This document shows positions 1 to 64,000 of a stretch of DNA of 64,000 bases, piece after piece; within the stretch, counting starts at the first letter, position 1, and every line of letters begins with the position of its first letter. The translations under genes were made by a program, and so were the position numbers. Below the pieces are notes generated by a model. The model was not told the DNA's origin, made no database searches, and saw only the letters and a list, made by a program, of their open reading frames with translations. The DNA is from Chthonomonadaceae bacterium (GTDB lineage Bacteria > Armatimonadota > Chthonomonadetes > Chthonomonadales > Chthonomonadaceae). The DNA is taken from positions 23,526-87,525 of the forward strand of contig DASRGZ010000096.1 of the NCBI GenBank assembly GCA_035650735.1, in the 5' to 3' direction.

Positions 1-195
1 GTTGAAGAGAGTGTTGGCTTCGCCTGTTGCTGCGAGAATCCTCTTTACTGCCAGTTCTGCGCGCTCCTTACCCCCGGATAAAGATTTCCGTAAACCGAAC
101 AAAGGGAGACGGCTTGCCGATGGTGAATATTCTACTGACCTGGCCCTCGGACGGGGGCAGGTTTCATAACGTCGTGAAAGGATTCCAAGAGGGAC

Positions 196-1599
196 ATGGC
201 AGCGACGCAAACCGGGCGCAAGCCCAACATCGTGCTAATGGGCGTAGACTCCCTCCGCGCCGACCATATGAGTTGTTATGGCTACCCCCGCCTGACCACG
301 CCGTACATAGACCGCTTTGCCCAGGGCGGCACCCTCTTTGAGCGCACCTATAGCCCGCACATCCCCACGACCAGCGCCTATAGCTCCATGCTCACGGGCA
401 TGGACGCTTTCAGCACGCAGGTGGTGGCTCTGCGGCATAAAGGGCCGTTGCGCCCGGAGGTCAAGACCCTGCCGGAAATAATGCGGGAGGCCGGGTACAA
501 CACCTCCTGCGTGGGCTTCAGCGGCAACCCCGGCTCGCGTGGATTCGACAAGTATCTGGACTACCTCGGATGGGGAAGCTGGAATGAGGGCCGCAGCCCC
601 AAGGCGCAGAACCTCAACGTGGTGGCCCTGCCGGAGCTGGATCGGCTGGTGCAGGAGGACAAGCCCTTCTTTCTGTTTCTGCGGCACATGGACCCGCACG
701 CGCCCTACCTGCCGCCGGAGCCGTATGAGCGCATGTTCTATCACGGCAACGAGACCGATCCCAACAACAAATCTATGGAGCCGGTGATGGCGTTCAAGCC
801 CTTCCGGGACTTCTTCGCCAGTTGGATGCCGCCCGGCATCAGCGACAAAGACTACGTCATCGCCCAGTATGACGGCGCCATTGCCTACATGGACGCCTGC
901 ATCCAGAGCATTTTCACGGCGCTGGAGGCGCACGGCATTTTGGACGAGACAATCGTGGTGCTTAATGGCGATCACGGGGAAACGCTCTACGACCACGAAT
1001 GCTACTTCGACCATCACGGCCTCTACGATGTGACCCTGCATGTGCCGCTGATTATCCGCTATCCCGGCAAGATTCCGGCAGGCAAGCGCGTCTCCGGCTT
1101 CAATCAGCACAAGGACTTAGTGCCGACCATTCTTGAGCTGGCCGAGATTGAAACCGGCATTCACTTCGACGGCAGGAGCCTGCTGCCGATGGTGCGCGGC
1201 GAGGTGGCCTCCCACGAGAGCGAGTTCTATATCACCGAATGCACCTGGATGCGTAAGCACGGCTGGCGCACGCCGGAGTGGAAGCTGATCGTGGCGCTGG
1301 AGCCTGATTTCCACTTCAAGCCGCCCGTGGAGCTGTATAACCTGGTGGAGGACCCGGAGGAGAATTGCAATCTGGCCCAGCAGGAGTCGGAGGTCGTAGC
1401 GCTGCTGAGAAGTCGCATGGAGGCGTGGATAGCCAAGCGGGAGAAGGAGACGGGCTTTACTAACCCGATGCTAACCCAGGGCGACTGGCACGGCCATACG
1501 GGGATCGGGCCATTCAAGACCTCGCAGCAAGCCTACGATACGCTGCATATCGGCGACCCCAATCAGGCGGCGCGTCTGCAAGCCGAGTCGCGGAAGTGA
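196..1599 (+). CDS. Sulfatase-like hydrolase/transferase (alkaline-phosphatase superfamily). Cytoplasmic, and lacks the canonical C/S-x-P-x-R formylglycine motif.
   Basis: N-terminus 'NIVLMGVDSLRADHMSCYGYP...' and mid 'VVLNGDHGE' are typical sulfatase-domain blocks. No signal peptide. Complete 467-aa ORF. Confidence 0.7.
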   Translation: MAATQTGRKPNIVLMGVDSLRADHMSCYGYPRLTTPYIDRFAQGGTLFERTYSPHIPTTSAYSSMLTGMDAFSTQVVALRHKGPLRPEVKTLPEIMREAGYNTSCVGFSGNPGSRGFDKYLDYLGWGSWNEGRSPKAQNLNVVALPELDRLVQEDKPFFLFLRHMDPHAPYLPPEPYERMFYHGNETDPNNKSMEPVMAFKPFRDFFASWMPPGISDKDYVIAQYDGAIAYMDACIQSIFTALEAHGILDETIVVLNGDHGETLYDHECYFDHHGLYDVTLHVPLIIRYPGKIPAGKRVSGFNQHKDLVPTILELAEIETGIHFDGRSLLPMVRGEVASHESEFYITECTWMRKHGWRTPEWKLIVALEPDFHFKPPVELYNLVEDPEENCNLAQQESEVVALLRSRMEAWIAKREKETGFTNPMLTQGDWHGHTGIGPFKTSQQAYDTLHIGDPNQAARLQAESRK

Positions 1600-1614
1600 A
1601 AGGAGTGGCAGGAA

Positions 1615-2634
1615 ATGCCTTTAAGAGTAGCCGTTGTAGGGATGGGAGGAATCGGCAACACCCATGCCCCCATCTATCAGAAGCACCCGGAGTGCCAACT
1701 GGTCGCGGTCTGCGACATCCTCAAAGAGCGGGCGGATAAGGCTGCCGAGCGATACGGCTGCCCGGCGTTCTATTCAGTCCAGGACATGATCAAGGCCGAC
1801 CTAGGCCTTGACGCCGCCAGCATGTGCACCGCCGGCAAGGAGAACGGCGGCGACCACTACGCGCCGACCATGGAGTTGCTGAATGCCGGGATTCCCGTGC
1901 TGGGCGAAAAGCCGATCTCCAATGAGATAGACAAGGCCAAAGAGATGGTCGCCCTGGCCCGTGAGAAGAACCTGCGCTATGCCATCAACCTCAACCACCG
2001 CTTTACGCCCGCCGCCTGGCGCGCAAAGGAGTGGGTGGATCAGGGCCGCCTGGGCGAAGTCAACCTGATCAACATGACCCTGTGGATCAATAACCCCAAC
2101 GAAACCTCGCCCTGGTTTCATATCCGCGCGCTCCATCCCCACTCGATAGACGTCATGCGCTATTTTGGCGGCGATGTGGAGAAGGTGCACGCCATCTTCA
2201 AGCGCGGCCCTCGCCCCGACGGGCCGGGCGGCAGGCGCGTCTGCTGGAGCAACCTGCAAGCCAATCTGCTGTTTAAGAACGGCATCCTCGGCCATCTTAC
2301 CGGCAGCTATGATGCGGGCGGCAGCTACGGGCTGGAGACGCTGGAGGTGGTCGGGTCGAACGCGCGCTTCGTGCTTCGGGAAGCCTGCGAGCATTTGGAG
2401 TTCTATCCCCGCTTCTCGCGCGAGTCGGAACGTTACGACTACATCGGCGGCATGATGGGCTTCGCAGAGACGTTTGGCAGCCGCATCAACCGCTGGATCG
2501 AGCAGAACTTGCAACAGGTAGCCCCCGACCAGATAGACGGCTCCGGCCTGGATGCCCTGAAAGCGCAGCTCATCATTGAGGCGGCGATCAAGTCCTGGGA
2601 AACGGATAGCGCCGTGTCTGTCGAGCAGGTATAG
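1615..2634 (+). CDS. Gfo/Idh/MocA family NAD(P)-dependent oxidoreductase
   Basis: N-terminal Rossmann 'VAVVGMGGIGNTHAPIY' and family-typical 'EKPIS' block. 339 aa. Confidence 0.8.
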   Translation: MPLRVAVVGMGGIGNTHAPIYQKHPECQLVAVCDILKERADKAAERYGCPAFYSVQDMIKADLGLDAASMCTAGKENGGDHYAPTMELLNAGIPVLGEKPISNEIDKAKEMVALAREKNLRYAINLNHRFTPAAWRAKEWVDQGRLGEVNLINMTLWINNPNETSPWFHIRALHPHSIDVMRYFGGDVEKVHAIFKRGPRPDGPGGRRVCWSNLQANLLFKNGILGHLTGSYDAGGSYGLETLEVVGSNARFVLREACEHLEFYPRFSRESERYDYIGGMMGFAETFGSRINRWIEQNLQQVAPDQIDGSGLDALKAQLIIEAAIKSWETDSAVSVEQV

Positions 2635-3071
2635 CGGACGGCGCATCTCGCCCTGTGCACGTTCGCCGATGCTCCGTAATGCTGCGGTAATGCTGCCGTA
2701 ATGACGCCTGTGTATACTTATGACAGCATGTTCCCTGACAAAGGGTTGGGCACAGGACCTTACTATTTTCCAGCCGTCCTGTGCCCGTTTTTTTCTAGCC
2801 TTCCTGACCCATTGGCCGACTCTGGCTTCTGTCTGCCTCCGTGCCCTGAATCTGCGCCCATCGAGCGTCCATAGCCCAATTTCCCTCATTTTTAAGACAA
2901 ACATCGTCCTCGAAGTTGCCTCTTTGGCATAAATCTTGCAACAGCTTTAGAACAGGTGTAGTCTGTTCACTCTGCGCGTACACACCGAATTAACGACCCC
3001 ACCCGCATTCCAGCTCAGGCCATCCCGGCGATGGCCCCGCTCACCCATCCCGAATAAGAAGGCAGACGTTC

Positions 3072-4091
3072 ATGTCAAACATTGCGGTAATTGGTTGTGG
3101 CTACTGGGGCATGAACTACGTACGCTTGCTGCATGAGATGCCCCAGGCACGCCTGGTTGTGGCCTGTGACGGCAATCCGCAGCGTATCGGCGTGGTACGC
3201 GAGCGCTTCCCACTGCTCTCCGTCACCGACAATCTGGAGGATGTGCTGCGCAATCGCTGGATTGATGCGGTTGTGGTGGCCACGCCAGCCTCTACACATC
3301 ACGAGATAACCAAACGCCTGCTGCTTGCCGGCAAGCACGTAATGGTAGAAAAGCCTCTGACCACGTCGGTCGAAGAGGCGGAGGATCTAGTCGCTACCGC
3401 CGCACAGTGCGACCGGACGCTAATGGTCGGCCTGACGTTCCTCTATAATACAGGCATTGCCAAGCTCAAAGAGTTGGTGCGCGATCCCAACTTTGGCACG
3501 CTCTACTACCTGCACTGCACCCGCACCAACATGGGACCGATACGCCCCGACGTCAGCGTGATCTGGGATCTGGCCTCCCACGATCTGGCCATCTGCCAGT
3601 TCCTGCTAGATCGCCCTCCTATTTGGGTGCAGGCCAACGCCGCCACGGTCTTAGACCATACGCTACATGATGTGGCTTTCATCACCCTGGGCTATCCCGG
3701 CAACGTACTCGCCAACATCCATGTCAGTTGGGTGGATCCGAACAAGGTGCGCGAGGTGGTCGCAGTGGGCAGCCAGCGCCGCATCGTCTTCAACGACCTC
3801 AACGTCAGCGAGCGCGTGCGCATCTACGAGAAGGGGATCACCTCCTCGCGGCAGGAGGCGGATAGCTTCGGCGACTTCCGCCTGCTGGTGCGCGATGGCG
3901 ATATCATCAGCCCCCATGTCGCCCCGAGTGAGCCGCTGCGCAATCAGGTGGAGCACTTCCTGAGCTGCATTGCGAGCGGGCAGCAGCCGCTGAGCGCCGG
4001 GGAGGCCGGCGTGATGAATGTGCGCGTGCTGCGGGCCATAGATGAGTCCCTGGCCCGAGACGGCGCGCAGGTCTGCCTGACAACAGCCTGA
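3072..4091 (+). CDS. Gfo/Idh/MocA oxidoreductase, UDP-sugar 3-dehydrogenase-like (WbpB/GnnA-like)
   Basis: 'IAVIGCGYWGMNY' Rossmann motif and 'VMVEKPLT' block. Lies directly upstream of a GT2/acetyltransferase/aminotransferase set. Confidence 0.7.
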   Translation: MSNIAVIGCGYWGMNYVRLLHEMPQARLVVACDGNPQRIGVVRERFPLLSVTDNLEDVLRNRWIDAVVVATPASTHHEITKRLLLAGKHVMVEKPLTTSVEEAEDLVATAAQCDRTLMVGLTFLYNTGIAKLKELVRDPNFGTLYYLHCTRTNMGPIRPDVSVIWDLASHDLAICQFLLDRPPIWVQANAATVLDHTLHDVAFITLGYPGNVLANIHVSWVDPNKVREVVAVGSQRRIVFNDLNVSERVRIYEKGITSSRQEADSFGDFRLLVRDGDIISPHVAPSEPLRNQVEHFLSCIASGQQPLSAGEAGVMNVRVLRAIDESLARDGAQVCLTTA

Positions 4092-4211
4092 CCTCCAATC
4101 CCTTGTCTACGAGAAGATGTCCACAGCGTTTCGACGTGGCAGGCGACGGGCAGGCCCGTCGCCTTATCTGTGAGCAGATACCTAACTTTAGGCACTGGCA
4201 GGAGCAAAGAG

Positions 4212-4976
4212 ATGCCCATGCTTTCGGTCGTGATGCCGGCTTATAATGAAGCAGCGAACCTGGAGGACGCGATCCAGGCGACGCGCTCCGCCCTGGAAGC
4301 CTCCGGGGTAGATTGGGAGCTGATCGTCGTCAACGATGGCAGCACGGATCGGTCGTCCGAGATCCTGTCCGAGTATCCCCGGCGCGGCGACGAGCGCATA
4401 CGGGTCGAAACCCACGCGCGCAACCAGGGGTTCGGGGCCGCCATCCGCACGGGCATTCGGGCTGCGCGTGGCGTCTTCTGCATGGTCGTCCCTGCCGATA
4501 GCCCGCTGACCCTGGAGACTCTGCGCCCGTTTTTGGAGGCCATGCCGGCCAGCGACCTGATTCTGGGCTGGCGGCCGGAGCGGCTGGGCTACACGCCGCT
4601 CATGCGGTTTAACTCCTGGTTCTACCATGTGCTCCTGCGCCTTCTCTTTGGTCTGCCCTACCGGGACGTCAATTGGCAACACCTCTACCGCCGCTCCATC
4701 TTTGAGCAGATAGACATAGAGACGCATGGGGTGGTGATGGGAGCGGAGATGGCGGTCAAAGCGCATCGGCTGGGCCTGCGCGTGGCGGAGGTGCCCTGCC
4801 CGATGCGTCCCCGGCGCGGCGGGGTCGCCAGCGCGAGCCGTCCAAAAGTGATGCTGCGCACGGCCCAGGAGTTCGGTCGCTTCTTCTGGCGCTGGCATTT
4901 CGGACGGCGCGAGCAGGCGGCGTGCGGCCTGCTCCTCACCGACGCTCCCTACGCCGCCAATCGCCGCCCGGCTTAA
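4212..4976 (+). CDS. GT2 family polyprenyl-phosphate glycosyltransferase (ArnC/DPM1/GtrB-like)
   Basis: 'LSVVMPAYNEAANLE...LIVVNDGSTDRS' is the GT2 signature. The ATG at 4212 is preceded by GGAGCAAAG; the track ORF starts earlier at 4170. Confidence 0.75.
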   Translation: MPMLSVVMPAYNEAANLEDAIQATRSALEASGVDWELIVVNDGSTDRSSEILSEYPRRGDERIRVETHARNQGFGAAIRTGIRAARGVFCMVVPADSPLTLETLRPFLEAMPASDLILGWRPERLGYTPLMRFNSWFYHVLLRLLFGLPYRDVNWQHLYRRSIFEQIDIETHGVVMGAEMAVKAHRLGLRVAEVPCPMRPRRGGVASASRPKVMLRTAQEFGRFFWRWHFGRREQAACGLLLTDAPYAANRRPA

Positions 4977-4996
4977 CGGCCCTCAGGAGGATCGCT

Positions 4997-5560
4997 GTGT
5001 TTCATCCGATGGCTCTGGTCGAAAGCGAAGAGATCGGAGAAGGCACCTGCATCTGGGCCTATGCCCACGTCATGCCCGGCGCGCGCATCGGCGCTAACTG
5101 CAATATCGGCGACCATGCCTTTGTGGAGCGCGGCGCCGTGGTGGGCGATAACGTGACGATCAAAAATGGCGTGTGCGTCTGGGAGGGAGTCCACCTGGGC
5201 GATGGCGTCTTCGTCGGGCCTAATGCCGTCTTTACCAACGACCTCTATCCCCGCTCGCCGCGCCTGGGAGCGGCAGCGGCGCGCTACCAGGATAAGAGCT
5301 GGCTGCAGCCGACCTATGTGGAAGAGGGAGTGACCATCGGCGCCAACGCGACCATCCTCTGCGGCGTCCGGCTGGGACGTTACGCTTTCATCGGGGCGGG
5401 CGCTGTGGTGACGCGCGATGTGGCGCCGCACGCGATGATGCTCGGCGCACCGGCCCGGCAGCGCGGCTGGGTCTGCCACTGCGGGTACCCGCTGGAGCAG
5501 CGGCAAGGGATCTGGGGCTGCGGCCAGTGCGACCGCACCTATACCGCCGATGCCTTCTAG
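4997..5560 (+). CDS. Hexapeptide-repeat (left-handed beta-helix) sugar N-acetyltransferase (WbpD/PglD-like)
   Basis: Repeated [LIV]-G-x-x-x-x hexapeptides ('IGANCNIGDHAFVERGAVVGDNVTIKNGV'). GTG at 4997 has GGAGG 8 nt upstream. Confidence 0.7.
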   Translation: MFHPMALVESEEIGEGTCIWAYAHVMPGARIGANCNIGDHAFVERGAVVGDNVTIKNGVCVWEGVHLGDGVFVGPNAVFTNDLYPRSPRLGAAAARYQDKSWLQPTYVEEGVTIGANATILCGVRLGRYAFIGAGAVVTRDVAPHAMMLGAPARQRGWVCHCGYPLEQRQGIWGCGQCDRTYTADAF

Positions 5561-5714
5561 TCCGGGACAGGCTCCCCGGCGCAGCGTTAGCCTCGCGGGA
5601 GGCAATCGCCCCCGCCATCTGGATAAAGACCAGATTTTTAGACAGGATGAACAGGATTTACAGGATTAGACAAAGACAGAGAAGCAGGGCTTGCCCTTGT
5701 TTAGGAGGAGAACC

Positions 5715-6815
5715 GTGACGATCCCTCTGGTGGACTTGAAGATTCAGTACCGCGCGCTTGCCGACGAGATCAATCAGAGCGTGCAGGCGGTTATGGAGCG
5801 CGGCGATTTCATTCTGGGCAGCGAGGTCGGCGCCTTCGAGGAGGAGTTTGCAGCCTTCTGCGGCGCACGCTACGCGGTAGGATTGGCGACCGGCACCGAC
5901 GCCCTACAGCTGGGCCTGCTGGCCTGCGGGGTCGGGCCGGGCGACGAGGTCATCACCGCTCCGAACTCATTCGTGGCCTCCGCCTCTGCCATCTCGTTTA
6001 CGGGCGCAACGCCGGTCTTTGCCGATATTGACCCGCGCACCTACACGCTCGATCCCGTCGCGGTTGAGCGCGCCATCACGTCCCGGACGAAGGCTATCGT
6101 GCCCGTTCACCTCTACGGCCAGCCGGCCGACATGGAGGCGATCCTGGCGGTGGCACGCCGGCACGGCCTCAAGGTGGTGGAAGACGCCTGCCAGGCGCAC
6201 GGGGCTGAGTACAAGGGGCAGCGCGTCGGCTCACTGGGCGACGTGGCCGCCTTCAGCTTCTATCCGGGCAAGAACCTGGGCGCCTATGGCGACGGCGGGG
6301 CCGCAACGACCAACGACCCGGCCATCGCCGACCATCTGCGCATGTTGCGCAACTACGGCCAGAGGCAGAAGTATCAGCACGATTTCCTGGCTTTCAACAG
6401 CCGCCTGGATACGCTGCAGGCCGCCATCCTGCGCATCAAGCTGCGGCGCATGGATGCCTGGAACGAGCAGCGACGGCGGGCCGCCGCCTACTATACCTGT
6501 CTGCTTGGCGAGATGGGCCTCCCGACCCCCTACGTCGCGCCGGAGGCCAGCCACGTGTTCCATCTCTACGTGATCCGCTCCCGAAGGCGAGACGATCTGG
6601 TGCGCGCCCTGAACGCGCGGGGCATCGGCGCGGGAATCCACTATCCGGTGCCGATCCCGCTGCAAAAAGCCTACTGCAACCTGGACTATCAGCCAGGAGA
6701 TTTCCCCCATGCCGAGGCAGCATGCCAGGAGGTGCTCTCCCTGCCGATGTTCCCGGAGATCACAGAGGATCAGATCGAGACGGTCTGCAAAGCCGTCAAG
6801 GAACTGGCCGCTTAA
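5715..6815 (+). CDS. DegT/DnrJ/EryC1/StrS family PLP-dependent sugar aminotransferase
   Basis: 'DLKIQYRAL...[24 protein letters not shown]' and '[17 protein letters not shown]' are family hallmarks. GTG start has GGAGGAG upstream. Confidence 0.85.
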
Positions 6816-7045
6816 TGGAGCATTTGGCGGCGTCTTTTCCGCCCATGCAGGTGGGCAAGGCTCTCTGCCTGCGTAGGCAGGCAGCGGGCCTGGCTAGGCG
6901 GAGATCGCCAGGCAGAGCCGCGAACCGTTGAGCGGCGTCCCTGGCAGTCGAGCGTGCGCAGTTCCGACCCTAGCAGAGCCTCACAGCGGCAGGGTTTAGC
7001 CTGCCGCCAAAAGATGGCGGATTTTCCGGCTGCGCCGCTTAAAGG

Positions 7046-7124
7046 GTAATCCCTCCCAACGGTGTGGACGTATCTCCTCAGTAGCAAGCTGCTTGAGATT
7101 GATCCACACGACTGGGAGTGTCTA
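7046..7124 (+). mobile_element. MITE-like repeat family 1, copy A (~79 bp), flanked by ~10-bp direct repeats CGCTTAAAGG
   Basis: Near-identical to segments at ~18051-18127, ~25305-25390 and ~43557-43645. Imperfect terminal inverted repeats GTAGACACTCCCAGCCGTGTG / CACACCGTTGGGAGGGATTAC. Confidence 0.6.
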
Positions 7125-7165
7125 CCGCTTAAAGGGCGTGCCCTGCTCTACTTGTCGGGGAAACT

Positions 7166-9076
7166 ATGTTCTGGAATACGTTGCTTGAGCGAGCGCCTGT
7201 CCTCTCCGTCCAACGAACCGAAGCCACCCCGCCGCAAGCGTCGACGAGTGCGCGCGGGCACAAGCTGCTTGTTGCGGCCCTGCTGCTCCTTATGTTCGCG
7301 CAGGGCCTCTGGAACTGTCTGAGCGCCTCCGCCACCTGGGATGAGGCGCTCTATGTCGGCGTTGGCCGTTATCTTCTGCTGACCGGCAGCTACGACTTCG
7401 CCCATATACCAGCGCTGATCTACCACCCGGTCGGCTCTTACTATCTCAACAGCCTCTTCCTGCTGTTCCTGCCGCTGCCCGCCGACACGCTCCAGATCCC
7501 TGCGGACGACTTTTACACCAACGTCACGGCCCACCGGCTGCTGTTCCATTCCGGCTACGCCCCGGAGACCATCCTGCTGCTGGCCCGGCTGCCCATCTTA
7601 CTCCAGTCGCTGCTGCTGGGCTGGCTGGTTTACTGCTTTGCCGCGCGTCTCTTCGGGCCGCGCGCCGGCCTGGTGGCGCTGGCAGCGCTCGCCTTCGAGC
7701 CTAATCTGCTGGCCCATTCCTGCCTGGTGACCACCGACTCCAGCGTCACGGTCTGGGTCTTTGCCACGGCCTACGCCTACTGGCTCTATCTGCGCGCTCC
7801 CTCCACGCGCCGCCTGCTGGTCACTGCCCTCTGCCTGGGGCTGGCCGCGCTGGCGAAAGTGACCGGCCCGGCGCTCTGCCTGATCCTCCTGGCGGGGATG
7901 TACCTGGCCCGACGTAAGGAGGCGCGCAGGACAGGCGCGGCCCCGCCTACCGGGAGCGCCGGTCTGCCACAACCGGAAAGCGCAGAACGAGTTAGAATGG
8001 CCTCGCCTGCCGGGACCGCCGACGCACCGCGCGGCCCGGAGCCGACAGACGCAAAGCCTCTCCATTCGCCTGCCGCCGTAGGTGACAATGGGCACAGCGC
8101 GCCGACGACCGGCGTCTTCCCCGCCGAGACGGCAGTGCCGCCGCTCGCTCACTTCCTTTGGATGGGGATTGCCCTGCTGCTGATGATCTGGGCGGCGTAT
8201 GGGTTCAATCTGGGCATCCATCATCCCTCGCGCCTGATGAAGCTTCCCGGCGGTCCCTATCTCTATATGCTGCGCACGGTAATACAGGGCGGACACCGCG
8301 CGGGGTTCTCCTACCTCTTCGGGCACTTCTATCCGCACGGCCTGCGCGCCTACTGCTCTGCCGTCTTTCTGATCAAGACGCCGCTGCCGCTGCTGCTGCT
8401 GTTGCTGCTCACGCTGCTCTTCTGGCGGCGGCTGCCGCACGCCGACCGAGCGGCGGAGGTCGGCCTGGCTCTGGGCTTCCTGATACCGCTGCTCCTAAGC
8501 CTGCAAGATACCGTCAACCTGGGCCTGCGCTACATTCTGCCGCTCTATCCGTTCCTCTGCGTCTTCGTCAGCCGCCTGGCCGCGCTGCGGCGCCTTCCTC
8601 AACCGGCCCGGCTGCGCTGGGCGCCCGCCGCGCTCACGGCGCTGCTCTGCTGGCAGGCCGTCGAAAGCGTGCTCGCCTGCCCCAATCACCTGGCCTATTT
8701 CAATACCCTCTTCGCTCTCCCCGCCGCGCACAAGTACCGCTACCTGGTCGAGTCCAACCTGGATTGGGGCCAAGAGCTGCTGGCGCTGCGCGCCTATATG
8801 CGGGCGCATCACTTGGAACAGATCGCGCTGCAATATTACGGCAGCGTGGACCCGGCGGAATACGGCATCCGCTACACGCCCGCACGCCCTGACTCCACCG
8901 GCTACGTCGCTATCGGCGCGACCAACCTGGCCGGGATATTCCTGCCTCAAATCGGCAAATTCCATTACGTCTCCGACGATCCTGCACGGCTGGCAGCCTT
9001 TCGTAACCAGCAGCCCCTTGCGGTGCTAAACGGCGGCGCTATGCTCGTCTACTACGTGCCGCCCTCGGATCGCTGA
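7166..9076 (+). CDS. GT-C superfamily membrane glycosyltransferase (PMT/ArnT-like, GT39/GT83-like) with a low-complexity Pro/Ala-rich loop
   Basis: 636 aa with many predicted transmembrane helices. First periplasmic loop carries 'WDEALYVGVGRY' (the DE motif of PMT/ArnT-type GT-C enzymes). C-terminal soluble domain present. Confidence 0.6.
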   Translation: MFWNTLLERAPVLSVQRTEATPPQASTSARGHKLLVAALLLLMFAQGLWNCLSASATWDEALYVGVGRYLLLTGSYDFAHIPALIYHPVGSYYLNSLFLLFLPLPADTLQIPADDFYTNVTAHRLLFHSGYAPETILLLARLPILLQSLLLGWLVYCFAARLFGPRAGLVALAALAFEPNLLAHSCLVTTDSSVTVWVFATAYAYWLYLRAPSTRRLLVTALCLGLAALAKVTGPALCLILLAGMYLARRKEARRTGAAPPTGSAGLPQPESAERVRMASPAGTADAPRGPEPTDAKPLHSPAAVGDNGHSAPTTGVFPAETAVPPLAHFLWMGIALLLMIWAAYGFNLGIHHPSRLMKLPGGPYLYMLRTVIQGGHRAGFSYLFGHFYPHGLRAYCSAVFLIKTPLPLLLLLLLTLLFWRRLPHADRAAEVGLALGFLIPLLLSLQDTVNLGLRYILPLYPFLCVFVSRLAALRRLPQPARLRWAPAALTALLCWQAVESVLACPNHLAYFNTLFALPAAHKYRYLVESNLDWGQELLALRAYMRAHHLEQIALQYYGSVDPAEYGIRYTPARPDSTGYVAIGATNLAGIFLPQIGKFHYVSDDPARLAAFRNQQPLAVLNGGAMLVYYVPPSDR

Positions 9077-9367
9077 TGACCCCGATTTGCCGGAGCGAGT
9101 TTGCCTATCCTATTCTGCTTTCTCGCCGCAGTCCGCCTGATAAGCGAAGGAACACAACTGGACGTTGCTTCGTCTGATGCGCGATGGCACCCGGAGTTGC
9201 TCTGGGTGAGGATTCAAGCTTTTGTCTGGCAGGCATTGCACTGGCCCTAATGTCCTTTGCCAATCTCCCGGGGCATTCCGAGGCGAGAGAACGAATCAAA
9301 CAGGGAAGCCGAGGGCATCAGGGCGGTGAGGATCGAAACCCACAGGCGCAACCAGAGGGAGAGAACT

Positions 9368-9772
9368 ATGGTAACAAAGCGATCAGGCTGGCTGACTCTG
9401 GCGGTTGTGTTGGGAGTGGCGGGACTGGTGGGCTGCAGCCAGGAAACCCAGGTAGAGGCGCCGCCCGGCGGCACCAGCACAACCGTGGTCAGAACCCCAC
9501 GCAGCCCTTCCAGCTCCAGTTCGACCAGCACCAGCACCCACACCACGACGAGCACGTCGAAAACTACGGGGACGACGTCGGGCACAACATCCTCCGGCGG
9601 AACCACAACCACTCCCGGTACGACCGGCTCTAGCGAAACGAGCACTGGAACCACCGGCACGAGCACCGGGACTACCGGCACCACCGGAACGGGCACCAAC
9701 ACGACCACCGGAGGGACGCAATCCACGACGACGACTCAGTCCACCAGCACCAGCGCCCGCACCAAGCGGTAG
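9368..9772 (+). CDS. Lipoprotein with Ser/Thr/Gly-rich low-complexity tail
   Basis: Signal peptide with lipobox 'LVGC', then >90 aa of T/S/G repeats. RBS GGGAG lies before the ATG at 9368. Confidence 0.55.
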   Translation: MVTKRSGWLTLAVVLGVAGLVGCSQETQVEAPPGGTSTTVVRTPRSPSSSSSTSTSTHTTTSTSKTTGTTSGTTSSGGTTTTPGTTGSSETSTGTTGTSTGTTGTTGTGTNTTTGGTQSTTTTQSTSTSARTKR

Positions 9773-9801
9773 CTACAGCAACCTAAATAAGGCGGTAAAC
9801 A

Positions 9802-9843
9802 GGTAAGCCGGGCACAGAACGTACCCGGCTTACTCCTATTCCC
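9802..9843 (+). terminator. Putative intrinsic terminator after the lipoprotein gene
   Basis: Stem GTAAGCCGGG/CCCGGCTTAC (10 bp) with 11-nt loop, followed by TCCTATTCCCC. Confidence 0.35.
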
Positions 9844-10005
9844 CTAGCGTCCTACGCAGGCATGGTTGCCTCACGAAGGCCCCCTCTCAAACCACGATTA
9901 AGGCAGCGATACTCTATCCCCTGCGCCCCAATCGGAGATGATTGTCCGGTTCCTATGGCAGCAACTCCTGTTGTCATGTGGTTGCTGTCTGTGGCGCAGG
10001 AACGA

Positions 10006-10686
10006 CTACGGACGCGAGCCGACACGGCGGCGGCGAAGCAGAGCGGCCCCGGTTAGACCCAGGCTGGCCAAAAGGGCATAGGCGCCGGGTTCGGGAACGG
10101 AAGAAGGAGGGGGCGCGTTCGTCAGGACGTTGCTGAAGACGAAGTTCTCATCAAAGTAGTTGAAGTCCGAGCCCGGAAACGGCAGGTCCTCAAAGGCCAC
10201 GTAGGTGCCCGCCGGTACGCCGGGGAAGAAGGTCTGTTGAGAAGACGTACCTGTATAGAATGTCGAGTACACGTGGTTGTGCCCAAGGGTCTCACCCGGG
10301 TTATCGTAAGACACGTTCAGGCTCGGATCGGAAAAGGCATCCTCGCCCAGGGTGAGGTTATGCAGGACGAAGATCAGCGAATCTCCTGCGTTGACGTGAC
10401 CAAAATTGTATGGCTGTCCAATGGAGCTGCTATGGTTGTCCAGGCCGAATCCGCCCTGGGCAACCCCGTTGACGAGCACGCCCAACTGGTTGTCGAAACT
10501 GGCCGTGCTACCGGCGAAGTAGGCGATTAAGTCGCCGGAAGAGGCGGCAGTGAACGAATAGGTTTCCGGATTGGGGGTGCCTCGATCGGGATACGGGATC
10601 GGGCCTTGTGCGTTGGCCGCCTGCACCGAGGCGAGGCCGAGTACACCTGCAAGAACGGCGGCGGCAAAGAGGTGTCGAGCATTCAT
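10006..10686 (-). CDS. PEP-CTERM domain secreted protein (exosortase substrate)
   Basis: N-terminal signal peptide 'MNARHLFAAAVLAGVLGLASVQAANA'. C-terminus '...VPEPGAYALLASLGLTGAALLRRRRVGSRP' has a PEP motif, a hydrophobic span and an Arg cluster. Confidence 0.6.
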   Translation of the reverse strand: MNARHLFAAAVLAGVLGLASVQAANAQGPIPYPDRGTPNPETYSFTAASSGDLIAYFAGSTASFDNQLGVLVNGVAQGGFGLDNHSSSIGQPYNFGHVNAGDSLIFVLHNLTLGEDAFSDPSLNVSYDNPGETLGHNHVYSTFYTGTSSQQTFFPGVPAGTYVAFEDLPFPGSDFNYFDENFVFSNVLTNAPPPSSVPEPGAYALLASLGLTGAALLRRRRVGSRP

Positions 10687-11023
10687 GTCTGTTTCCCTTT
10701 CTCATCACGACAATGAGGTTGTCTCTCAAGCGTGTCGTTACGGCAAGAGGATCTCTGGCCGCGCGTGTCCCTGCTTGAGATAGAAGGAGGATTACTGCAA
10801 CTGCCTCTGAGAACACCGACCTCAACGTATGTGTACAACCCTCGTTTTAGTCTGCAACTTTAACCTTGTGCAAATTCCATGCCAACAAGCATGGATTAAG
10901 GTATAGGCGAACAATAAATTGGACCGAGAATTTGTTCTCCGTCCGGCTTTGACCATGGATTATCCCGCATCCACTCTGCAAAATGCGGGCTGACGCATAA
11001 GCCGCTGATCGCTAGGGCCACCC

Positions 11024-12235
11024 TCAGGGCGTGCCGCGCGCCGCCGCCTTGATGCTAGCCCGCCGCGCCGCGAGCGCCACGGAAACCGGCGGCTCACCCT
11101 GCCATAGCCGATAAAGCTGCACCAGCGTTACCACCGCCAGCGCCGTTAGGGGAGCCGCAAACAGCACGCCCCACAGGCCCCCGACCTCAAATCCGGCCAG
11201 CAGAATAAACAAGACCAACACCTCATGCAGCCCCAGCGCCACGCCAACCAGGCGCGGATACAGCACTTTTGAGCCGAATTCGTTGATGAGAAAGAAGAGG
11301 ATCACGACAATAATGGCGCGCGTGAGCGGAGTCAGGCCGTGACCGGCGGGCGTCAACAGCGCGGCAATCACCGCCGGGAAAGCGCCGATGAACGGCCCGA
11401 CCACCGGTATCAGCGCCGCGAACACAACAAAGATCCCGATCAACAGCCAGAGCCGCACGCCCAGCAAGCCGCAGGCAACCGCCGCCGCCACGCCCAGCGC
11501 CAGGGCCAGCAGCAGTTGGCCGCGCACAAAGCCGCCCAGGACGCGGCTCACGTCCGTCTCCCACGCTACAGCGTAGGGCAACAGGCGCTCCGGTAAGGCG
11601 GCATTCACCCGCTCCCGCATCTCCTGGCTGTAGAGCAGGAAGTAGAGAGCGATCAGCACCACGAGCAGCCCTTCCACAACCGAGCGCGATAGAGCCGCCA
11701 GCGTGCTTACCGTGCTATGCGCCACCACTTCGCCCCAGGACTTGACATTGGAGGGCGGGTTGCTCAGATACTGCTCCAGGTTGACGTGAATACTGCGTGC
11801 GGCCAGCCAGGCATCCGTATCTGCCAGCAGTTGCCGTCCTCGCTGCTCGATGGCGGCGTGATCGCGGACGAGCACCTGCACCTGATGGGTCAGTTGCGCG
11901 CTCAAGAGCACGCCGCCGAGAAAAAACAGCCCAAACAGCACGCCGAAGACGATCAGCACGCCGGCCCAGCGCGGATGTTGCCCCCGCCGGGCAAGCCCGC
12001 GCGCCCGCTCCACCAGAGGGTCGAAGGCATAGGCCAGCAGCCCGCCCAGCGCAAACAGCAGCACCGTATGATGGATGGCTGCCAGCAGGCGCACGGTCAC
12101 CGCTACGGCAGCCACCAGCAGCAGGCAGGTCGCCACCACGATGAGCAGTCGCAGCCACCGATGCATGGCAATGGTTTCGCTCAGGTGGCCGCGATCCTCG
12201 GAAGCGTCCGGCGGCGTTGATTTGATAGGTGGCAT
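11024..12235 (-). CDS. AI-2E family transporter (PerM/YhhT-like, UPF0118)
   Basis: Polytopic membrane protein with family-typical blocks 'LIALYFLLYSQEMRERV' and 'GPFIGAFPAVIAALL'. Start may be the internal Met (MHRWLR). Confidence 0.75.
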   Translation of the reverse strand: MPPIKSTPPDASEDRGHLSETIAMHRWLRLLIVVATCLLLVAAVAVTVRLLAAIHHTVLLFALGGLLAYAFDPLVERARGLARRGQHPRWAGVLIVFGVLFGLFFLGGVLLSAQLTHQVQVLVRDHAAIEQRGRQLLADTDAWLAARSIHVNLEQYLSNPPSNVKSWGEVVAHSTVSTLAALSRSVVEGLLVVLIALYFLLYSQEMRERVNAALPERLLPYAVAWETDVSRVLGGFVRGQLLLALALGVAAAVACGLLGVRLWLLIGIFVVFAALIPVVGPFIGAFPAVIAALLTPAGHGLTPLTRAIIVVILFFLINEFGSKVLYPRLVGVALGLHEVLVLFILLAGFEVGGLWGVLFAAPLTALAVVTLVQLYRLWQGEPPVSVALAARRASIKAAARGTP

Positions 12236-12316
12236 GCGTTTTCCCCAAGTGGCCGTGCCGCCAAAGCGCGTAGAATCTCCCTCTCGGACAACTACGCACT
12301 TTGAGCGTCTAGTCGC

Positions 12317-13264
12317 TTAGCGCAGGGCAGCCTCAATCTCGGCCATCTCCGCCTCCGCCAGCCGCCAGCCCATCGCGCTGACGTTCTCCTCCACCTGGGC
12401 GGGCCGCCGCGCCCCGACAATCGCCGCCGTCACCGCCGGGTGCATCAGCGTCCAGGCGATGGCAAGCTGCCCGACCGTTTTGCCGTGCCGGGCGGCAATC
12501 GGGCGCAGACGCTCCACGAAGGCCAGGTTTTTAGAGAGCTGCGGCTCCTGGAAGAGCGGGTTGTTGCGCCGCCAATCATCCGGGGCGACGCGGTTAATGT
12601 CGAAGGAGCCGGAGAGGAGGCCGGCCTGCATGGGGCTATAGACGATAACGCCGGTGCCGTTCTGGAGGCACCAGGGCAGGATTTCAGCCTCGACCTCGCG
12701 GCGCAGCAGGCTATACGGCGGCTGTAGGGAGTTGATGTGCCGAATAGGCTCGCACCGGGCCATCTGTTCCACGTTGAAGTTGCTGACGCCGATGTAGCGG
12801 GCCTTGCCCTCATCCTGGAGCGCGGCCAACGTCGCCCAGGACTCCTCCAGCGGCGTGCCGGTCTCGTCGGCTGGCCAGTGGATCTGATAGAGGTCTACGT
12901 AGTCGGTTCCCAGGCGGCGCAGGCTGGCTTGCATCTCGCGGCGGATACTGTCGGGATGCAAATTGCCGTGCGGCGTGCCGGTCGCGTCGGGCACGCGCCC
13001 GCACTTGGTGGCAATAAAAACCTGGTCGCGCGGCAAGCCCTGGATGGCCCTGCCGACGACCTCCTCCGAGTGGCCCAGGCCGTAGATGGCGGCGGTATCA
13101 ATCCAGTTACAGCCTAGCTCCAGCGCCCGGCGGATGGCCGCAATGGAGTCCGCATCGCTCTGCGGCCCCCAGCCGACCTTCCACGGCCCGCCAACGGCCC
13201 AGGCGCCAAAGCCGACGGTGGTAAGCTCCGGGCCATTGTGCCCGAGTTTGCGCGTTTCTATCAT
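12317..13264 (-). CDS. Aldo/keto reductase
   Basis: 'LGCNWIDTAAIYGLGHSEEVVGRA', 'GVSNF' and C-terminal AKR blocks. Confidence 0.85.
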   Translation of the reverse strand: MIETRKLGHNGPELTTVGFGAWAVGGPWKVGWGPQSDADSIAAIRRALELGCNWIDTAAIYGLGHSEEVVGRAIQGLPRDQVFIATKCGRVPDATGTPHGNLHPDSIRREMQASLRRLGTDYVDLYQIHWPADETGTPLEESWATLAALQDEGKARYIGVSNFNVEQMARCEPIRHINSLQPPYSLLRREVEAEILPWCLQNGTGVIVYSPMQAGLLSGSFDINRVAPDDWRRNNPLFQEPQLSKNLAFVERLRPIAARHGKTVGQLAIAWTLMHPAVTAAIVGARRPAQVEENVSAMGWRLAEAEMAEIEAALR

Positions 13265-13329
13265 CTCTCTTTTCGTCCTCATTCGCCCTGGATGGGCGTC
13301 TTTGATAGTTCTCGTCCAGGGGTAACTTC

Positions 13330-13600
13330 GTGATTTTGCCCGGCATTTCCTACAGCAAGATGGGAATTGCAGGCCATTCTGTTCTAGTCCTCTCCCCAGC
13401 AGACCTCACCCCCGGCCCCTCTCCTTCACAAGGAGAGGGGAGAGAAGAAGCCGGGGCACCCCCTTCCCTCCTAGGGAAGGGGGCCGGGGGGTTAGGTCAA
13501 AAGGAGAAGGGGGAGCAGAGAAGCCAGGGTTTGCCTCTGCCTGCGCAGGCAGGCAGCGGGCCGCAGGCCCCACAGCGGCAGGGGTCAGCCTGTCGTCACC
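13330..13600. repeat. GC-rich hairpin repeat cluster (REP/BIME-like)
   Basis: Palindromes CCTCTCC..GGAGAGG and CCCTTCCC..GGGAAGGG. Shares GGGAAGGGGGCCGGGGGGTTAGGT with 20790-20820 and 61780-61805, and GCAGGCAGGCAGCGGGCC / CACAGCGGCAGGG with 6880-6995. Confidence 0.5.
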
Positions 13601-15080
13601 AGAGCGTCACCTCATCCCAGTGCACCGGCTCGGCCCGCTCGTAATGCCGTCCGCGAGGGAGCGACACGCCGGCAAACGGGCCGAGGATAAGCGTAGGGCA
13701 GAACAAGAGCGCCACGGCGTCCGCCCGGTCTGGCGAGGGCAGGCCGCGCCGCCGCATCTCCTCCTTGCTCTCGATCTGAATCTGCCCGGCGGATGCGAAC
13801 TGGTAGCGCAGGCTCGCCAACTGCGCCGCCAGCGTCTCATCCTGGGGCAGCCGGATCTGCCCCGACCGGAACCGGTCCCGCAAGGCCCAGTAGGTCTGCG
13901 CGCGCAGATTCAAAAACTGATCGGCTTCCCGCGCACCCACCGGCCTCTCCCCAAACTGCACCGGCACTAGCCCGGCCACGCCCAGCTCCTCCAATCGATC
14001 CACCACGCCCGCCCCGATACCTACCGCGTCCACGGCGATGACCTCCGCGTGCTCCTCCTGCGCCAGCGCTGCAATGCGTCCGGCTACCTCCATCGTGCTC
14101 AGCCCGCGATACGTCGCCAGCCGCGTCACCGTATCGCCCTGCCGTACCGCCAGCACCGTCTCATCCGGGCCGAACCGCGCCACGTCCGCCGCCAGGATGC
14201 AGGCCGGATGAGGAAGAAAGGAAGAAGGAGGCAAAGACTTCTCGGTTGACTCCTTTCCCGCCATCGCCGCCTCGATCCAGGAGAGGGCGATCAGGCTGTC
14301 TGCTGCCGCTTCCGGGAACTCGCCCTGCACGCGGGCGCGAAACAGCCCGTTCGGGCGATACCGCCGCCCCTCCCAGGCAAACGTCTCCCGGTCATCTACG
14401 TTGGCCTCGGCTGTCCCCATCGGCTCGCACCAATCGGCAATCCGATCCGCCACCGCCTCCCGTGTCACCGCTCCCGGAATAACCGGAAACAGAAACGTTT
14501 CCCCGGCCACGTTCGGATGTGCCAGCGCCGAGAGGGTGAAGGTCTTCCAGCGCGGCGATTTGAACAGTTGGTAAAACCGACCGGCGGGAGATAGCGGGTT
14601 TGAGATAGCCAGCACCCGGTTATTGCGTCCTACGCAGACGCCCTCTATCGCGTCCCAGATCTCCTCCGGCACGCCGCACGCCTCGTCCAGCACGACCAGC
14701 AGGTTCTCCGCGTGGAAGCCCTGGAACCTGACAGGCTCGTCGGTGCTAAGGCCCATCGCAAAATGCCCATCCGCGACCTTCAGGCGCGTCTGCAATAGGC
14801 TGCCCTCCAGCCTGGGCCGGGAAGGGTCGGCCTCGGCCCGCGCCTGGACTCGGTGAAAGCGCCTGCGAATCTCCTCCCAGAGCAGCGACTCCACTTGCCT
14901 CCAGGTTGGCGCCGTCGTCAGTACAACGGCAGGCCGATGGCAGTAGAGAAACCACCGCCAATTCCTGTTCCCAACCTCTACGATGTCTCTCGCCGGAAAG
15001 AGTCCATTGATCCTCCCCCTCCAAAGAGGGGCTGCCTCCATAGCGCGTCTGGTTTCGCATCGTGCTAACTCCTCTGCCAT
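13596..15080 (-). CDS. Phage terminase large-subunit-like protein. Intact RNaseH-like nuclease domain; ATPase domain lacks a recognisable Walker A.
   Basis: Walker-B/motif III 'LLVVLDEACGV...RVLAISNP'. Nuclease block 'ILAADVARFGPDETVLAV...AVDAVGIGAGVVDRLEELG...SPDRADAVAL' is textbook terminase C-terminus. No other phage genes adjacent. Confidence 0.6.
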   Translation of the reverse strand: MAEELARCETRRAMEAAPLWRGRINGLFPARDIVEVGNRNWRWFLYCHRPAVVLTTAPTWRQVESLLWEEIRRRFHRVQARAEADPSRPRLEGSLLQTRLKVADGHFAMGLSTDEPVRFQGFHAENLLVVLDEACGVPEEIWDAIEGVCVGRNNRVLAISNPLSPAGRFYQLFKSPRWKTFTLSALAHPNVAGETFLFPVIPGAVTREAVADRIADWCEPMGTAEANVDDRETFAWEGRRYRPNGLFRARVQGEFPEAAADSLIALSWIEAAMAGKESTEKSLPPSSFLPHPACILAADVARFGPDETVLAVRQGDTVTRLATYRGLSTMEVAGRIAALAQEEHAEVIAVDAVGIGAGVVDRLEELGVAGLVPVQFGERPVGAREADQFLNLRAQTYWALRDRFRSGQIRLPQDETLAAQLASLRYQFASAGQIQIESKEEMRRRGLPSPDRADAVALLFCPTLILGPFAGVSLPRGRHYERAEPVHWDEVTLW

Positions 15081-15099
15081 CCATATAAGTATACTAATA

Positions 15100-15140
15100 T
15101 CTACATATTAGGATACAGAAGAGTTCAAAATTTGTCAACA
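15100..15140 (-). promoter_or_regulatory. Candidate sigma70-type promoter for the terminase-like gene in an AT-rich spacer
   Basis: On the minus strand, TTGACA, a 17-nt spacer, then TATCCT, about 25 nt upstream of the ATG. The region 15085-15145 is unusually AT-rich for this locus. Confidence 0.35.
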
Positions 15141-15144
15141 CTTT

Positions 15145-15185
15145 AGGGCTAAAAAACGGGCAGGTCTTTCTGCGAGATTTTCGCA
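15145..15185 (-). terminator. Intrinsic terminator downstream of the 15217..16587 gene
   Basis: Minus-strand hairpin GGGCAGG...CCTGCCC followed by TTTTTT. Confidence 0.5.
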
Positions 15186-15216
15186 GCCTGCCCACTTCTC
15201 AAAACACTCGAAAGCG

Positions 15217-16587
15217 CTACAGCCGCACGGTCGTCGTCCCCTTTACCAGATCAAAGCAAAGCGCGATGCCCTCGCCCTCCCGCAGCCAGGCGCCGCCCGC
15301 CAGGTCCCCCGGCGCAGAGACCTCACGCAGTTCCACAGGCCGACCTTCCGCCGTTACCTGCGGCCTGGCCTGCGGCGGCGCGGAGACCCACAGCGTGAAT
15401 TCAGGGCAGGCGAACGGCGCGCGCAGCGTCACGCCCTCGGCGGCGCGCGTGATGGCCGTCAACTCCCCGGCGGCCCAGTACCGGGCGATCTCGCTCAGCT
15501 TCATCCAGAGCAGGTCGTCGTTGCGGGCGTGAATGCGCCGCACGACCTCCTTGAAGATGGTGAAGCCGACCTCCTCGCCGTTGAAGTAGATGCCCGGCCA
15601 GTGGCAGACCAGGATGGCCGGCTCCCCACGATCCATCACCTCCGGCAGACGCCCGCCCTGCAAATCCTCGGTGATGAACAGATCCACATTGCCCGGCGAG
15701 AGGCCGTCCCAGCCGCCAAACCAATCGCCCGTGCAGCCGATGATCGAGACGGCGCATTCGGGGGCCATCCCTTCCAGGCCGGAGGCATATTCGACGCGCG
15801 GCGCTACGCTCCGCCCGTCCGTGAAGAGGTGACGGAAGTAGTGGGGGATCTCGGCGCGGTAGACATCGCGGCACGCCTGCAAGGTCGCCTGCGCCAGCTC
15901 CGGCAGAACCTGGGTTCCGAACCCGCCAGGCGTCGTGATGCCCTCGCACGGCAGGCCGACATTCTTGAGGATCTGCAAAGCGTAGGCCAGGTAGTCGGCA
16001 AGCTGATCGACGGACTTGCCCTCCGTCCAGCCCCAGTTCTCCATGAACCGCTCCGTGCGTTCCGGGTAAGGGCGGCCTGTCTTCGTATCGATCACCCAGG
16101 TGTGGGAGACCATCTCCGGGTGGATGTCCCAGTCCGGCGCCATCAGCGTGCGCACCAGGTCCAGGCTTGCCTCCAGTTCCCGCTTCGACCAGCCGGGAAG
16201 CTCCCGATCCATCCAGCCCACGCAGGCCGGATAGGGCACGATGCTGTATTTGCCCTTTACGCCCCGCTCATGGCACCACTCGCCAAACTTCCGCACGAAG
16301 GCATCGGGTATCTCGCGCGGCAGGGTCTTCCAGGGCTGTAAGTAGCGGCCTGGGAAGACCTCGGCGAACGGGGGAATGCAGAAGTGGGCCAGGTTCACCA
16401 GACAGGTAGAGTCGTCAATGATGAAGCTGACCGGCACCCGCCCGCGCGGATTGAGCACTTCCACGCCGTCGGCGGCCTGGGCAGGACGCTCGCCGCCGAC
16501 TTCGGCCAGCCATCGGGCCGCCTCCGGGTCGCGTGCGGCCCGCGCAAAACGGCGCAGGCGGGGAGTGGGGTGGGCAGTAGGCTGCAT
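15217..16587 (-). CDS. Hypothetical protein (no confident family assignment)
   Basis: Long ORF with good coding compositional bias. ATG at 16587 has AGAGGAGG 10 nt upstream; the track starts at GTG 16593. Confidence 0.5.
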   Translation of the reverse strand: MQPTAHPTPRLRRFARAARDPEAARWLAEVGGERPAQAADGVEVLNPRGRVPVSFIIDDSTCLVNLAHFCIPPFAEVFPGRYLQPWKTLPREIPDAFVRKFGEWCHERGVKGKYSIVPYPACVGWMDRELPGWSKRELEASLDLVRTLMAPDWDIHPEMVSHTWVIDTKTGRPYPERTERFMENWGWTEGKSVDQLADYLAYALQILKNVGLPCEGITTPGGFGTQVLPELAQATLQACRDVYRAEIPHYFRHLFTDGRSVAPRVEYASGLEGMAPECAVSIIGCTGDWFGGWDGLSPGNVDLFITEDLQGGRLPEVMDRGEPAILVCHWPGIYFNGEEVGFTIFKEVVRRIHARNDDLLWMKLSEIARYWAAGELTAITRAAEGVTLRAPFACPEFTLWVSAPPQARPQVTAEGRPVELREVSAPGDLAGGAWLREGEGIALCFDLVKGTTTVRL

Positions 16588-16635
16588 TCGCACTTGTCCT
16601 CCTCTGTTCAGGCATTCGGGCGCGCTCGTAGCGGC

Positions 16636-17757
16636 TCATTCTTCCTCATACTCTACCGCCTTTTTCCACCAATCGAACTCGTCCGGGAAGCGGCGGCTGT
16701 TCTTATCGAACCACTCCATCATCTTCAGGGCGTCGTAGCCGAACTGGCTCTGGAACGTCTTCTCGAACTCCTCAAACGTCATGCCCATGCGGATAGCCAG
16801 AATATATTCCCGCGCGCCGATGTTATCACCCGGATTGGAGCGCAGAAGCTTGCGCAGCAACTCCAGCGCCGCGTCGGTGCGGCCCGCCTCCCATTCGGCC
16901 AGCGCCTTGTTGAGCAGCGTGCGGATGATGTGCCGGTTTTCCAGCCAGCCCCATTCCAGCGTCGGCGGCCAGTTGCCTTCGGCGTCCGTAATGCGCCTCA
17001 GCGCCCGCTCATAGGCCGTGTTGAGCAGTTGCTCCGCCTCCTCCTCCCGTCCCTGCTGCCGGAGCATGTCCCGCAGCATCAAATAGGAGTCATAAAAATC
17101 CGGGTCCCGCTCAATCAGTTTACGAACATCCCGTTCGAGAGCCGGACACGGCCTCTGCCGCTGGTAGCGCTCCGCCAGGTCATAGAAGCGGGACTGCACC
17201 GGCGACTCGTGCGCAACGAACTGCCCGCCCTCGACGACATCGCCCTCCGGATTGGACATCCGCAGCCCGCCGCCAAGCATCTGCTCCAACTGGCCCACCA
17301 TCTCGAAGGTAGGAGTGATCTGCTGTGCCGCCTGCTCCAGCAGCTCGAAGGTGGGGGCCATTCTCTCCTTCATCTGCTTGGTCATGAACTCGGTATTGAA
17401 GTAGTTGAGATTGAACATTTCGCGAATGGCTCCCGCTTTCTGGGAGGCGCTACCCGGAGCCACATGGAAATAGGCGGCGATGTCCGGTGCGCTCACATGC
17501 GGCTTAAAACGCTTATCAAACAGGAAGTTCATCGTGCCGAGCGCATGAATGATCCCGGTGGCCCATATCTCCGGGCGTCCGCGCAGAAAGGGCACGGAAC
17601 GCTGTTTGGCCATCCTATCTATGAGCTTCTTGCACAGCCGCTTGTAGTCCGCATTCAAATAGGCGTCGCAGAACCCGCCCGTTAATTCCAGAAGCTGCTG
17701 CTTCTTCTCGGTCACGGCATCCTGCCCATTGGCGCCGATATCGGCCTTTTTCGGCAT
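16636..17757 (-). CDS. Hypothetical protein with helical, TPR-like C-terminal half
   Basis: 402-aa ORF. Internal Met 'MPKKADIG' is a more plausible start than the track start. No recognisable catalytic motif. Confidence 0.45.
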   Translation of the reverse strand: MPKKADIGANGQDAVTEKKQQLLELTGGFCDAYLNADYKRLCKKLIDRMAKQRSVPFLRGRPEIWATGIIHALGTMNFLFDKRFKPHVSAPDIAAYFHVAPGSASQKAGAIREMFNLNYFNTEFMTKQMKERMAPTFELLEQAAQQITPTFEMVGQLEQMLGGGLRMSNPEGDVVEGGQFVAHESPVQSRFYDLAERYQRQRPCPALERDVRKLIERDPDFYDSYLMLRDMLRQQGREEEAEQLLNTAYERALRRITDAEGNWPPTLEWGWLENRHIIRTLLNKALAEWEAGRTDAALELLRKLLRSNPGDNIGAREYILAIRMGMTFEEFEKTFQSQFGYDALKMMEWFDKNSRRFPDEFDWWKKAVEYEEE

Positions 17758-17867
17758 CTCAGGCTCTCCTTTGGCGCAACTGCTGCGCGTCGCGCTTCCC
17801 TTCGCGTATGTCGCCCGACCGACTACGGCTACTGTGTACGGCATAAGCCTCTGAAACTCCTGCCTTC

Positions 17868-18180
17868 TGAAGGCAATTTAGACAGGATTAACGGGATTAA
17901 CCGGATTTCAACCACTCAATAAAACAGGGCTTCTCTGAATTTGGTAGATAACTCAAGTTGCTACCTTGCCTCTTCGAGAAGGCAAACGGTGATGCAAAAG
18001 CCGGTTTCCAGAGCGATTCTCTCTCAAACGTGTTCCTAGGTAGCAACTTGGGTTAGATGCTCCCAGCCGTGTGGATCAATCTCACGCAGCCTGCTGAGGA
18101 GATACGTCAACACCGTTGGGAGGGATTACCCTGAATTTGTGTAATCCTGTAAATCCTGCAAAATCCTGTTCATCCTGTTG
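17868..18180. mobile_element. Composite, nested repeat region: (AGGATTWA)n arms of repeat family 3 enclose family-2 and family-1 MITE-like copies
   Basis: Left arm 'agacaggattaacgggattaaccggattt' and right arm 'aatcctgtaaatcctgcaaaatcctgttcatcctg' are inverted. The interior holds the 115-bp element 17944-18058 and the family-1 copy ~18051-18127. The direct repeat CTGAATTTG flanks the inserted block. Confidence 0.55.
17944..18058. mobile_element. MITE-like repeat family 2, copy 1 (115 bp), 17-bp near-perfect terminal inverted repeats
   Basis: 100% identical to 57367-57481. Terminal inverted repeats AACTCAAGTTGCTACCT / AGGTAGCAACTTGGGTT, with TAGAT on both flanks. Internal hairpin TTGCCTCTTCGAGAAGGCAA. 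Confidence 0.55.
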
Positions 18181-18396
18181 AAGGATTGGCTTTTCCTCCG
18201 TGTCTCTAGTGCAGCGGGTGGTTCAAAAATCGCTGTCCTGGTTTGGAAAATCTAGGGTATACTATGGCGGCTGACGGCGTAAACACAGCCGTCGCTTTTC
18301 TTGCGGGCAGCGTTGACAATTGAATCGGGCGTCTGATACAATACCGCAACGTTGTCAGGGCGATCTGGCAATACCCTCTTTTGCGCAGGAGACTCG

Positions 18397-20526
18397 ATGC
18401 CCACCGGCCGCCAAGAACCAGCGCGTGTCCTTGCCCCACCAGTCAAAAATGGCGCTTTGAGCCTGGAGGATTCGCTTCAGTACCTCAAAGGCGTGGGGCC
18501 GCAGGCGGCGGCGCTGCTGGCGAAAATCGGCCTGGTCACCGTAGCCGATCTGCTGCGCCACATCCCCCGCCGCTGGGAGGATCGAACCAGGTTCCGGCGC
18601 GTGGCGGAGGTGCAGAGCGGGGAGCTCGTTACCGTCTGCGGGGTGGTGATCGCGGTCAATACGACCTACCCGAAGCCGCGCCTACAGATCACCAAAGCCC
18701 TTCTCGACGACACGGGCAGCGCGCTCACGCTCACCTGGTTCAATCAGCCCTACCTGGAGAAGACATTCAAGGGCCTGGCGGCGTCCCGCAGGCCGGTGGT
18801 CGTCTACGGGCAGGCCAGGCGCGTCGGCTGGTCGCTGGAGATACAGAACCCCGAATGGGAGGAACTGGGCGAGGACGGCGATACGCTCTCTACCAACCGC
18901 ATCGTGCCCGTCTACCCGGCTACCGAAGGCGTCCGCCAGGTACGGCTGCGGCGCATGGTGGACGCCGTGCTCCAGACCTACCTGCCGCTGGTGGAGGAGA
19001 CGCTGCCGCCGGAGGTGATCCTGCGTCACAGGCTGGTGGGCGCGCAGACGGCAGTGCGCAATATCCATTTCCCAGAGAGCTGGGAAGACCTACAGGCGGC
19101 GCGGCGGCGGCTGGTCTTTGAAGAGTTTTTTCTGCTGCAGACGCTCCTGGCGATCCGGCGGCGCGCTCACAGCCGCGATGTGCGCGGCATTCCCTTCGAA
19201 ATCTCACTGGATCGCCTGCGGGCCGATCTGGCCGAGATCGTGCCGTTTACCTTGACCGGGGCGCAGCAGCGGACCATCGCCGAGATCGCCGCCGATATGG
19301 GCAGCGGGCGCGTAATGAACCGCCTGCTCCAGGGCGACGTGGGCAGTGGCAAGACGATGGTGGCGCTGGCGGCGATGCTGATGGCCGTCGAGAACGGCTG
19401 CCAGGCGGCTCTGATGGCCCCCACCGAAATTCTGGCGCAGCAGCACGCCATCGTGCTGGGCCGCCTGCTCGAACCGCTCGGGCTGGCGGTGGAATTGGCG
19501 CTGGGCAGCCAGACGCAGAAGGAAAAGGCGAGCGTGCGCGACCGGCTTCTGAGCGGGCAGTCCCGGCTGGTCGTCGGCACGCACGCGCTGATCCAGGAGG
19601 GCCTGGAGTTCGCCCGGCTCGGTCTGGTCATCGTGGACGAGCAGCACCGGTTCGGCGTGCTCCAGCGGCAGGCCCTCCGCCAGAAGGGCGAGCGCCCGCA
19701 CGTCCTGGTGATGACGGCCACGCCCATCCCGCGCACCCTGACCCTGACCCTCTACGGCGACCTGGATGTCTCCGTGCTGGACGAACTGCCGCCGGGCCGC
19801 AAACCGATCACCACCCACTGGAAGACGCCGGATAAGCGCGCGCAGGTCTACGCCGCCGCGCAGCGCCTCTTGATGGAGGGCCGGCAGGTCTACGTTGTCT
19901 GCCCGCTGATCGAGGAGAGCGAGAAGCTCCAGGCCAAGAGCGCCACGCAATTGAGCGAGCACATCGCCAACGATGTCTTCCCGCAATACCGGGTGGGCCT
20001 GCTGCACGGCCAGATGAAGCCGGACGAGAAAGATGCGGTCATGGCCCGCTTCAAGGCTCACGAGCTGGACGTGCTGGTCTCCACCACGGTCATCGAGGTC
20101 GGCATTGACGTGCCCAACGCCTCGGTCATTGTCATCGAGGATGCGGACCGCTTCGGGCTGGCGCAACTGCATCAGTTGCGCGGGCGCGTCGGGCGCGGCC
20201 AGCACGCCTCGTTCTGCATCCTAATGGCCGATCCCAAGACTGAGGAGGGGCGGGCGCGCATGGAGGTAATGACGGCCACGACCGATGGCTTCAAGATCGC
20301 CGAAGAGGATCTGCGCCTGCGCGGACCCGGCGAGTTCTATGGCACCCGCCAGAGCGGTATGCCGGAACTCTACATCGCCGATATTATTCAGGATAGGGAG
20401 ATTTTGGCCGAGACGCGCGAGACCGCATTCCAGCTCGTCGAGGCCGACCCTAAGCTGTCCCGGCCCGAACATCAGCCGCTGCGCCGCGCGCTGGAACGGA
20501 TGCGGCACGGGTTGGAGTTGACCTAA
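18397..20526 (+). CDS. recG: ATP-dependent DNA helicase RecG
   Basis: Wedge domain followed by helicase motifs 'GDVGSGKT', 'DEQHRFG', 'MTATPIPRT' and 'QLRGRVGRG'. RBS AGGAG lies before the ATG at 18397. Confidence 0.9.
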   Translation: MPTGRQEPARVLAPPVKNGALSLEDSLQYLKGVGPQAAALLAKIGLVTVADLLRHIPRRWEDRTRFRRVAEVQSGELVTVCGVVIAVNTTYPKPRLQITKALLDDTGSALTLTWFNQPYLEKTFKGLAASRRPVVVYGQARRVGWSLEIQNPEWEELGEDGDTLSTNRIVPVYPATEGVRQVRLRRMVDAVLQTYLPLVEETLPPEVILRHRLVGAQTAVRNIHFPESWEDLQAARRRLVFEEFFLLQTLLAIRRRAHSRDVRGIPFEISLDRLRADLAEIVPFTLTGAQQRTIAEIAADMGSGRVMNRLLQGDVGSGKTMVALAAMLMAVENGCQAALMAPTEILAQQHAIVLGRLLEPLGLAVELALGSQTQKEKASVRDRLLSGQSRLVVGTHALIQEGLEFARLGLVIVDEQHRFGVLQRQALRQKGERPHVLVMTATPIPRTLTLTLYGDLDVSVLDELPPGRKPITTHWKTPDKRAQVYAAAQRLLMEGRQVYVVCPLIEESEKLQAKSATQLSEHIANDVFPQYRVGLLHGQMKPDEKDAVMARFKAHELDVLVSTTVIEVGIDVPNASVIVIEDADRFGLAQLHQLRGRVGRGQHASFCILMADPKTEEGRARMEVMTATTDGFKIAEEDLRLRGPGEFYGTRQSGMPELYIADIIQDREILAETRETAFQLVEADPKLSRPEHQPLRRALERMRHGLELT

Positions 20527-20823
20527 CCCCCCGGCCCCCTTCCCTAATACGTTCGCTACCGCTCACAGGGGTGGGGGTGACCCGGCTTCTCCTCTATCCT
20601 AGAATTGAGGAGGGGTAGCGGGGAAGGGGAGAACCCGGCTTCTGCTCTCCCTTCTCCCTTGCAGGGAGAAGGGACGGGATGAGGGGAGAACCCGGTTCCC
20701 GCTCCCCTCTTCTTGTGAAGGAGAGGGGTCGGGGTGAGGTCTATTGAGGGTGAGGGCCGCAACCATCTCAAGCCGGGTCCCTCCCTTCCCTACAAGGGAA
20801 GGGGGCCGGGGGGTTAGGTAAAA
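20527..20823. repeat. Tandem array of ~55-bp GC-rich hairpin repeats
   Basis: Repeated units GGAGAACCCGG(C)TTC.GCTC + hairpin (CCCTTCTCCC TTGCA GGGAGAAGGG; CCCCTCTTC TTGTGAA GGAGAGGGG). Shares ACGTTCGCTAC(C)GCTCACAGGG...GGGTGACCCGGCTTCTCCTC with 53722-53775. Confidence 0.5.
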
Positions 20824-20824
20824 C

Positions 20825-21328
20825 ATGGCACGCGCGCTAGTGCCGGGCAGCTTCGACCCGGTGACAAACGGACACCTGGACATCATCGAGCGGGCGGCGG
20901 CGATGTTTGAGGGGGTGATCGTGGCCGTGGCCCGTAACCCGGCCAAGACGCCCCTCTTTAGCGTCGAAGAGCGGCTGGAGATGCTCCGGGAGGTGTGCGC
21001 CCCGCTGCCCAATGTCCGGGTAGACGCCTTCGAGGGACTGCTGATCCAGTATGCCCTGGAGCAGGACGCTACGGTGATCGTCAAGGGGCTGCGAGCCGTC
21101 TCAGATTTTGAGTACGAGCTTCAGATGGCGCTGATGAATCGGCGCCTGAGCAGCGCTGTAGAAACCGTCTTCATGATGACTGGGGCGGAATACTCCTACC
21201 TCAGTTCCAGTATCGTCAAAGAGATCGCCCGCCTCGGCGGATCGGTAAAAGGACTGGTGCCAGACAGTGTTGGACAACGCCTACGACAACGACTCGGAAG
21301 TTCGGAGATCGGAAAAAGTGAACTCTGA
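20825..21328 (+). CDS. coaD: Pantetheine-phosphate adenylyltransferase
   Basis: 'GSFDPVTNGHLDIIERA' signature (T/H-x-G-H nucleotidyltransferase motif). Confidence 0.9.
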   Translation: MARALVPGSFDPVTNGHLDIIERAAAMFEGVIVAVARNPAKTPLFSVEERLEMLREVCAPLPNVRVDAFEGLLIQYALEQDATVIVKGLRAVSDFEYELQMALMNRRLSSAVETVFMMTGAEYSYLSSSIVKEIARLGGSVKGLVPDSVGQRLRQRLGSSEIGKSEL

Positions 21329-22028
21329 GACCACCGATAAAGATACGCACGCGCCGCCGCCTGCCGCTTTCGCGGCGGTAGATGCCCCCCGCTTCGTCGC
21401 GCCCACCCATAGCGGTGTGGATATCCTCAAGCTGCTCAGCGAGCTTGAAGACCTAGTGGAGAACACGCGGCGCGGCCCGGCAGGCATCCTGTTCCGCTTC
21501 GACGATGAGAAATTCCATTATCTTGTCATGAAGATACGGGCCAATCTGCCCGAAGAGATGAAACGGGCCTCGAAACTCGCACGAGACTCCGAACGTATCG
21601 TAGAAGAGTCCCGCGGGAGCGCCGAGCGCATCCTGATCGAGGCTCATGAGGCGGCGCTGTCCGAGTTGGAGAGCGCCAAAGCGGAGGCGGAGCGGCTGCT
21701 TGAAGGGGCCGACCTGGAGGCCAGGGGCCGGCTCGAGGAGGCCCAGCGCGAAGCCCGGCATCTTCAGGAGGCGGCTCGCCAGGCTGCCGAGGAGGTCCTT
21801 GCCGCCGCCCGCGCGCAGGCCGCACAGTTGGTGGCCGATAGCCAGATCGTCCAGCAGGCGCAGGTGATGGCTCAGGATTTGCAGGCGCGCACCCACCAGG
21901 AGGCGATGGCGGTGCGGCAGGGCGCGGATGACTATGCCCGCGACGTGCTGGCCAATCTCGAAGCCGTCCTCGGCAAAGCCATGACCCAGATCCAGCGCGG
22001 ACGCGACATGCTAGAACGACCCCATTGA
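21318..22028 (+). CDS. Hypothetical coiled-coil protein
   Basis: Ala/Glu/Arg-rich heptad-like sequence. GTG at 21318 gives an 11-nt overlap with coaD; the ATG at 21267 would overlap by 62 nt. Confidence 0.45.
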   Translation: MNSETTDKDTHAPPPAAFAAVDAPRFVAPTHSGVDILKLLSELEDLVENTRRGPAGILFRFDDEKFHYLVMKIRANLPEEMKRASKLARDSERIVEESRGSAERILIEAHEAALSELESAKAEAERLLEGADLEARGRLEEAQREARHLQEAARQAAEEVLAAARAQAAQLVADSQIVQQAQVMAQDLQARTHQEAMAVRQGADDYARDVLANLEAVLGKAMTQIQRGRDMLERPH

Positions 22029-22058
22029 GAAGGAGTGGGGAACAGGGAGCGGGTATTT

Positions 22059-22103
22059 CCCCACGCACGTGGGGGGTGAACCGCACGCGCGCGGCTTTTT
22101 CCC
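22059..22103 (+). terminator. Putative terminator after the coaD/coiled-coil pair
   Basis: Hairpins CCCCAC-GCAC-GTGGGG and CCGC-ACGCGC-GCGG, followed by TTTTT. Confidence 0.35.
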
Positions 22104-22154
22104 TGCCTGCTGCTTGCTGCTTGCTCCCTGACTCCCCACTTTTAGGGTGCGACC

Positions 22155-22733
22155 ATGCGTCTGGATATTTCTGAACTACTGCAAGAGGTCGGCAAGCAGG
22201 TGCCCTACGACATCCAGGAGCCGCCGCTCGTGGATGAGGACGTCGAATGCACCAAGCCGATTGAAGGCCGCATTACCTTTACCAATACCGGCGGCACGCT
22301 GCTGATACGCGGTCGGGCGACCACGGCCGTTGCGCTGCCTTGCAGCCGCTGCAGCCTCTATTTTGAGTGGCCTGTCGCGCTGGATATCGAGGAGCAGTTC
22401 GAGCTGCTCCACACGACCGGGCCGCGCACGCCCCAGACGGTAACGGTCGTGGAAGAAGATCAAAGCCCAATTGCGGGTAAACTATTCGACGGCCACGTTT
22501 TTAATTTAACCGAAATGCTCCGCCAGTATATTCTGCTGGAGGAGCCGACCCAGCCGCTGCCACCCCTGCGCAACGACGGGCGCTGTGAGCAGTGCCACCT
22601 GTTTCCAGAGGAGGTCTTGCGGCGAGCCACCGGGGAAGCCGAGACGGAGGAAGCGCCGATCAACCCGGCCTTTGCCAGACTCGGCCAACTGTTGAAACGC
22701 ACCGAAGGGGAAACAGGCAACGGGGAGGTCTAA
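22155..22733 (+). CDS. yceD: YceD/DUF177 family protein (23S rRNA accumulation protein)
   Basis: Conserved C-terminal 'CxxC' (RNDGRCEQCH). Sits immediately upstream of rpmF-plsX, as in many bacteria. Confidence 0.8.
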   Translation: MRLDISELLQEVGKQVPYDIQEPPLVDEDVECTKPIEGRITFTNTGGTLLIRGRATTAVALPCSRCSLYFEWPVALDIEEQFELLHTTGPRTPQTVTVVEEDQSPIAGKLFDGHVFNLTEMLRQYILLEEPTQPLPPLRNDGRCEQCHLFPEEVLRRATGEAETEEAPINPAFARLGQLLKRTEGETGNGEV

Positions 22734-22789
22734 CCCCCGCAGCCCTGGTTCCTCTCTTTTAGAAAGCAATCGCCGGGGGTTGAAAACCC

Positions 22790-22915
22790 CCGTCTCTAGG
22801 GCCTAACGGCCAACCATCCTACCGGACGGAACAACAAAGGGGAAGCAGGCGTCCGAAGGACGCTTGGCGGCGCAGCCGCCCCATAGCCGGGTACTTTCCG
22901 TGCCCGGCAAAGCTG
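22790..22915 (+). repeat. Partial copy of the 52455-52672 element (or a conserved structured RNA) upstream of rpmF
   Basis: Shares blocks ACCCGTCTCTAGG, CCAACC.TCCT.C.GGACGG, GGCGTCCG..AGGACGCTTGGC.GC, ATAG.CGGGTA.TT and TGCCCGGC with 52485-52650. The hairpin stem is preserved while the loop differs. Confidence 0.4.
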
Positions 22916-22946
22916 GATACGTAACGTAAGTTAGAAAGGTATCATC

Positions 22947-23153
22947 ATGCCCTTACCGAAACGGCGTCATTCCAACCAGCGCACGCGCAAGCGGCGCACG
23001 CACTATAAACTGGCCCATCATCCCGCGATGGTGCCCAGCTTCGAGAAACCCGGCGAGTATACTCTGATGCATCATGTGGACCCGGCAACCGGCCGCTACA
23101 AGGGACGCCAGGTGTTTGAGGTCGAGGACAATACGCAGCAGGGGCATTCGTGA
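22947..23153 (+). CDS. rpmF: 50S ribosomal protein L32
   Basis: N-terminal 'PLPKRRHSNQRTRKRRTHYKL' matches the L32 signature. Position is before plsX. Confidence 0.8.
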   Translation: MPLPKRRHSNQRTRKRRTHYKLAHHPAMVPSFEKPGEYTLMHHVDPATGRYKGRQVFEVEDNTQQGHS

Positions 23154-23188
23154 TTCCTGGCTGCCGGGAGGATGAGGCATAAGAGGCG

Positions 23189-24214
23189 ATGCGGATTGCA
23201 GTAGATGCCATGGGAGGCGACAGGGGGCCGGAAGAGGTCGTGCGCGGCGTCGTGGCTGCGGCGCACGGCAGCGACACCCATTTCTCGCTGGTGGGCGACC
23301 CGGCGATCCTGGAATCCGCGCTCGCCCATGTCCGTCCCCGACCAGACAACGTCGAGATCATGGCCGCGACGGAGGTCATCGGAATGGGCGAGCAGCCGAC
23401 GGTAGCTTTCAAGCGCAAGCCCAACGCCTCAATGGTCGTGGCGGCACGCATGGTCAAGGAGAAGCAGGCGGATGCGCTCGTCTCCATCGGCAACACCGGG
23501 GCGGTGATGGCCGTCTCCCTGCTGACCCTGGGCCGCATCAAGGGCATTGATCGCCCGGCGATTGCCGCCCTGCTGCCCTCGCTTTCGGGCACGGTGGTGC
23601 TGCTGGATGCCGGGGCGACCGTGGATTGCGATCCGAACAACCTGTTCGAGTTCGCCATTATGGGCGGCGTTTTCGCGCAGACGGTGGTGGGAGTGGACAG
23701 GCCGCGCGTGGGCCTGCTCTCGAACGGCGAGGAGTCCAACAAGGGCAATGAGCTGGTCAAGCGCACGCACCTGCTGCTCCACCAGACGATGAACGACGCC
23801 GGCCCATGTACGTTTATCGGCAACGTGGAGGGGCGCGATATCTTTCGGGGCGGCGTGGATGTCGTCGTCTGCGACGGGTTTATCGGCAATGTGGTTCTCA
23901 AGACCGGCGAGGGCGTGGCGGAGATGGTGCTGCGCCTGATCAAGGAGGAATTGAGCCGCCACATCTGGATGAAGCCCTTTGTCGCGCCTCTGATGCCCGC
24001 GCTGCGCCGCCTGCATCGGCGGATTGACTACGCGGAGCGCGGCGGCGCCCCGCTGCTGGGGGTCAACGGCATCTGCATCATCGGGCACGGCCGTTCCGAT
24101 GCCTATGCCATTACCAACGCCTGCCGTGCCGCCGAACGCGCCATCCAGCACAATATCATCGAGACGATTCGCCAGCGCGTCTGCGATATGCCGACGCCGC
24201 CTCCGCCCTTATAA
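23189..24214 (+). CDS. plsX: Phosphate acyltransferase PlsX
   Basis: 'MRIAVDAMGGDRGPEEVV' and full-length PlsX architecture. Confidence 0.9.
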   Translation: MRIAVDAMGGDRGPEEVVRGVVAAAHGSDTHFSLVGDPAILESALAHVRPRPDNVEIMAATEVIGMGEQPTVAFKRKPNASMVVAARMVKEKQADALVSIGNTGAVMAVSLLTLGRIKGIDRPAIAALLPSLSGTVVLLDAGATVDCDPNNLFEFAIMGGVFAQTVVGVDRPRVGLLSNGEESNKGNELVKRTHLLLHQTMNDAGPCTFIGNVEGRDIFRGGVDVVVCDGFIGNVVLKTGEGVAEMVLRLIKEELSRHIWMKPFVAPLMPALRRLHRRIDYAERGGAPLLGVNGICIIGHGRSDAYAITNACRAAERAIQHNIIETIRQRVCDMPTPPPPL

Positions 24215-24228
24215 GGAAGTTGAACTGA

Positions 24229-25284
24229 ATGGCCTCCAAACCGACGCCGCTTTCCGCCAAAGAGGAGAGCGCCTATGCCAGCCCGGTAAGCAGCGTCCTC
24301 CATGCCGGGATTTTTGGCCTGGGAATGTGCATTCCCGAACGGGTCCTCACCAACGACGAACTCTCTCAGAGCGTAGAGACCAGCGATGAATGGATCACGG
24401 CGCGCACCGGCATCCGTGAGCGGCGGGTCACCGATGCAGAGAGTGCCACTTCGGACCTGGCGGTTGTCGCCGCCGAGCGCGCGCTGGCAGATGCAGGCAT
24501 GGACGCCGGCGGCCTCGACCTCATCCTCTGCGCCACGACCTCCGGGGATTATATCTGGCCTGCCACCGCCTGCGTCATCCAGGATCGTATCGGCGCCAGG
24601 CGCGCGGCGGCCTTTGATCTGAGCGCAGCCTGCTCCGGGTTCTGCTATGCGCTGGCGACGGCAGATGGGTTTATCCGCAGCGGGGCCATGCAGCGTATCC
24701 TGGTCATCGGCGCGGATACGCTCTCCAAGCAGCTTGACTGGCAGGACCGCGCGACCTGTATTCTGTTTGGCGACGGCGCGGGCGCGGCAGTCCTGGCTCC
24801 CTGCGCGCCCGGCGAAGGTATTCTGGCTTCCTCGCTCGGTGCGGACGGCAGCGGGGTCGAGGCGGTCTGGATACCGGGCGGGGGCACGCGCGCTCCTCTC
24901 ACGCCGGAGACGCTGGAACAGAAGGCCAACTGCATTCGGATGAAGGGCAAGGAGGTCTATCGCTTCGCCGTTGAGGTCGTGCCGCAAGTGGTCACGGAGG
25001 CGCTCAAGCGCGCCTGCCTGCGCCCCTGCGATGTTAGCCTCCTCATCATGCACCAGGCCAATATCCGCATTATCCAGGCGGCGGCGGAACGCCTGGGCCT
25101 TCCGAACGAAAAGGTCTTTGTCAACGTAGACCGCTACGGAAATACCTCCGCCGCGTCCGTGCCCATCGCGCTGGCCGAAGCCGCGCAGCAGGGACGCCTG
25201 CGGTATGGCGATATCGTCGTGACGGTCGGGTTCGGCGCGGGCCTGACCTGGGGCGCCAACGTCATCCGCTGGAACAGAAGATAA
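24229..25284 (+). CDS. fabH: 3-oxoacyl-ACP synthase III
   Basis: Active-site Cys context 'AACSGFCYAL' and C-terminal His/Asn blocks. Gene order plsX-fabH-fabD-fabG-acpP-fabF. Confidence 0.9.
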   Translation: MASKPTPLSAKEESAYASPVSSVLHAGIFGLGMCIPERVLTNDELSQSVETSDEWITARTGIRERRVTDAESATSDLAVVAAERALADAGMDAGGLDLILCATTSGDYIWPATACVIQDRIGARRAAAFDLSAACSGFCYALATADGFIRSGAMQRILVIGADTLSKQLDWQDRATCILFGDGAGAAVLAPCAPGEGILASSLGADGSGVEAVWIPGGGTRAPLTPETLEQKANCIRMKGKEVYRFAVEVVPQVVTEALKRACLRPCDVSLLIMHQANIRIIQAAAERLGLPNEKVFVNVDRYGNTSAASVPIALAEAAQQGRLRYGDIVVTVGFGAGLTWGANVIRWNRR

Positions 25285-25304
25285 GCATCCAGAAAATGAT
25301 AACC

Positions 25305-25390
25305 GGGTAATCCCTCCCAATGGTGTTGACGTATCTCCTCAGCAGCAGGCTGCGTGAGATTGATCCACACGGCTGGGAGTGTCTACCTGA
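25305..25390 (+). mobile_element. MITE-like repeat family 1, copy C, flanked by direct repeat TGATAACCG
   Basis: GGTAATCCCTCCCAATGGTGTTGACGTATCTCCTCAGCAGCAGGCTGCGTGAGATTGATCCACACGGCTGGGAGTGTCTAC, with 9-bp flanking duplications. Confidence 0.6.
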
Positions 25391-25621
25391 TAACCGTTAC
25401 TCTCAAAACAATGCCCTACCGGGCGACCGCAGATCTGGATAAGCATCCAGAAAATGATAACCGTTACCTTTCCGGGAGTGGGCATCATAGGCGTACCCTG
25501 GTATATACTGGCCCTGGCCCTGTTGTTGCTGTTGAGCGGGATCGGGGCGATTGCATGGCTCCTTCGCGCCGTGCGCGGCTAGCTGCCTGTCGGCGGTAAG
25601 CATTGAGGAAGTGAGCGGGAA

Positions 25622-26584
25622 ATGGGCAAAGTAGCGTTTCTGTTTCCGGGGCAGGGCTCGCAGAAGGTCGGCATGGGGTATGAATTTTACGAAAACTATC
25701 CCCACGCCCGTGCCGTCTTTGAGAGGGCCAACCTGATCCTCGGCTTTGATCTGGCCAAGCTCTGCTTCGAGGGGCCGGAAGAGACGCTGCGGGAAACGGA
25801 GAATGCGCAGCCAGCCCTCTTCACCACGAGCGTGGCGGCCTGGAACTGCCTGGAGGCGCTCTGCTCGTGCAGGCCAGATGCGGTCGCCGGGCACAGCGTG
25901 GGGGAGTACGCCGCGCTAGTGGCGGCGGGATCGCTGGATTTCGAGGACGGCCTGCGGCTGGTGCGCACGCGCGGCGAGCTGATGCGCGACGCCGCCCAGA
26001 AGAGGCCGGGAACGATGGCGGCGGTCCTGGGGCTGGACGCAGAGACCGCGCGCCAGGTATGCGAGGAGGCGCGGGCTGCTGGCGCCGGGCTGGTTGTCAT
26101 CGCCAACTACAATGGCGGCGGGCAGATCGTGCTCTCCGGCGAAACGGCCGCTGTGGAGAAGGCCAGCGAGATCGCCAAAGCAAAAGGAGCGAAGCGCGTG
26201 ATCCGGCTGCCGGTCTCTGGCGCATTTCATTCGCCCTTGATGGTAACAGCAGGCGACGCGCTCTATCAGCCGCTTTCCAAAACCGCTTTCCGTAAGCCGC
26301 AAGTCCCGGTCGTCTCCAATGTCACCGCCCGCTATATCGAAATGCCCGATGATGTGGTCGGCGGGCTGACCCGGCAGGTGAGCAGCAGCGTGCGCTGGGA
26401 AGAATCCATGCGCTTTTTGCTGGATCAGGGCTTCGATACGTTCATCGAGCTGGGCAGCGGCGACGTGCTCTCCGGGCTGATGAAGCGCATGGATAAATCG
26501 GCGCGAACCATCAGCGTGCAGGATAACGAGTCGCTGCTGGCCGCCGACCGGCTGCTCCGCGCAGAGACAGAGAACAATCTCTAA
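25622..26584 (+). CDS. fabD: Malonyl-CoA:ACP transacylase
   Basis: 'FLFPGQGSQ' and active-site 'GHSVGEY'. Confidence 0.9.
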   Translation: MGKVAFLFPGQGSQKVGMGYEFYENYPHARAVFERANLILGFDLAKLCFEGPEETLRETENAQPALFTTSVAAWNCLEALCSCRPDAVAGHSVGEYAALVAAGSLDFEDGLRLVRTRGELMRDAAQKRPGTMAAVLGLDAETARQVCEEARAAGAGLVVIANYNGGGQIVLSGETAAVEKASEIAKAKGAKRVIRLPVSGAFHSPLMVTAGDALYQPLSKTAFRKPQVPVVSNVTARYIEMPDDVVGGLTRQVSSSVRWEESMRFLLDQGFDTFIELGSGDVLSGLMKRMDKSARTISVQDNESLLAADRLLRAETENNL

Positions 26585-26589
26585 AGAAC

Positions 26590-26731
26590 CTTCCAACAGG
26601 ATTTTGCAGGATTTGCAGGATTAAGACCAAAGACTAAAGCCTTCCCGTCCACTAAGTTAAGAGACATAGGAACTTGGTTGGGTAGGTAGGTTTTAGAAAT
26701 CCTGTTTAATCCTGCATAATCCTGTTGGAAT
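26590..26731. mobile_element. Repeat family 3 element (~140 bp) with 11-bp perfect terminal inverted repeats CCAACAGGATT/AATCCTGTTGG and tandem (AGGATTWR) 8-9-mer arms
   Basis: 'caggattttgcaggatttgcaggattaag' ... 'aatcctgtttaatcctgcataatcctgttgg'. Related arms occur at 5640-5680, 17873-17913 and 18141-18178. Confidence 0.5.
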
Positions 26732-26774
26732 CTTTCGTAGCGGGTGGTGGATTCGTCTGGAAAGGAACGGGTGT

Positions 26775-27518
26775 TTGAAGCTTCAGGATAAGGTGGCCAT
26801 CGTAACCGGAGGCGGGCGCGGCATCGGGCGGGCGGTAGCGGTGGCGCTGGCGCAAGAGGGCGCAAAAGTGGTGGTCAACTACAGCCGCAGCGCCGACGCC
26901 GCCGAGCAGACGGTCGCCGAGATCGAAACGGCGGGCGGCGTGGCGATGGCGATACAGGCCGACGTCGCCTGCGCCGAGGCGGTGAATGGTCTGGTCAAGC
27001 GCGCGGTGGAAACGTTCGGTCGGGTGGATATTCTGATCAACAACGCAGGGATCCTCCGCGACAAGCTGCTGCTGCGCATGACCGAAGAGGATTGGGACGC
27101 CGTGCTGGATACCAACCTCAAAGGCGCGTTCCTGTGCGCCAAGGCGGTCGCGTCCGGCATGGTCAAGCAGAAGGGTGGGGTCATTATCAACGTCGGCTCG
27201 GTTATCGGTAAGGTGGGCGGGGCCGGCCAAGTCAACTACAGCGCCTCCAAAGCCGGTCTGATCGGCCTGACCAAATCGCTGGCCAAAGAGCTTGGCTCCC
27301 GCAACGTGCGCGTCAACGCCGTCGCGCCGGGCTTCATCGAGACCGAGATGACCGAGGTGCTCAAGCCGGAGTATCGGGAGGCCGTGCTGAAGCAGATCCC
27401 CCTGGGCCGTTTTGGGGCGGCGGAGGACGTGGCGCGCGTGGTCGTGTTCCTCTGTTCCGGGGATGCCGCCTATATTCAGGGTGAAGTGATCTCCATTGAC
27501 GGCGGGCTGTTCATGTAG
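26775..27518 (+). CDS. fabG: 3-oxoacyl-ACP reductase
   Basis: 'VAIVTGGGRGIGRA' NAD(P)-binding motif. SDR catalytic 'YSASKAG'. Confidence 0.9.
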   Translation: MKLQDKVAIVTGGGRGIGRAVAVALAQEGAKVVVNYSRSADAAEQTVAEIETAGGVAMAIQADVACAEAVNGLVKRAVETFGRVDILINNAGILRDKLLLRMTEEDWDAVLDTNLKGAFLCAKAVASGMVKQKGGVIINVGSVIGKVGGAGQVNYSASKAGLIGLTKSLAKELGSRNVRVNAVAPGFIETEMTEVLKPEYREAVLKQIPLGRFGAAEDVARVVVFLCSGDAAYIQGEVISIDGGLFM

Positions 27519-27645
27519 GCCGTAGAGTCTGCCGCGCGGTGCGAATCCTGTTTCTACCCCTTTTCTCTCGCTCTCGCCATCGGACCAGAAGCTGCTGGGC
27601 GGTCGGGAGGGAGGCGAACACTGAAATTATAAGGAGAGATGGTGA

Positions 27646-27882
27646 ATGAATACGTTTGAGCGCGTCAAGAAGGTACTGGTCGAGCAGCTGGATGTCAGCG
27701 AGGATGAGGTGACTCCACAGGCCTCTATCGTAGATGATCTGGGGGCCGACTCGCTGGATGTGGTCGAGATCGTCATGGCGCTGGAAGAGGAGTTCGACGT
27801 GGAGGTTCCCGATGAGGACGCTGAGCAGCTTACCACCGTCCAGAAGATCGTAGACTACATTGACGAGAAGGCCAAGGGGTAA
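27646..27882 (+). CDS. acpP: Acyl carrier protein
   Basis: Phosphopantetheine site 'LGADSLD'. Confidence 0.9.
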
Positions 27883-27947
27883 GACAGCGGGCACACGTCC
27901 ATTGGGTTGCGACAGATGTCGCCTGAAATGGCAGAAACCGCCGCTGT

Positions 27948-29240
27948 TTGAGGAAGCTTGTTATGAGCGCAAACACTAGCCATGCGGCAGGCGCGCGGCG
28001 CGTCGTCATCACCGGACTGGGCGCGGTAACCTCGCTGGGACGGACCGCCGAAGCGCTCTGGAAGGCTTGCCTGGCCGGATGCTCCGGCGTGGCGCCCATC
28101 ACCGGATTCGATGCGACCGGCTACACCACGCGCTTCGCCGCCGAAATCAAGGACTGGGACCCCGCGCCCTATATGGACCGCAAAGAGGCCCGGCGCATGG
28201 ATCGGTTCATTCAATTTGCCGTCGCCGCCGCAAGCATGGCTCTGGAAGACTCCGGCCTGACGATAGATGACGCTAATCGGGACCGGGTGGGCGTCTATAT
28301 CGGTTCGGGCATCGGGGGGCTTGCCAGCATCGAAGAGCAGCACAAGGTGCTCCTGGAGCGCGGGCCGGGGCGCATCAGCCCGTTCCTGATTCCGGGCATC
28401 ATCTGCGACATGGGCGCCGGAATGGTCTCTATTCTGACCGGAGCGCGCGGGCCCAACTCCTGCGTGACGACGGCCTGCGCCACCGGCACCAACAGCATCG
28501 GGGACGCCTATGAGATCATCCGGCGCGGCGGCGCGGATGCGATGATCGCGGGCGGCACAGAGGCGTGCATCACGCCGCTGGGCATGGCCGGGTTCTGCGC
28601 GGCGCGCTCGCTCTCGACCCGCAACGACGCGCCAGAACGGGCCAGCCGTCCGTTCGATGCCGGGCGCGACGGCTTCGTGATGGGCGAGGGCAGCGGCGTC
28701 GTCATCCTGGAGTCGCTGGAGTCGGCGCAGGCGCGGGGCGCGCGAATCTATGCCGAGGTCATCGGCTACGGGATGTCGGGCGACGCCTACCATATCACGG
28801 CCCCGGCTCCCAACGGCGAGGGCGCAGCCCGCGCCATGCGCGCCGCTCTGGAGAGCGCGGGCCTCCAGCCGGAGGAGGTAGACTATATCAACGCGCACGG
28901 TACCTCCACCGAGCTAAACGACAAGAACGAGACGGCGGCCATCAAGGCCGTGCTGGGCGAGCACGCCTACAAGATACCGATCAGCTCTACCAAGTCCATG
29001 ACGGGGCATCTCATCGGGGCGGCGGGCGCGGTCGAAACGCTGCTCTGCGCCTTGACCCTCCGTGACGGCATCATTGCGCCCACGATCAACTACGAAACGC
29101 CCGACCCCGACTGCGACCTGGATTATGTGCCGAACCAGTCGCGCAAAGCGGACGTGCGGGTCGCCATGAGCAACTCGTTTGGCTTCGGCGGCCACAACGC
29201 CACCATCATCTTAAAGCGTCTTGAGCCAACCGGGGCTTGA
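27948..29240 (+). CDS. fabF: 3-oxoacyl-ACP synthase II
   Basis: KAS II blocks, including '[14 protein letters not shown]' around the active-site Cys and C-terminal 'NSFGFGGHN'. The ATG at 27963 with GAGGAAG upstream is probably the true start. Confidence 0.9.
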
Positions 29241-29261
29241 TCCGCCAGGGAGGCATATGTC

Positions 29262-29888
29262 ATGACACAGATCGCCAAAACCGAGCCGCTGCCTGAGCCG
29301 CCGCGACAGATGACGTTTGAGGAGTTCCTTGCCTGGGCGGACGAGGACACGCACGCCGAGTGGGTGGATGGAGAGATCATCTTCATGAGTCCGTCCGAGG
29401 ATATTCACCAGATCTTGCTCAAGTGGCTGATTAAGGCTTTAGATGAGTACGTCACGGCGCACGATCTAGGACTTCTCCTTCCAGCGCCGTTCTTAATGCG
29501 GCTGGCCTCGCGACCTTCAGGCCGCGAACCGGATGTTCTCTTCGTGGCAAAAGAGAACTTAGGGCGCAACAAGAGAACTTACCTCGACGGCCCTGCCGAT
29601 CTGGTGATTGAGATCGTCTGCCCGGATAGCCAAACGCGCGACCGCGTGGATAAATTGCGCGAGTACCAGCAGGCCGGTGTGCGCGAGTACTGGCTGATTG
29701 ACCCCCGCAGCCAGCAGGCCGAGTTCTACCAGTTGGGCACGGACGGCAGTTACCGTTCCATCCCCATCAGAGAGGATGGCATCTATCACAGCGCGGTGCT
29801 GGAAGGGCTATGGCTGAAAGTGTCCTGGCTGTGGGAGGAGCCGTTGCCTCCCCTGCTGAGCGTGCTCAAGGAGTGGGGCCTTATTTAG
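29262..29888 (+). CDS. Uma2 family (DUF820) endonuclease
   Basis: 'FEEFLAWADEDTHAEWVDGEII...PDVLFVAKE...ADLVIEIVCPDS..DRVDKLREYQQAGVREYWLIDP' is a PD-(D/E)xK-like Uma2 pattern. Confidence 0.75.
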   Translation: MTQIAKTEPLPEPPRQMTFEEFLAWADEDTHAEWVDGEIIFMSPSEDIHQILLKWLIKALDEYVTAHDLGLLLPAPFLMRLASRPSGREPDVLFVAKENLGRNKRTYLDGPADLVIEIVCPDSQTRDRVDKLREYQQAGVREYWLIDPRSQQAEFYQLGTDGSYRSIPIREDGIYHSAVLEGLWLKVSWLWEEPLPPLLSVLKEWGLI

Positions 29889-30099
29889 TCCCAGTCAGTG
29901 GCAAGCTACATCGCTGTCGAACCGAAAGAGCAGCGTCCCGGAAAAACCGGGACTTTTTTGTTGCCAAAATGCGCCGAACGCCTCAGGCGCGTCTGTGCCG
30001 CTTCCCTTTATAATGAGGTGAAAACCGGCCTGAGTACCAATGCGGCGATGATGGGCTGCCGCATAGTACTCCTATGGGACGGCGAAGGAGGCGATTCCG

Positions 30100-30849
30100 A
30101 TGCGAAGCTTCTGGGCGATGTGCTGGGTGTTGTTCTGGCTGGCCGTTGTGGGCGTGGTGGCCTGGCTGCTGGGATTGGGAGATTTGGTGCGCGCCAGCCT
30201 GTCCGCCGGGCATCTGTTGGACTGGGTGATGGGGTTCCTCTGCTTCCTCTGGCTGCTGGTGATCCTGAAAGCTCCCTGGGATATCTACTTTCAGGCGCAC
30301 GAGGTCGCGTTTGAACTGCAACGCTCTCAGGAGCGCAGAATCGCCATTGCGCCAGGGCGTGAGGAGTACATTCGCAGGCTGAAATGGCGTCTGCTCTGGC
30401 TGGCAATCGGCGCGCATGTGCTGTCGGCGGCGCTGGTGGCGGCGGTGGCGTACTTTGCGCGGCGCGAGGTGGGCTACTACTTTGCGGCGTTCTATCTCGT
30501 CTCGACGGCGTTCCGTCCAGCGGCGGCAGGCTACGTCTATCTGACGCGCAAACTGCGTGCCATCGGCGAGGAGGTACGCTATCCGCGCGAGGATGTGAAG
30601 GAGATGCGTATGCAGGTGCATCTCCATGAGGAGAAACTGCGCGTCCTTTCCGAGCAGGTAGAGCATATGTGGCAGAATCTGGAACGCGAGGCGGCGGCGC
30701 GGGACAGTGTAGACCGTGAGCTGCGCCAGAACATCCATGCCATCAGCCGTGAATTTGAAACGACGGTGAGCCGCCTGACCGATAACCAGGAGGTCCTCCG
30801 GGGCATTCAGGCGTTCGTGCGACTGATCGCGCAGTCCTCCCAACCGTAA
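30100..30849 (+). CDS. Hypothetical membrane protein with C-terminal coiled-coil
   Basis: Several N-terminal transmembrane helices. RBS AAGGAGG lies before the ATG. Confidence 0.5.
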   Translation: MRSFWAMCWVLFWLAVVGVVAWLLGLGDLVRASLSAGHLLDWVMGFLCFLWLLVILKAPWDIYFQAHEVAFELQRSQERRIAIAPGREEYIRRLKWRLLWLAIGAHVLSAALVAAVAYFARREVGYYFAAFYLVSTAFRPAAAGYVYLTRKLRAIGEEVRYPREDVKEMRMQVHLHEEKLRVLSEQVEHMWQNLEREAAARDSVDRELRQNIHAISREFETTVSRLTDNQEVLRGIQAFVRLIAQSSQP

Positions 30850-30959
30850 CGGCAGATTCACCAATCACCGATTGGCGAATCTGATTGATATTCAACGGTT
30901 AGATAGGGAAAGGGGACCGACCTTTCCCTTGGTAGGCCGGTCCCCTCTCTATCCTGGTG

Positions 30960-33041
30960 TTAGGCTTTCGGCGCGGCGGCGTCACCGACCTGCGCTTTGG
31001 CTTTGGCCGGCTCGGCTTCCGGACGGATCTCCACGACGGCCTCGGAGGGCTTGGGCGTAGGTTGGCTCGGCGCGGTCAGCGCTTCTTGCAGTGCGGCCAT
31101 AAAGGCCGGGTTTTCCGCCAGGCTCCGGGCTACTCGCTCGGTCAGTTCCGGCGTCACCTTCGTCGCATCGCCGCCGGTCACCTTCGCAATGGCGGGCTGA
31201 ATCAGGCTCCCGATCTGGGTCAGCAGCCCGCTTACCGCGTCGCCGCCCGTCCCGTTGGCGCTATGCCCGTTGGCAAGGGGCGTTCCCGCGCCGTTCGCCC
31301 CGTTGACGAAGCCCTCGATCATGGCGCGCAGGCCGAAGCCCTTGGCCATGTTGTCCAGCATCATCGAGGCTGTCTCCGGCGTGCCGTAGAGGGTCATGTG
31401 GCCGTTGGCGAGGAAGCTGGCCAGGGCGCGGGCAAACTCCATCTGTACGTCGCGGCTGGCCTGGATGGTGAGCTTCTGTACCTCTAGCTGGATGCCGGCC
31501 TCGGCAAACTGCTGGCGGTTCTCCAACTGCTGCCGCTCGACGGCCACTTTGGCCTGCTCCACGTTGACCTGCTCGCGGGCCACGTCCACCGCAACCATCT
31601 GCTGAGCCTTCTCGCCCTTCGCCACCAGTTCCCTGGCCTGGGCCTCCGCCTCGGCGAGTTGCAGCTTGGCCTCCGCCTGCTGCTGCGCCGCATTGCGCTC
31701 GGCCTCGGCCTGCTTGATGCGCGTATAGGCTTCCACATCGGCATTGGTCTGTGAGCGCAGCTTGTCCTGCTCGATCTGCTGGCGGGCGGCGATCAGCTTC
31801 TTGTTGGCCTCGCGCTCGGCCTCCGCCAACTGCATGACGGTCGTGACCTGCTGGCCCGCCTTTTCCCGCTCGGCGGTGGCGCGCAGCGCCTCCTCTTCGG
31901 CTTTGGCGCGGGCGGCCTCCTGCTCGGCAATCACTATCTGCTTCTGCCGGTCGGCCAGGGCTACGCTCTTTTCGCGCTCTACCGTCGCCATCTGCACCTG
32001 CTGGTCCTTGGCGATCTGGGCGGCCTGCACCGCCTGCTCCTGCTGGGCGCGGGCGACCTCGACGGCCTGCTGCCGGGCGATCTCCTGCGCCTGCACCTGT
32101 TTTTCCTTCTCGATCTTGGCCAACTCGATCTGTCGCTGCTGCTGAATCAGCGCCTCCTGCGCCTCGCGCTCCTTATCCGCGCGCACTTTGGCGATCTCGG
32201 TAGCCTGCTGCGCCTCGGCCTCCGCCTGCTTGCGCTCCAGTTCGAGTATCTGCTGGCGCGTCTCCACGTCCTTGAGTCGGCGCGCGCGCTCGGCTTCGCG
32301 CTCCAGGTTGTTGCGCTCCACTGCTGCGGCGGCGGTAATCTCGGTGATCTTGCGCTTGCCCTGCGCGTCGAAGACGTTGTTGTCGCTCAACTCGCCGGGG
32401 TCGGTCTGGTCCAACTCCGAGATCGTCACCGATTCGAGCAGCAGGCCGTTGGATTCCAGGTCGGTCTTGACGTGCTCCTTGACCCGCTCGGCGAACTCGT
32501 CGCGCTTGGTATGGATCTCGAACAGGTCCATCTGCGAGGCGATGGCTCGCAGCGCGGAGACCAGCTTCTCGCTGACCAGCGCCTCGACCGTCTCGGCGTT
32601 GACGCTGTTTTCGCCCAGTGACCGGGCGGCGTTGAGGATGTGCTCCTCGTCGGCCTGCACGCGGATATAGAACTGGGCCATGACGTTGGCGCGCAGGTTA
32701 TCCCGTGTGATCAAGGCGTTTTGCCCGCGCGGGCTGACCCCCAGCTTCATCGTCCGCAGGTTGATCTCCAGGACGCGATGCAGCCAGGGATAGACACGGA
32801 TGCCACCATCCAGCACGACCTTGCTGCCGCCAGCGCCGGTGCGCACGAAGGCTACATCCGCGCTGGTGCGCCGATAGAACGACATCATCGCCGCACCGAG
32901 GCCAACGCCGGTGATGCCTAGCCCGGCAATATCCAGGATGATGCCAACGGGCGTAGATACCGGCAGGCCCATCATTCGTCCCAGCAGCCCCACCAGCACC
33001 ATAGCCAATCCAAGCGCCACACAAAATAATCCCATTCCCAT
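30960..33041 (-). CDS. Flotillin-like SPFH/band-7 protein (YqiK-like) with long Glu/Ala/Gln-rich coiled-coil
   Basis: N-terminal transmembrane segment, an SPFH domain, and ~250 aa of EAQ-rich heptads ('ERKQAEAEAQQATEIAKVRADKEREAQEAL...'). Confidence 0.8.
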   Translation of the reverse strand: MGMGLFCVALGLAMVLVGLLGRMMGLPVSTPVGIILDIAGLGITGVGLGAAMMSFYRRTSADVAFVRTGAGGSKVVLDGGIRVYPWLHRVLEINLRTMKLGVSPRGQNALITRDNLRANVMAQFYIRVQADEEHILNAARSLGENSVNAETVEALVSEKLVSALRAIASQMDLFEIHTKRDEFAERVKEHVKTDLESNGLLLESVTISELDQTDPGELSDNNVFDAQGKRKITEITAAAAVERNNLEREAERARRLKDVETRQQILELERKQAEAEAQQATEIAKVRADKEREAQEALIQQQRQIELAKIEKEKQVQAQEIARQQAVEVARAQQEQAVQAAQIAKDQQVQMATVEREKSVALADRQKQIVIAEQEAARAKAEEEALRATAEREKAGQQVTTVMQLAEAEREANKKLIAARQQIEQDKLRSQTNADVEAYTRIKQAEAERNAAQQQAEAKLQLAEAEAQARELVAKGEKAQQMVAVDVAREQVNVEQAKVAVERQQLENRQQFAEAGIQLEVQKLTIQASRDVQMEFARALASFLANGHMTLYGTPETASMMLDNMAKGFGLRAMIEGFVNGANGAGTPLANGHSANGTGGDAVSGLLTQIGSLIQPAIAKVTGGDATKVTPELTERVARSLAENPAFMAALQEALTAPSQPTPKPSEAVVEIRPEAEPAKAKAQVGDAAAPKA

Positions 33042-33108
33042 TTTCCGGCTCCTCCTTTGCAGCCTGCCGGGTTACTATGAACTCTAGATCTCACCCTTAC
33101 ATGAGAGT

Positions 33109-33951
33109 CTAACGAACCGAGTCGGGTACCTCTTCCACGATCAGATGGCCTTGCGCGTCCATGTCCACGACCAGGGCGCGATGCCCCTTTTCGATGGTCG
33201 GATGGTCGGGCGCGACCCGGCACAACTCGTCATGCAGCGTGCCGTGCTCATCATAAATATGGATGCGTCCGGTGGTCGCGCTGACGGGAAAAGCGATTTT
33301 GCCTGTCAGGCCGAACAGCCCCTCGCGCGACACGATCTGTGTTTCGTCCTGGGGCATGGCCCGCACGATGATCTCTGCCGCCATGCGCGCCCCGATCACG
33401 CCGCCGCCAAAGGCAATGGCGAGCGAGGGCGCCATCTGGGCGAAGGTCGGGTTGTCGGCGTGCAGCAGGAACTGGTTGGCCCAGTAGCCAGCGATGCCCC
33501 ACACCAGACAGAAGGCTTCGAGGATCATGAGCAGCGGAGCGCGGTCCGCACCGATGATATGAAGCACAAAATTCGTCGAAATCGTGATGTTTTCCTTGTT
33601 GGGGCCGTCGCGACTCACCTCCACCTTGCCTATCCGCGCGCGCAGGGTCGGGTGATGATGGGCGTGCGGCGCGGGATGGGCCTGGCTGTCGTGTCCTGTA
33701 GCGTGGTCGGATGGCCCCTGCGCGTGCGTGGCATGCCCGTGACCATGCGCCGCGCCCGCGCCGGCGCTATGGGCTGTGTGCGCCGCCGGCGCCCCGGAAT
33801 GCCCATGCACGACGGCGTGCCCGTGGACCCCATGATGGCCGCCACGATGACCCAGGCGCAGCGAGGAGAGAAGCAGCAAGAAAGCGGCAATAAAGCAGGG
33901 CAGCAGGAAGATCATATACTGCCATTCCAGAAGTTTCGCGGGGCCTCCCAT
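33109..33951 (-). CDS. NfeD-like (YqiJ-type) membrane protein with an unusual His-rich insert
   Basis: Transmembrane helices plus a C-terminal OB-fold-like beta region. Lies immediately upstream of the flotillin gene. ~70-aa His/Gly/Ala-rich segment ('HRGGHHGVHGHAVVHGHSG...HAPAPHAHHHP'). RBS GGAGG lies before the ATG at 33951. Confidence 0.55.
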   Translation of the reverse strand: MGGPAKLLEWQYMIFLLPCFIAAFLLLLSSLRLGHRGGHHGVHGHAVVHGHSGAPAAHTAHSAGAGAAHGHGHATHAQGPSDHATGHDSQAHPAPHAHHHPTLRARIGKVEVSRDGPNKENITISTNFVLHIIGADRAPLLMILEAFCLVWGIAGYWANQFLLHADNPTFAQMAPSLAIAFGGGVIGARMAAEIIVRAMPQDETQIVSREGLFGLTGKIAFPVSATTGRIHIYDEHGTLHDELCRVAPDHPTIEKGHRALVVDMDAQGHLIVEEVPDSVR

Positions 33952-34305
33952 GATAGTTCCGACCTCCTTTGCACACAAATTGCGCGCTATGCTTCACTGC
34001 ACGGAGATAGTCTAAATACTTGCGTCACTCGGTGTCAATTGCATTTTATACAGGAAAGGTGTTAATTTTGTCACAGGTGGTAAATAAGCGATAGATAGCA
34101 AATTAGCGCGCCTGAATCGAGAGTCCCTGTGGTTACTGTTCCTGTGGGGAGATTGCTTTTCCTGCGGGAATCCAGAGGGCCTTCCATTGTTGTTGCGGGC
34201 GGCTCACTTTTGACAATCTAATCCGCTCCTTTCTCTATCTCGTAATCAGCGGATCAGAGAATCAAAAGTCATGAGCCGCCCGATATGGAAATGCGCGTGC
34301 TTACC

Positions 34306-35970
34306 TTATTGTTTCGGGAGGGGGTCGGTCAAGTGCGGTATGACGATTCGGTCAGCCATCGGCTCATTCTTGGGCGTCGGCAAGGGCAGGGTGCGTAACG
34401 TTTGCAGCGCCGCCTGCTCGCTCCCACCCTCCGAGGCCAGATCGATCAGGGAGTGAAGCTGAATAAGGGAAAAAGGCCTGTCAATCACATGCGACGTCTT
34501 CTGACCGGGCCATTTGATCAGCAGGGGCACATGGTAGACCCAGCCTGGCATCTGGCGGGTGTTCGGGTCGGGATCATCCCTCCAGGCATGGTCAGCCATC
34601 ACGATAATCAGCGCGTCGTCGAACTTCCCTGCGGCGCGCAGCCCGGTCAGGATCTCGCCCAGGCGCTCATCCAGATGCGCGACCTGCTGACGATAATCCT
34701 GGGGATCGTCGTCAAGCTCTCCGCGGCGCACCGCCTCAGCGCTGTAGGTGAATGGCGGGCGCGCGCCTACCTCGTGGATAAAGGCGAAGGTGTTGCGCGG
34801 GCACTCCTGTATCAATTGGAGGGCTTGCGAGTGGACGAACTGTTCCATTTCAACGAAACGCCATCCGCGCGATTCGATGGCGCGCGCTTTTAGCCGAAAG
34901 CTGATCGGGTCCTGCGCGAACCGCCAGTTGTTCTCCACGTTCCACCATACCATCGCTAGCGGGCCGCGCTCTACCGGAAAGAGCGAAATGGATTGGCAAT
35001 AATCCACGCTGTCGCCCAGCAGGAACCGATAAGGCAGGTAGAAGCCGATAAGCGCCGTGTTGTAGCCGTGCTCGCGGGCCCTCGTAAAGAGGTTGGGGGA
35101 GGTGGCGGTTGGAGTCAGGGCGGGGCCGTCGGCGAAGTACGTTTTCCCGCCCCGCAGGACCATAGGCAGATCGGTTTGGTAAAGGATCTTGGGCAGGGAG
35201 CGCTTCGTATAGGGCGCCTCCGATTGCGCCTCACGGAAGACGAACGCCTGGTCCGCCAATTCCCGGACATGGACCAGAGAGGGCAGGAACTGACCGTTCT
35301 CTGTGCTGCGCGCGTAAGACCATTCATCCAGCAGCACGAGAAAAATGGGCCTGCTCCGGGCGGAGGCGGGCCGGTCCCAATGGGGATGTTCAGGAGCGAT
35401 GCGATACGTGGAGGCGGTAAGCAGTTGATAGAACAGAATCGGGACGAGCGCCGAGAACGTGAGCGCAACACTCCTGGCGGTCTGAAGCGCCCTGTCGCGC
35501 CGCCGCCAAGCGAAGAGCGCCACACCGGCCACCAGAAGCGCCCACGTAAGCTCTGAGTTGTACGGGCTATGGCGTATCTTGGGGATGTAAGGTATGGCGT
35601 ATGGAACGATCGGGGTCACGAGCGCGATGAGGTAAAGATAGCGATAACATTGGCGCAGCCCCCGCAGTCGGCGGCTTGTGGACAGAGCGGCATCTATGCC
35701 GACGGCGAGCAGCGCCAGCGCCATGATGATCAGCACAAGCACAATTCCGTGTTCGTGCTCCCAGTACATAAAGAAACGATTCTCGTCCCCAATAATCGCC
35801 GCGATCTGGCGCCCGAAGAAGCACGTGGCTGCAAACAGCGCCAGCACGAAACGGATCAGAAGCCGTTGGATCGCGCTGCGCGCTGGCTCGGATCCAGGCC
35901 GAGATCGGTGGGCATCCGGAGGGGGCGTGGGAGGAGGTTGGGTCGCAACAACAGGTGGGTCTTTGATCAT
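34306..35970 (-). CDS. Membrane-anchored sulfatase-like protein (LTA-synthase / phosphoethanolamine-transferase-like, alkaline-phosphatase superfamily)
   Basis: Multiple N-terminal transmembrane helices, then a sulfatase domain ('IFLVLLDEWSY', 'IIVMADHAWRDDPD'). Start uncertain between 35970 and 36072. Confidence 0.6.
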   Translation of the reverse strand: MIKDPPVVATQPPPTPPPDAHRSRPGSEPARSAIQRLLIRFVLALFAATCFFGRQIAAIIGDENRFFMYWEHEHGIVLVLIIMALALLAVGIDAALSTSRRLRGLRQCYRYLYLIALVTPIVPYAIPYIPKIRHSPYNSELTWALLVAGVALFAWRRRDRALQTARSVALTFSALVPILFYQLLTASTYRIAPEHPHWDRPASARSRPIFLVLLDEWSYARSTENGQFLPSLVHVRELADQAFVFREAQSEAPYTKRSLPKILYQTDLPMVLRGGKTYFADGPALTPTATSPNLFTRAREHGYNTALIGFYLPYRFLLGDSVDYCQSISLFPVERGPLAMVWWNVENNWRFAQDPISFRLKARAIESRGWRFVEMEQFVHSQALQLIQECPRNTFAFIHEVGARPPFTYSAEAVRRGELDDDPQDYRQQVAHLDERLGEILTGLRAAGKFDDALIIVMADHAWRDDPDPNTRQMPGWVYHVPLLIKWPGQKTSHVIDRPFSLIQLHSLIDLASEGGSEQAALQTLRTLPLPTPKNEPMADRIVIPHLTDPLPKQ

Positions 35971-35975
35971 AGCTC

Positions 35976-37424
35976 TCAGCTTCGCTTGCGTAGGATGAAA
36001 AGCGTGCGGGGTGAGCCGGCGATAGGCTCTTCCGAAACGAGGGTGAACCGCTCTTGAAATACCTGGCGGCATCGATCCAATGTCAGGTCGCCGAAAAGAT
36101 CCACGCGGAATTTCATCAGGCGGCGGAACATCACGTCGTCGGTCGGCACGTACTCGAGCACCAGGTAATCCTGCGTCATCGAGTAGAACAGGTCCCGGAT
36201 GGCCGGCAGAGAGAGATTGCCTGTCACGAGAAGGTGATGCATCAACGCCAGGGCCAGGACGCAGTCTACATCGAGCCGCTGCAGGAAGCCAGGCCGTTCC
36301 TCATTGCGATATCCGATGGCCGGGCTGGGATTGGTCAGGTCTATTACCAGTGGGGTGATGGCAGCGGGCGACCGCCGCAGACGCCGATACAGGATCTCCA
36401 CCGCGTCGTGATCGCCGTCGGCGGCAAGCACTTGCGCTCCGCATTCGGCGGCGAGATAACTGTAATCGCCCGTATTGCAGCCCATATCGAGCACGCGCGC
36501 CGGGCGGGCCGCCTCAAGAAACTGCCGAACCAGCGCTCTCTTGGCCTGCTGGGCCTCGTCGTCATAGGAGCAGGTGGAGGTATACTCCGCCCAGACGCCG
36601 CGGGGCTTATAGCTGTCGGCCAGCCTCTTGATCTTGGAGCGCAGCCGCCGCAAGTTCATTACCTGGGGGGCCGCATCGCGATTGGCGCGCTCCAGCATCT
36701 CGGACCCGCCGGCGGCGGACCGATCCGCTTTCCGACTCAGCAGCAGAGGCAGGGTAAAGTCCAGCAACAGTCCGGGCCGCAGACGATCCACCCAGCCCAG
36801 GAGGCGTCCCATTTCCTCCAGGCTGCGCCCGTCTAAATGCGTCAGGAAATAGGAGCGCAAGTCCCATCCATGATAGCGGCACAGCAGCAGGGGATAGGTG
36901 AACATGCGCTGGAACTGGCCCAACGCAAACCAGATATCCAGGCGCGCGGGGCGTTCAATAGAGGACAGATCGATGAATTGGGGCCGGCCCGCCACAAATT
37001 GGATATTGTAGGCGCTGGCGTCTTTCAGCGAGCAGCCGGCCTCAAGCAGCCGCAGTTGCAGGTCGAGGGTGCAGAGGGCCGCATCTGCCAGCATGGAGAC
37101 GGACCACTCGTAGGGATAGCTGATCTGGGGCACGATCTGGTGCTCCAGGAAATGCTGGTAACCCGGACTCTCCGCCGCCAGCGTCTGCCGGAGCGCTGGA
37201 TCCTCAATAAGGCAGGTGGGTACGAGCAGGCCCGCTGCGATCAGCTTTGTCCACAGCCCTTTTTCCACCAGTGCCATGAGCGCGGCGTAACAGTCCGTGT
37301 CTATCGCCCGGAACAAGCGGCCCTCTCGCCGGAAGACGTAGCCGGAGGGATCGCGGAAAGAGCCTGGTATCCGCTCACTGGCCCCGGAACCCTGGCGCAT
37401 GAGCGTGGCTGCTTCAGGCATCAC
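35976..37424 (-). CDS. Class I SAM-dependent methyltransferase with a ~300-aa N-terminal domain of unknown function
   Basis: C-terminal 'ARVLDMGCNTGDYS...VLAADGDHDAV' is SAM-binding motif I plus post-I. Overlaps the downstream gene. Confidence 0.6.
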   Translation of the reverse strand: MMPEAATLMRQGSGASERIPGSFRDPSGYVFRREGRLFRAIDTDCYAALMALVEKGLWTKLIAAGLLVPTCLIEDPALRQTLAAESPGYQHFLEHQIVPQISYPYEWSVSMLADAALCTLDLQLRLLEAGCSLKDASAYNIQFVAGRPQFIDLSSIERPARLDIWFALGQFQRMFTYPLLLCRYHGWDLRSYFLTHLDGRSLEEMGRLLGWVDRLRPGLLLDFTLPLLLSRKADRSAAGGSEMLERANRDAAPQVMNLRRLRSKIKRLADSYKPRGVWAEYTSTCSYDDEAQQAKRALVRQFLEAARPARVLDMGCNTGDYSYLAAECGAQVLAADGDHDAVEILYRRLRRSPAAITPLVIDLTNPSPAIGYRNEERPGFLQRLDVDCVLALALMHHLLVTGNLSLPAIRDLFYSMTQDYLVLEYVPTDDVMFRRLMKFRVDLFGDLTLDRCRQVFQERFTLVSEEPIAGSPRTLFILRKRS

Positions 37425-37620
37425 CTTTACCGCTTTCCTGCGTCAAGGCATGGGCGCTCTCATGCGAAGCCTCGGCCTGCAGCGAGTCGGTCTTCTTGCG
37501 CCAGGTGAAGATACGGGACACGCGCCAGAGGAGACCTAGCATTCCAGCGAGAAGGGCCTGGAGGACAAGGGAGCCTGAGGCCGGGTCGATGTAAAGAAGG
37601 TCCTGGATCGAGAAAGACAT
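37414..37620 (-). CDS. Small membrane protein (68 aa), possible first gene of the methyltransferase/sulfatase operon
   Basis: Single hydrophobic helix. 11-nt overlap with the methyltransferase start. Confidence 0.3.
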   Translation of the reverse strand: MSFSIQDLLYIDPASGSLVLQALLAGMLGLLWRVSRIFTWRKKTDSLQAEASHESAHALTQESGKGDA

Positions 37621-38172
37621 TTTTTACTCTCCTTCTTTGGTTCCTTGCTCCTGATTTCAAAGTGCGGGCGTAGGATGTCTCCGTGCCTCTACTGCCGACA
37701 GGGAGGCGAGGTAGGGGTATCCACACGGGCACAAACCTGTGGGAAAATGGCCCCAGCTTGCCAGAGGCACCGCAAGAGGGTGAAAAAGACCGAAACGCGG
37801 GAGTGGTGGATACAGCGCGTCCCGTTTTCCGTTATTGCAAGAATTGTGCCAGAATGCGCGTTATCAGGCTCGAAGGCCGGTTTTCTTGCGTAGAGGCGTT
37901 CCTCTAGAGTCCTTCTGCGCCGAAACTCCCCTCCCTTCGGCAGATTGATCATTGCCTTCCAATAGAGTATAATAGGGGCAGAATACTGTAGGTATTCACA
38001 GTTTTGCTTGTCTTTGATTGTACTGTTTAGGCGCGATTCGGTAGAAGCGGTGATTTAGATTGGTCTATGGTGGCAGCCGGGGCGATAGGACGCCCGGCCT
38101 TTTGTGCTGTCCGGGCACTCTGGGCCTTCCTGAATTGCGTTTTTTGTTAGGCAACCAACAGGAGAATAGTGC

Positions 38173-41100
38173 ATGAGCCATGACGAACTCCCGCCGCCCG
38201 CTGAGCCTTCGGAAACTGGAGAGAAGGCTGCGGAGACTGCGCGGGAAGCGTCCTCTACGGAGGCTCCGCCTGCGGTCGGTAGGGGCCGCCGTCGCCCGCG
38301 AGCGGCGGGCACGGCTGAGTCCCCTGCGGCTTCCGAACAGGAGAGCGCTGCGCGCGCCCCCCGCCGCCGCAGGAAAGCCGCCGCGACCGCGGCCGCCTCC
38401 GACGTCACGCCTCCCGTAGAGGCATCCCTCGGCGAGGCTTCCGGCGCGAACGCGCCGGAAGTCGCCGCACCCCAGCAAGCTCCAGAGCAAGCTCCCGCCA
38501 GACGGACGCGCCGCCGCGCGGCCCCGTCCCCATCTGCCGTCGAAACGCCGCCCGTTGTCGAAACCGCGCCTGCCCCTGACGCGCCCGTTGTGGAAGGAGT
38601 AGGGCCCGCTATCGAGGCGCCGTCGGTTGCCCTGCCGCCCATACCCGCAGCGGAAGGCGCCGCAGGGCCGGTCGAAGTGGCTGCCGCGCCGGCAGCTGCG
38701 CCAGTGGAAGCGCCTGCCAGAGCGACGCGCCGCCGCGGGCGCAAAGCGGCTGCTCCGGCCCCCGAGTCCGCTGCTTTGGAGCAAGCCGTTGCCGCACCTG
38801 CGGAGGCAGCGCCGCAGCCCAGCCCGTCCTTGTTGAATGTTGAACAGGCCATTCCCGCGCCTGCGGAAGCGGAAGAACAGGCCGGTGCCGCCGCACCCGC
38901 CGAGGCCGTTCCCGTAAAACCTGAGCGGCGCCGTGGCGGTCGCCGCCGCGCGGCGGCACTGCCGCCCGTGGAAGCGCCGGCTCCCGAAGCGGTCGCCGCG
39001 CCAGAGGCCGCCGTAGAACCAGATGCTGCCTCGCTCCCTGCGCCGTCCGCTGAAATCCCGACGGCCGTCCCGTCAGAAGCAGTATCCGTCACGCCGGAGG
39101 TGATCGAGCCGCCGACGCGTGCGCGCCGCGGTCGCCGTGAGCGCGCTGCCCACCGCGGCGCGACGCGGGTTACCCCGGTGGAAGAGGCCGCGGCCACCGT
39201 CGAAGCCATACCCGCGCCGGAGCCGGTTGTCATCGAAGAGAAGGTGGACCGCACCGTCGGCGGGCATCTGGTCTGGCGGCACGGCATGCCAGAGATCTAT
39301 ATCCACGGCGTCGCCTATCCGCCCGTCCTCTTCTTCGGCAATATGGAGGGCACGCGCAACCGGCAGCGCGTCCTCTCGGAGGTGCGCCGCGCCGCCCGCG
39401 CCGGGGTGCATCTGCATTCGACGCTGGTGGAGCTGACCTGTCCGCTGGCCGAACACAGCGAGGCGCTCGACGAGATTGATGAGCTGCTGCGCGCCATCCT
39501 GGAAGCCGATCCTCAAGGCTATATTATGCCGCGCGTCGTCTTTGTTCCTGCACGCGGCTGGAAACGGGAATATCCCACTGAGATCGCCACCTATGCCGAC
39601 GGCACCACCGGCGATCCCTCCATCACCAGCGAGCGCTTCTGGCAGGAGGCGGAGCATTCGCTCGTCACCCTCATCGAGCACCTGCGCCTGACCGAGTGGG
39701 GCCGGCACATCTTCGGCTACCACCTGGAGCGGGGCGAGTGGTTCCAGCCCGCCGATCAAGGCTACGATCGCAGCATGGCCAACCGGGATGCCTTCCGCGA
39801 TTGGCTGCGCGAAAAGTACAAGAACAACCTGGTCGCCCTGCGCGCCGCCTGGTACGATGGCGATGTGCAGTTCCATACCGCCGAGATACCGCCCCTGATC
39901 GCCAAGCCCAACCCGAATCTGGCCTTTTATGAGCCGAGACGGCAGCGGCGGTATATTGATTTCAACGAGTTCACCGCGGAGAGCACGGCCCGGCGGCTGA
40001 TTCAGTTGGCGCGCGTGATCAAGAAGGCGACGAGCAACCAGGCCATCGTCTCGGTCTGCTACGGCTACACGCTGGAGTTCGGGCATCCCTACAGCGGGCA
40101 CCTGGCCCTGGGAATGCTGCTCTCGACGCAGGCCATCAACCTGATCTGCGGCCCCCCCTCCTACCGCGACCGCAAGCCGGGCGGGGCCGCCTCCCTGCCG
40201 GCGCCCGTCGACTCGCTGCCCCTGCACGGCAAGCTCTGGCTCTCGGAGGATGACACCAAAACCTACCTGGCCCCGGCCCAGCAGGAGCCGGGCGACTTCA
40301 ACCCGCGCCTGGGAGACCGCTTCCTGACTGAGCAGGCGCAGGCCCGCACGATGGGCCATGCCCTGACGCATCTGACCGGCGTGGATTGGATGGACCTCTG
40401 GGGCGAGGGCTGGCTGGATGATGAGGCTATCTGGGAGCGGCTGGGCGCCTTCACCGCGCGCTACGCCGCCTTCCTCAAGCAGCACGAGCGGCCGCAGGCC
40501 CCGGAAGTGATCGCCCTGATCGATGAGAAAAGCCTGCTGCACGTCCAGCGTGGGGAAGCCTTCTTTCGCAAGCTGACCAACGGCCTGCGCGACTCGCTGC
40601 AGCGCGCGGGCATCTCTTACGGCACCTACCTCCAGAGCGATCTGCTGGCCAGGGACTTTCCGACCGGCGCCAAGCTCTACCTGTTCCTGACGCCCTACCG
40701 CCTCACGTCGGAGCAGCGCGCCGCCATCAAGGAGAAGCTGCAGCGCGATGGCAAAACGCTGGCCTGGCTCTACGCGCCCGGCACCTGCGACGAGCATCCG
40801 AGCATGAGCGGCATGATGGAAGAGACGGCGCACGGAGCCATCGGCATTACGCTGCGGCAGCAGGAGTGGAACTCCGAGGTCGGGTCGCGGGTCATCGAGC
40901 CCTACCATCCGATCACCGAGCGCCTGCCCAGCCGCGAGTACGGCACGCGCGAGCGACTCAACCCTTCGTTCTATGTGGATGACTCTGGAGCCAAAACGCT
41001 GGCGGAGTACCAGGGCTCGGGCCTACCCTCGCTGGCCGTCCGGGACTTCGGGACGTGGAAATCGGTGTTCGTGGGCGATCCCGTCCTGCCGTTGGAACTG

Positions 41101-41832
41101 CTGCGGGGCATCTGCCGCTATGCGGGCGTGCATCTGTGGTTGGCGCATGGTGACGACGTGGTGATGGTCGGCAACGGCTGGGGGATGATCCACGCTACCA
41201 AAGACGGCCACCGCACGCTGCGCCTGCCCACCTGCACCGGCCTCTACGATGTCGTCGAGCGCCGGCTGGTTGCCGACGAGGTCTGCGAGTACCGCTACTT
41301 CCAGCGCGCCGGGACGACGCGCCTGTTCTGCGTGGGCACGGCGGAGCATTTCCTGAGGCTGGGCCTGCCTAACGTCACCCTGCCCGGCCCGGGACGCGCG
41401 CGCATCGTGCTGGACAGGTCGCAGGAGAAGGAGACAACGCGCCGGGAGACCGGTCGGGAGGCTGGCCGAGAGACCGGCCCTACGGTGCCGGGTCCTCTGC
41501 GCGCGGATCTGGAAACGCTGGAGGCGGTGCTGTCTCTGGACCTCCAGGTCCTCGAAGCCTCCGAGGTGGAAGACCTGGACGGGCTAGATACCATCGCTGA
41601 AGAGGCGCTGCCCGAGGCCGAGTCGCTAGAGATAACGGCTTCCGAGGCGGCTGCCGGAGGAGAGGTCGTCGCCAATGGGCGCCGCCGCCGTCGTCGGGGC
41701 GGGCGGGGACGCTGGCGCAAGCGCACAGGCAGCCTGTCCGAGGGCGCGGAGGAAGCCGCTTCCCCGGAGGCTGCGGAGCCGCCGCCTGCGGAACCACCGG
41801 CCTATGAGGGCGGCTCGGAAGCGGGCGAGTAG
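38173..41832 (+). CDS. Large cytoplasmic protein (1219 aa): ~330-aa Ala/Pro/Glu-rich disordered N-terminus punctuated by Arg clusters, central GH42-like (beta-galactosidase family 42) domains, Arg-rich C-terminal tail
   Basis: Central region matches GH42 landmarks ('AFRDWLREKYKNNLVALRAAWYDGDVQFHTAEIPP' resembles the GH42 'F..WL..KY.tl..LN.aW.t.fws' block, and a trimerisation-domain-like 'EVIALIDEKS...AKLYLFLTPY'). No signal peptide. Recurring RRRxRKAAA motifs. Confidence 0.5.
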   Translation: MSHDELPPPAEPSETGEKAAETAREASSTEAPPAVGRGRRRPRAAGTAESPAASEQESAARAPRRRRKAAATAAASDVTPPVEASLGEASGANAPEVAAPQQAPEQAPARRTRRRAAPSPSAVETPPVVETAPAPDAPVVEGVGPAIEAPSVALPPIPAAEGAAGPVEVAAAPAAAPVEAPARATRRRGRKAAAPAPESAALEQAVAAPAEAAPQPSPSLLNVEQAIPAPAEAEEQAGAAAPAEAVPVKPERRRGGRRRAAALPPVEAPAPEAVAAPEAAVEPDAASLPAPSAEIPTAVPSEAVSVTPEVIEPPTRARRGRRERAAHRGATRVTPVEEAAATVEAIPAPEPVVIEEKVDRTVGGHLVWRHGMPEIYIHGVAYPPVLFFGNMEGTRNRQRVLSEVRRAARAGVHLHSTLVELTCPLAEHSEALDEIDELLRAILEADPQGYIMPRVVFVPARGWKREYPTEIATYADGTTGDPSITSERFWQEAEHSLVTLIEHLRLTEWGRHIFGYHLERGEWFQPADQGYDRSMANRDAFRDWLREKYKNNLVALRAAWYDGDVQFHTAEIPPLIAKPNPNLAFYEPRRQRRYIDFNEFTAESTARRLIQLARVIKKATSNQAIVSVCYGYTLEFGHPYSGHLALGMLLSTQAINLICGPPSYRDRKPGGAASLPAPVDSLPLHGKLWLSEDDTKTYLAPAQQEPGDFNPRLGDRFLTEQAQARTMGHALTHLTGVDWMDLWGEGWLDDEAIWERLGAFTARYAAFLKQHERPQAPEVIALIDEKSLLHVQRGEAFFRKLTNGLRDSLQRAGISYGTYLQSDLLARDFPTGAKLYLFLTPYRLTSEQRAAIKEKLQRDGKTLAWLYAPGTCDEHPSMSGMMEETAHGAIGITLRQQEWNSEVGSRVIEPYHPITERLPSREYGTRERLNPSFYVDDSGAKTLAEYQGSGLPSLAVRDFGTWKSVFVGDPVLPLELLRGICRYAGVHLWLAHGDDVVMVGNGWGMIHATKDGHRTLRLPTCTGLYDVVERRLVADEVCEYRYFQRAGTTRLFCVGTAEHFLRLGLPNVTLPGPGRARIVLDRSQEKETTRRETGREAGRETGPTVPGPLRADLETLEAVLSLDLQVLEASEVEDLDGLDTIAEEALPEAESLEITASEAAAGGEVVANGRRRRRRGGRGRWRKRTGSLSEGAEEAASPEAAEPPPAEPPAYEGGSEAGE

Positions 41833-41837
41833 CGGCC

Positions 41838-42062
41838 ATGAAAACGCCATTCTCCTCCAGGCAGATGGTGGCTTTTAAGATAGGGGCGCGCGCCCGCAAG
41901 TTCGCGCTGGAGGGCTGCCCCATCGAAGGCTACGAGCTTCTGTATAACTCCCTTGCCGAAGCCGAGCGCCTCGACCCGGAGCTGCACGCGCTGCTCCAGG
42001 CGGAACTGGAGAAGTACGAGCGGCGCCTTGCCGCCCTGGATGAAGAGGGAGAAGAGGAGTAG
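41838..42062 (+). CDS. Small acidic helical protein (74 aa), 6 nt downstream of the GH42-like gene
   Basis: ORF in tight linkage. C-terminus 'LAALDEEGEEE'. Confidence 0.35.
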   Translation: MKTPFSSRQMVAFKIGARARKFALEGCPIEGYELLYNSLAEAERLDPELHALLQAELEKYERRLAALDEEGEEE

Positions 42063-42088
42063 GGTTTTACTCAGGTAGGGAGAAAGCC

Positions 42089-42994
42089 ATGTGTACTCCG
42101 CTGTTTGCTGTCGTCTCTGCGGCCCTGATCGCCGCTGGGTTGGCGTGCGCAACGCCGCGCGCAGGGGCCGCTGCCGACGATGCCGGGGCCAAATCGGCGC
42201 TGAAGCCGGAGGTGGCGGCGCTGATTAACCAGGCTACGGCGACCTATAAGAACCTCCAGTCCTATCAGCATACGGCGGTCATGGCGGCGGTGGGCAAGGG
42301 GCCGCAGGGCGACTTTCGCAGCGAAGTTACCTACACGCTCGCGCTGGAGCGCCCGAACAAGTTCGCCTATCGCGTGGACCAACTGCCGGAGGACGCCGTG
42401 CCGGTCTCTGAGGCGGTCTGCGATGGCAAAACCTTCTTCAATTACCGGCTGATCGAGGGGCACGGCAAGCAGTACATCAAAACCCCGGCGCCGGCCACTT
42501 ACAAAGAGATCAACATCGTGGACGATGTGCTCTTTGAGCCGCTGGCGACTTACGTGATTGCGCTGATGCTGCAGGGGGACGCGCTGGCCGATAAAGACGT
42601 GCGGGCGGCGCTGGAGAAGGCGACGCTGCGCCCGAACGTGATGGAGGGCGGAAAGACCTGGCAGGTGCTTGTCGTGCCGTTTGGCCCGAATGAGGCGCCC
42701 TACGAGTTCTATTTTGATTCTGAGACGCACCGCCTGGCCCGGGCGGTAACGCGCCCGCCCCGGCGCGAGGGCCAGCGCTTCTATATCGAATCCCTCACCG
42801 AAACCGTGGACAACGTCAGGCTCAACAAGCCGGTAGATGCCTCCGTGTTCCAGTATGCGCCCCCGGAGGACGCCCGGGAAGTCAAGAAGTTCTCCACGCC
42901 CGGCGAACAACCGCCCGGCACGGCGCGACGAGATCCACGCGGGGGCAGGGCGGTCCGGGCGCTCTCCTCTAGCGGCTGGCCATCCACCGGATAA
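42089..42994 (+). CDS. Putative lipoprotein (LolA-like/DUF2092-like fold suspected)
   Basis: Signal peptide with 'LAC' lipobox. No catalytic motifs. Confidence 0.45.
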   Translation: MCTPLFAVVSAALIAAGLACATPRAGAAADDAGAKSALKPEVAALINQATATYKNLQSYQHTAVMAAVGKGPQGDFRSEVTYTLALERPNKFAYRVDQLPEDAVPVSEAVCDGKTFFNYRLIEGHGKQYIKTPAPATYKEINIVDDVLFEPLATYVIALMLQGDALADKDVRAALEKATLRPNVMEGGKTWQVLVVPFGPNEAPYEFYFDSETHRLARAVTRPPRREGQRFYIESLTETVDNVRLNKPVDASVFQYAPPEDAREVKKFSTPGEQPPGTARRDPRGGRAVRALSSSGWPSTG

Positions 42995-43076
42995 AAATGT
43001 AGTAACCCAGGACCAGACAAAGAATAATCGCGATTATCGCTCCGATCATTGCCATTGGCGTAAATCTCCGTGCTGT

Positions 43077-43532
43077 CTATACTGGCACGCCCTCAGAAGC
43101 CTCCAGATCAATCAGGGCCAGACCCGATTGCGCATCGTATTTGCGCTGTAAGTGCCTGGGTTCCTCCGTCAGCACCACTTCCAGGGTCGGGCGAACGTGC
43201 GCCTCCAGGAGATGCCCACCGTAAGCCGTGCCGTCCGACTTGGCGACGACGACATGGGCATGCACCTGCGGCTGGCCGTCTTTGAGAGCGATATCTCCTA
43301 CCAGGGAGACGACCTCCACCTGCTCCTGGATGGGGATGGGCTTGTACTCCTTCTTCTGCCACTCAAAGTAGGCCAGGACGACATCCTGGAACGCGCCGAT
43401 GGCCGTAAAGTGGCTGCCGCTCAACTGCTGCCTCCTGGCAAAATCGCGTAATCCTGCCATCACCTCATCGCCCGTCTCAAAAATGAGCGCGTAGGTCTTC
43501 TCCGCCTGGTTGGCGAGTAGCCTGGCTTGCAT
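43077..43532 (-). CDS. PPC/DUF296 domain protein (PCC-type)
   Basis: 'TYALIFETGDEVMAGLRDFARRQQL...VVSLVGDIA...AHVVVAKSDGTAYGGHL' are DUF296 blocks. ATG at 43532 is preceded by GGGGGAAAGG. The track's N-terminal extension is encoded by a MITE. Confidence 0.6.
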   Translation of the reverse strand: MQARLLANQAEKTYALIFETGDEVMAGLRDFARRQQLSGSHFTAIGAFQDVVLAYFEWQKKEYKPIPIQEQVEVVSLVGDIALKDGQPQVHAHVVVAKSDGTAYGGHLLEAHVRPTLEVVLTEEPRHLQRKYDAQSGLALIDLEASEGVPV

Positions 43533-43556
43533 GGCCTTTCCCCCGGTGCGCGTGTT

Positions 43557-43645
43557 GATAGGTAGACACTCCCAGCCGTGTGGATCAATCTCACGCAGCC
43601 TGCTGCTGAGGAGATACGTCAACACCGTTGGGAGGGATTACCTGT
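43557..43645 (-). mobile_element. MITE-like repeat family 1, copy D, flanked by 9-bp target-site duplication TGTTGATAG
   Basis: GTAGACACTCCCAGCCGTGTGGATCAATCTCACGCAGCCTGCTGCTGAGGAGATACGTCAACACCGTTGGGAGGGATTACC between perfect direct repeats. Confidence 0.6.
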
Positions 43646-43738
43646 TGATAGCCGATAAACAAAACCCGCCTGTCACAAGGATAGACGGGTTTTGAGAAGA
43701 GAGAGTGCCCGAAATTTGCCTGCGTTCGGCCCGAATTC

Positions 43739-44542
43739 TCAGGAATCGCCGGGCCGGGCCTCCTGTTCCTGGGGCGTCACGATGGGCACCAGGAGATCGC
43801 GAATAAGGACGACGACGATGCCGGCTAAAGGGAGCGCTAGGGACTGAAGCTGCCAGAGCCGCTCGGCGTAGCTGCCGAGGATGGCCCCGACGGCGAACGC
43901 GATCCAGATACCGGCCAGGAGCACCACCTGATTGAACGCGGGATGGCGTGGCGCGGCGCGCAACGCCTTGCACAGACGGCCCCACGGGCGCCCGCGCGTG
44001 CGATCCCAGAGCCAGAAGAGATAGGCCACTCCCTCTTCCGCCATCATGGTGAGCATGCCCGTGATGTAGGTCGTGCGCACGATCTGCCCGCCGACCTTGC
44101 GCAGCGTCGCATTCTGAAGCCCCATCGCCAGGACCGGCAGGGCCATCAGCGGATAGAAGATCCAGGGCGACTCCGGGCGGAGCGCCCTGGTGCGCAAAGC
44201 ATCCTCTCCAAACCACAGAAACGCAAAGAGCAGGATGGCTTCCAGCCCCAGCGCCAGGGAAAATGGAGAGCGCACTCCCCGGCGGCTGGCGGCCTCTGTC
44301 AGCGCGGCGCCCAGGGCAACCCCCAGGACAAACACGGGGATCGGAAAGGCCCGCTGGAACGCCTCGCTCCACTCCCTCTGCCCTATGTGGGCGCCCAGGG
44401 CGGCGGTGTTGCCGCTCATGTGCGCGGTAAACACATGCAGCAGCGTCAGGTAGCCGATGGCGTCCACGGCGCCCCCGACCCACGCCAGCAGAAACGCCAG
44501 CCAGGCATTTGCACGCTCTTTCTGCGCCTGCGCCCGAGACAA
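43739..44542 (-). CDS. YoaK/DUF1275 family membrane protein
   Basis: 'AIGYLTLLHVFTAHMSGNTAALG' DUF1275 signature. TTG start at 44542 after GGAGG avoids overlap with the upstream gene. Confidence 0.55.
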   Translation of the reverse strand: MSRAQAQKERANAWLAFLLAWVGGAVDAIGYLTLLHVFTAHMSGNTAALGAHIGQREWSEAFQRAFPIPVFVLGVALGAALTEAASRRGVRSPFSLALGLEAILLFAFLWFGEDALRTRALRPESPWIFYPLMALPVLAMGLQNATLRKVGGQIVRTTYITGMLTMMAEEGVAYLFWLWDRTRGRPWGRLCKALRAAPRHPAFNQVVLLAGIWIAFAVGAILGSYAERLWQLQSLALPLAGIVVVLIRDLLVPIVTPQEQEARPGDS

Positions 44543-44568
44543 GGAACCTCCTACGCTGCCCCGACCCG

Positions 44569-44907
44569 CTACGGACTGCCCGAACCGCTGCGATCTGCCT
44601 CCTCCTCGGCCTGCTCGCCATGCCGGACGATGCTGCCTTCCTGAAAGAGAATATCCCGCAGGGTGGCTCTCCACTGCGGTTTCTTGCGCAGCAGGAATTC
44701 CAGGTCCATGCCGAAATGCTTGAACTCCTCCTCCTGGGAGTTCTGCATAATGGCCCTGGCCTCGGCGTCCTTCTCTACGGCCAGGCGCTGCTCGTACCAG
44801 TCAATCGCCTGGGCCTCTTCGATGAGCGAGAGGATCATTCGAGCAAACGTGCGCGTCTCCTCCGGCAGCTCGTGCGCAGGCTCATGATACTGATCAAAAG
44901 GCATGCG
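44569..44907 (-). CDS. Ferritin-like/rubrerythrin-like small protein
   Basis: 'EEAQAIDWYEQRL...QNSQEEEFKHFGMDLEF' paired E-x-x-H-like metal-binding helices. ATG at 44907 is preceded by GGGGGAAAAG. Confidence 0.4.
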   Translation of the reverse strand, partial: RMPFDQYHEPAHELPEETRTFARMILSLIEEAQAIDWYEQRLAVEKDAEARAIMQNSQEEEFKHFGMDLEFLLRKKPQWRATLRDILFQEGSIVRHGEQAEEEADRSGSGSP

Positions 44908-44921
44908 GGCTTTTCCCCCTT

Positions 44922-46031
44922 TTATCCTTCCTGCGGGGTCGAGATCGTGACCAGCGCGCCCCCTTCGGGATGCGTCGTGTACCGCACCTCTCCCCGCAGA
45001 TCCCATCGCGCCAGATGATCGATCAGGTCCAGCCCCGTGCTTGCCTGCTGCCGGGCGTCAAAGCCGGGTGGGAAGCCCGGTCCGTGATCGCGCACTTCCA
45101 GGATCAAGTATCCCTTATCCGCGGAGAGGCGGACTTCGATGTCGCCTTCCCCGTGCTTGATCGCGTTGCTGATCAGCTCATTGAGGATGATGGCGAGCGA
45201 GGTGCTCTGGCGCGTAGAGATACGGAGATCGTCGGCTGCCAGCCGGATCTGGCGCCCATAGGTCGTCTGCTGCATCAGCTCGATCAGGCGGGAGAGGATG
45301 GCGCGGGCGGAGACGTGAGTCGCCTGCTCGTCCTGGCGGGCCTGCTTGGTCAGTATGTCGTGTACGGCGGCAAGCGTGCGCACATGCGCGGCGAGCCGGC
45401 GCATCTCCTCTATGGAAACTACCGACTTGCCCTCCAGCACCTGCAGATCGATCATCGCCGAGATGACCTGCAGATTGTTCTTCACCCGGTGGTGGGTCTC
45501 GGTCATCGCGCGCTGGAGCTGGGCGTTGAGCGCCGCGATGTGCGCCTGCTGCCGCTCGGCTTCCGCGCGGGCCTGTTCGGCCTGCTCCAGCAGGTCGCGC
45601 ACCTGATACTGACGCTCGCGCGCCTGAATAGCCGTCCGCACGGCCGAGAGCAGAGAGGGGAGCCGCAGCGGCTTCTCCAGAATGGTGACGTGCGAGAGAA
45701 AGTGCAGGACCTCCTCGCGCTCCCCATGGCTGGTCAGGACGAGCACCGGCAGGTCGGACCAGGGGGGCTGGTGCTCAAGGGCAGCAGCCAGCCGTTCGGC
45801 GCCGTCACCGAGGAGCGCCTCCATGGTCACGATGACTGCGCCGGCGCCGCACCGAATCTCCTGGCAGAACTCCTCCAGGCCCTCGCACAGGTGGGCCGGG
45901 ATGCCCCGTTCGGTCAGTATCTTCAGGGTGAGGGGGCCATCCCGTCCGATAGGCGCATGAACGAGCACGCGCTGCTCGGTCAGGGTGCGCGGGCTTGCCG
46001 TAGAGTGTACTACCGTGGGGGTCTTGCTCAT
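44922..46031 (-). CDS. Sensor histidine kinase, HisKA_2/HWE-type, with N-terminal pseudo-receiver domain
   Basis: 'HHRVKNNLQVISAMIDLQ' HisKA_2 H-box, and 'HGPGFP' in the ATPase domain. The N-terminal REC-like fold has Thr in place of the phospho-acceptor Asp ('AVIVTMEAL'). Start overlaps the KaiC-like stop (ATGA). Confidence 0.7.
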   Translation of the reverse strand: MSKTPTVVHSTASPRTLTEQRVLVHAPIGRDGPLTLKILTERGIPAHLCEGLEEFCQEIRCGAGAVIVTMEALLGDGAERLAAALEHQPPWSDLPVLVLTSHGEREEVLHFLSHVTILEKPLRLPSLLSAVRTAIQARERQYQVRDLLEQAEQARAEAERQQAHIAALNAQLQRAMTETHHRVKNNLQVISAMIDLQVLEGKSVVSIEEMRRLAAHVRTLAAVHDILTKQARQDEQATHVSARAILSRLIELMQQTTYGRQIRLAADDLRISTRQSTSLAIILNELISNAIKHGEGDIEVRLSADKGYLILEVRDHGPGFPPGFDARQQASTGLDLIDHLARWDLRGEVRYTTHPEGGALVTISTPQEG

Positions 46032-47611
46032 CAGGCGGGCCTCTCCTGCGGGGCGGTCAGGGAGCTGCCATACTGCGGCACGCCCGTCATAATGCCCCAG
46101 AACTGCCGCAGCGGTTCGCCGATCTGGATGCCGGTCTCGGTGATGCGCAGCTCGCGCAGCGTGCGCTCGTGCGGGCCGGTGCGCTTCTTGAAGACGCCGA
46201 TGGCCTGGCAGATCTCGGCGTTCGCTTCGAAGTAGCGCATTAGCAGCACCGTATCGGCGAGGTAGCTGATGTCCACCGAGGCCTCGGGGGCGCTGACGGA
46301 GCCGTGCTGGGCTACCACGAGGATGGTGATGACGCCGCGCTGATTGAGGAAGGCGAACAGCTCGTGCAGATGGGTGGAGACGAAGCGTTCCTCCGGCATG
46401 GAGCTCATATAGCCGTTGAGGCTATCGATCACGACGATGCGGGTGTCGTTTTCCTCCACGGCGCGGCGGACGTCGTCGGCGAAGGCCCCCGGGGTCAGCT
46501 CGGCGGGATCGACCTGGACCACCCGCAGGTGGCCGGTATGGGTAAAGTCGCGGAATCCGGCGCAGAGCTTTTCGGCCCTGGCGAAGAGGGTATGGAGGAC
46601 CTCGTCGAAGGTGTAGACCGCGGCGCGCTGCCCTCCCGTTAGGGCAGCGGCGACGTACTGGAGAGCGACCGTAGACTTACCGACGCCTGAGGGGCCGAGG
46701 ATCAGGGTGGTAGTGCCATACTCCAGTCCGCCGCCCAGCAATTGGTCCAGGCCGGAAATGTTACTAGGGACGGCCCCGGAGGGGACCATTTCGGGACGCC
46801 GATGCGTGTCTATAGCCAGCCGGGGGTAGACGACCGCGCCGCCGGTATGGATATCGTAGTCGTGGAAGCCGCCGAGGTACGTGGCGCCTCGCACCTTCTG
46901 GACGAAGAGACGGCGGCGCGTGCCTCCATAGATAGGAGTGAACTGCTCCAGGTCAATGATGCCGCTGACGATGCTCTCGGGCTGGATCTCGGCCAGGGGA
47001 GTCGAGCGATCATCGAGCAGCAGCACCGTGATGCCCTTATCCGCGAAGTACTGCTTGAGCGAGAGCATCTGCCGGCGGTAGCGCAGGGGATCGCCGGAGA
47101 GCAGCCGCATCTCGGAGAGGCCATCAAAGATGACGTTTCGGGGCAGCACAGACTCGACCTGCCCCAGGATGGCCTGCGTGGTCTCGCCAAGCTCGACATC
47201 GGCGGGGTGGAAGATGGTATACTGCGTCTCGGCTCTCAGGGAGGCTTCGGTGCTGGAGAGGTCGCAGATGGGCAGGCGCGCGATATCCCAGCCATGCGAA
47301 CGGGCGACCGCCTCCAGCTCGGCGCGGGTTTCGGAGAGAGTGATATAGAGAGCGCGTTCGCCTCGTTCGAGGCTGGAAAGGAGAAAGCGGAGGGCGATAG
47401 TGGTCTTGCCTGTACCGGGATCCCCCTGGAGCAGGTAGAGTCGTCCGCGCAGTAGCCCTCCCTGCAACACGGCATCGAGACCCGGGGTGCCGGTGGGCAC
47501 CTTCTCGGGGTAGGCGCTACAGTCTTGCGTCACGGCGTGGTGGCCTTTCCTGAATGCGAATCGACGGTCCGAGTGGCGATCGCGGACGTCCGCGGCAGAC
47601 ACCGGCCGCAA
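46031..47611 (-). CDS. KaiC-family double RecA-like ATPase
   Basis: Two Walker A motifs ('GDPGTGKTT', 'GPSGVGKST'), with Walker B / catalytic Glu pairs in each half. ~520 aa, as for KaiC. Confidence 0.8.
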   Translation of the reverse strand: MRPVSAADVRDRHSDRRFAFRKGHHAVTQDCSAYPEKVPTGTPGLDAVLQGGLLRGRLYLLQGDPGTGKTTIALRFLLSSLERGERALYITLSETRAELEAVARSHGWDIARLPICDLSSTEASLRAETQYTIFHPADVELGETTQAILGQVESVLPRNVIFDGLSEMRLLSGDPLRYRRQMLSLKQYFADKGITVLLLDDRSTPLAEIQPESIVSGIIDLEQFTPIYGGTRRRLFVQKVRGATYLGGFHDYDIHTGGAVVYPRLAIDTHRRPEMVPSGAVPSNISGLDQLLGGGLEYGTTTLILGPSGVGKSTVALQYVAAALTGGQRAAVYTFDEVLHTLFARAEKLCAGFRDFTHTGHLRVVQVDPAELTPGAFADDVRRAVEENDTRIVVIDSLNGYMSSMPEERFVSTHLHELFAFLNQRGVITILVVAQHGSVSAPEASVDISYLADTVLLMRYFEANAEICQAIGVFKKRTGPHERTLRELRITETGIQIGEPLRQFWGIMTGVPQYGSSLTAPQERPA

Positions 47612-47675
47612 GGAGAAAATTATATTCTAGTTCGCTCTTTTCCTGCCTTGGCCTCCTTATTATGGCTCCAGGAAT

Positions 47676-47969
47676 TTAGAGGGGCGGTATCGAATCGCTC
47701 GTGTCCTCCTGGTCGGTGAGCGCGCGCTTCATCATCAGCAAACCGGCAGCGCCCGCGAACGCAAAGAGCAAGTTCCACCAGAGATAAGCGGTCGAAAAGT
47801 GGGCCAGATAGTAGGTGCGAACCATATAGCCAGCGATGTAGGCACCGACCATCCCGATAGTGATGTCGGTGATGATCCCGCCCATGGCCTCCTCTTCCGG
47901 GCCAGGCATCAGTATCCTGGCCAGAATCCCGCAGATCAAGCCGACGCAAAGCCAGACAATAAAGTCCAT
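47676..47969 (-). CDS. GlsB/YeaQ/YmgE family stress-response membrane protein
   Basis: 'MDFIVWLCVGLICGILARILMPG...GGIITDITIGMVGAYIAGYM' matches the family pattern. Confidence 0.7.
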   Translation of the reverse strand: MDFIVWLCVGLICGILARILMPGPEEEAMGGIITDITIGMVGAYIAGYMVRTYYLAHFSTAYLWWNLLFAFAGAAGLLMMKRALTDQEDTSDSIPPL

Positions 47970-48027
47970 TTCCCTTCCTCCTTTTCAGACTGGCATCTTT
48001 ACCTTGTAAGATCGGAAATGAGAGCGG

Positions 48028-49221
48028 TCAAGTTCCCAACAGTCCGTCCGAGTGCAGTTGCAGCCATCGCATGATGTCGCGCAGGCGCAAGATGCCAACC
48101 AGATGCCCGTTCTCAACGACGGGCATCTGGCCGATGTCGCGCCGTGCCAGTTTTAGCAGCGCGTCGCTGGTATCCTCGCGCGGCTGGACGACCTCCAGTT
48201 GATCGGCGGGCGTCATGATCTGGCGCACGGAGGTGACGTCCCAGGCGTCGCGCGGAACCCGGCGCACATCATCCAGGGTGACCAGCCCCACCAGATTATC
48301 GCCCTCCACCACCGGAAACGCGCGCTCGTCCGTACCCATCAGGTGGTCGTAGACCAGGGAGCTAACCGAAATATCCGGGGGCACGCCATGCACGTCGGAG
48401 CGCATCAGGCGCGCGACCGGCACTCCCTCCAGGATGTCCTGCACGACAACCTGCTGATAGCTGGCAATCGCCGCATTGTTGAGAAACCAACCGATAAAGG
48501 CCAGCCACAGGCCCCCGATCAGCCCCGTCCCGAAGAAGGGGATTCGCACGCCGAAGACCATCGCAATGCCGGAGACGATCAGCAGCCAGGCCACGATCTG
48601 TCCGACCGTGGCGGCCCAGCGCGTGGCCTGCGTTAGATTGTGCGTGATGCCCCAGAGGATCGAGCGCAGGACGCGCCCGCCATCGAGCGGAAAGCCCGGT
48701 ATCAGGTTAAAGACGCCGAGCAGGATGTTAATCGGTCCCAGCCAGAACAGCAGCGTGGCCAGAGGGCCGGCGTGCGCGAGTATCTCGCGTGGGCTGGTGA
48801 TGGCGGTGCCCACGTTGCCGACGAGCAAGCCACCCAGGATCGAAAAGATCACGCCCAGCACAATGCTGGTAATCGGCCCCACGATGGCCACCAGGAACTC
48901 CGTGCCCGCTGAGGGCGGCTCCTGCTCGATGTTGGAGACGCCTCCGAACATGAACAGCGTGATGCGGCGCACTGGCAGACCCTTCGCTTTGGCTACCAGG
49001 GAGTGGGCCATCTCATGGGCTAGGATGGAGGCGAAGAACAGAATGGCGGCCACAATGGCGACGCCCCAGGCTAGGCCCGGTCCCCAGTCCGGGTGCCAGA
49101 ATGGGAAGACTCCGGCGGCAAGCTGCCAGATCACCAGCCAGAAGATGAACAGCAGGCTCCAATCCAGATAGATGCTAATGCCGGCGATGCGAAAGAGGCG
49201 AAAACCGCTTCGGGCCATCAT
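48028..49221 (-). CDS. Site-2 protease family (M50) metalloprotease with tandem CBS domains
   Basis: 'HEMAHS' HExxH in a transmembrane helix. C-terminal CBS pair. Confidence 0.8.
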   Translation of the reverse strand: MMARSGFRLFRIAGISIYLDWSLLFIFWLVIWQLAAGVFPFWHPDWGPGLAWGVAIVAAILFFASILAHEMAHSLVAKAKGLPVRRITLFMFGGVSNIEQEPPSAGTEFLVAIVGPITSIVLGVIFSILGGLLVGNVGTAITSPREILAHAGPLATLLFWLGPINILLGVFNLIPGFPLDGGRVLRSILWGITHNLTQATRWAATVGQIVAWLLIVSGIAMVFGVRIPFFGTGLIGGLWLAFIGWFLNNAAIASYQQVVVQDILEGVPVARLMRSDVHGVPPDISVSSLVYDHLMGTDERAFPVVEGDNLVGLVTLDDVRRVPRDAWDVTSVRQIMTPADQLEVVQPREDTSDALLKLARRDIGQMPVVENGHLVGILRLRDIMRWLQLHSDGLLGT

Positions 49222-49310
49222 GTGCCGATTCCTCCTGTGCCCTTCCTGGGCAGGATCCCTTCATTTTCTTTACGGGCGGCTAATAACTGTTGCGAATCTA
49301 GCCGCCTAAT

Positions 49311-52300
49311 TTATCCTTCTGTAAAACGTTTGGAATTCCTGCCGCGCAGCCCCCACCAGAGCGCCCCGCCAAGAGCCAGGGCGCCCGCGCCCAGAATAAG
49401 GGCCGTCTTGACCATCTCGGCGGGCGGCATGGGCGCGCGGACATACGCCTTCTCCGGATAGGTGCCCGGCCTGCCCTCGGCTCCCTCCTCCAGAGCCATC
49501 TTGATCACCTGCGCCAGGTGCAGGGGCGCCCGGTCGGTCTGCTGGGTGATCTGCTCGCGGCAGCTAAAGCCATCGGTGATAATTAGAGTCTCCTTATCGG
49601 CCTGGCGCACCTGGGGCAGCAGCACCCGCTCCCCGCACTTGATCGAGACCTCATAGTGATCGCCCGGCTCAAAGCCGAACGCGCCCGCCATCCCGCAGCA
49701 ACCCGAATCGAGCACCTGGTACTCCAGCCCCATCTGCTTGAGCACCGATTCCTCGTCCTGCATCTTCAGCACCGATTTATGGTGGCAGTGGCCGTGCACG
49801 AGCGCCTTGCGGCGCAGCTTAGGAAGCGCAAAATCGTTGGCCTTCTTCTCCAGGAACTCGCTCAGCAGGAAGGTCTGCTGGCTGAGGCGCTTGGCGTCCT
49901 CGTTCATCGGGAACAGGTTGATCAGCTCATCCCGGAACACCGAGGCGCAGCTTGGCTCCAGCACGACGATAGGGACGCCGGCTTCGATCTGGGGCTTGAG
50001 CATGTTCAGGATCTGGAGCAGCCAGCTTTTGGCGGTATCCAGCATGCCGTAGTCGTAGAGGGGACGACCGCAGCACATATCCTGCATGGGCACGTCTACC
50101 TGAAAGCCTGCCGCCTCCAGCACCTCCACGGCGGCCTGGGCAGTGGTGGGATGGAAATGGTCGTTGAAGGTATCCGGCCACAGGATGACTTTAGGCCGAC
50201 CGATGTTCCTGAGAGCCCGCTGGCTAAACCACGCCTTGAAGGTATAGGGCGCAAAAGCCGGGATGGTCCGCTTCTGCTCCATGCCCACCGCCAGCTTGAT
50301 CAGGCGGCCCACCAGCGGGACGTGGTTGAGGAGATTGACCACGCCGGGCGCCAGGGAAGCCAGCCGCGCCCAGCGATGAATAAGCCCGAAGGCGTAGGCA
50401 TGACGGGGGCGCAGGCGTCCCTCGTAGTAGTGCGAGAGGAATTCGGCCTTGTAGGTGGCCATGTCCACCTGCACCGGGCAATCCCCCTTGCAGCCCTTGC
50501 AGGACAGGCACAGATCCAGCGACTCCTTGACCGCCTCGCTCTTCCAGCCGCCCTGCACCGGATTGCCCTGGAGCATTTCAAAGAGCATCCGGGCGCGCCC
50601 GCGCGTGCAGTGCTTCTCCTCCCGCGTCACCATGTAGGAGGGGCACATCGTCCCGCCGCCATGCCGTCGGCAGACGCCCGCCCCGACGCAGCGCTCCGTT
50701 GCGTAGGAGAAGCTGTGCTTATCGTCCGGGAACTGAAAGTGGGTTTTTACCTGCGGCGGGTTGTAGTGGGTTCCGAGCTTCAGGTTCTCGTCCACGCGGT
50801 AGGGAGCCACCACCTTGCCGGGATTCATCTTCCAGTCGGGGTCCCAGATGGACTTGAACTCGCAGAACGCATCGATCAGCTCCTTGCCGTACATGCGGGT
50901 CAGCAGCTCGCCGCGCGCCTGGCCGTCGCCGTGCTCGCCGGAGAGCGAGCCGCCGTAGGAGACGACCAGATCGGCGGCCTCTTCGACGAAGCGGCGATAT
51001 TTCTGGATGCCGTCGGCGGTCTCCAGGTCGAAAGTCAGGCGAGTATGGACGCAGCCATCGCCGAAATGCCCGTAGAGTGGGCCGTGGTAGTCGTATTTAT
51101 CCATCAGCGCCTTGAAGTCGCGCAGATAGCGGCCCAGCTTGTCGGGAGGCACGGCCGCATCTTCCCAGCCCTCCCAGTTATCCGGCTCGCCGGGCACGCG
51201 GGCCGTCGCTCCCAGCCCTTCCTCCCGCAGGTGCCAGATATGGGCCTCCTGCGCGGGGTCGTCGAAGAGCTTCATCGGGGGTGGATTGCCCTGCTTCTTC
51301 AGGTCCTCCATCAGGGCGCGCGCCTTGGCGTCCGATTCTTCCTTGCTCTGCCCGCCAAACTCGATCAGCAGCCAGCCGTCTCCATCGGGCATCAGCTTGA
51401 CGGTGGGGTCGTGCATCCCTTTCTTTTCCATGTCTTTGAGGAACTCATCGTCGAGCCCTTCGCAGCCGATAGGGTCGTACTTGAGCGCCTCCACGACGTA
51501 ATCGGCGGCGTGGAAGATGTCCGGGAAGCCGAGCACGAGCAGCGAGCGCACGGGTGGATTGGGAACAAGCTTGACGGTCGCCTCCAGCACGAGAACGCAA
51601 GTGCCTTCGGTGCCGACGAGGGCTCTGGCCACGTTAAATCCGTTTTCCGGCAGCAGCTCATTCAGGCCATAGCCGGAGACTCGGCGGGGGATGTTCGGGA
51701 ACCGCTCCCGGATGAGAGCGGCGTACTTATCCCGCAGGGCCTTGAGCCGGGCATAGATCTCGCCCTGGCGTCCGCCCGCCTGGATAAGGCGCTCCAGCTC
51801 CTCCGGGCTGGTCGGGCCCACGCGCAGGCGCGTCCCGTCGTAGAGCAAGACCTCCAGCTCCTCGACGTTGTCGGAGGTGCGGCCCGCCATGACCGAGTGG
51901 ATGCCGCAGGAGTTGTTGCCGATCATGCCGCCCAGGGTGCAGCGGCTATGGGTCGCCGGGTCCGGCCCAAACGTCAGGCCGCAGCGCCGGGTCGCCTCGT
52001 CCCGCAGGCTATCCAGAACGACGCCGGGTTGGACGCGCGCCAGCTTCTTCTCCGGATCGATTGCCAGGATATGATTCATGTACTTGGAGAAGTCCAGCAG
52101 CAGCCCATCGTTGACCGTCTGGCCGGGAATGCCGGTGCCGCCGCCGCGCCCGTGGAGGGGAACGCCAAAGCGGCGGCAGGCCGCGACGGTGGCGACGACA
52201 TCCTCGGCATCCAGAGGGATCACCACGCCCAGGGGCACCATGCGGTAGTTGGAGGCGTCCTGGGAGTAGAGGCCCCGGCTGCCCGCGTCGAAGCGCACCT

Positions 52301-52439
52301 CGCCGCGCACGGTCCGGCGCAGCTCCGCCTCCAGGGCCTTCACATCCACCGTCAGCTGGCGCGTTGTGCCGACCTGGTCTTTCGGTATGAAATGGACGGG
52401 TAGGGTCTTTGTCTCAATTGTTTCGATTGTCGCCATCAT
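49311..52439 (-). CDS. FAD-binding oxidase fused to Fe-S/CCG-domain subunit (GlcD-GlcF-like; D-lactate/glycolate/2-hydroxyacid dehydrogenase type) with C-terminal hydrophobic anchor
   Basis: FAD-binding PCMH domain 'GGGTGIPGQ'. 'CLSCKGCKGDCP' 4Fe-4S motif. Two CCG motifs ('MCCGRP', 'SGCCGMAG'). C-terminal 'ALILGAGALALGGALWWGL' transmembrane-like tail. Confidence 0.8.
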   Translation of the reverse strand: MMATIETIETKTLPVHFIPKDQVGTTRQLTVDVKALEAELRRTVRGEVRFDAGSRGLYSQDASNYRMVPLGVVIPLDAEDVVATVAACRRFGVPLHGRGGGTGIPGQTVNDGLLLDFSKYMNHILAIDPEKKLARVQPGVVLDSLRDEATRRCGLTFGPDPATHSRCTLGGMIGNNSCGIHSVMAGRTSDNVEELEVLLYDGTRLRVGPTSPEELERLIQAGGRQGEIYARLKALRDKYAALIRERFPNIPRRVSGYGLNELLPENGFNVARALVGTEGTCVLVLEATVKLVPNPPVRSLLVLGFPDIFHAADYVVEALKYDPIGCEGLDDEFLKDMEKKGMHDPTVKLMPDGDGWLLIEFGGQSKEESDAKARALMEDLKKQGNPPPMKLFDDPAQEAHIWHLREEGLGATARVPGEPDNWEGWEDAAVPPDKLGRYLRDFKALMDKYDYHGPLYGHFGDGCVHTRLTFDLETADGIQKYRRFVEEAADLVVSYGGSLSGEHGDGQARGELLTRMYGKELIDAFCEFKSIWDPDWKMNPGKVVAPYRVDENLKLGTHYNPPQVKTHFQFPDDKHSFSYATERCVGAGVCRRHGGGTMCPSYMVTREEKHCTRGRARMLFEMLQGNPVQGGWKSEAVKESLDLCLSCKGCKGDCPVQVDMATYKAEFLSHYYEGRLRPRHAYAFGLIHRWARLASLAPGVVNLLNHVPLVGRLIKLAVGMEQKRTIPAFAPYTFKAWFSQRALRNIGRPKVILWPDTFNDHFHPTTAQAAVEVLEAAGFQVDVPMQDMCCGRPLYDYGMLDTAKSWLLQILNMLKPQIEAGVPIVVLEPSCASVFRDELINLFPMNEDAKRLSQQTFLLSEFLEKKANDFALPKLRRKALVHGHCHHKSVLKMQDEESVLKQMGLEYQVLDSGCCGMAGAFGFEPGDHYEVSIKCGERVLLPQVRQADKETLIITDGFSCREQITQQTDRAPLHLAQVIKMALEEGAEGRPGTYPEKAYVRAPMPPAEMVKTALILGAGALALGGALWWGLRGRNSKRFTEG

Positions 52440-52454
52440 ACTGCCTCATAGTCT

Positions 52455-52672
52455 AACTCAGCGTTACACAGTGCCGGGCCATAAATGACCCGTCTCTAGG
52501 ACCACTATGCCGCCAACCGTCCTGCGGACGGGAAAACGAGCCTATCGGTAGGTGGCTCCCTCCGGAGAGCGGAAAGAATCTTCCATAACGGAGCGTCCGC
52601 TAGGACGCTTGGCCGCAGGCCCTATAGACGGGTATTTCAATGCCCGGCTGGATGCAGACCAGACGGGTCATT
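52455..52672. mobile_element. ~218-bp dispersed element flanked by 8-bp direct repeats CATAGTCT, with an internal 11-bp perfect inverted repeat ATGACCCGTCT/AGACGGGTCAT
   Basis: Direct repeats at ~52447-52454 and ~52673-52680. Related partial copy at 22790-22915. Confidence 0.4.
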
Positions 52673-52693
52673 CATAGTCTGGAGGTTGACTGC

Positions 52694-53605
52694 TCAACCC
52701 TGGGCCGAAGCCAATTCATGCCGAATATATTGCGAATGCATACGCACCTCAATCTGGCCGTTGTGGATGCGCGCCTCAAAGCAGGGCTGCGGGAAGGTCG
52801 AAGGACCGTCGAGCACGCGCCCGTCGTCGAGGGCGTAGCGTGAACCATGCCAGGGACAGACGATGCTTTCGCCTTGTAGCTGGCCCTCCGAAAGCGGCCC
52901 GCCCAGGTGCGCGCAGGTTTCGGCCAGCGCGTAGACCCGGCCATCCCGACGCACCAGCACCAGCTTGACTCCGTTTACCTCGGCACGGTGGGGCGTGTCC
53001 TCCGGTAGATCCGCATCCGGCATCACCGGCACAAAGTTGCTGGGGAGCGGCTGGCGGTTGGCATGGTCTACCCCGATCTTCTCTCCGTAAACCAGGTCGC
53101 CGCCAAGCCAGGCCGAGCCAAAGGCCAGGGCATAGCCGATCCAGCCGCAGATCCGGGCTGCATCGCGCGACTTGCGGCGGCGCAGCGCCCAGGAGGTGGC
53201 AAAGAGGGCGGTCGCGGTGATATTCAGCAGCCCATGCACCAGGCCGACGCGGCGCGATTTGCCGTCGGTCTTGTGCCAGTCTGTCAGGCCGGCGATGGCC
53301 GTGGGCACGGCGCTAATCAGGCCCATGGCTACCGCCGCATCCGCCGCTGCCCCGCTGGAGTTGCGCCCGCGAACGGCATCGGCAGCATCAAGGACCGCCG
53401 CCATCGTCCAGGCGCCGATCGGTATGTCGGTGAGCACAACATGCAGCGGATGGCCCAGCCAGGTGCCGTGCAGGAAATCCTCCACTTTGCGCCCGGCCTG
53501 CCCGCCAGCGTCGAAGGCGCTGTGAACCGCCTTCTGCAATCCTGTCTCGACAGGCTCCAGCCATTCTTGCTGGGCGATCACATCCGTGACGGCTTCTGAG
53601 TTCAT
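52694..53605 (-). CDS. Rieske [2Fe-2S] domain protein with N-terminal membrane (DUF2231-like) domain
   Basis: 'CAHLGGPL...CPWHGSRY' Rieske CxH/CxxH boxes. N-terminal transmembrane helices. Confidence 0.75.
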   Translation of the reverse strand: MNSEAVTDVIAQQEWLEPVETGLQKAVHSAFDAGGQAGRKVEDFLHGTWLGHPLHVVLTDIPIGAWTMAAVLDAADAVRGRNSSGAAADAAVAMGLISAVPTAIAGLTDWHKTDGKSRRVGLVHGLLNITATALFATSWALRRRKSRDAARICGWIGYALAFGSAWLGGDLVYGEKIGVDHANRQPLPSNFVPVMPDADLPEDTPHRAEVNGVKLVLVRRDGRVYALAETCAHLGGPLSEGQLQGESIVCPWHGSRYALDDGRVLDGPSTFPQPCFEARIHNGQIEVRMHSQYIRHELASAQG

Positions 53606-53639
53606 GGCTTCTCCTCCCGTCTCCCCTCCTGCGCTCGCC

Positions 53640-53900
53640 TCTCCCTTCTCCTTATTAACCTAATCCCCCGGCCCCTACTGCAAGGGTAGGGCCTGCTATG
53701 GTTGGGCCCTCCGCCTAACGACCCTGCTACGTTCGCTACGCTCACAGGGAAGAGGGTGACCCGGCTTCTCCTCTCCCCTCTCCCGCAGCGTGGGAGAGGG
53801 GGCAGGGGGTGAGAGCGACTCTACACCCTACCCCCTACACCCTATCCCCTACACCCTGCGCGAGGGGCCGGGGGGAGGGCCGCTCCCTTCAAGAACAGAA
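53640..53900. repeat. GC-rich hairpin repeat cluster
   Basis: 'CCCTCTCCCGCAGCGTGGGAGAGGG' palindrome. Shares a block with 20540-20595 and 'CGCGAGGGGCCGGGGGG' with 61785. Confidence 0.5.
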
Positions 53901-53915
53901 GAAAGGCAAGCGCGT

Positions 53916-55667
53916 TTAAACCAGTTCGCGAATCTTGTCCTTGAGAATCGTCTCGACCAGCTCGCCGCCGTGGGGCTGGCCCCGCAACAGCGCCTTGGTG
54001 AAGTTCTCCGCCTGCTGCAGGCTGATCTTGGGCGGCATCGGCGGCTCGTATGGGTCTACGACGACTTCCACGACGGACGGCCTGCCGGAAGCAATCGCCT
54101 TCTCCAGCGCTGGCCGAATCTCCTGGGGCTTTTCCACGGTCAAGCCCAGCCCGCCGCACGCCTCCGCGTACTTGGCAAAATCAATCGGATGCAGGTCTAC
54201 GCCGTATTCCGGATTGCCGAGAAAGACGATCTGCTCCCACTTGATCTGGCCGAGCACATTGTTCTTGATGATAACTACCAGGATCGGCAGGTTGTACTTG
54301 ACTGCGGTGGCGAACTCGCCCATCAGCATCGTAAAGCCGCCATCGCCGACGAAGGCGATAGACTGCCGATTCGGGTAGGCCAGCGCGGCGGCGATAGCGT
54401 AAGGCAGGCCCGGCGCCATCGTCGCCAGCGTGCCCGAACAACTAAACTTCTGCGTGCCGCGCATCTTGAAGTAGCGGGCGATCCAGGTGGTGATCGTGCC
54501 CGAATCGGTGGAGACGATGGCATCGTCGGCGGCCAGTTGGGACAGCTCCCAGGCGACGCGCTGCGGCTTGATGGGCACATCATCGCGCATGGCCCGTTCT
54601 TCCATCAGCTTCCACCACTCCTCCATGCCCTTCTGGAGCTTTTCCAGGAAGCCGCGATCTTGCTTGCGCTCCACCAATCGGCCAAGCGCAGCGACCGTGG
54701 GCTTGGCATCCCCGACCAGACCGACATCTACCGGGAAGCGCAGGCCAATGCGGTCGGGCTTATCGTCTATCTGGACGCCTTTAGCCTGGCCCGGCTTAGG
54801 CAGAAACTCCATATAGGGGAACGACGAGCCGATGATGAGCAGCGCGTCGCAGCCCTCCATGGCATCCTGCGAGGGCGTCGTGCCCAGCAGCCCGATCCCG
54901 CCGGTCGTCAGCGCATGGTCGTCGGGAACAACGCCCTTGCCTAAAAGGGCCTTGACGATGGGAGCGCCGAGCGTTTCGGCCAGCGCGATCACCTCGTCGC
55001 CGGCGCCCAGCGCGCCCTGTCCGACCAGGATCACGGGCCGCTTGGCGTCGTTGAGGATGGCGGCGGCGCGCTTTAGCTCCTCTTCGCGCGGCAGGGCCAG
55101 CGGCGACGGCCAGACGTTATCCGTCGAGCCTTTGATCTTATGTGTGGAGGTATGGCCGTCGGGCGCCTTTTCCTGGTAGTCCACGGGGACGTTGATGTGG
55201 GCGACGCCCCGATGGTTGAGCGCATGGCGGCAGGCTTCGTTGACCAGCATGTCCATCTGATTGGGGTTGATGCACTCCTGGTTGTAGATAGCTACATCTT
55301 CAAACAGGCGGCACATGTTCACGTCCTGCTGGAAGTAACTGCCCTTCAGGTCGGAATAGGTCTGTCCGGTGAGGGCGAGCACCGGCGCCTGATCCATCTT
55401 GGCGTCGTAGAGGCCGTTCAAGAGATGGATGCCGCCGGGGCCGGAGGTAGCCAGGCAGCACCCCAGCCGCCCGGTATATTTGGCGTGCGCGCAGGCCATG
55501 AAGGCTGCCGCCTCCTCATGGCGCACCTGGATGAAGCGAACCTTATCCTGATGGGTGCGCAGGGCCTCCATGATGCCGTTGATGCCGTCGCCGGGAATGC
55601 CGAACACCGTATCCACGCCCCAATTAATAATGCCTTCGATTAGGATATCGGAAGTGTTCTTTGCCAT
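53916..55667 (-). CDS. Thiamine-pyrophosphate enzyme, pyruvate oxidase/pyruvate:quinone oxidoreductase-like (PoxB/ALS family)
   Basis: N-terminal Pyr domain 'VDTVFGIPGDGINGIMEAL...RHEEAAAFMA'. TPP-binding 'GDGGF...' block. 583 aa. Confidence 0.8.
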   Translation of the reverse strand: MAKNTSDILIEGIINWGVDTVFGIPGDGINGIMEALRTHQDKVRFIQVRHEEAAAFMACAHAKYTGRLGCCLATSGPGGIHLLNGLYDAKMDQAPVLALTGQTYSDLKGSYFQQDVNMCRLFEDVAIYNQECINPNQMDMLVNEACRHALNHRGVAHINVPVDYQEKAPDGHTSTHKIKGSTDNVWPSPLALPREEELKRAAAILNDAKRPVILVGQGALGAGDEVIALAETLGAPIVKALLGKGVVPDDHALTTGGIGLLGTTPSQDAMEGCDALLIIGSSFPYMEFLPKPGQAKGVQIDDKPDRIGLRFPVDVGLVGDAKPTVAALGRLVERKQDRGFLEKLQKGMEEWWKLMEERAMRDDVPIKPQRVAWELSQLAADDAIVSTDSGTITTWIARYFKMRGTQKFSCSGTLATMAPGLPYAIAAALAYPNRQSIAFVGDGGFTMLMGEFATAVKYNLPILVVIIKNNVLGQIKWEQIVFLGNPEYGVDLHPIDFAKYAEACGGLGLTVEKPQEIRPALEKAIASGRPSVVEVVVDPYEPPMPPKISLQQAENFTKALLRGQPHGGELVETILKDKIRELV

Positions 55668-55786
55668 CGCTGTTCCTTTCTCGCAAAGCGCGCGCTGGCG
55701 CGGGGCCGGGCTGCATTATGCCGCCGTGCACCCAGAGTTCCGAACAACTACCTCTTGGAAAACGCCAAACTTCGAGCGCCTGGCCG

Positions 55787-57054
55787 CTAGAAAAGATTGC
55801 CTGCCGTGTCGAACGCCATCGGGGCAGGCGGCTCGAGGATGCTGAGCCTGGGGTTCTGCGAGACCTCCTCCAGTAGGGCCTCGGAAACCCAGAAGGTATC
55901 GAGCGCATCCGTGTTGCGGATGCGGCACAGGCGCGGCCTGTCTCCGGCCAGAGACGAATAGAGCGCTACCTCAATCGCGTCGCGGTCCGAGGGCAGCGCC
56001 AGCGGCAGCGGCCCTTCGCGCGTATTGCCGCCCGGCTCCTGAGCGGTCAGGAGATTGACATAGGTCACGGCGGGGTCGTAGGTAGCGGCGGCGCGCTGCG
56101 TGGTGAAATCGGCCATGCCCATGCCGATGCCGTTGCCCAGCGAGGGCGGCGTGATCGAGAGGGCGACGATCCGATGGTAGTTGGGGACATGCGGGCGCGT
56201 GGGAACGGCGTGCCAGCGGCCCACCACGTTCGGGTCCATCCCGGCGCCGGAGATGTCTTTGCCGATCTCGTCTAATACGAGGACATCTAGCTGCTGAAAC
56301 GGCAGCGTCGCCAGGTAGCCTTTGGCGATGGCGAGCAGCCGCATGTCCGCCTCCAGGAACGCATCGTAATGGGGCGGCACGGCTTCCACGACCACCGGCT
56401 GCCGGTAGCCGTTTTCCACCACCGCCACGCCATAGAGGACCTTCGTCCGGGCTAAAATCAGGCGCGGCACGGCCCGCACCGACTCCCACAGGCCGTGGTT
56501 GTGCGCCTCCTGCGCGCCGCGCTGCTTGCCCAGGCCGATAGTCGTCATCTTCAGTAGCCCGGAGGCCAGCTCCCCGATGGACTCGGGATGGGTCTTGACG
56601 CGCCCCAAAACAAGGATTCCATCTGCCTCCCAGGCAATTTTATTACATGCGCTTCCGCGCCGTTTTCCGCCTTGCCCAGCGGCACAGTCTCCATCGTCGC
56701 CCGGATAGGCGCACCTACCGACTGCTCGGTCACCCCCAGCCGATGCAGGATCTCGGTCTGCCCCTCCGGGACGGCGCCGCCGTGGCTGCCCATCGCCGGG
56801 ATCAGGAAGGGCTGGCCACCCGCCTCCTTCACGGCATCCACAATGCCGGAGAGCAGCTCGATAAAGCCGCCCATGCCCCGGCTTCCGGCGGTGATGGCGA
56901 TCCGATTTCCGGGCTTGACCTTATCGCGCAGCCCGGCATCCAGGAGGCGTTGGCGGACCTCCTGGCGCGGATCGGCAATATGATCTGTCGGCAAGTAGTG
57001 CTTGACACGGGCGACGTTCGGGGCCGGACGTCGGGGAAATGCCATCGGATGCAT
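55787..57054 (-). pseudogene. LarA-like (lactate racemase / DUF2088 family) gene interrupted by a frameshift near 56600
   Basis: Two overlapping ORFs (56551-57054 and 55787-56608) in different frames together span a LarA-like domain. The junction lies at a CCCCAAAACAAGG homopolymer-rich site. Confidence 0.45.
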
Positions 57055-57366
57055 CTGTCCTTACCTCTATTGGCTCAGGCGGTAGCGCTCAAGGAAACCG
57101 TGGTTTAAGCCGGAACTTTCATAAAATGGGGCCGTCAGGCGCAGAGCACGTAAATCAGGCAGGCGAATACCGCGCATCAAGGGACAGACGGAAACGCAAC
57201 GGCAGGATGTTCCTCAATTTCCGGCCCGGAAGGGAAGCCTTACCGTTATACGTGGTCCGTGGCCGCAATTTGCTGCCCGGAAGGGGAGGGAACCTTTGCC
57301 TGACCTGGGGGGTCATATCTCTATTATTCTGGAGTTGCACACTAGATCCACAAGAGTGTAGATAAC

Positions 57367-57481
57367 TCAAGTTGCTACCTTGCCTCTTCGAGAAGGCAAA
57401 CGGTGATGCAAAAGCCGGTTTCCAGAGCGATTCTCTCTCAAACGTGTTCCTAGGTAGCAACTTGGGTTAGATACGGGCAGG
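57367..57481. mobile_element. MITE-like repeat family 2, copy 2 (identical to 17944-18058)
   Basis: 115/115 identity by eye. TAGAT on both flanks. Confidence 0.55.
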
Positions 57482-57541
57482 CGCAAGAACTAAGGGACGC
57501 AATGCGCCGCGCACAGGTTGCGCGCGCTTGAGGAAACAGAC

Positions 57542-58225
57542 ATGGCACATTGGGAACCCTTCGACAATGCGATTGTCTTCCAGGATCGGCATGACGCCGG
57601 AAAACAGCTTGCGACGCACCTGATGCAATATCGCGAGCAGAACCCGATTGTCCTCGCCCTGCCGCGCGGCGGCGTGGTGGTCGGCTACGAGGTGGCCCAG
57701 GCGCTCAATGCCCCGCTGGATGTGATCGTGGCGCGCAAGCTCGGCGCGCCCGGCCATGAGGAGTTAGGCATTGGCGCTATCGCGCCGGGCGGCGTGCTGG
57801 TGCGGGACGACCTGGCGATCCGCTATCTGGGCGTCACCGAGGAGCAGTTACAGCGTACCATCACGCGGGAGACGGCGGAGATGGAGCGGCGCATCCGCAG
57901 CTATCGCGGTGACCGCCCGTTCCCCGACTTGCATGGCAAGACGGTGATCCTGGTGGACGATGGCCTGGCTACGGGCGTCACCGCTCGCGCCGCGATCCGC
58001 TCGATCCGCCAGCAGAATCCGCAGCGGATCGTGCTCGCCGTGCCGGTCTGCGCCGCCGAGACCGCCCAGGCGCTGCGGGGAGAGGCCGATGAGGTGATTT
58101 GCGCTTCCACGCCCATCAACTTCCGGGCCGTCGGTCTCTGGTACGAGGACTTCGAGCAGGTGACGGACGACGAAGTGATCACGCTGCTGCAGCAGGCCAA
58201 TCGGGAGATCGGCGCGCCCGCCTGA
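57542..58225 (+). CDS. Phosphoribosyltransferase-domain protein
   Basis: 'KTVILVDDGLATGVTARAA' PRTase PRPP-binding motif. GAGGAAA RBS lies before the ATG at 57542. Confidence 0.7.
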   Translation: MAHWEPFDNAIVFQDRHDAGKQLATHLMQYREQNPIVLALPRGGVVVGYEVAQALNAPLDVIVARKLGAPGHEELGIGAIAPGGVLVRDDLAIRYLGVTEEQLQRTITRETAEMERRIRSYRGDRPFPDLHGKTVILVDDGLATGVTARAAIRSIRQQNPQRIVLAVPVCAAETAQALRGEADEVICASTPINFRAVGLWYEDFEQVTDDEVITLLQQANREIGAPA

Positions 58226-58239
58226 TCCCAGGGCCATTC

Positions 58240-58540
58240 AGTTTTCGCCCTCACCCCCTGTCCCCCTCTCCTAAAGTTGGGAGAGGGGGAACCGAGAAGC
58301 GCAGCCTCTCCCCTCCCCTGTTCTTGGGGATCGCAAGGCGGAGGCGCGAACCGTTGAGCGCCGACCCTGCCAATGGGTTAGGGGGTGGGGCCGCTCCCCT
58401 CTCCCGCAGCGTGGATCGCCAGGCGGAGGGCTGTGGCAAGGCGGAGGCAGGGGCCGTAACCCTGCCGACCCTGGCAGTCCATTGCAGCCCCGACCCTGGC
58501 AGTGGGTTGGGGGTGGGGGCCATATAGGTAAGGACTTCGG
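58240..58540. repeat. GC-rich repeat cluster
   Basis: 'GCGCGAACCGTTGAGCG' is shared with 6925-6941. 'CCCTCTCCCGCAGCGTGGA' is shared with 53790. Repeated GACCCTGGCAGT units. Confidence 0.5.
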
Positions 58541-58555
58541 AATGGAGGTGAGGGT

Positions 58556-59242
58556 ATGGATTCCTTCGCGACGCTAACGCAAGCCCGGCCATCCCAGCCG
58601 GTCCAGATTAGCATCGGGCCGGTTGTGCTGGACGGCGATCTGACCGTGCCGGAGGCCCTGCGCGGCGTGGTGCTGTTTGCGCACGGCAGCGGCAGCAGCC
58701 GCCACAGCCCCCGCAACAAGTACGTGGCGCAAATACTTCAGGAGGATGGATTTGCGACCCTCCTGATGGATCTGCTGACCCGCGATGAGGAAGCGGTAGA
58801 CAACACCACGCGCCACCTGCGCTTCGATATAGACCTGCTGGCCCAACGGCTGGTGGGCGCGACGGATTGGCTCCTCCAGAACCCGATCACGCAGAAGCTG
58901 CCTATCGGCTACTTCGGGGCCAGCACGGGCGCGGCGGCGGCGCTGGTGGCCGCAGCCGAGCGTCCGGATCGGGTGGCGGCGGTAGTCTCGCGCGGGGGGC
59001 GGCCCGATCTGGCGGGGGAGGCGCTGCCCCGCGTGCAGGCGCCAACGCTGCTGATCGTCGGCGGCAACGATTGGCCGGTGATTCCGCTCAACGAGCAGGC
59101 GCTGGCCCAGTTGCGCATCCAGGACAAACGGCTGGAGATTGTGCCGGGAGCCACCCATCTCTTTGAGGAGCCGGGGGCGCTGGAGGAGGTCGCGCGCCTG
59201 GCTTCTGACTGGTTCGTGCGCTATCTCACCGTACCCACCTAA
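58556..59242 (+). CDS. Dienelactone-hydrolase-like alpha/beta hydrolase
   Basis: 'GVVLFAHGSGSSRHSPRN' and nucleophile elbow 'GYFGASTGAAAAL'. Confidence 0.75.
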   Translation: MDSFATLTQARPSQPVQISIGPVVLDGDLTVPEALRGVVLFAHGSGSSRHSPRNKYVAQILQEDGFATLLMDLLTRDEEAVDNTTRHLRFDIDLLAQRLVGATDWLLQNPITQKLPIGYFGASTGAAAALVAAAERPDRVAAVVSRGGRPDLAGEALPRVQAPTLLIVGGNDWPVIPLNEQALAQLRIQDKRLEIVPGATHLFEEPGALEEVARLASDWFVRYLTVPT

Positions 59243-59356
59243 GAGCCTCTCCTATGAGGCGCATTGTTGGGAGGGAAAGACCTCCCTAATGGGCTAAGGA
59301 GGGAAGACCCGACTCTGGCCTTCCCTCCTCGCCAAAAAGCCCCGGAGACAGAGCCT

Positions 59357-61753
59357 ATGCCAAAACCTTTGCCTCCGGGCAAACCCGGCATTCCCGCGCG
59401 CTGGACCTCCAGCGCCAAAAGCGGGGTCGGCACGGCCATCACCAATGCCTGCCGCGTCTGGTTTGCCCTCTCGCACGGCATCGTCAACGAAGTCTATCAC
59501 CCTTTCATAGATCGGGCCAACACCCGCGATATGGGGCTATTGGTTACCGACGGCCTCCATTTCTTCTCCGAAGAGAAGCGCGACACGGTGCAGGAAATAG
59601 AGCCCATCGCCCAGGGCGTGCCGGGCTATCGCGTTCGCAATACCTGCAAGCAGGGCCGCTATCGCATCACCAAAACCATCGTCGCCGACCCCGCCCGCGA
59701 TACCCTGCTCCAGCACGTCCGCTTCGAGCCGCTCCAGGGAGAGCTTTCCGACTACCATCTCTACGTGCTCCTGGCCCCTCATGTGGATAATCAGGGCGCG
59801 GGCAATACGGGATGGGTCGGCGACTACAAGGGAGTGCCCATGCTCTTTGCCACCCGCCAGGAGGTCACATTGACCCTGGCCTGCTCGGCTCCCTGGCGCG
59901 GCGCCAGCTGCGGCTATGTCGGCACTAGCGATGGCTGGCAGGACATCCACGCCCACAAGCGCATGACCTGGTTCTACCCGGAAGCGCGCGACGGCAATAT
60001 CGCCCTTACCGGCGAGATTGACCTGGTGCTCTGCGACGGGCAATTCCTTCTGGCCCTGGGATTCGGCAGCAGTGCGCAAGAGGCCGGCCAGCAGGCACGG
60101 GCCTCGCTGCTGCGGGATTTTGGTGAGACCGTCCGGGACTATGTACGCGGGTGGCAGGACTTCCAGGCGCAGTGTCCGCGCCTGGGCGCGGTGGATAAGA
60201 AGGAGTTTCCCCTGGTACGCACGAGTCTGGCCGTCTTAAAGACGCACGAGGGGAAGCGGTTTCCGGGAGGGCTTATCGCCAGCCTCTCCATTCCCTGGGG
60301 CTTCGCCCACGGCGACAACGACCTGGGCGGCTATCACCTCATCTGGCCCCGCGACCAGGTGGAGGCGGCGGGCGCGCTGCTGGCGGCGGGCGATACCGAG
60401 GGCGCCCGAAATGCGCTTCACTATCTGATGAGCACCCAGGAACCGGACGGACACTGGCCGCAAAACATGTGGCTCGACGGTACCCCCTACTGGCAGGGAA
60501 TTCAGGCCGACGAGACGGCCTTCGTCCTGCTGCTGGCCGATGCCCTGCGGCGGCAGGATGCGCTCAACCATCTCGACCCCTGGCCGACCCTGCGCAAAGC
60601 CGTCGCGTTCCTGGTTCGTAATGGCCCGGTCACGCAGCAGGATCGCTGGGAAGAGAACAGCGGCTATTCGCCCTTCACGCTCGCCACCGAGATCGCCGCG
60701 TTGCTGGCGGCGGCTGACTTTGCCGACATCAACCAGGAGACGCCTCTTGCGGATTATTTACGGCAGACGGCAGATACCTGGAACGCCAACATCGAACGCT
60801 GGACTTACGTCACCGACACGCCCCTGGCCCGACAGGTCGGCGTGGACGGCTACTATATCCGCATTGCGCCCTCGGATGTGGCCGAAACCGGCTCTCCTGC
60901 CGAGGGCATGATCACCCTCCAGAACCGGCCCCCAGGGCAAGACCGCTATCCCGTCGCCGAGATTGTCAGCCCCGATGCGCTGGCGTTGGTGCGCTTCGGC
61001 CTGCGTGCCGCCGACGACCCTCGCATTCGTAATACCGTCCGCGTCCTGGACGCCCTGCTCAAGACGGAAACGGCCACCGGCCCCGTCTGGCACCGCTACA
61101 CCCACGACGGCTACGGCGAGCACGCCGACGGCAGTCCCTACGACGGCACGGGCATCGGGCGCGGATGGCCGCTCCTGGCGGGCGAGCGCGCGCATTACGA
61201 ACTGGCTGCAGGCAACCGGGAGGAGGCCGAGCGTCTGCTGAAGGTGATGGCGGCGCAGACCAGTCCCGGCGGGTTGATCCCGGAACAGATCTGGGACGCC
61301 CCGGATATTCCCAAGAGGGAGCTCTTCAACGGGCAGCCCTCCGGCTCGGCGATGCCGCTGGTATGGGCGCACGCCGAGTATCTGAAGCTGGTGCGCTCGC
61401 TCCATGATGGGCAGATCTTCGATATGCCGCCGCAGACCGTGCAGCGCTACCAGGTCGAGCAGATCGGCACGCCGTTCGCCATCTGGCGTTTCAGCCACCA
61501 GTGCCGCCGCATTCCAACCGGCCTGAAGCTGCGCATCGAAGCGCACGCTCCGGCGGAAGTGATCTGGACCGAGGACGGCTGGCAGACCCAGCAACAGGTA
61601 ACAACCCGGGATACGGGGCTGGGACTGCATGTAGCAGACCTGCCTACCGACCAACTGCCTGTCGGCACGATGATTACCTTCACCTTCTACTGGCTAGAGG
61701 TTGACCGCTGGGAGGGGCGCAATTTCGATATGGGTGTGGGAGAGGAAACCTGA
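59357..61753 (+). CDS. Glycoside hydrolase family 15 (glucoamylase/glucodextranase-like)
   Basis: N-terminal beta-sandwich plus (alpha/alpha)6 catalytic domain with 'LIWPRDQVEAAGALL' and 'WEENSGYSPFTLATEIAAL' (general acid/base Glu contexts). GGAGA RBS lies before the ATG at 59357. Confidence 0.8.
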   Translation: MPKPLPPGKPGIPARWTSSAKSGVGTAITNACRVWFALSHGIVNEVYHPFIDRANTRDMGLLVTDGLHFFSEEKRDTVQEIEPIAQGVPGYRVRNTCKQGRYRITKTIVADPARDTLLQHVRFEPLQGELSDYHLYVLLAPHVDNQGAGNTGWVGDYKGVPMLFATRQEVTLTLACSAPWRGASCGYVGTSDGWQDIHAHKRMTWFYPEARDGNIALTGEIDLVLCDGQFLLALGFGSSAQEAGQQARASLLRDFGETVRDYVRGWQDFQAQCPRLGAVDKKEFPLVRTSLAVLKTHEGKRFPGGLIASLSIPWGFAHGDNDLGGYHLIWPRDQVEAAGALLAAGDTEGARNALHYLMSTQEPDGHWPQNMWLDGTPYWQGIQADETAFVLLLADALRRQDALNHLDPWPTLRKAVAFLVRNGPVTQQDRWEENSGYSPFTLATEIAALLAAADFADINQETPLADYLRQTADTWNANIERWTYVTDTPLARQVGVDGYYIRIAPSDVAETGSPAEGMITLQNRPPGQDRYPVAEIVSPDALALVRFGLRAADDPRIRNTVRVLDALLKTETATGPVWHRYTHDGYGEHADGSPYDGTGIGRGWPLLAGERAHYELAAGNREEAERLLKVMAAQTSPGGLIPEQIWDAPDIPKRELFNGQPSGSAMPLVWAHAEYLKLVRSLHDGQIFDMPPQTVQRYQVEQIGTPFAIWRFSHQCRRIPTGLKLRIEAHAPAEVIWTEDGWQTQQQVTTRDTGLGLHVADLPTDQLPVGTMITFTFYWLEVDRWEGRNFDMGVGEET

Positions 61754-61829
61754 TCCCCGGATCTGTAAGACCTCACCCCCTGCGCGAGGGGCCGGGGGGT
61801 TAGGTAAGACCCAGGAGGCAATTACACGT

Positions 61830-63029
61830 ATGGCACGGGACGCGGAACGAATACAGAGATTGAAAAACGCGCTGCAGGAGGCGCAATGGAATGCGTTTGC
61901 CTGCGCGCTGCCTATCAATGTGCTGCTGCTCACCGGCTACTGGCCGGTGGTCGGCACCGCCCTGGCAATCGTGACCTGGGAGGGACAAGTGGCGCTGCTA
62001 GTGCCGGAGGATGAGGAGGCGCTGGCCCGGCAGGGCTGGGCCGATGTGGTCAGCACCTTCCAGCCCGGCACGCTGGAGGCCATTCAGACGGTGATCGAGG
62101 CCGCACGCGGGCCGCTGGCAGAGTTGGCTAAAGAGGTGGGGCTGGAACAGGGACATATCGGCTATGAGGCAGGCCCCGTCTCCGAGCCCGCCTCCTACGC
62201 GGCGATGTTTCTCTACGGAGGCGGCATGACGGCGCTGCTGCGGCAGGCGTGCCCCACGGCCACACCGGTTCCCGCCGACGACCTGCTGGAGCGGCTGCGC
62301 TCCGTCAAGACGCCGCAGGAGCTGGAGCGCATTCGTGTTGCCTGCCGCATCGCCGAGCAAGCGTATCTGGAAGGAACCCGCCAATTACAGCCAGGCCTCA
62401 AGGAGACCGAAGCGGCGGCGGCCTTTCGACAGCCCCTTAGCACGGTCGGGGTTGGCTTTGAGGGCGTTGGGCGCGCGGATGGGTTTACCTTCTGTATGTC
62501 CGGGCCGAACGCGGCGCGGGCCTATGCCGCCTATCAGCGCTCCACCGACCGAATTCTGGAGCGAGGCGACTTTGCTCTGATCCATTGCAATTCTTACGCG
62601 GACGGCTACTGGACCGACATCACCCGCACCTACTGCCTGGGCGAGCCGGACGAGAGAAAGCGCAAAATGGTTGCGGCGGTGCTGGCGGCCCGCGAAGCGG
62701 CCCTACAGGCTCTTCAGCCCGGCGTCCAGGCCGCCGAGGTGGATCGGGCGGCCCGCCAGGTGATGACTCAGCATGGCTTCGGTAAGGAGTTTAAGCATCC
62801 GACCGGGCACGGCGTCGGCTTTGCCGCCATTAACCACAACGCCCCGCCGCGCCTGCACCCGAAATCCAGTGATGTGCTGGAAACCGGCATGGTCTTCAAC
62901 GTGGAACCTGGGCTTTACGTGGAGGGCTATGGCGGGCTGCGCCACTGCGATATGGTCGCCGTGACCGCTTCCGGGATGGAACTGCTCACGCCCTTTCATA
63001 CCGAACTGGAAGCGCTCGTATTGCCCTAA
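61830..63029 (+). CDS. M24 family metallopeptidase (Xaa-Pro aminopeptidase/creatinase-like)
   Basis: 'HPTGHGVGFAAINHNAPP' and 'NVEPGLYVEGYGGLRHCD' metal-ligand blocks. Confidence 0.75.
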   Translation: MARDAERIQRLKNALQEAQWNAFACALPINVLLLTGYWPVVGTALAIVTWEGQVALLVPEDEEALARQGWADVVSTFQPGTLEAIQTVIEAARGPLAELAKEVGLEQGHIGYEAGPVSEPASYAAMFLYGGGMTALLRQACPTATPVPADDLLERLRSVKTPQELERIRVACRIAEQAYLEGTRQLQPGLKETEAAAAFRQPLSTVGVGFEGVGRADGFTFCMSGPNAARAYAAYQRSTDRILERGDFALIHCNSYADGYWTDITRTYCLGEPDERKRKMVAAVLAAREAALQALQPGVQAAEVDRAARQVMTQHGFGKEFKHPTGHGVGFAAINHNAPPRLHPKSSDVLETGMVFNVEPGLYVEGYGGLRHCDMVAVTASGMELLTPFHTELEALVLP

Positions 63030-63077
63030 GATAGGGACGAGGGTGCTAAGGTTTCTAAGGTGCCAAGGGTTAGTGCC

Positions 63078-63135
63078 AGAACCTTAGAACCCTACAGAAC
63101 CCTCTAGAACCTTCTAGAACCTTCTAGAACCCTAT
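63078..63135. repeat. Tandem 9-10-mer repeat (TAGAACCYT)n, ~7 units
   Basis: 'ccagaaccttagaaccctacagaaccctctagaaccttctagaaccttctagaaccc'. Confidence 0.6.
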
Positions 63136-63198
63136 CACTCACGTCCCTTGCCTTAAGGCGTCACAAAGTAGAAGGCCAGGCATCCTTCCTCCTTCATC

Positions 63199-63966
63199 TT
63201 AAGGCGTCACAAAGTAGAAGGCCAGGGCCAGCAGCGCATAAACGGCCAGCAGGAGCACGCCCTCGAACCAGGTGGTTTCTCCATCCTGGGTTATGGAGTT
63301 GACGGCGAAAGCGACCCCCGCCACCGCGATCAACTCCAGCGGATTGTGGAAAACGAGGTTCATCGGGCGGTGCAGGAAGCGTGAAAAGAGCACCAGCAGC
63401 GGAGCGACCAGCAGCGCCACCTGGATCGAGGAGCCGACCGTAATGCTGACGGCCATGCCCATCCGATTCTGGCGCGCGAAGTAGACCGCCGAGACGTACT
63501 CGGCGGCATTGCCGATGACCGCCAGCACGATCACGCCCAGGAAAAACGGCGTCAGGCCCAGGCGGCTGGCCGTCGCTTCCAGCGCCCCGGAAACAAGCTC
63601 GGCTTCCATAGCCGTCAGGGCCGTTCCCGCGAACAGGACGCCCAGCGAACGCCAGTACGGCCAGGCCGTCCCTTCCGCCGCCTCCGCGTCAGCGAACACA
63701 TCCCGATGGGTGGTCAGCGTATAGGCCAGATTGGCGATATAGACCAGGATCAGCACCACGGAGACGCCCAGGCTGAGCCGCTCATCCAGCGGCTCGGGAT
63801 CACGCATGGCATACAGGCTGCGTTCCGCGTGGTCAAAAAGCGCCGGCAGCAGCAGAGCGATAACCGCCAGAATTAACAGACTCCCCAGCATCCCCGCCCG
63901 CTCCCGCCGGAAGGTCTGTTTCTCGCGCCCCCAACAGCCCACGACAACAGACAGCCCCAGCCCCAA
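63199..63966 (-). CDS. Ca2+/H+ (CaCA/CAX family) antiporter, partial (N-terminus beyond window end)
   Basis: 'GNAAEY' alpha-repeat signature and polytopic hydrophobic profile. Confidence 0.75.
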
Positions 63967-64000
63967 CAGGCCGTTGCCGATAATCGAGCCGATGATCTGG

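Follow-up and report, generated by a model that had tools for sequence, protein, structure and literature searches.

An 82-bp family of repeats, very probably a non-autonomous DNA transposon, in a Chthonomonadaceae population

The DNA analyzed here, a stretch of 64,000 nucleotides (the window), carries at four separate places a short repeat, fam1. The question is whether fam1 is a mobile element or a sequence kept for its effect on nearby genes and, if mobile, which enzyme moves it.

Structure of fam1 and its copies in the window

The preliminary description had located four copies in the window; all were found, exactly four in number, and their coordinates could be set exactly (Table 1). The fam1 consensus is 82 bp long (GGTAATCCCTCCC…GGGAGTGTCTACC) and consists of two 33-bp arms and a 16-nt loop, with almost no core. 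The arms are imperfect terminal inverted repeats (TIRs) which agree at 24/33 positions, and the TIR motifs first quoted were correct. The tips are GGTAATC and GGTAGAC, with GG...CC at the boundaries, and fam1-type ends are of the form GGTAATCCCTCCCAAC... Arm matches in the window are 8 versus 1.4 expected, and the total of 9 matches was reached by 0/100 shuffles; the ninth (50791-50806, 2 mismatches) lies outside any fam1 copy. The repeat folds into a hairpin of -32 to -42 kcal/mol (z -3.3 to -5.2), which is a by-product of the TIRs. No transposase gene is present, reading frames spanning 26-27 codons only. Two frames are fully open, and the peptide noticed earlier is confirmed: read in frame +2, the consensus gives *SLPTVWTYLLSSRLREIDPHGWECL.

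Copy 2 is made up of two parts (17943-17950 and 18060-18130, together 79 bp, with a 3-nt deletion in the loop), set apart by a member of a second MITE family, fam2, unrelated to fam1 and inserted 8 nt from the copy 2 terminus. The copy had been taken as the only one lacking a target-site duplication (TSD), because fam2 is nested in its terminus; once fam2 is removed, CTGAATTT is restored on both sides. A second apparent exception, at metagenomic site L076, likewise shows a perfect 8-mer after removal of a nested fam2. The two MITE families are seen nesting in each other's termini.

Table 1. Coordinates of fam1 copies, duplications and associated features (window positions, except for the last line)
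Feature	Position	Strand	Length	Remarks
DegT-type aminotransferase gene	5691-6815			flanks copy 1
fam1 copy 1 (c1)	7045-7126	+	82 bp	
TSD of copy 1	7037-7044 and 7127-7134		8 bp	GCTTAAAG
PMT_2 glycosyltransferase gene	7166-9076			flanks copy 1
fam1 copy 2 (c2)	17943-18130	-		interrupted by nested fam2
TSD of copy 2	17935-17942 and 18131-18138		8 bp	CTGAATTT
fam2 MITE nested in copy 2	17951-18053	+	103 bp	TIR ACTCAAGTTGCTACC...GGTAGCAACTTGGGT
TSD of nested fam2	17945-17950 and 18054-18059		6 bp	TAGATA / TAGATG
fam1 copy 3 (c3)	25306-25387	+	82 bp	fabH-fabD spacer
TSD of copy 3	25297-25305 and 25388-25396		9 bp	TGATAACCG
Paralogous empty site of copy 3	25438-25467	+	30 bp	intact string GATAAGCATCCAGAAAATGATAACCGTTAC
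PCC/DUF296 gene	43077-43532			public call; flanks copy 4
fam1 copy 4 (c4)	43561-43642	-	82 bp	
TSD of copy 4	43553-43560 and 43643-43650		8 bp	TGTTGATA
DUF1275 gene	~43739-44542			public call; flanks copy 4
IS1-family element	L038, 2259-3077		819 bp	tips GGGAGTG, perfect 8-bp TSD

Copy number, duplications and precise insertion

A metagenome scan returned 94 fam1 copies, which occupy 78 distinct sites and almost all belong to a single population of Chthonomonadaceae (Armatimonadota); the number of sites is a lower bound, as the contig of the window was not itself among those returned. The host is an uncultured soil bacterium of this family, proteins encoded at the flanks bearing the NCBI name 'Chthonomonadaceae bacterium', and its DNA carries roughly one fam1 copy per 16-23 kb. 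Copies are homogeneous: 91/94 are exactly 82 bp long, differences from the consensus range from 0 to 4, and pairs of copies are on average 97.8% identical. Two master sequences are found, one at 26 sites and the other at 16. The terminal 20-mer matched once among 185,579 species genomes, in an alphaproteobacterial promoter region in which only 20-22 nt agree. This match is due to chance, and six metagenome matches from other samples were dismissed on the same grounds. The occurrence of the family is restricted to one population, and the near-identity of its members marks the amplification as recent.

TSDs are perfect 8-mers at 58 of the 78 sites, 9 bp long at five and 7 bp long at one; three more sites feature 8-mers with one mismatch. 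The preliminary description was right about the duplications but not about their length, given as 9-10 bp when it is 8 bp at c1 and c4 and 9 bp at c3: two of the repeats reported, CGCTTAAAGG and TGTTGATAG, ran 1-2 bases into the GG...CC tips. The duplicated DNA has a GC content of 43%, versus 63% for the genome, and the logo of the flanks reveals weak preferences only.

Insertion is precise, as seen at two paralogous empty sites. The 30-bp string split by copy 3 (window positions 25281-25400 were compared) is found intact 150 bp downstream of the split one, and comparison of L054 with L033 yields a second case, a tnpB gene being split in L054 by fam1 between positions 35 and 39 of the OrfB_IS605 profile. 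Overlapping contigs yielded no empty site that was orthologous or polymorphic. The spacer holding copy 1 has identical length in three independent assemblies, copy 3 is present in every assembly spanning the fabH-fabD spacer, and copy 4 is fixed in four assemblies, while two short-read contigs stop 25 nt inside it. Exact-protein look-ups in all independent assemblies accordingly detected no presence/absence polymorphism, the mark of current mobility, at c1, c3 and c4; the near-identity of the copies argues for recent, not current, activity.

One might suspect segmental duplication or faulty assembly instead of insertion, since all the sequences come from metagenome assemblies and fam1 is a point at which short-read contigs break. 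Logan contigs were indeed seen to reach fam1 sites and break inside the element. Yet JGI, ENA and NCBI assemblies, which are independent, show the same insertions with spacers of identical length, the flanks are unique at the 78 sites, and identity ends exactly at the 82-bp boundaries. The preliminary description had itself raised segmental duplication of the flanks; what is found are short, site-specific repeats, mismatched flank pairs agreeing in 1/5852 cases only. The probability left to this explanation is practically nil.

Elements of the REP/BIME type, spread by a RAYT, or palindrome-associated elements spread by the TnpA of IS200/IS605, resemble fam1 in being short, palindromic, intergenic and abundant, and IS200/IS605-type tnpB genes occur in the population. 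These systems, however, insert beside a fixed short target and produce no TSD. Exact 7-9-bp duplications of unrelated sequence at 64/78 sites, and flanks with weak preferences only, refute this origin, to which we assign next to no probability; the sole tnpB seen is moreover a gene into which fam1 has inserted, and not its partner.

The best explanation, to which we give high confidence, is that fam1 is a non-autonomous DNA transposon (MITE), and the MITE-like nature first proposed is strongly supported by the 78 sites, the 8-bp TSDs, the two empty sites and the disrupted tnpB. The family features several traits expected of MITEs: small size with no transposase gene, TIRs, TSDs fixed in length but not in sequence, a large number of copies scattered over unrelated loci and precise empty sites. 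To judge from the anatomy of TIRs and TSDs, a DDE transposase supplied in trans would bind both arms, cut at the GG...CC tips, and join the element to a target cut with an 8-bp stagger, occasionally of 9 or 7 bp; repair of the gaps would generate the flanking direct repeats.

Gene context

fam1 resides in AT-rich intergenic DNA by preference. Intergenic sites are 76/78, and the two doubtful ones are 86 and 203 nt away from the furthest upstream codon that could serve as a start. The repeat could alternatively be a selected cis-regulatory or RNA element (leader hairpin, terminator, attenuator or small RNA) that owes its spread to its usefulness, as the very stable hairpin and the position of all four window copies, 20-235 nt from a gene start, might suggest. 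The closeness to gene starts pointed out in the preliminary description was a small-sample impression: the gene ends beside the 78 sites are 64 starts (median distance 166 nt) versus 59 stops (median distance 174 nt). Orientation relative to co-directional genes is unbiased as well (16 versus 15). Since neither a preference for starts nor an orientation bias is seen, a regulatory motif is unsupported; on these figures, and with unrelated genes as neighbors, the copies do not belong to a conserved gene-leader motif such as the earlier reading had considered.

Further data speak against selection on the hairpin. Genes neighboring the window copies are unrelated to one another, a search of Rfam returned no family, and no promoter-like or terminator-like consensus was found wholly within any fam1 copy. 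The commonest variant, G22T (34/75 sites), breaks a stem pair, compensation being seen in 1/7 changes at the partner position. Confinement to one population adds to this, and a regulatory element of this kind appears very improbable. fam1 gives no sign of a host function, and the consequences of its presence, namely stable transcript hairpins, breaks in assemblies and spurious ORFs, are probably incidental. The spurious ORFs had been anticipated, and one of 54 aa, which spans the element, is indeed among the JGI calls. The false N-terminal extension predicted for the PCC/DUF296 gene is, by contrast, limited to a mechanical list of longest ORFs, the start chosen by public callers giving a protein of 151 aa.

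With its duplication, a fam1 insertion adds 82 + 8 = 90 bp, or 30 codons, and has two open frames, in which it resembles Rickettsia palindromic elements (RPEs). RPEs typically sit inside genes and are read through in frame, whereas fam1 is nearly always intergenic and, in the single clear case of insertion into a gene, cuts that gene short. An RPE-like in-frame coding insertion was therefore dismissed.

The transposase and related elements

The preliminary description had suggested an IS5, IS1182 or IS4-like parent. Direct repeats are 9-12 bp long in IS4 groups, and 2-4 or 9 bp in IS5 groups (ISfinder tables, in part PMC10425158; in part general knowledge). As fam1 TSDs are not 9-10 but 8 bp long (58/64 of the sites with perfect TSDs), this parentage does not follow. 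The IS1 family is favored instead; its direct repeats are 8-9 bp long (PMC10425158, Table 8), in agreement with the 8-9-bp repeats of fam1.

An IS1-family InsAB' enzyme is our best guess for the transposase, with about even chances, because an intact IS1-family element is present in this population, has an 8-bp TSD, and bears ends modestly resembling the fam1 arms. The element (L038 in Table 1) encodes an InsA zinc ribbon (27.8 bits versus a cut-off of 26.1), an A7 slippery/frameshift site, and an InsB with a DDE_Tnp_IS1 domain and the D, D, E motifs; its contig also harbors three fam1 copies. Its homologues are 146, and those named are IS1 family transposase or InsB. The tips of the L038 element and of four relatives from other samples (L100-L103) are GGGAGTG, which fits GGnnnTG, and L100 has an 8-bp TSD as well. 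Boundaries set at a 6-bp repeat, GTTGTG, with tips AGGGAG..., were dropped in favor of the GGGAGTG tips, which give a perfect 8-mer.

In tip-anchored comparisons with inverted repeats (IRs) of the IS1 subgroup, 5/1000 shuffles did as well as the fam1 arms against the six closest IRs, and 28/1000 against all ten; for fam2 arms, used as a control, figures were 804/1000 and 646/1000, and for E. coli IS1 7/1000. The likeness of the fam1 arms to these IRs is modest, and falls short of that of E. coli IS1. The first 12 nt of what we take to be the E. coli IS1 IRR match the fam1 arm at 10/12 positions; for the whole arm set against that presumed E. coli IR alone the likeness is non-significant (162/2000 shuffles). 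It was the resemblance to E. coli IS1 that led, via tblastn, to the L038 element. Both fam1 and the IS1 family have 5'-GG tips and 8-9-bp TSDs, and an inner arm motif, GTGTGGAT in fam1 and GTGCGGAT/ATGCGGAT in the L038-type element, is placed almost equally far from the tip in both. Unlike IS1, fam1 has no insA or insB, its arms are only modestly similar, and its tips feature GG but not TG, and hence depart from the GGnnnTG hallmark. The 13-mer IS tip is also reversed, its best exact match in fam1 being GGGAGTGTCTACC, at positions 70-82 in opposite polarity. An IS1-type transposase may read the dyad tip GGnAG-nnn-CTnCC either way, or the MITEs may offer outward IS ends, but we regard this as improbable; if outward ends were real, two MITEs could mobilize the host DNA in between, like an inside-out composite transposon.

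The MITE may instead be moved by another family with 8-bp TSDs and GG tips (IS6/IS26, ISL3, IS66, IS256 or IS1595), an appreciable though less likely option. Neither trait is unique to IS1, since IS6/IS26 elements have GGnnnTG-type ends and 8-bp TSDs (PMC6807381; PMC10425158). Besides the misfit of the fam1 tips to GGnnnTG, the ends of the L038 element are ~50-70% similar to the fam1 arms, and a cognate element was not found. The search with relaxed TIRs (up to 5 mismatches in 21 nt) over ~840 kb of population DNA revealed no autonomous element with fam1 termini, and no autonomous partner was found among the bounded multi-copy segments of the same DNA. Where fam1 arms lie at contig ends, MITE sequence follows, and no fam1-type ends were found among the four IS1 relatives L100-L103.

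Against another family stand the arm comparisons, in which fam1 and not fam2 beats the shuffles, and the finding that the only gene for an 8-bp-TSD transposase in the ~840 kb is of the IS1 family, though less than the full library of transposase profiles was used and the absence of other families is weak evidence. TnpB and an IS630-like HTH fragment, also seen there, make no 8-bp TSDs. Candidates rejected as transposases were L016, an HD-GYP/GAF protein; L029, L021 and L045, for which no family was found; L026, whose sole match is an IS630-type HTH fragment, with a TSD that would not fit; and L054, the tnpB disrupted by fam1.

fam1 is a new family of an ordinary kind of element, and leaves the picture of how MITEs work unchanged. 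Like the prokaryotic MITEs Correia (Neisseria), RUP (Streptococcus), Nezha (cyanobacteria) and QMITEs (Coxiella) (PMC10969869), it is small and non-coding, with a TIR hairpin, short TSDs and dispersed, mostly intergenic copies, and the dependence of those elements on a transposase in trans is proposed for fam1 likewise. QMITE2, described with 7-9-bp direct repeats and 23-29-bp TIRs, is similar in anatomy. fam1 differs in sequence so far as compared, BLAST against plasmid records having returned, as the Rfam search, no meaningful match, and at 82 bp lies at the small end of prokaryotic MITEs. In the literature that could be searched, no report of MITEs was found for the phylum Armatimonadota.

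In this lineage fam1 and fam2 break short-read assemblies and seed spurious ORFs; masking fam1 would improve both the contiguity and the annotation of MAGs, and its near-identical copies could serve as strain markers. The family is evidence of a recent burst of MITEs in a phylum whose mobile elements have barely been described, and together with the L038-type IS1-family element forms a candidate IS/MITE pair open to testing.

Sequence, spread and target-site duplications of fam1

The four window regions for which the preliminary description had reported an ~80-bp repeat were read and aligned, which bore the repeat out. The unit is the 82-bp sequence GGTAATCCCTCCCAAYGGTGTKGACGTATCTCCTCAGCAGCAGGCTGCGTGAGATTGATCCACACGRCTGGGAGTGTCTACC (fam1), and identity is sharply lost beyond both ends. 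A degenerate arm pattern gave eight arm matches in the window, two per copy, and one unrelated match with two mismatches. As 1.4 matches are expected, and a total of nine was reached in 0 of 100 shuffles, the window contains exactly four fam1 copies. Of the 33 positions in each terminal repeat, 24 are complementary, and therefore a single long hairpin is predicted from either strand (-32 to -42 kcal/mol; z -3.3 to -5.2), the outcome of the RNA folding suggested earlier. The peptide noticed in all copies is frame +2 of the consensus. No Rfam family matches fam1, and no tRNA or other Rfam family was found at gathering threshold in the whole 64-kb window. From about its position 23526, ENA contig ERZ27279673 k141_496566 matches the window, which is also overlapped by the JGI contigs Ga0070741_10002423 and Ga0070741_10001411.

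Coordinates of repeats and of the IS1-family element
Feature	Sequence	Position	Strand	Remark
fam1 copy 1	window	7045-7126	+	from alignment
fam1 copy 2	window	17943-18130	-	interrupted
fam1 copy 3	window	25306-25387	+	from alignment
fam1 copy 4	window	43561-43642	-	from alignment
fam2	window	17951-18053		8 nt inside terminus of fam1 copy 2
fam2	window	57365-57467		
fam2	L007, L030, L038, L051, L066, L069, L072, L076, L077, L079			metagenome loci
AATCCYGT array	window	5651-5667		
AATCCYGT array	window	17882-17898		
AATCCYGT array	window	18143-18169		
AATCCYGT array	window	26596-26725		
AATCCYGT array	window	27544		
AATCCYGT array	window	53538		
IS1-family element	L038	2259-3077		819 bp; insA, A7 frameshift site, insB

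The terminal 20-mer of fam1 had one match in 185,579 species-representative genomes, dismissed as due to chance, because just 20-22 nt agree and the match falls in a conserved promoter region of alphaproteobacteria. The same 20-mer hit 85 metagenome stretches. Six, from other samples, hold no fam1 element; the other 79 trace to the related samples Ga0209810, Ga0070739 and Ga0070741. Together with the window, these 79 yield 94 full copies, of which 91 measure exactly 82 bp; they occupy 78 distinct sites. Both totals are lower bounds, since the JGI counterpart of the window, Ga0070741_10002423, is absent from the stretches returned. On contigs with matches, copies occur roughly every 16-23 kb, and a genome of a few megabases would therefore house a few hundred. 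The NCBI labels of the FabH and FabD proteins of the window, 'MAG TPA ... Chthonomonadaceae bacterium', place the host among uncultured Armatimonadota. The population is present in JGI 3300005529 and its sister samples, in ENA ERZ27279673 and in NCBI GCA_0370244xx/5xx.

With fam1 bounded as GG...CC, a perfect direct repeat of 8 bp was found at 58 of the 78 sites, of 9 bp at five and of 7 bp at one. Three more sites feature 8-mers with one mismatch, two are off by a single-base indel among consecutive Ts, and three are truncated at a locus or contig end. Left flanks agreed with the right flanks of other sites in 1 of 5852 pairs. The duplication is thus 8 bp long: the direct repeats first described are real, their length of 9-10 bp is not. 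The repeats CGCTTAAAGG and TGTTGATAG include bases shared with the GG/CC tips, the true 8-mers being GCTTAAAG and TGTTGATA, and the sole genuine 9-mer in the window is that of copy 3 (TGATAACCG). Duplicated 8-mers average 43% GC vs. 63% in the genome, and exhibit weak positional preferences.

Interrupted targets, nested elements and age

Copy 2 has an odd terminus and apparently lacks a duplication, as a consequence of the insertion of a second MITE-like family, unrelated to fam1. The 103-bp core of this family (fam2) is delimited by ACTCAAGTTGCTACC...GGTAGCAACTTGGGT, and at the 12 distinct sites seen its duplications are 6 bp long, of the form TA-nn-TA (TAGATA, TATCTA, TACCTA, TAGGTA, TAATTA). 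Duplications of this length are uncommon, and fam2 could be assigned no partner transposase. Upon removal of fam2 and of one of its duplications, copy 2 reads directly as CTGAATTT-GGTAGAT...GATTACC-CTGAATTT; a fam1 site at locus L076 is resolved in the same way, with duplication CAGGATTA. Four independent sites (window copy 2, L069, L076 and L077) have fam2 next to or within a fam1 terminus, because TA/GGTA and GGTAGATA fit its target.

Insertion is directly attested by interrupted and intact versions of the same sequence, and by a disrupted gene. A 30-bp string, GATAAGCATCCAGAAAATGATAACCGTTAC, occurs twice in direct orientation in the fabH-fabD spacer. One occurrence (25438-25467) is intact; the other, about 150 bp upstream (25281-25306 / 25388-25400), is interrupted by fam1 copy 3, which is flanked by TGATAACCG at either end. 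The string could be an operator for a regulator of fatty-acid synthesis, or a small local duplication. Likewise, GGTTGCTGCGGCTTCAGCCGCCCGAAAA is uninterrupted at locus L054, and in an 81%-identical paralogue at L033 82 bp are found between GGTTGCTGCGGCT and CTGCGGCTTGAGCCGCCCGAAAA. Paralogous segments of ~320-520 bp, ~81% identical, reside at L033 11188-11501, L054 7278-7577 and L078 405-718, and as a further pair at L011 3931-4443 and L036 96-611. The L033/L054 segment includes tandem ~23-nt units (CCCTTGCAGTCCGTTGAGCG...) followed by a terminator-like hairpin, AACCCGCGCAGGCGGGTTTT; it may represent a repeated gene for a small non-coding RNA.

Of the 78 sites just one is clearly genic, and there fam1 has hit a gene of another mobile element, the tnpB at L054 79-1197 (OrfB_IS605 and Cas12f1-like TNB domains), split between OrfB_IS605 profile positions 35 and 39 by a fam1 copy with duplication GACGACCA.

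Each copy shows 0-4 differences from the consensus over 82 positions. As mean pairwise identity is 97.8%, and two sequences, told apart solely by a G or a T at position 22, make up 26 and 16 of the sites, the pattern is that of a recent burst from one or two source copies. No sign of current activity emerged: no polymorphic site was found among overlapping contigs, and copies 1, 3 and 4 have the same spacer lengths in every independent assembly spanning them (JGI, ENA, NCBI). A diverged ~80-bp element with fam1-like ends, GGCAGACATCCCCAGTGGTGT...CCACCCAGGGGAGGGATTACC, resides at L025 425-505, which suggests an older subfamily in the same genome.

Gene context and effects on annotation

Sites were judged after in-silico excision of fam1, by a crude gene filter, the strong GC3 signal of real genes. 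According to this filter 76 of the 78 sites fall between genes. For the remaining two, the distance to the furthest upstream start codon possible is 86 and 203 nt, and the ORFs around them are probably over-extended. The closeness to gene starts reported initially was a small-sample impression: flanking gene ends are 64 starts (median distance 166 nt) vs. 59 stops (174 nt). Where both neighboring genes run in the same direction, 16 copies are oriented with the genes and 15 against. Neither a start preference nor an orientation bias was found. No promoter-like or terminator-like consensus resides wholly within copies 1-3, the copies scanned (one terminator-like site overlaps the end of copy 3 and its flank), and the commonest variant, G22T, disrupts a stem pair with no compensation. 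On account of position, orientation, consensus scan and G22T, a reading as a gene-leader or RNA motif finds no support. Single copies could still act locally, as perhaps copy 4, whose -42 kcal/mol hairpin lies 12-20 nt upstream of the start codon of the PCC/DUF296 gene, in what looks like the operon spacer between the DUF1275 and PCC genes at 43532-43739.

The fam1 insert plus duplication (82 + 8 = 90 bp) amounts to a whole 30 codons, two frames being open throughout; given the intergenic location of the sites, this has no visible consequence. Many ORFs of a mechanical list start within fam1, including a 182-aa version of the PCC gene, which public callers start at 151 aa. The spurious ORF calls anticipated earlier do occur, as a 54-aa JGI ORF spanning copy 4 (L105 3443-3607); the false N-terminal extension of the PCC protein is confined to the mechanical list. 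Fragmentary contigs feature partial ORFs of 27-42 aa in fam1, and several short-read contigs terminate within it.

Short intergenic arrays of AATCCYGT units, spaced 9-10 nt and often ending in CTAAAA, were found in the window and at many loci. The 11 window matches compare with 2.4 expected (0 of 100 shuffles as high). Twelve of the 78 fam1 sites are within 40 nt of an array, vs. 2.4 +/- 1.8 for random intergenic positions, and the unit resembles the fam1 tip GGTAATCC. The arrays may represent a third repeat family, a favored target, or a binding array for a regulator.

IS1-family elements as possible mobilizers of fam1

Searches (tblastn) with E. coli InsA and InsB matched L038 (Ga0209810_1000666), a contig that also carries three fam1 copies, one of them 260 bp from the element matched. 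The element, an IS1-family insertion sequence, appears intact: the InsA-type zinc ribbon and HTH score 27.8 bits (Pfam cut-off 26.1), the A7 slippery run is at the expected place, the InsB part has recognizable D, D and E motifs (DDE_Tnp_IS1 22.9 bits, partial ORF), and the tips, GGGAGTG, are flanked by a perfect 8-bp duplication, TCACAACA. The reconstructed InsAB' has 146 homologues, the named ones being IS1 family transposase or InsB; as the closest is only 56% identical, the IS may be undescribed. Four relatives from other samples have the common tip GGGAGTG(T/G)C(T/A)AA, and one (L100) an exact 8-bp duplication too. At L101 200-250 (Logan SRR33708435) another IS end lies directly upstream of an IS1-family element and faces it across a 7-nt spacer (TTAGGCACTCCC-GAAAAAA-GGGGAGTGGCG); abutted ends are the arrangement of IS tandem or circle junctions.

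IS1 elements have 8-9 bp duplications and GGnnnTG ends (ISfinder table reproduced in PMC10425158). The fam1 arm and the E. coli IS1 IRR agree in 10 of their first 12 bases; over the whole arm the match is not significant (162/2000). In tip-anchored alignments fam1 arms bear a modest likeness to the IRs of the IS1 subgroup, above that of shuffled arms, 5 of 1000 shuffles reaching the fam1 score against the six closest IRs and 28 of 1000 against all ten. The same test gave 7/1000 for E. coli IS1, and 804/1000 and 646/1000 for the fam2 control. The best pair is GGTAGACACTCCCAGCCGTGTGGAT of fam1 with GGGAGTGTCTACCA-TCGTGCGGAT of L101. On these likenesses an IS1-family enzyme would be the most likely mobilizer, an assignment to which we give an even chance. 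Yet fam1 tips do not fit GGnnnTG, no cognate element was found in the sequences searched, and another family making 8-bp duplications may be the mobilizer instead; IS6/IS26 elements share the IS1 end motif and duplicate 8 bp (PMC6807381). The conserved IS tip is found in fam1 as an exact 11-13-mer, GGGAGTGTCTACC, at positions 70-82 in opposite polarity, tip-to-inside in the IS being inside-to-tip in fam1. The tip 13-mer is a quasi-palindrome (GGnAG-nnn-CTnCC), normal polarity matching at 8/13 positions, and this symmetry may partly explain the flipped match.

The ORF at L026 5089-5598 is restricted to the HTH_23/HTH_29/HTH_32 part of an IS630-type transposase; this probable IS fragment was rejected as a partner since that family makes TA duplications.

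Neither an IS-sized relative or other cognate autonomous partner, in ~840 kb of population DNA (relaxed TIR search and bounded multi-copy segment search), nor an insertion polymorphism, among overlapping contigs and independent assemblies, was found for fam1. The family has every structural feature of a MITE, and is typical of prokaryotic MITEs in anatomy and behavior, including the QMITEs of Coxiella (DRs of 7-9 bp, TIRs of 23-29 bp; PMC10969869). The searchable literature holds nothing on MITEs in Chthonomonas. Fam1 is a new MITE family, not a new kind of element, in a phylum for which that literature describes no MITE family.

Follow-up and report, generated by a model that had tools for sequence, protein, structure and literature searches.

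The DNA analysed here, a 64-kb stretch of a Chthonomonadaceae genome with a G+C content of 63% (the window), contains a spacer of about 640 bp between a DUF6398/TPR gene (minus strand, probable start at 17757) and recG (ATG at 18397). This spacer raises three questions: which elements fill it, in which order they arrived, and whether they contribute to the control of recG. Our analysis revealed a three-layer nest of non-coding repeats, named families 1, 2 and 3, with family 2 inside family 1 and family 1 inside family 3 (Table 1). Very probably, this is a stack of non-autonomous transposable elements without coding capacity that is most likely neutral for the host. The nest sequence was recovered from four independent assemblies with 99.96-100% identity and is therefore no assembly artefact. 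A scan of JGI metagenomes with the family-1 pattern yielded 95 loci (830 kb, 62% G+C) from three metagenomes of soil type.

Table 1. Features of the recG spacer and other copies of the three repeat families (positions are those of the window unless a locus is named).
Feature	Position	Strand	Remarks
Family-3 foldback, whole interrupted element	17876-18185		Split by family 1
Family 3, left part	17876-17942	+	Three units with a 9-bp period, then the central spacer as far as the site of family-1 insertion
Family-3 left units ACAGGATTA ACGGGATTA ACCGGATT	17883-17907		Array detection
Family-1 target-site duplication, copy 1, CTGAATTT	17935-17942		8 bp
Family 1, whole, interrupted	17943-18130		Flanked by the 8-bp duplication CTGAATTT
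Family 1, first 8 bp, GGTAGATA	17943-17950	+	Cut off from the remainder by family 2
Family-2 duplication, copy 1, TAGATA	17945-17950		Within the first 8 bp of family 1
Family-2 MITE	17951-18053	+	103 bp, ends AC...GT; IS982-type TIRs 17951-17966 / 18038-18053
Family-2 duplication, copy 2, TAGATG	18054-18059		Doubles as family-1 positions 3-8 (consensus TAGACA)
Family 1, remainder	18060-18130	+	Ends in ...GGGAGGGATTACC
Family-1 target-site duplication, copy 2, CTGAATTT	18131-18138		
Family 3, right arm	18139-18185	+	Four units; ends in ...TGTTGAAGG
Family-3 right units TAATCCTGT AAATCCTGC AAAATCCTGT TCATCCTGT	18143-18177		Array detection
Flanking repeat motif TTTTCCTCCGTGTCTCTAGTGCAGCGGGTGGTT	18187-18223	+	Goes with the family-3 right arm at other loci
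recG leader	18253-18396	+	Outside the nest; conserved within the lineage
recG leader element GGGTATACTAT	within 18253-18396		Also in relatives
Hairpin and T-run	18269-18302		Terminator-like
recG promoter TTGACA-18-TACAAT	18313-18342		11/12 match, extended -10
Second family-2 copy	57359-57473	+	Core 57365-57467; perfect TAGATA duplication at 57359-57364 and 57468-57473
Family-1 copy	43561-43642	+	Identical to the family consensus
Family-1 copy between fabH and fabD	25306-25387	-	Relative L216 has no spacer there
Family-1 copy	7045-7126	-	5 differences from the consensus
Family 3, complete, uninterrupted, between fabD and fabG	26588-26732	+	Long subfamily
Family-3 half copy	5637-5692	+	One arm and part of the centre
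Full-length element with the TIR 18-mer, Calidithermus	L005 3490-4388		

The inverted family-3 arms around the inserts, recognised in an earlier note on this locus, were recovered as two (ACAGGATNN)3-4 arrays in opposite orientation. Family 1, which the earlier note had described as abutting family 2, instead encloses it, family 2 being situated 8 bp from its left end. The direct repeat CTGAATTTG reported around the inserted block is indeed present (17935-17943 and 18131-18139), but the duplication proper is the 8-bp CTGAATTT, the ninth base, G, being the first base of family 1. The reported alteration of the family-1 end at the family-2 junction was also found: the end reads TAGATGCTCCC, as against TAGACACTCCC in the three other copies in the window and in 105 of 115 family-1 ends altogether. 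For family 2, near-perfect terminal inverted repeats (TIRs) and a flanking duplication were correctly noticed; the TIRs are 18 nt long with one mismatch (17949-17966 / 18038-18055), and the duplication extends from the 5-bp TAGAT to 6 bp (TAGATA and TAGATG at recG). The two family-2 copies of the window match, as claimed, at 115/115 positions; this identity tract (17944-18058 at recG) comprises the 103-bp core, 7 bp on its left and 5 bp on its right. The tract of the second copy spans 57358-57472, 9 bp lower than the interval 57367-57481 given previously.

The order of insertions, expected earlier to be reconstructable, runs from family 3 through family 1 to family 2, as follows from stepwise removal of the inserts. 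Removal of 17951-18059 (family 2 and one duplication) leaves a 79-bp family 1, equal to the 82-bp consensus minus CTG, with CTGAATTT on both sides. Subsequent removal of family 1 with one duplication leaves a family 3 whose alignment with the paralogues L208 and L210 passes through the insertion point without a break. The divergence agrees with this order, being 0% for family 2 and about 2% for family 1, whereas family 3 is the least conserved, with roughly 84-94% identity in BLAST matches between its copies. The history of the spacer would thus have begun with a family-3 foldback of roughly 110 bp between the DUF6398/TPR gene and recG; a family-1 MITE would then have entered its central spacer, duplicating CTGAATTT, and a family-2 MITE would have entered family 1, 8 bp inside the left end, duplicating a TA-GA-TR hexamer. 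Comparison with relatives, suggested in the earlier note, revealed that all three repeats are absent at 86% RecG identity; these genomes demonstrate the absence of the repeats and not a precise empty site, because they have diverged too far and their upstream regions differ. No orthologous empty site was found in the JGI loci, which contain no recG or DUF6398 homologues and do not overlap the window.

Similar associations recur elsewhere. In L137/L189 and L198, family 2 is located at or beside the terminus of a family-1 copy; L172/L200 have it at a family-1-like end of 12 nt, and L171 has it beside family 3. Family 1 occurs within family-3 arms in L124, L137, and L141. Independent three-family nests within about 300 bp were observed at L198 6398-6777, where the family-2 copy is a 126-bp variant, and at L137 3924-4245 (the same as L189 10206-10527). 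Nesting may recur because TA-rich targets are rare at 63% G+C and clustered in intergenic repeats, among them the family-1 termini (GGTA/TACC) and the TTAA-rich arms of family 3.

The junction between families 1 and 2 is anomalous in one respect. The family-1 target hexamer at the nest is TAGATA on one side and TAGATG on the other, the consensus being TAGACA, and this variant occurs in no other copy; the family-2 duplication at the recG site is imperfect, and two point changes within 6 bp are needed. The most economical account would be a C-to-T change that first made the TA-GA-TA target, followed by a later change in the right copy; two pre-insertion changes explain the hexamer equally well. 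Gene conversion or recombination between the window copies, rather than two independent transpositions, could also have produced their shared flanks (G+TAGATA ... TAGAT) and would at the same time account for the altered family-1 end, given that the identity tract runs past the core on both sides and that the altered hexamer, unique among family-1 copies, matches the duplication at 57.4 kb in 5-6 of 6 bases. However, TAGATA is only one of 16 TA-NN-TA targets and is found again at an unrelated JGI site (L147/L203), which makes its sharing unremarkable; conversion would leave TAGATA, not TAGATG, on the right; and the insertion had to exist beforehand anyway. We consider conversion improbable and retain successive transposition as the explanation of the nest.

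Family 2, which has no coding capacity, was found at 18 flank-distinct sites in the window and the JGI loci, about 16 of them outside the window. The earlier note had considered an element confined to its two window sites as an argument against mobility; instead, the further sites carry their own, differing duplications and mostly identical cores. The 103/103 identical core is present at 15 of the 18 sites, 13 of these in JGI loci, and transposition was therefore recent, as had been proposed. Most duplications have 6 bp and follow the pattern TA-NN-TA, while one has 7 bp and one 8 bp; they include TATCTA, TACCTA, TAGCTA, TAAATA, TAATTA, TATGTA, TAGGTA, TAAGTA, and TATTGA. The last of these stands on both sides of the insertion in L204; hence the flanking TA belongs to the target, and the element itself is AC...GT, 103 bp. 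Boundary models that place the flanking TA inside the element (2- or 4-bp duplication) are contradicted by the same insertion, and they require no fewer changes at the family-1 junction. Both window copies had been assigned to divergent promoter regions. All 18 sites are indeed intergenic, but their gene contexts are tandem, divergent, and other. At 57.4 kb, the PRTase gene named as a neighbour was confirmed, whereas the 'LarA-like' assignment was not, as there is no Pfam match. The two overlapping ORFs to the left of this copy (55787-57054, minus strand) have no Pfam match at E <= 0.001.

The relatives of family 2 were sought by scanning its TIR 18-mer, TAACYCAAGTTGCTACCT, against one genome per GTDB species. 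The 18-mer occurs at at least 115 loci, while about 35 chance matches across the whole collection were estimated from its size. The hosts among the matches listed are Poribacteria, cyanobacteria, Armatimonadota, Chloroflexota, Deinococcota, Desulfobacterota, Bacteroidota, Chlamydiota, and others. In at least 68 distinct elements the 18-mer is paired with an inverted partner; among the matches listed, 14 such elements are 850-1200 bp long and 50 are shorter than 500 bp and have unrelated interiors. The long elements contain a single ORF of about 270-290 aa. In two full-length elements tested, from Chthonomonadaceae (L016) and Calidithermus (L005), the ORF matches the NCBIfam model NF033520, 'IS982 family transposase', at 171 and 148 bits, respectively (cut-off 130 bits), and both ORFs also match Pfam DDE_Tnp_1_3. 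The former element (L016 4594-5546), from another Chthonomonadaceae MAG, is 953 bp long and intact, and its TIRs are perfect. The transposases of the 18-mer elements are only 36-55% identical to each other, even though every element had been selected because it contains the exact 18-mer at least once. The 18-mer is identical over at least 8 phyla, and dozens of MITEs with unrelated interiors share these ends (L005-L119).

Duplications in the GTDB set, among the matches listed, are 5-9 bp long, and TA stands at both ends of 37 out of 43; the target of the 18-mer elements in these loci is TA-N(1-5)-TA. According to the ISfinder description, members of the IS982 family make variable duplications of 3-9 bp and have AC termini, and family 2, with 6-8 bp duplications and AC...GT ends, fits this description. 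To judge from its sequence, family 2 is a derivative of IS982-family insertion sequences. By analogy with the behaviour of the family, a full-length IS982 relative would provide, in trans, a DDE transposase that recognises the 16-18-bp TIRs and makes a staggered cut at TA-N(2-3)-TA, and gap repair would then yield the 6-bp duplication. A tBLASTn search with IS982 transposases detected no autonomous copy within the 64-kb window, and only one C-terminal fragment, frameshifted, in the window and the JGI loci together. This fragment, an IS982-family C-terminus with a right TIR (AGGTGGCAACTTGAGTTA), is found at L128 7540-7765 and L188 1-120; its reading frame shifts just ahead of the motif LHAVTPAGFELK, and the IS is cut off by the end of the contig or locus. 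The fragment belongs to the JGI organism that bears identical family-2 copies.

Family 2 shares with MITE derivatives of IS982 the TIRs of full-length elements encoding NF033520 transposases, AC...GT ends, and a 6-bp duplication that falls within the 5-9 bp measured here; like them, it is multi-copy, lacks an ORF, and presumably moves by means of a transposase supplied in trans. An IS982-derived MITE is already known, MITECca01 from ISCca4 of Cardinium (PMC9769881). Family 2 differs from it in length (103 bp versus about 240 bp) and in host (Chthonomonadaceae), and its interior has no recognisable likeness to the IS ends seen here. Among short bacterial MITEs, MITEAba12 has been described (PMC6382973). 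The elements of the nest resemble it, as well as Correia/NEMIS, ERIC, and RUP, in being about 80-150 bp long, intergenic and hairpin-forming, with TIRs, target duplications, and many near-identical copies, but have no sequence relationship to them. Some of these families have documented promoter, terminator or RNase-site functions, none of which is evidenced here.

Family 1 comprises about 94 distinct copies, which on average show 1.4 differences from the consensus per 82 bp. With few exceptions their length is exactly 82 bp (GGTAGAC...GGGATTACC); the duplications are exactly 8 bp in 82 of 112 cases and extended by chance to 9 bp in 9 of 112. The copies are overwhelmingly intergenic (102/104) and show no bias in orientation relative to the neighbouring genes (11 versus 12). 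The nest copy (18054-18130) matches the three other window copies at 91-95%. One of the latter is situated in the 338-bp fabH-fabD spacer, which is lineage-specific, because the two genes overlap in L216, from the fabD start to the fabH stop. This copy, together with about 50 bp of further sequence, is bracketed by a perfect direct repeat of 26 nt, GATAAGCATCCAGAAAATGATAACCG (25280-25305 and 25438-25463). In the neighbouring fabD-fabG spacer, L216 carries other inverted-repeat elements (13495-13876; AAATTTTTGGCTCATGTAGCC... and a C-rich/G-rich pair), whereas the window has family 3 there, that is, the same 'safe havens' hold different MITEs in different lineages.

In a search for a parent of family 1, no long element with its ends, no unpaired end and no IS1-type transposase was found in the approximately 1.8 Mb covered. 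Unpaired or distant family-1-like ends, considered as traces of a parent, turned out to be MITE copies or a 12-nt chance fragment beside a lipoprotein-like ORF. The family-1 ends, GGTAATCCCTCCCAAC / GGTAGACACTCCCAGC, resemble the right inverted repeat of IS1, GGTAATGACTCCAAC (verified in E. coli), with about 13 of 16 terminal bases alike, a likeness that was noticed post hoc and is accompanied by no IS1-type element with these ends in the sequence searched. The 8-bp duplication of family 1 is near that of IS1, 8-9 bp; the IS1 family is a candidate parent type.

Family 3 is a foldback of about 100-150 bp with inverted arms of about 35-45 bp and a conserved centre. The arms consist of 3-4 phased ACAGGAT units with a 9-10-bp period; arrays of at least three such units arise by chance 0.005 times per shuffled window, and 15 paired and 6 solo arrays were found. 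The arms fade gradually into the flanks, and no duplication can be read. A search for a parent yielded neither arm pairs separated by more than 500 bp nor a long element bounded by arms of this type. It is the multi-copy, dispersed distribution of family 3 that suggests its mobility. Repeated transposase-binding units are known in the ends of the IS21 family, Tn7, and Mu; the phased heptamer arrays of family 3 look as expected for multiple protein-binding sites, but no associated transposase, defined ends or duplication was found.

BLAST of the nest against 72,556 plasmids revealed only a family-3-like array in Thiodictyon pTs485, with no annotated IS. This plasmid of Thiodictyon syntrophicum, a gammaproteobacterial host, is about 290.5 kb in size and carries the foldback TAGACAGGATTAACAGGAT...ATCCTGTTAATCCTGTCTA (L215 1433-1545). 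Arrays of like build with other heptamers were observed, CACGGAT in L038, L043, L112, and L180, and TGAGTT in L064 (5620-5693). The motif YTCTAGCGCAGCGGGTGGTT (window 18204-18223) lies beside the family-3 right arm in 8 of its 11 occurrences, and the repeat landscape therefore passes the right boundary drawn in the earlier note. In the form (TTTTCCTCYGTGT...)YTCTAGCGCAGCGGGTGGTT, as at 18187-18223, it is usually located just outside the right arm. The motif is also present in L136, L152, L153, L171, L178, L198, L204, L210, and L213; in L153 and L210 it stops about 8-10 nt ahead of an ATG start.

Taken jointly, these repeats could be read as two more general phenomena: family 3 with YTCTAGCGCAGCGGGTGGTT as an undescribed cross-phylum class of foldbacks serving as protein-bound landing pads for MITEs, and the IS982-type 18-mer as an end sequence that repeatedly captures unrelated DNA. 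The former would unite the ACAGGAT heptamers of the window and the Thiodictyon plasmid with CACGGAT in Anaerolineae, Abditibacteriaceae, and JGI loci, and TGAGTT in a Chloroflexota MAG; on the latter, the 18-mer, constant base for base in at least 8 phyla despite transposases of only 36-55% identity, would have given rise to new MITE families time and again. We regard this combined reading as speculative and rather unlikely.

Does the nest, then, bear on recG? The recG promoter is more than 250 bp downstream of family 2, past the terminator-like hairpin. The whole leader (18253-18396) is kept in two relatives at 86% RecG identity, both of which lack the three repeats and one of which carries a different upstream gene. 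The nest therefore sits ahead of this conserved recG control region and is insulated from it. The orthologous leaders are found at L216 5760-6000 and L217 150-305, and the sequence of the hairpin stem differs in L216. There the hairpin comes after a co-directional DeoR-family gene and may therefore be a retained terminator. On this sequence evidence, the nest is most likely functionally neutral, and its position upstream of the conserved recG promoter is most likely why it persists.

The earlier note raised a different possibility, in which family 2 provides regulatory signals or a small RNA. We find it quite improbable that the element encodes a small RNA, or that it acts on the adjacent genes as a movable control module, for example a promoter, an operator or a hairpin in the 5' UTR, be it by origin or through later co-option. 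It does fold into a stable hairpin (-43.8 kcal/mol, z = -4.7, plus strand), but the TIRs by themselves account for this, and the opposite strand is nearly as stable (z = -4.0). The hairpin energies of all three families are due to their inverted repeats and are similar on both strands (z = -4.8/-3.4 for family 1 and -9.8/-7.2 for family 3). Nor can covariation support a selected structure, since the copies are 100% identical. Rfam gave 0 matches in the whole window at gathering thresholds and, at the permissive E <= 10, only two chance-level matches (E about 5) in 17760-18400, with none to family 2; no sigma-70-like promoter or terminator was found inside family 2. Both window copies lie in the same orientation upstream of plus-strand genes, but at sites between tandem genes the orientation is mixed (6 same, 4 opposite), with no clear bias. 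At recG, the conserved promoter and the terminator-like hairpin separate family 2 from the gene.

An effect is conceivable at 57.4 kb, where family 2 is situated between a weak promoter-like site (57300-57327), the sole one at this locus, and the PRTase gene; it could be part of the PRTase 5' UTR and may influence this gene. IS982-family ISs can supply fusion or outward promoters (PMC9330008), but nothing in the present analysis points to promoter supply by the 103-bp family 2. The nest may still have some regulatory side effect. The remaining alternative, a single duplication of a conserved cis-element or else a chimera of repeats made in assembly, is compatible with only two family-2 copies in the window and with metagenome assembly data, but can practically be dismissed in view of about 16 more family-2 and about 90 more family-1 sites with site-specific duplications and of the identical nest in four independent assemblies. 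The reading as a neutral nest of mobile elements is thus the one we follow.

Several other repeats were noticed in the window: a hairpin repeat containing GGGGCCGGGGGGTTAGGT (13448-13510, 20770-20832, and 61788-61818), CGCTCACAGGG...GACCCGGCTTCTCCTCT repeats just downstream of recG (20560-20707) and at 53739-53779, and a perfect tandem 29-mer with copies spaced 46 bp apart (63152-63226).

The nested elements are ordinary selfish DNA, and the finding points to no new biology at recG itself. Its interest is in the elements: the recG spacer of this Chthonomonadaceae bacterium provides a clean, fully reconstructable case of a MITE within a MITE within a repeat in the poorly studied Armatimonadota. 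Family 2 is assigned to the IS982 family, the TA-N(2-3)-TA target and AC...GT ends of that group are set from dozens of insertions, and identical family-2 copies at about 15 sites indicate a very recent burst. Such repeats account for inflated intergenic spacers and assembly breaks in MAGs, and could mark strains.
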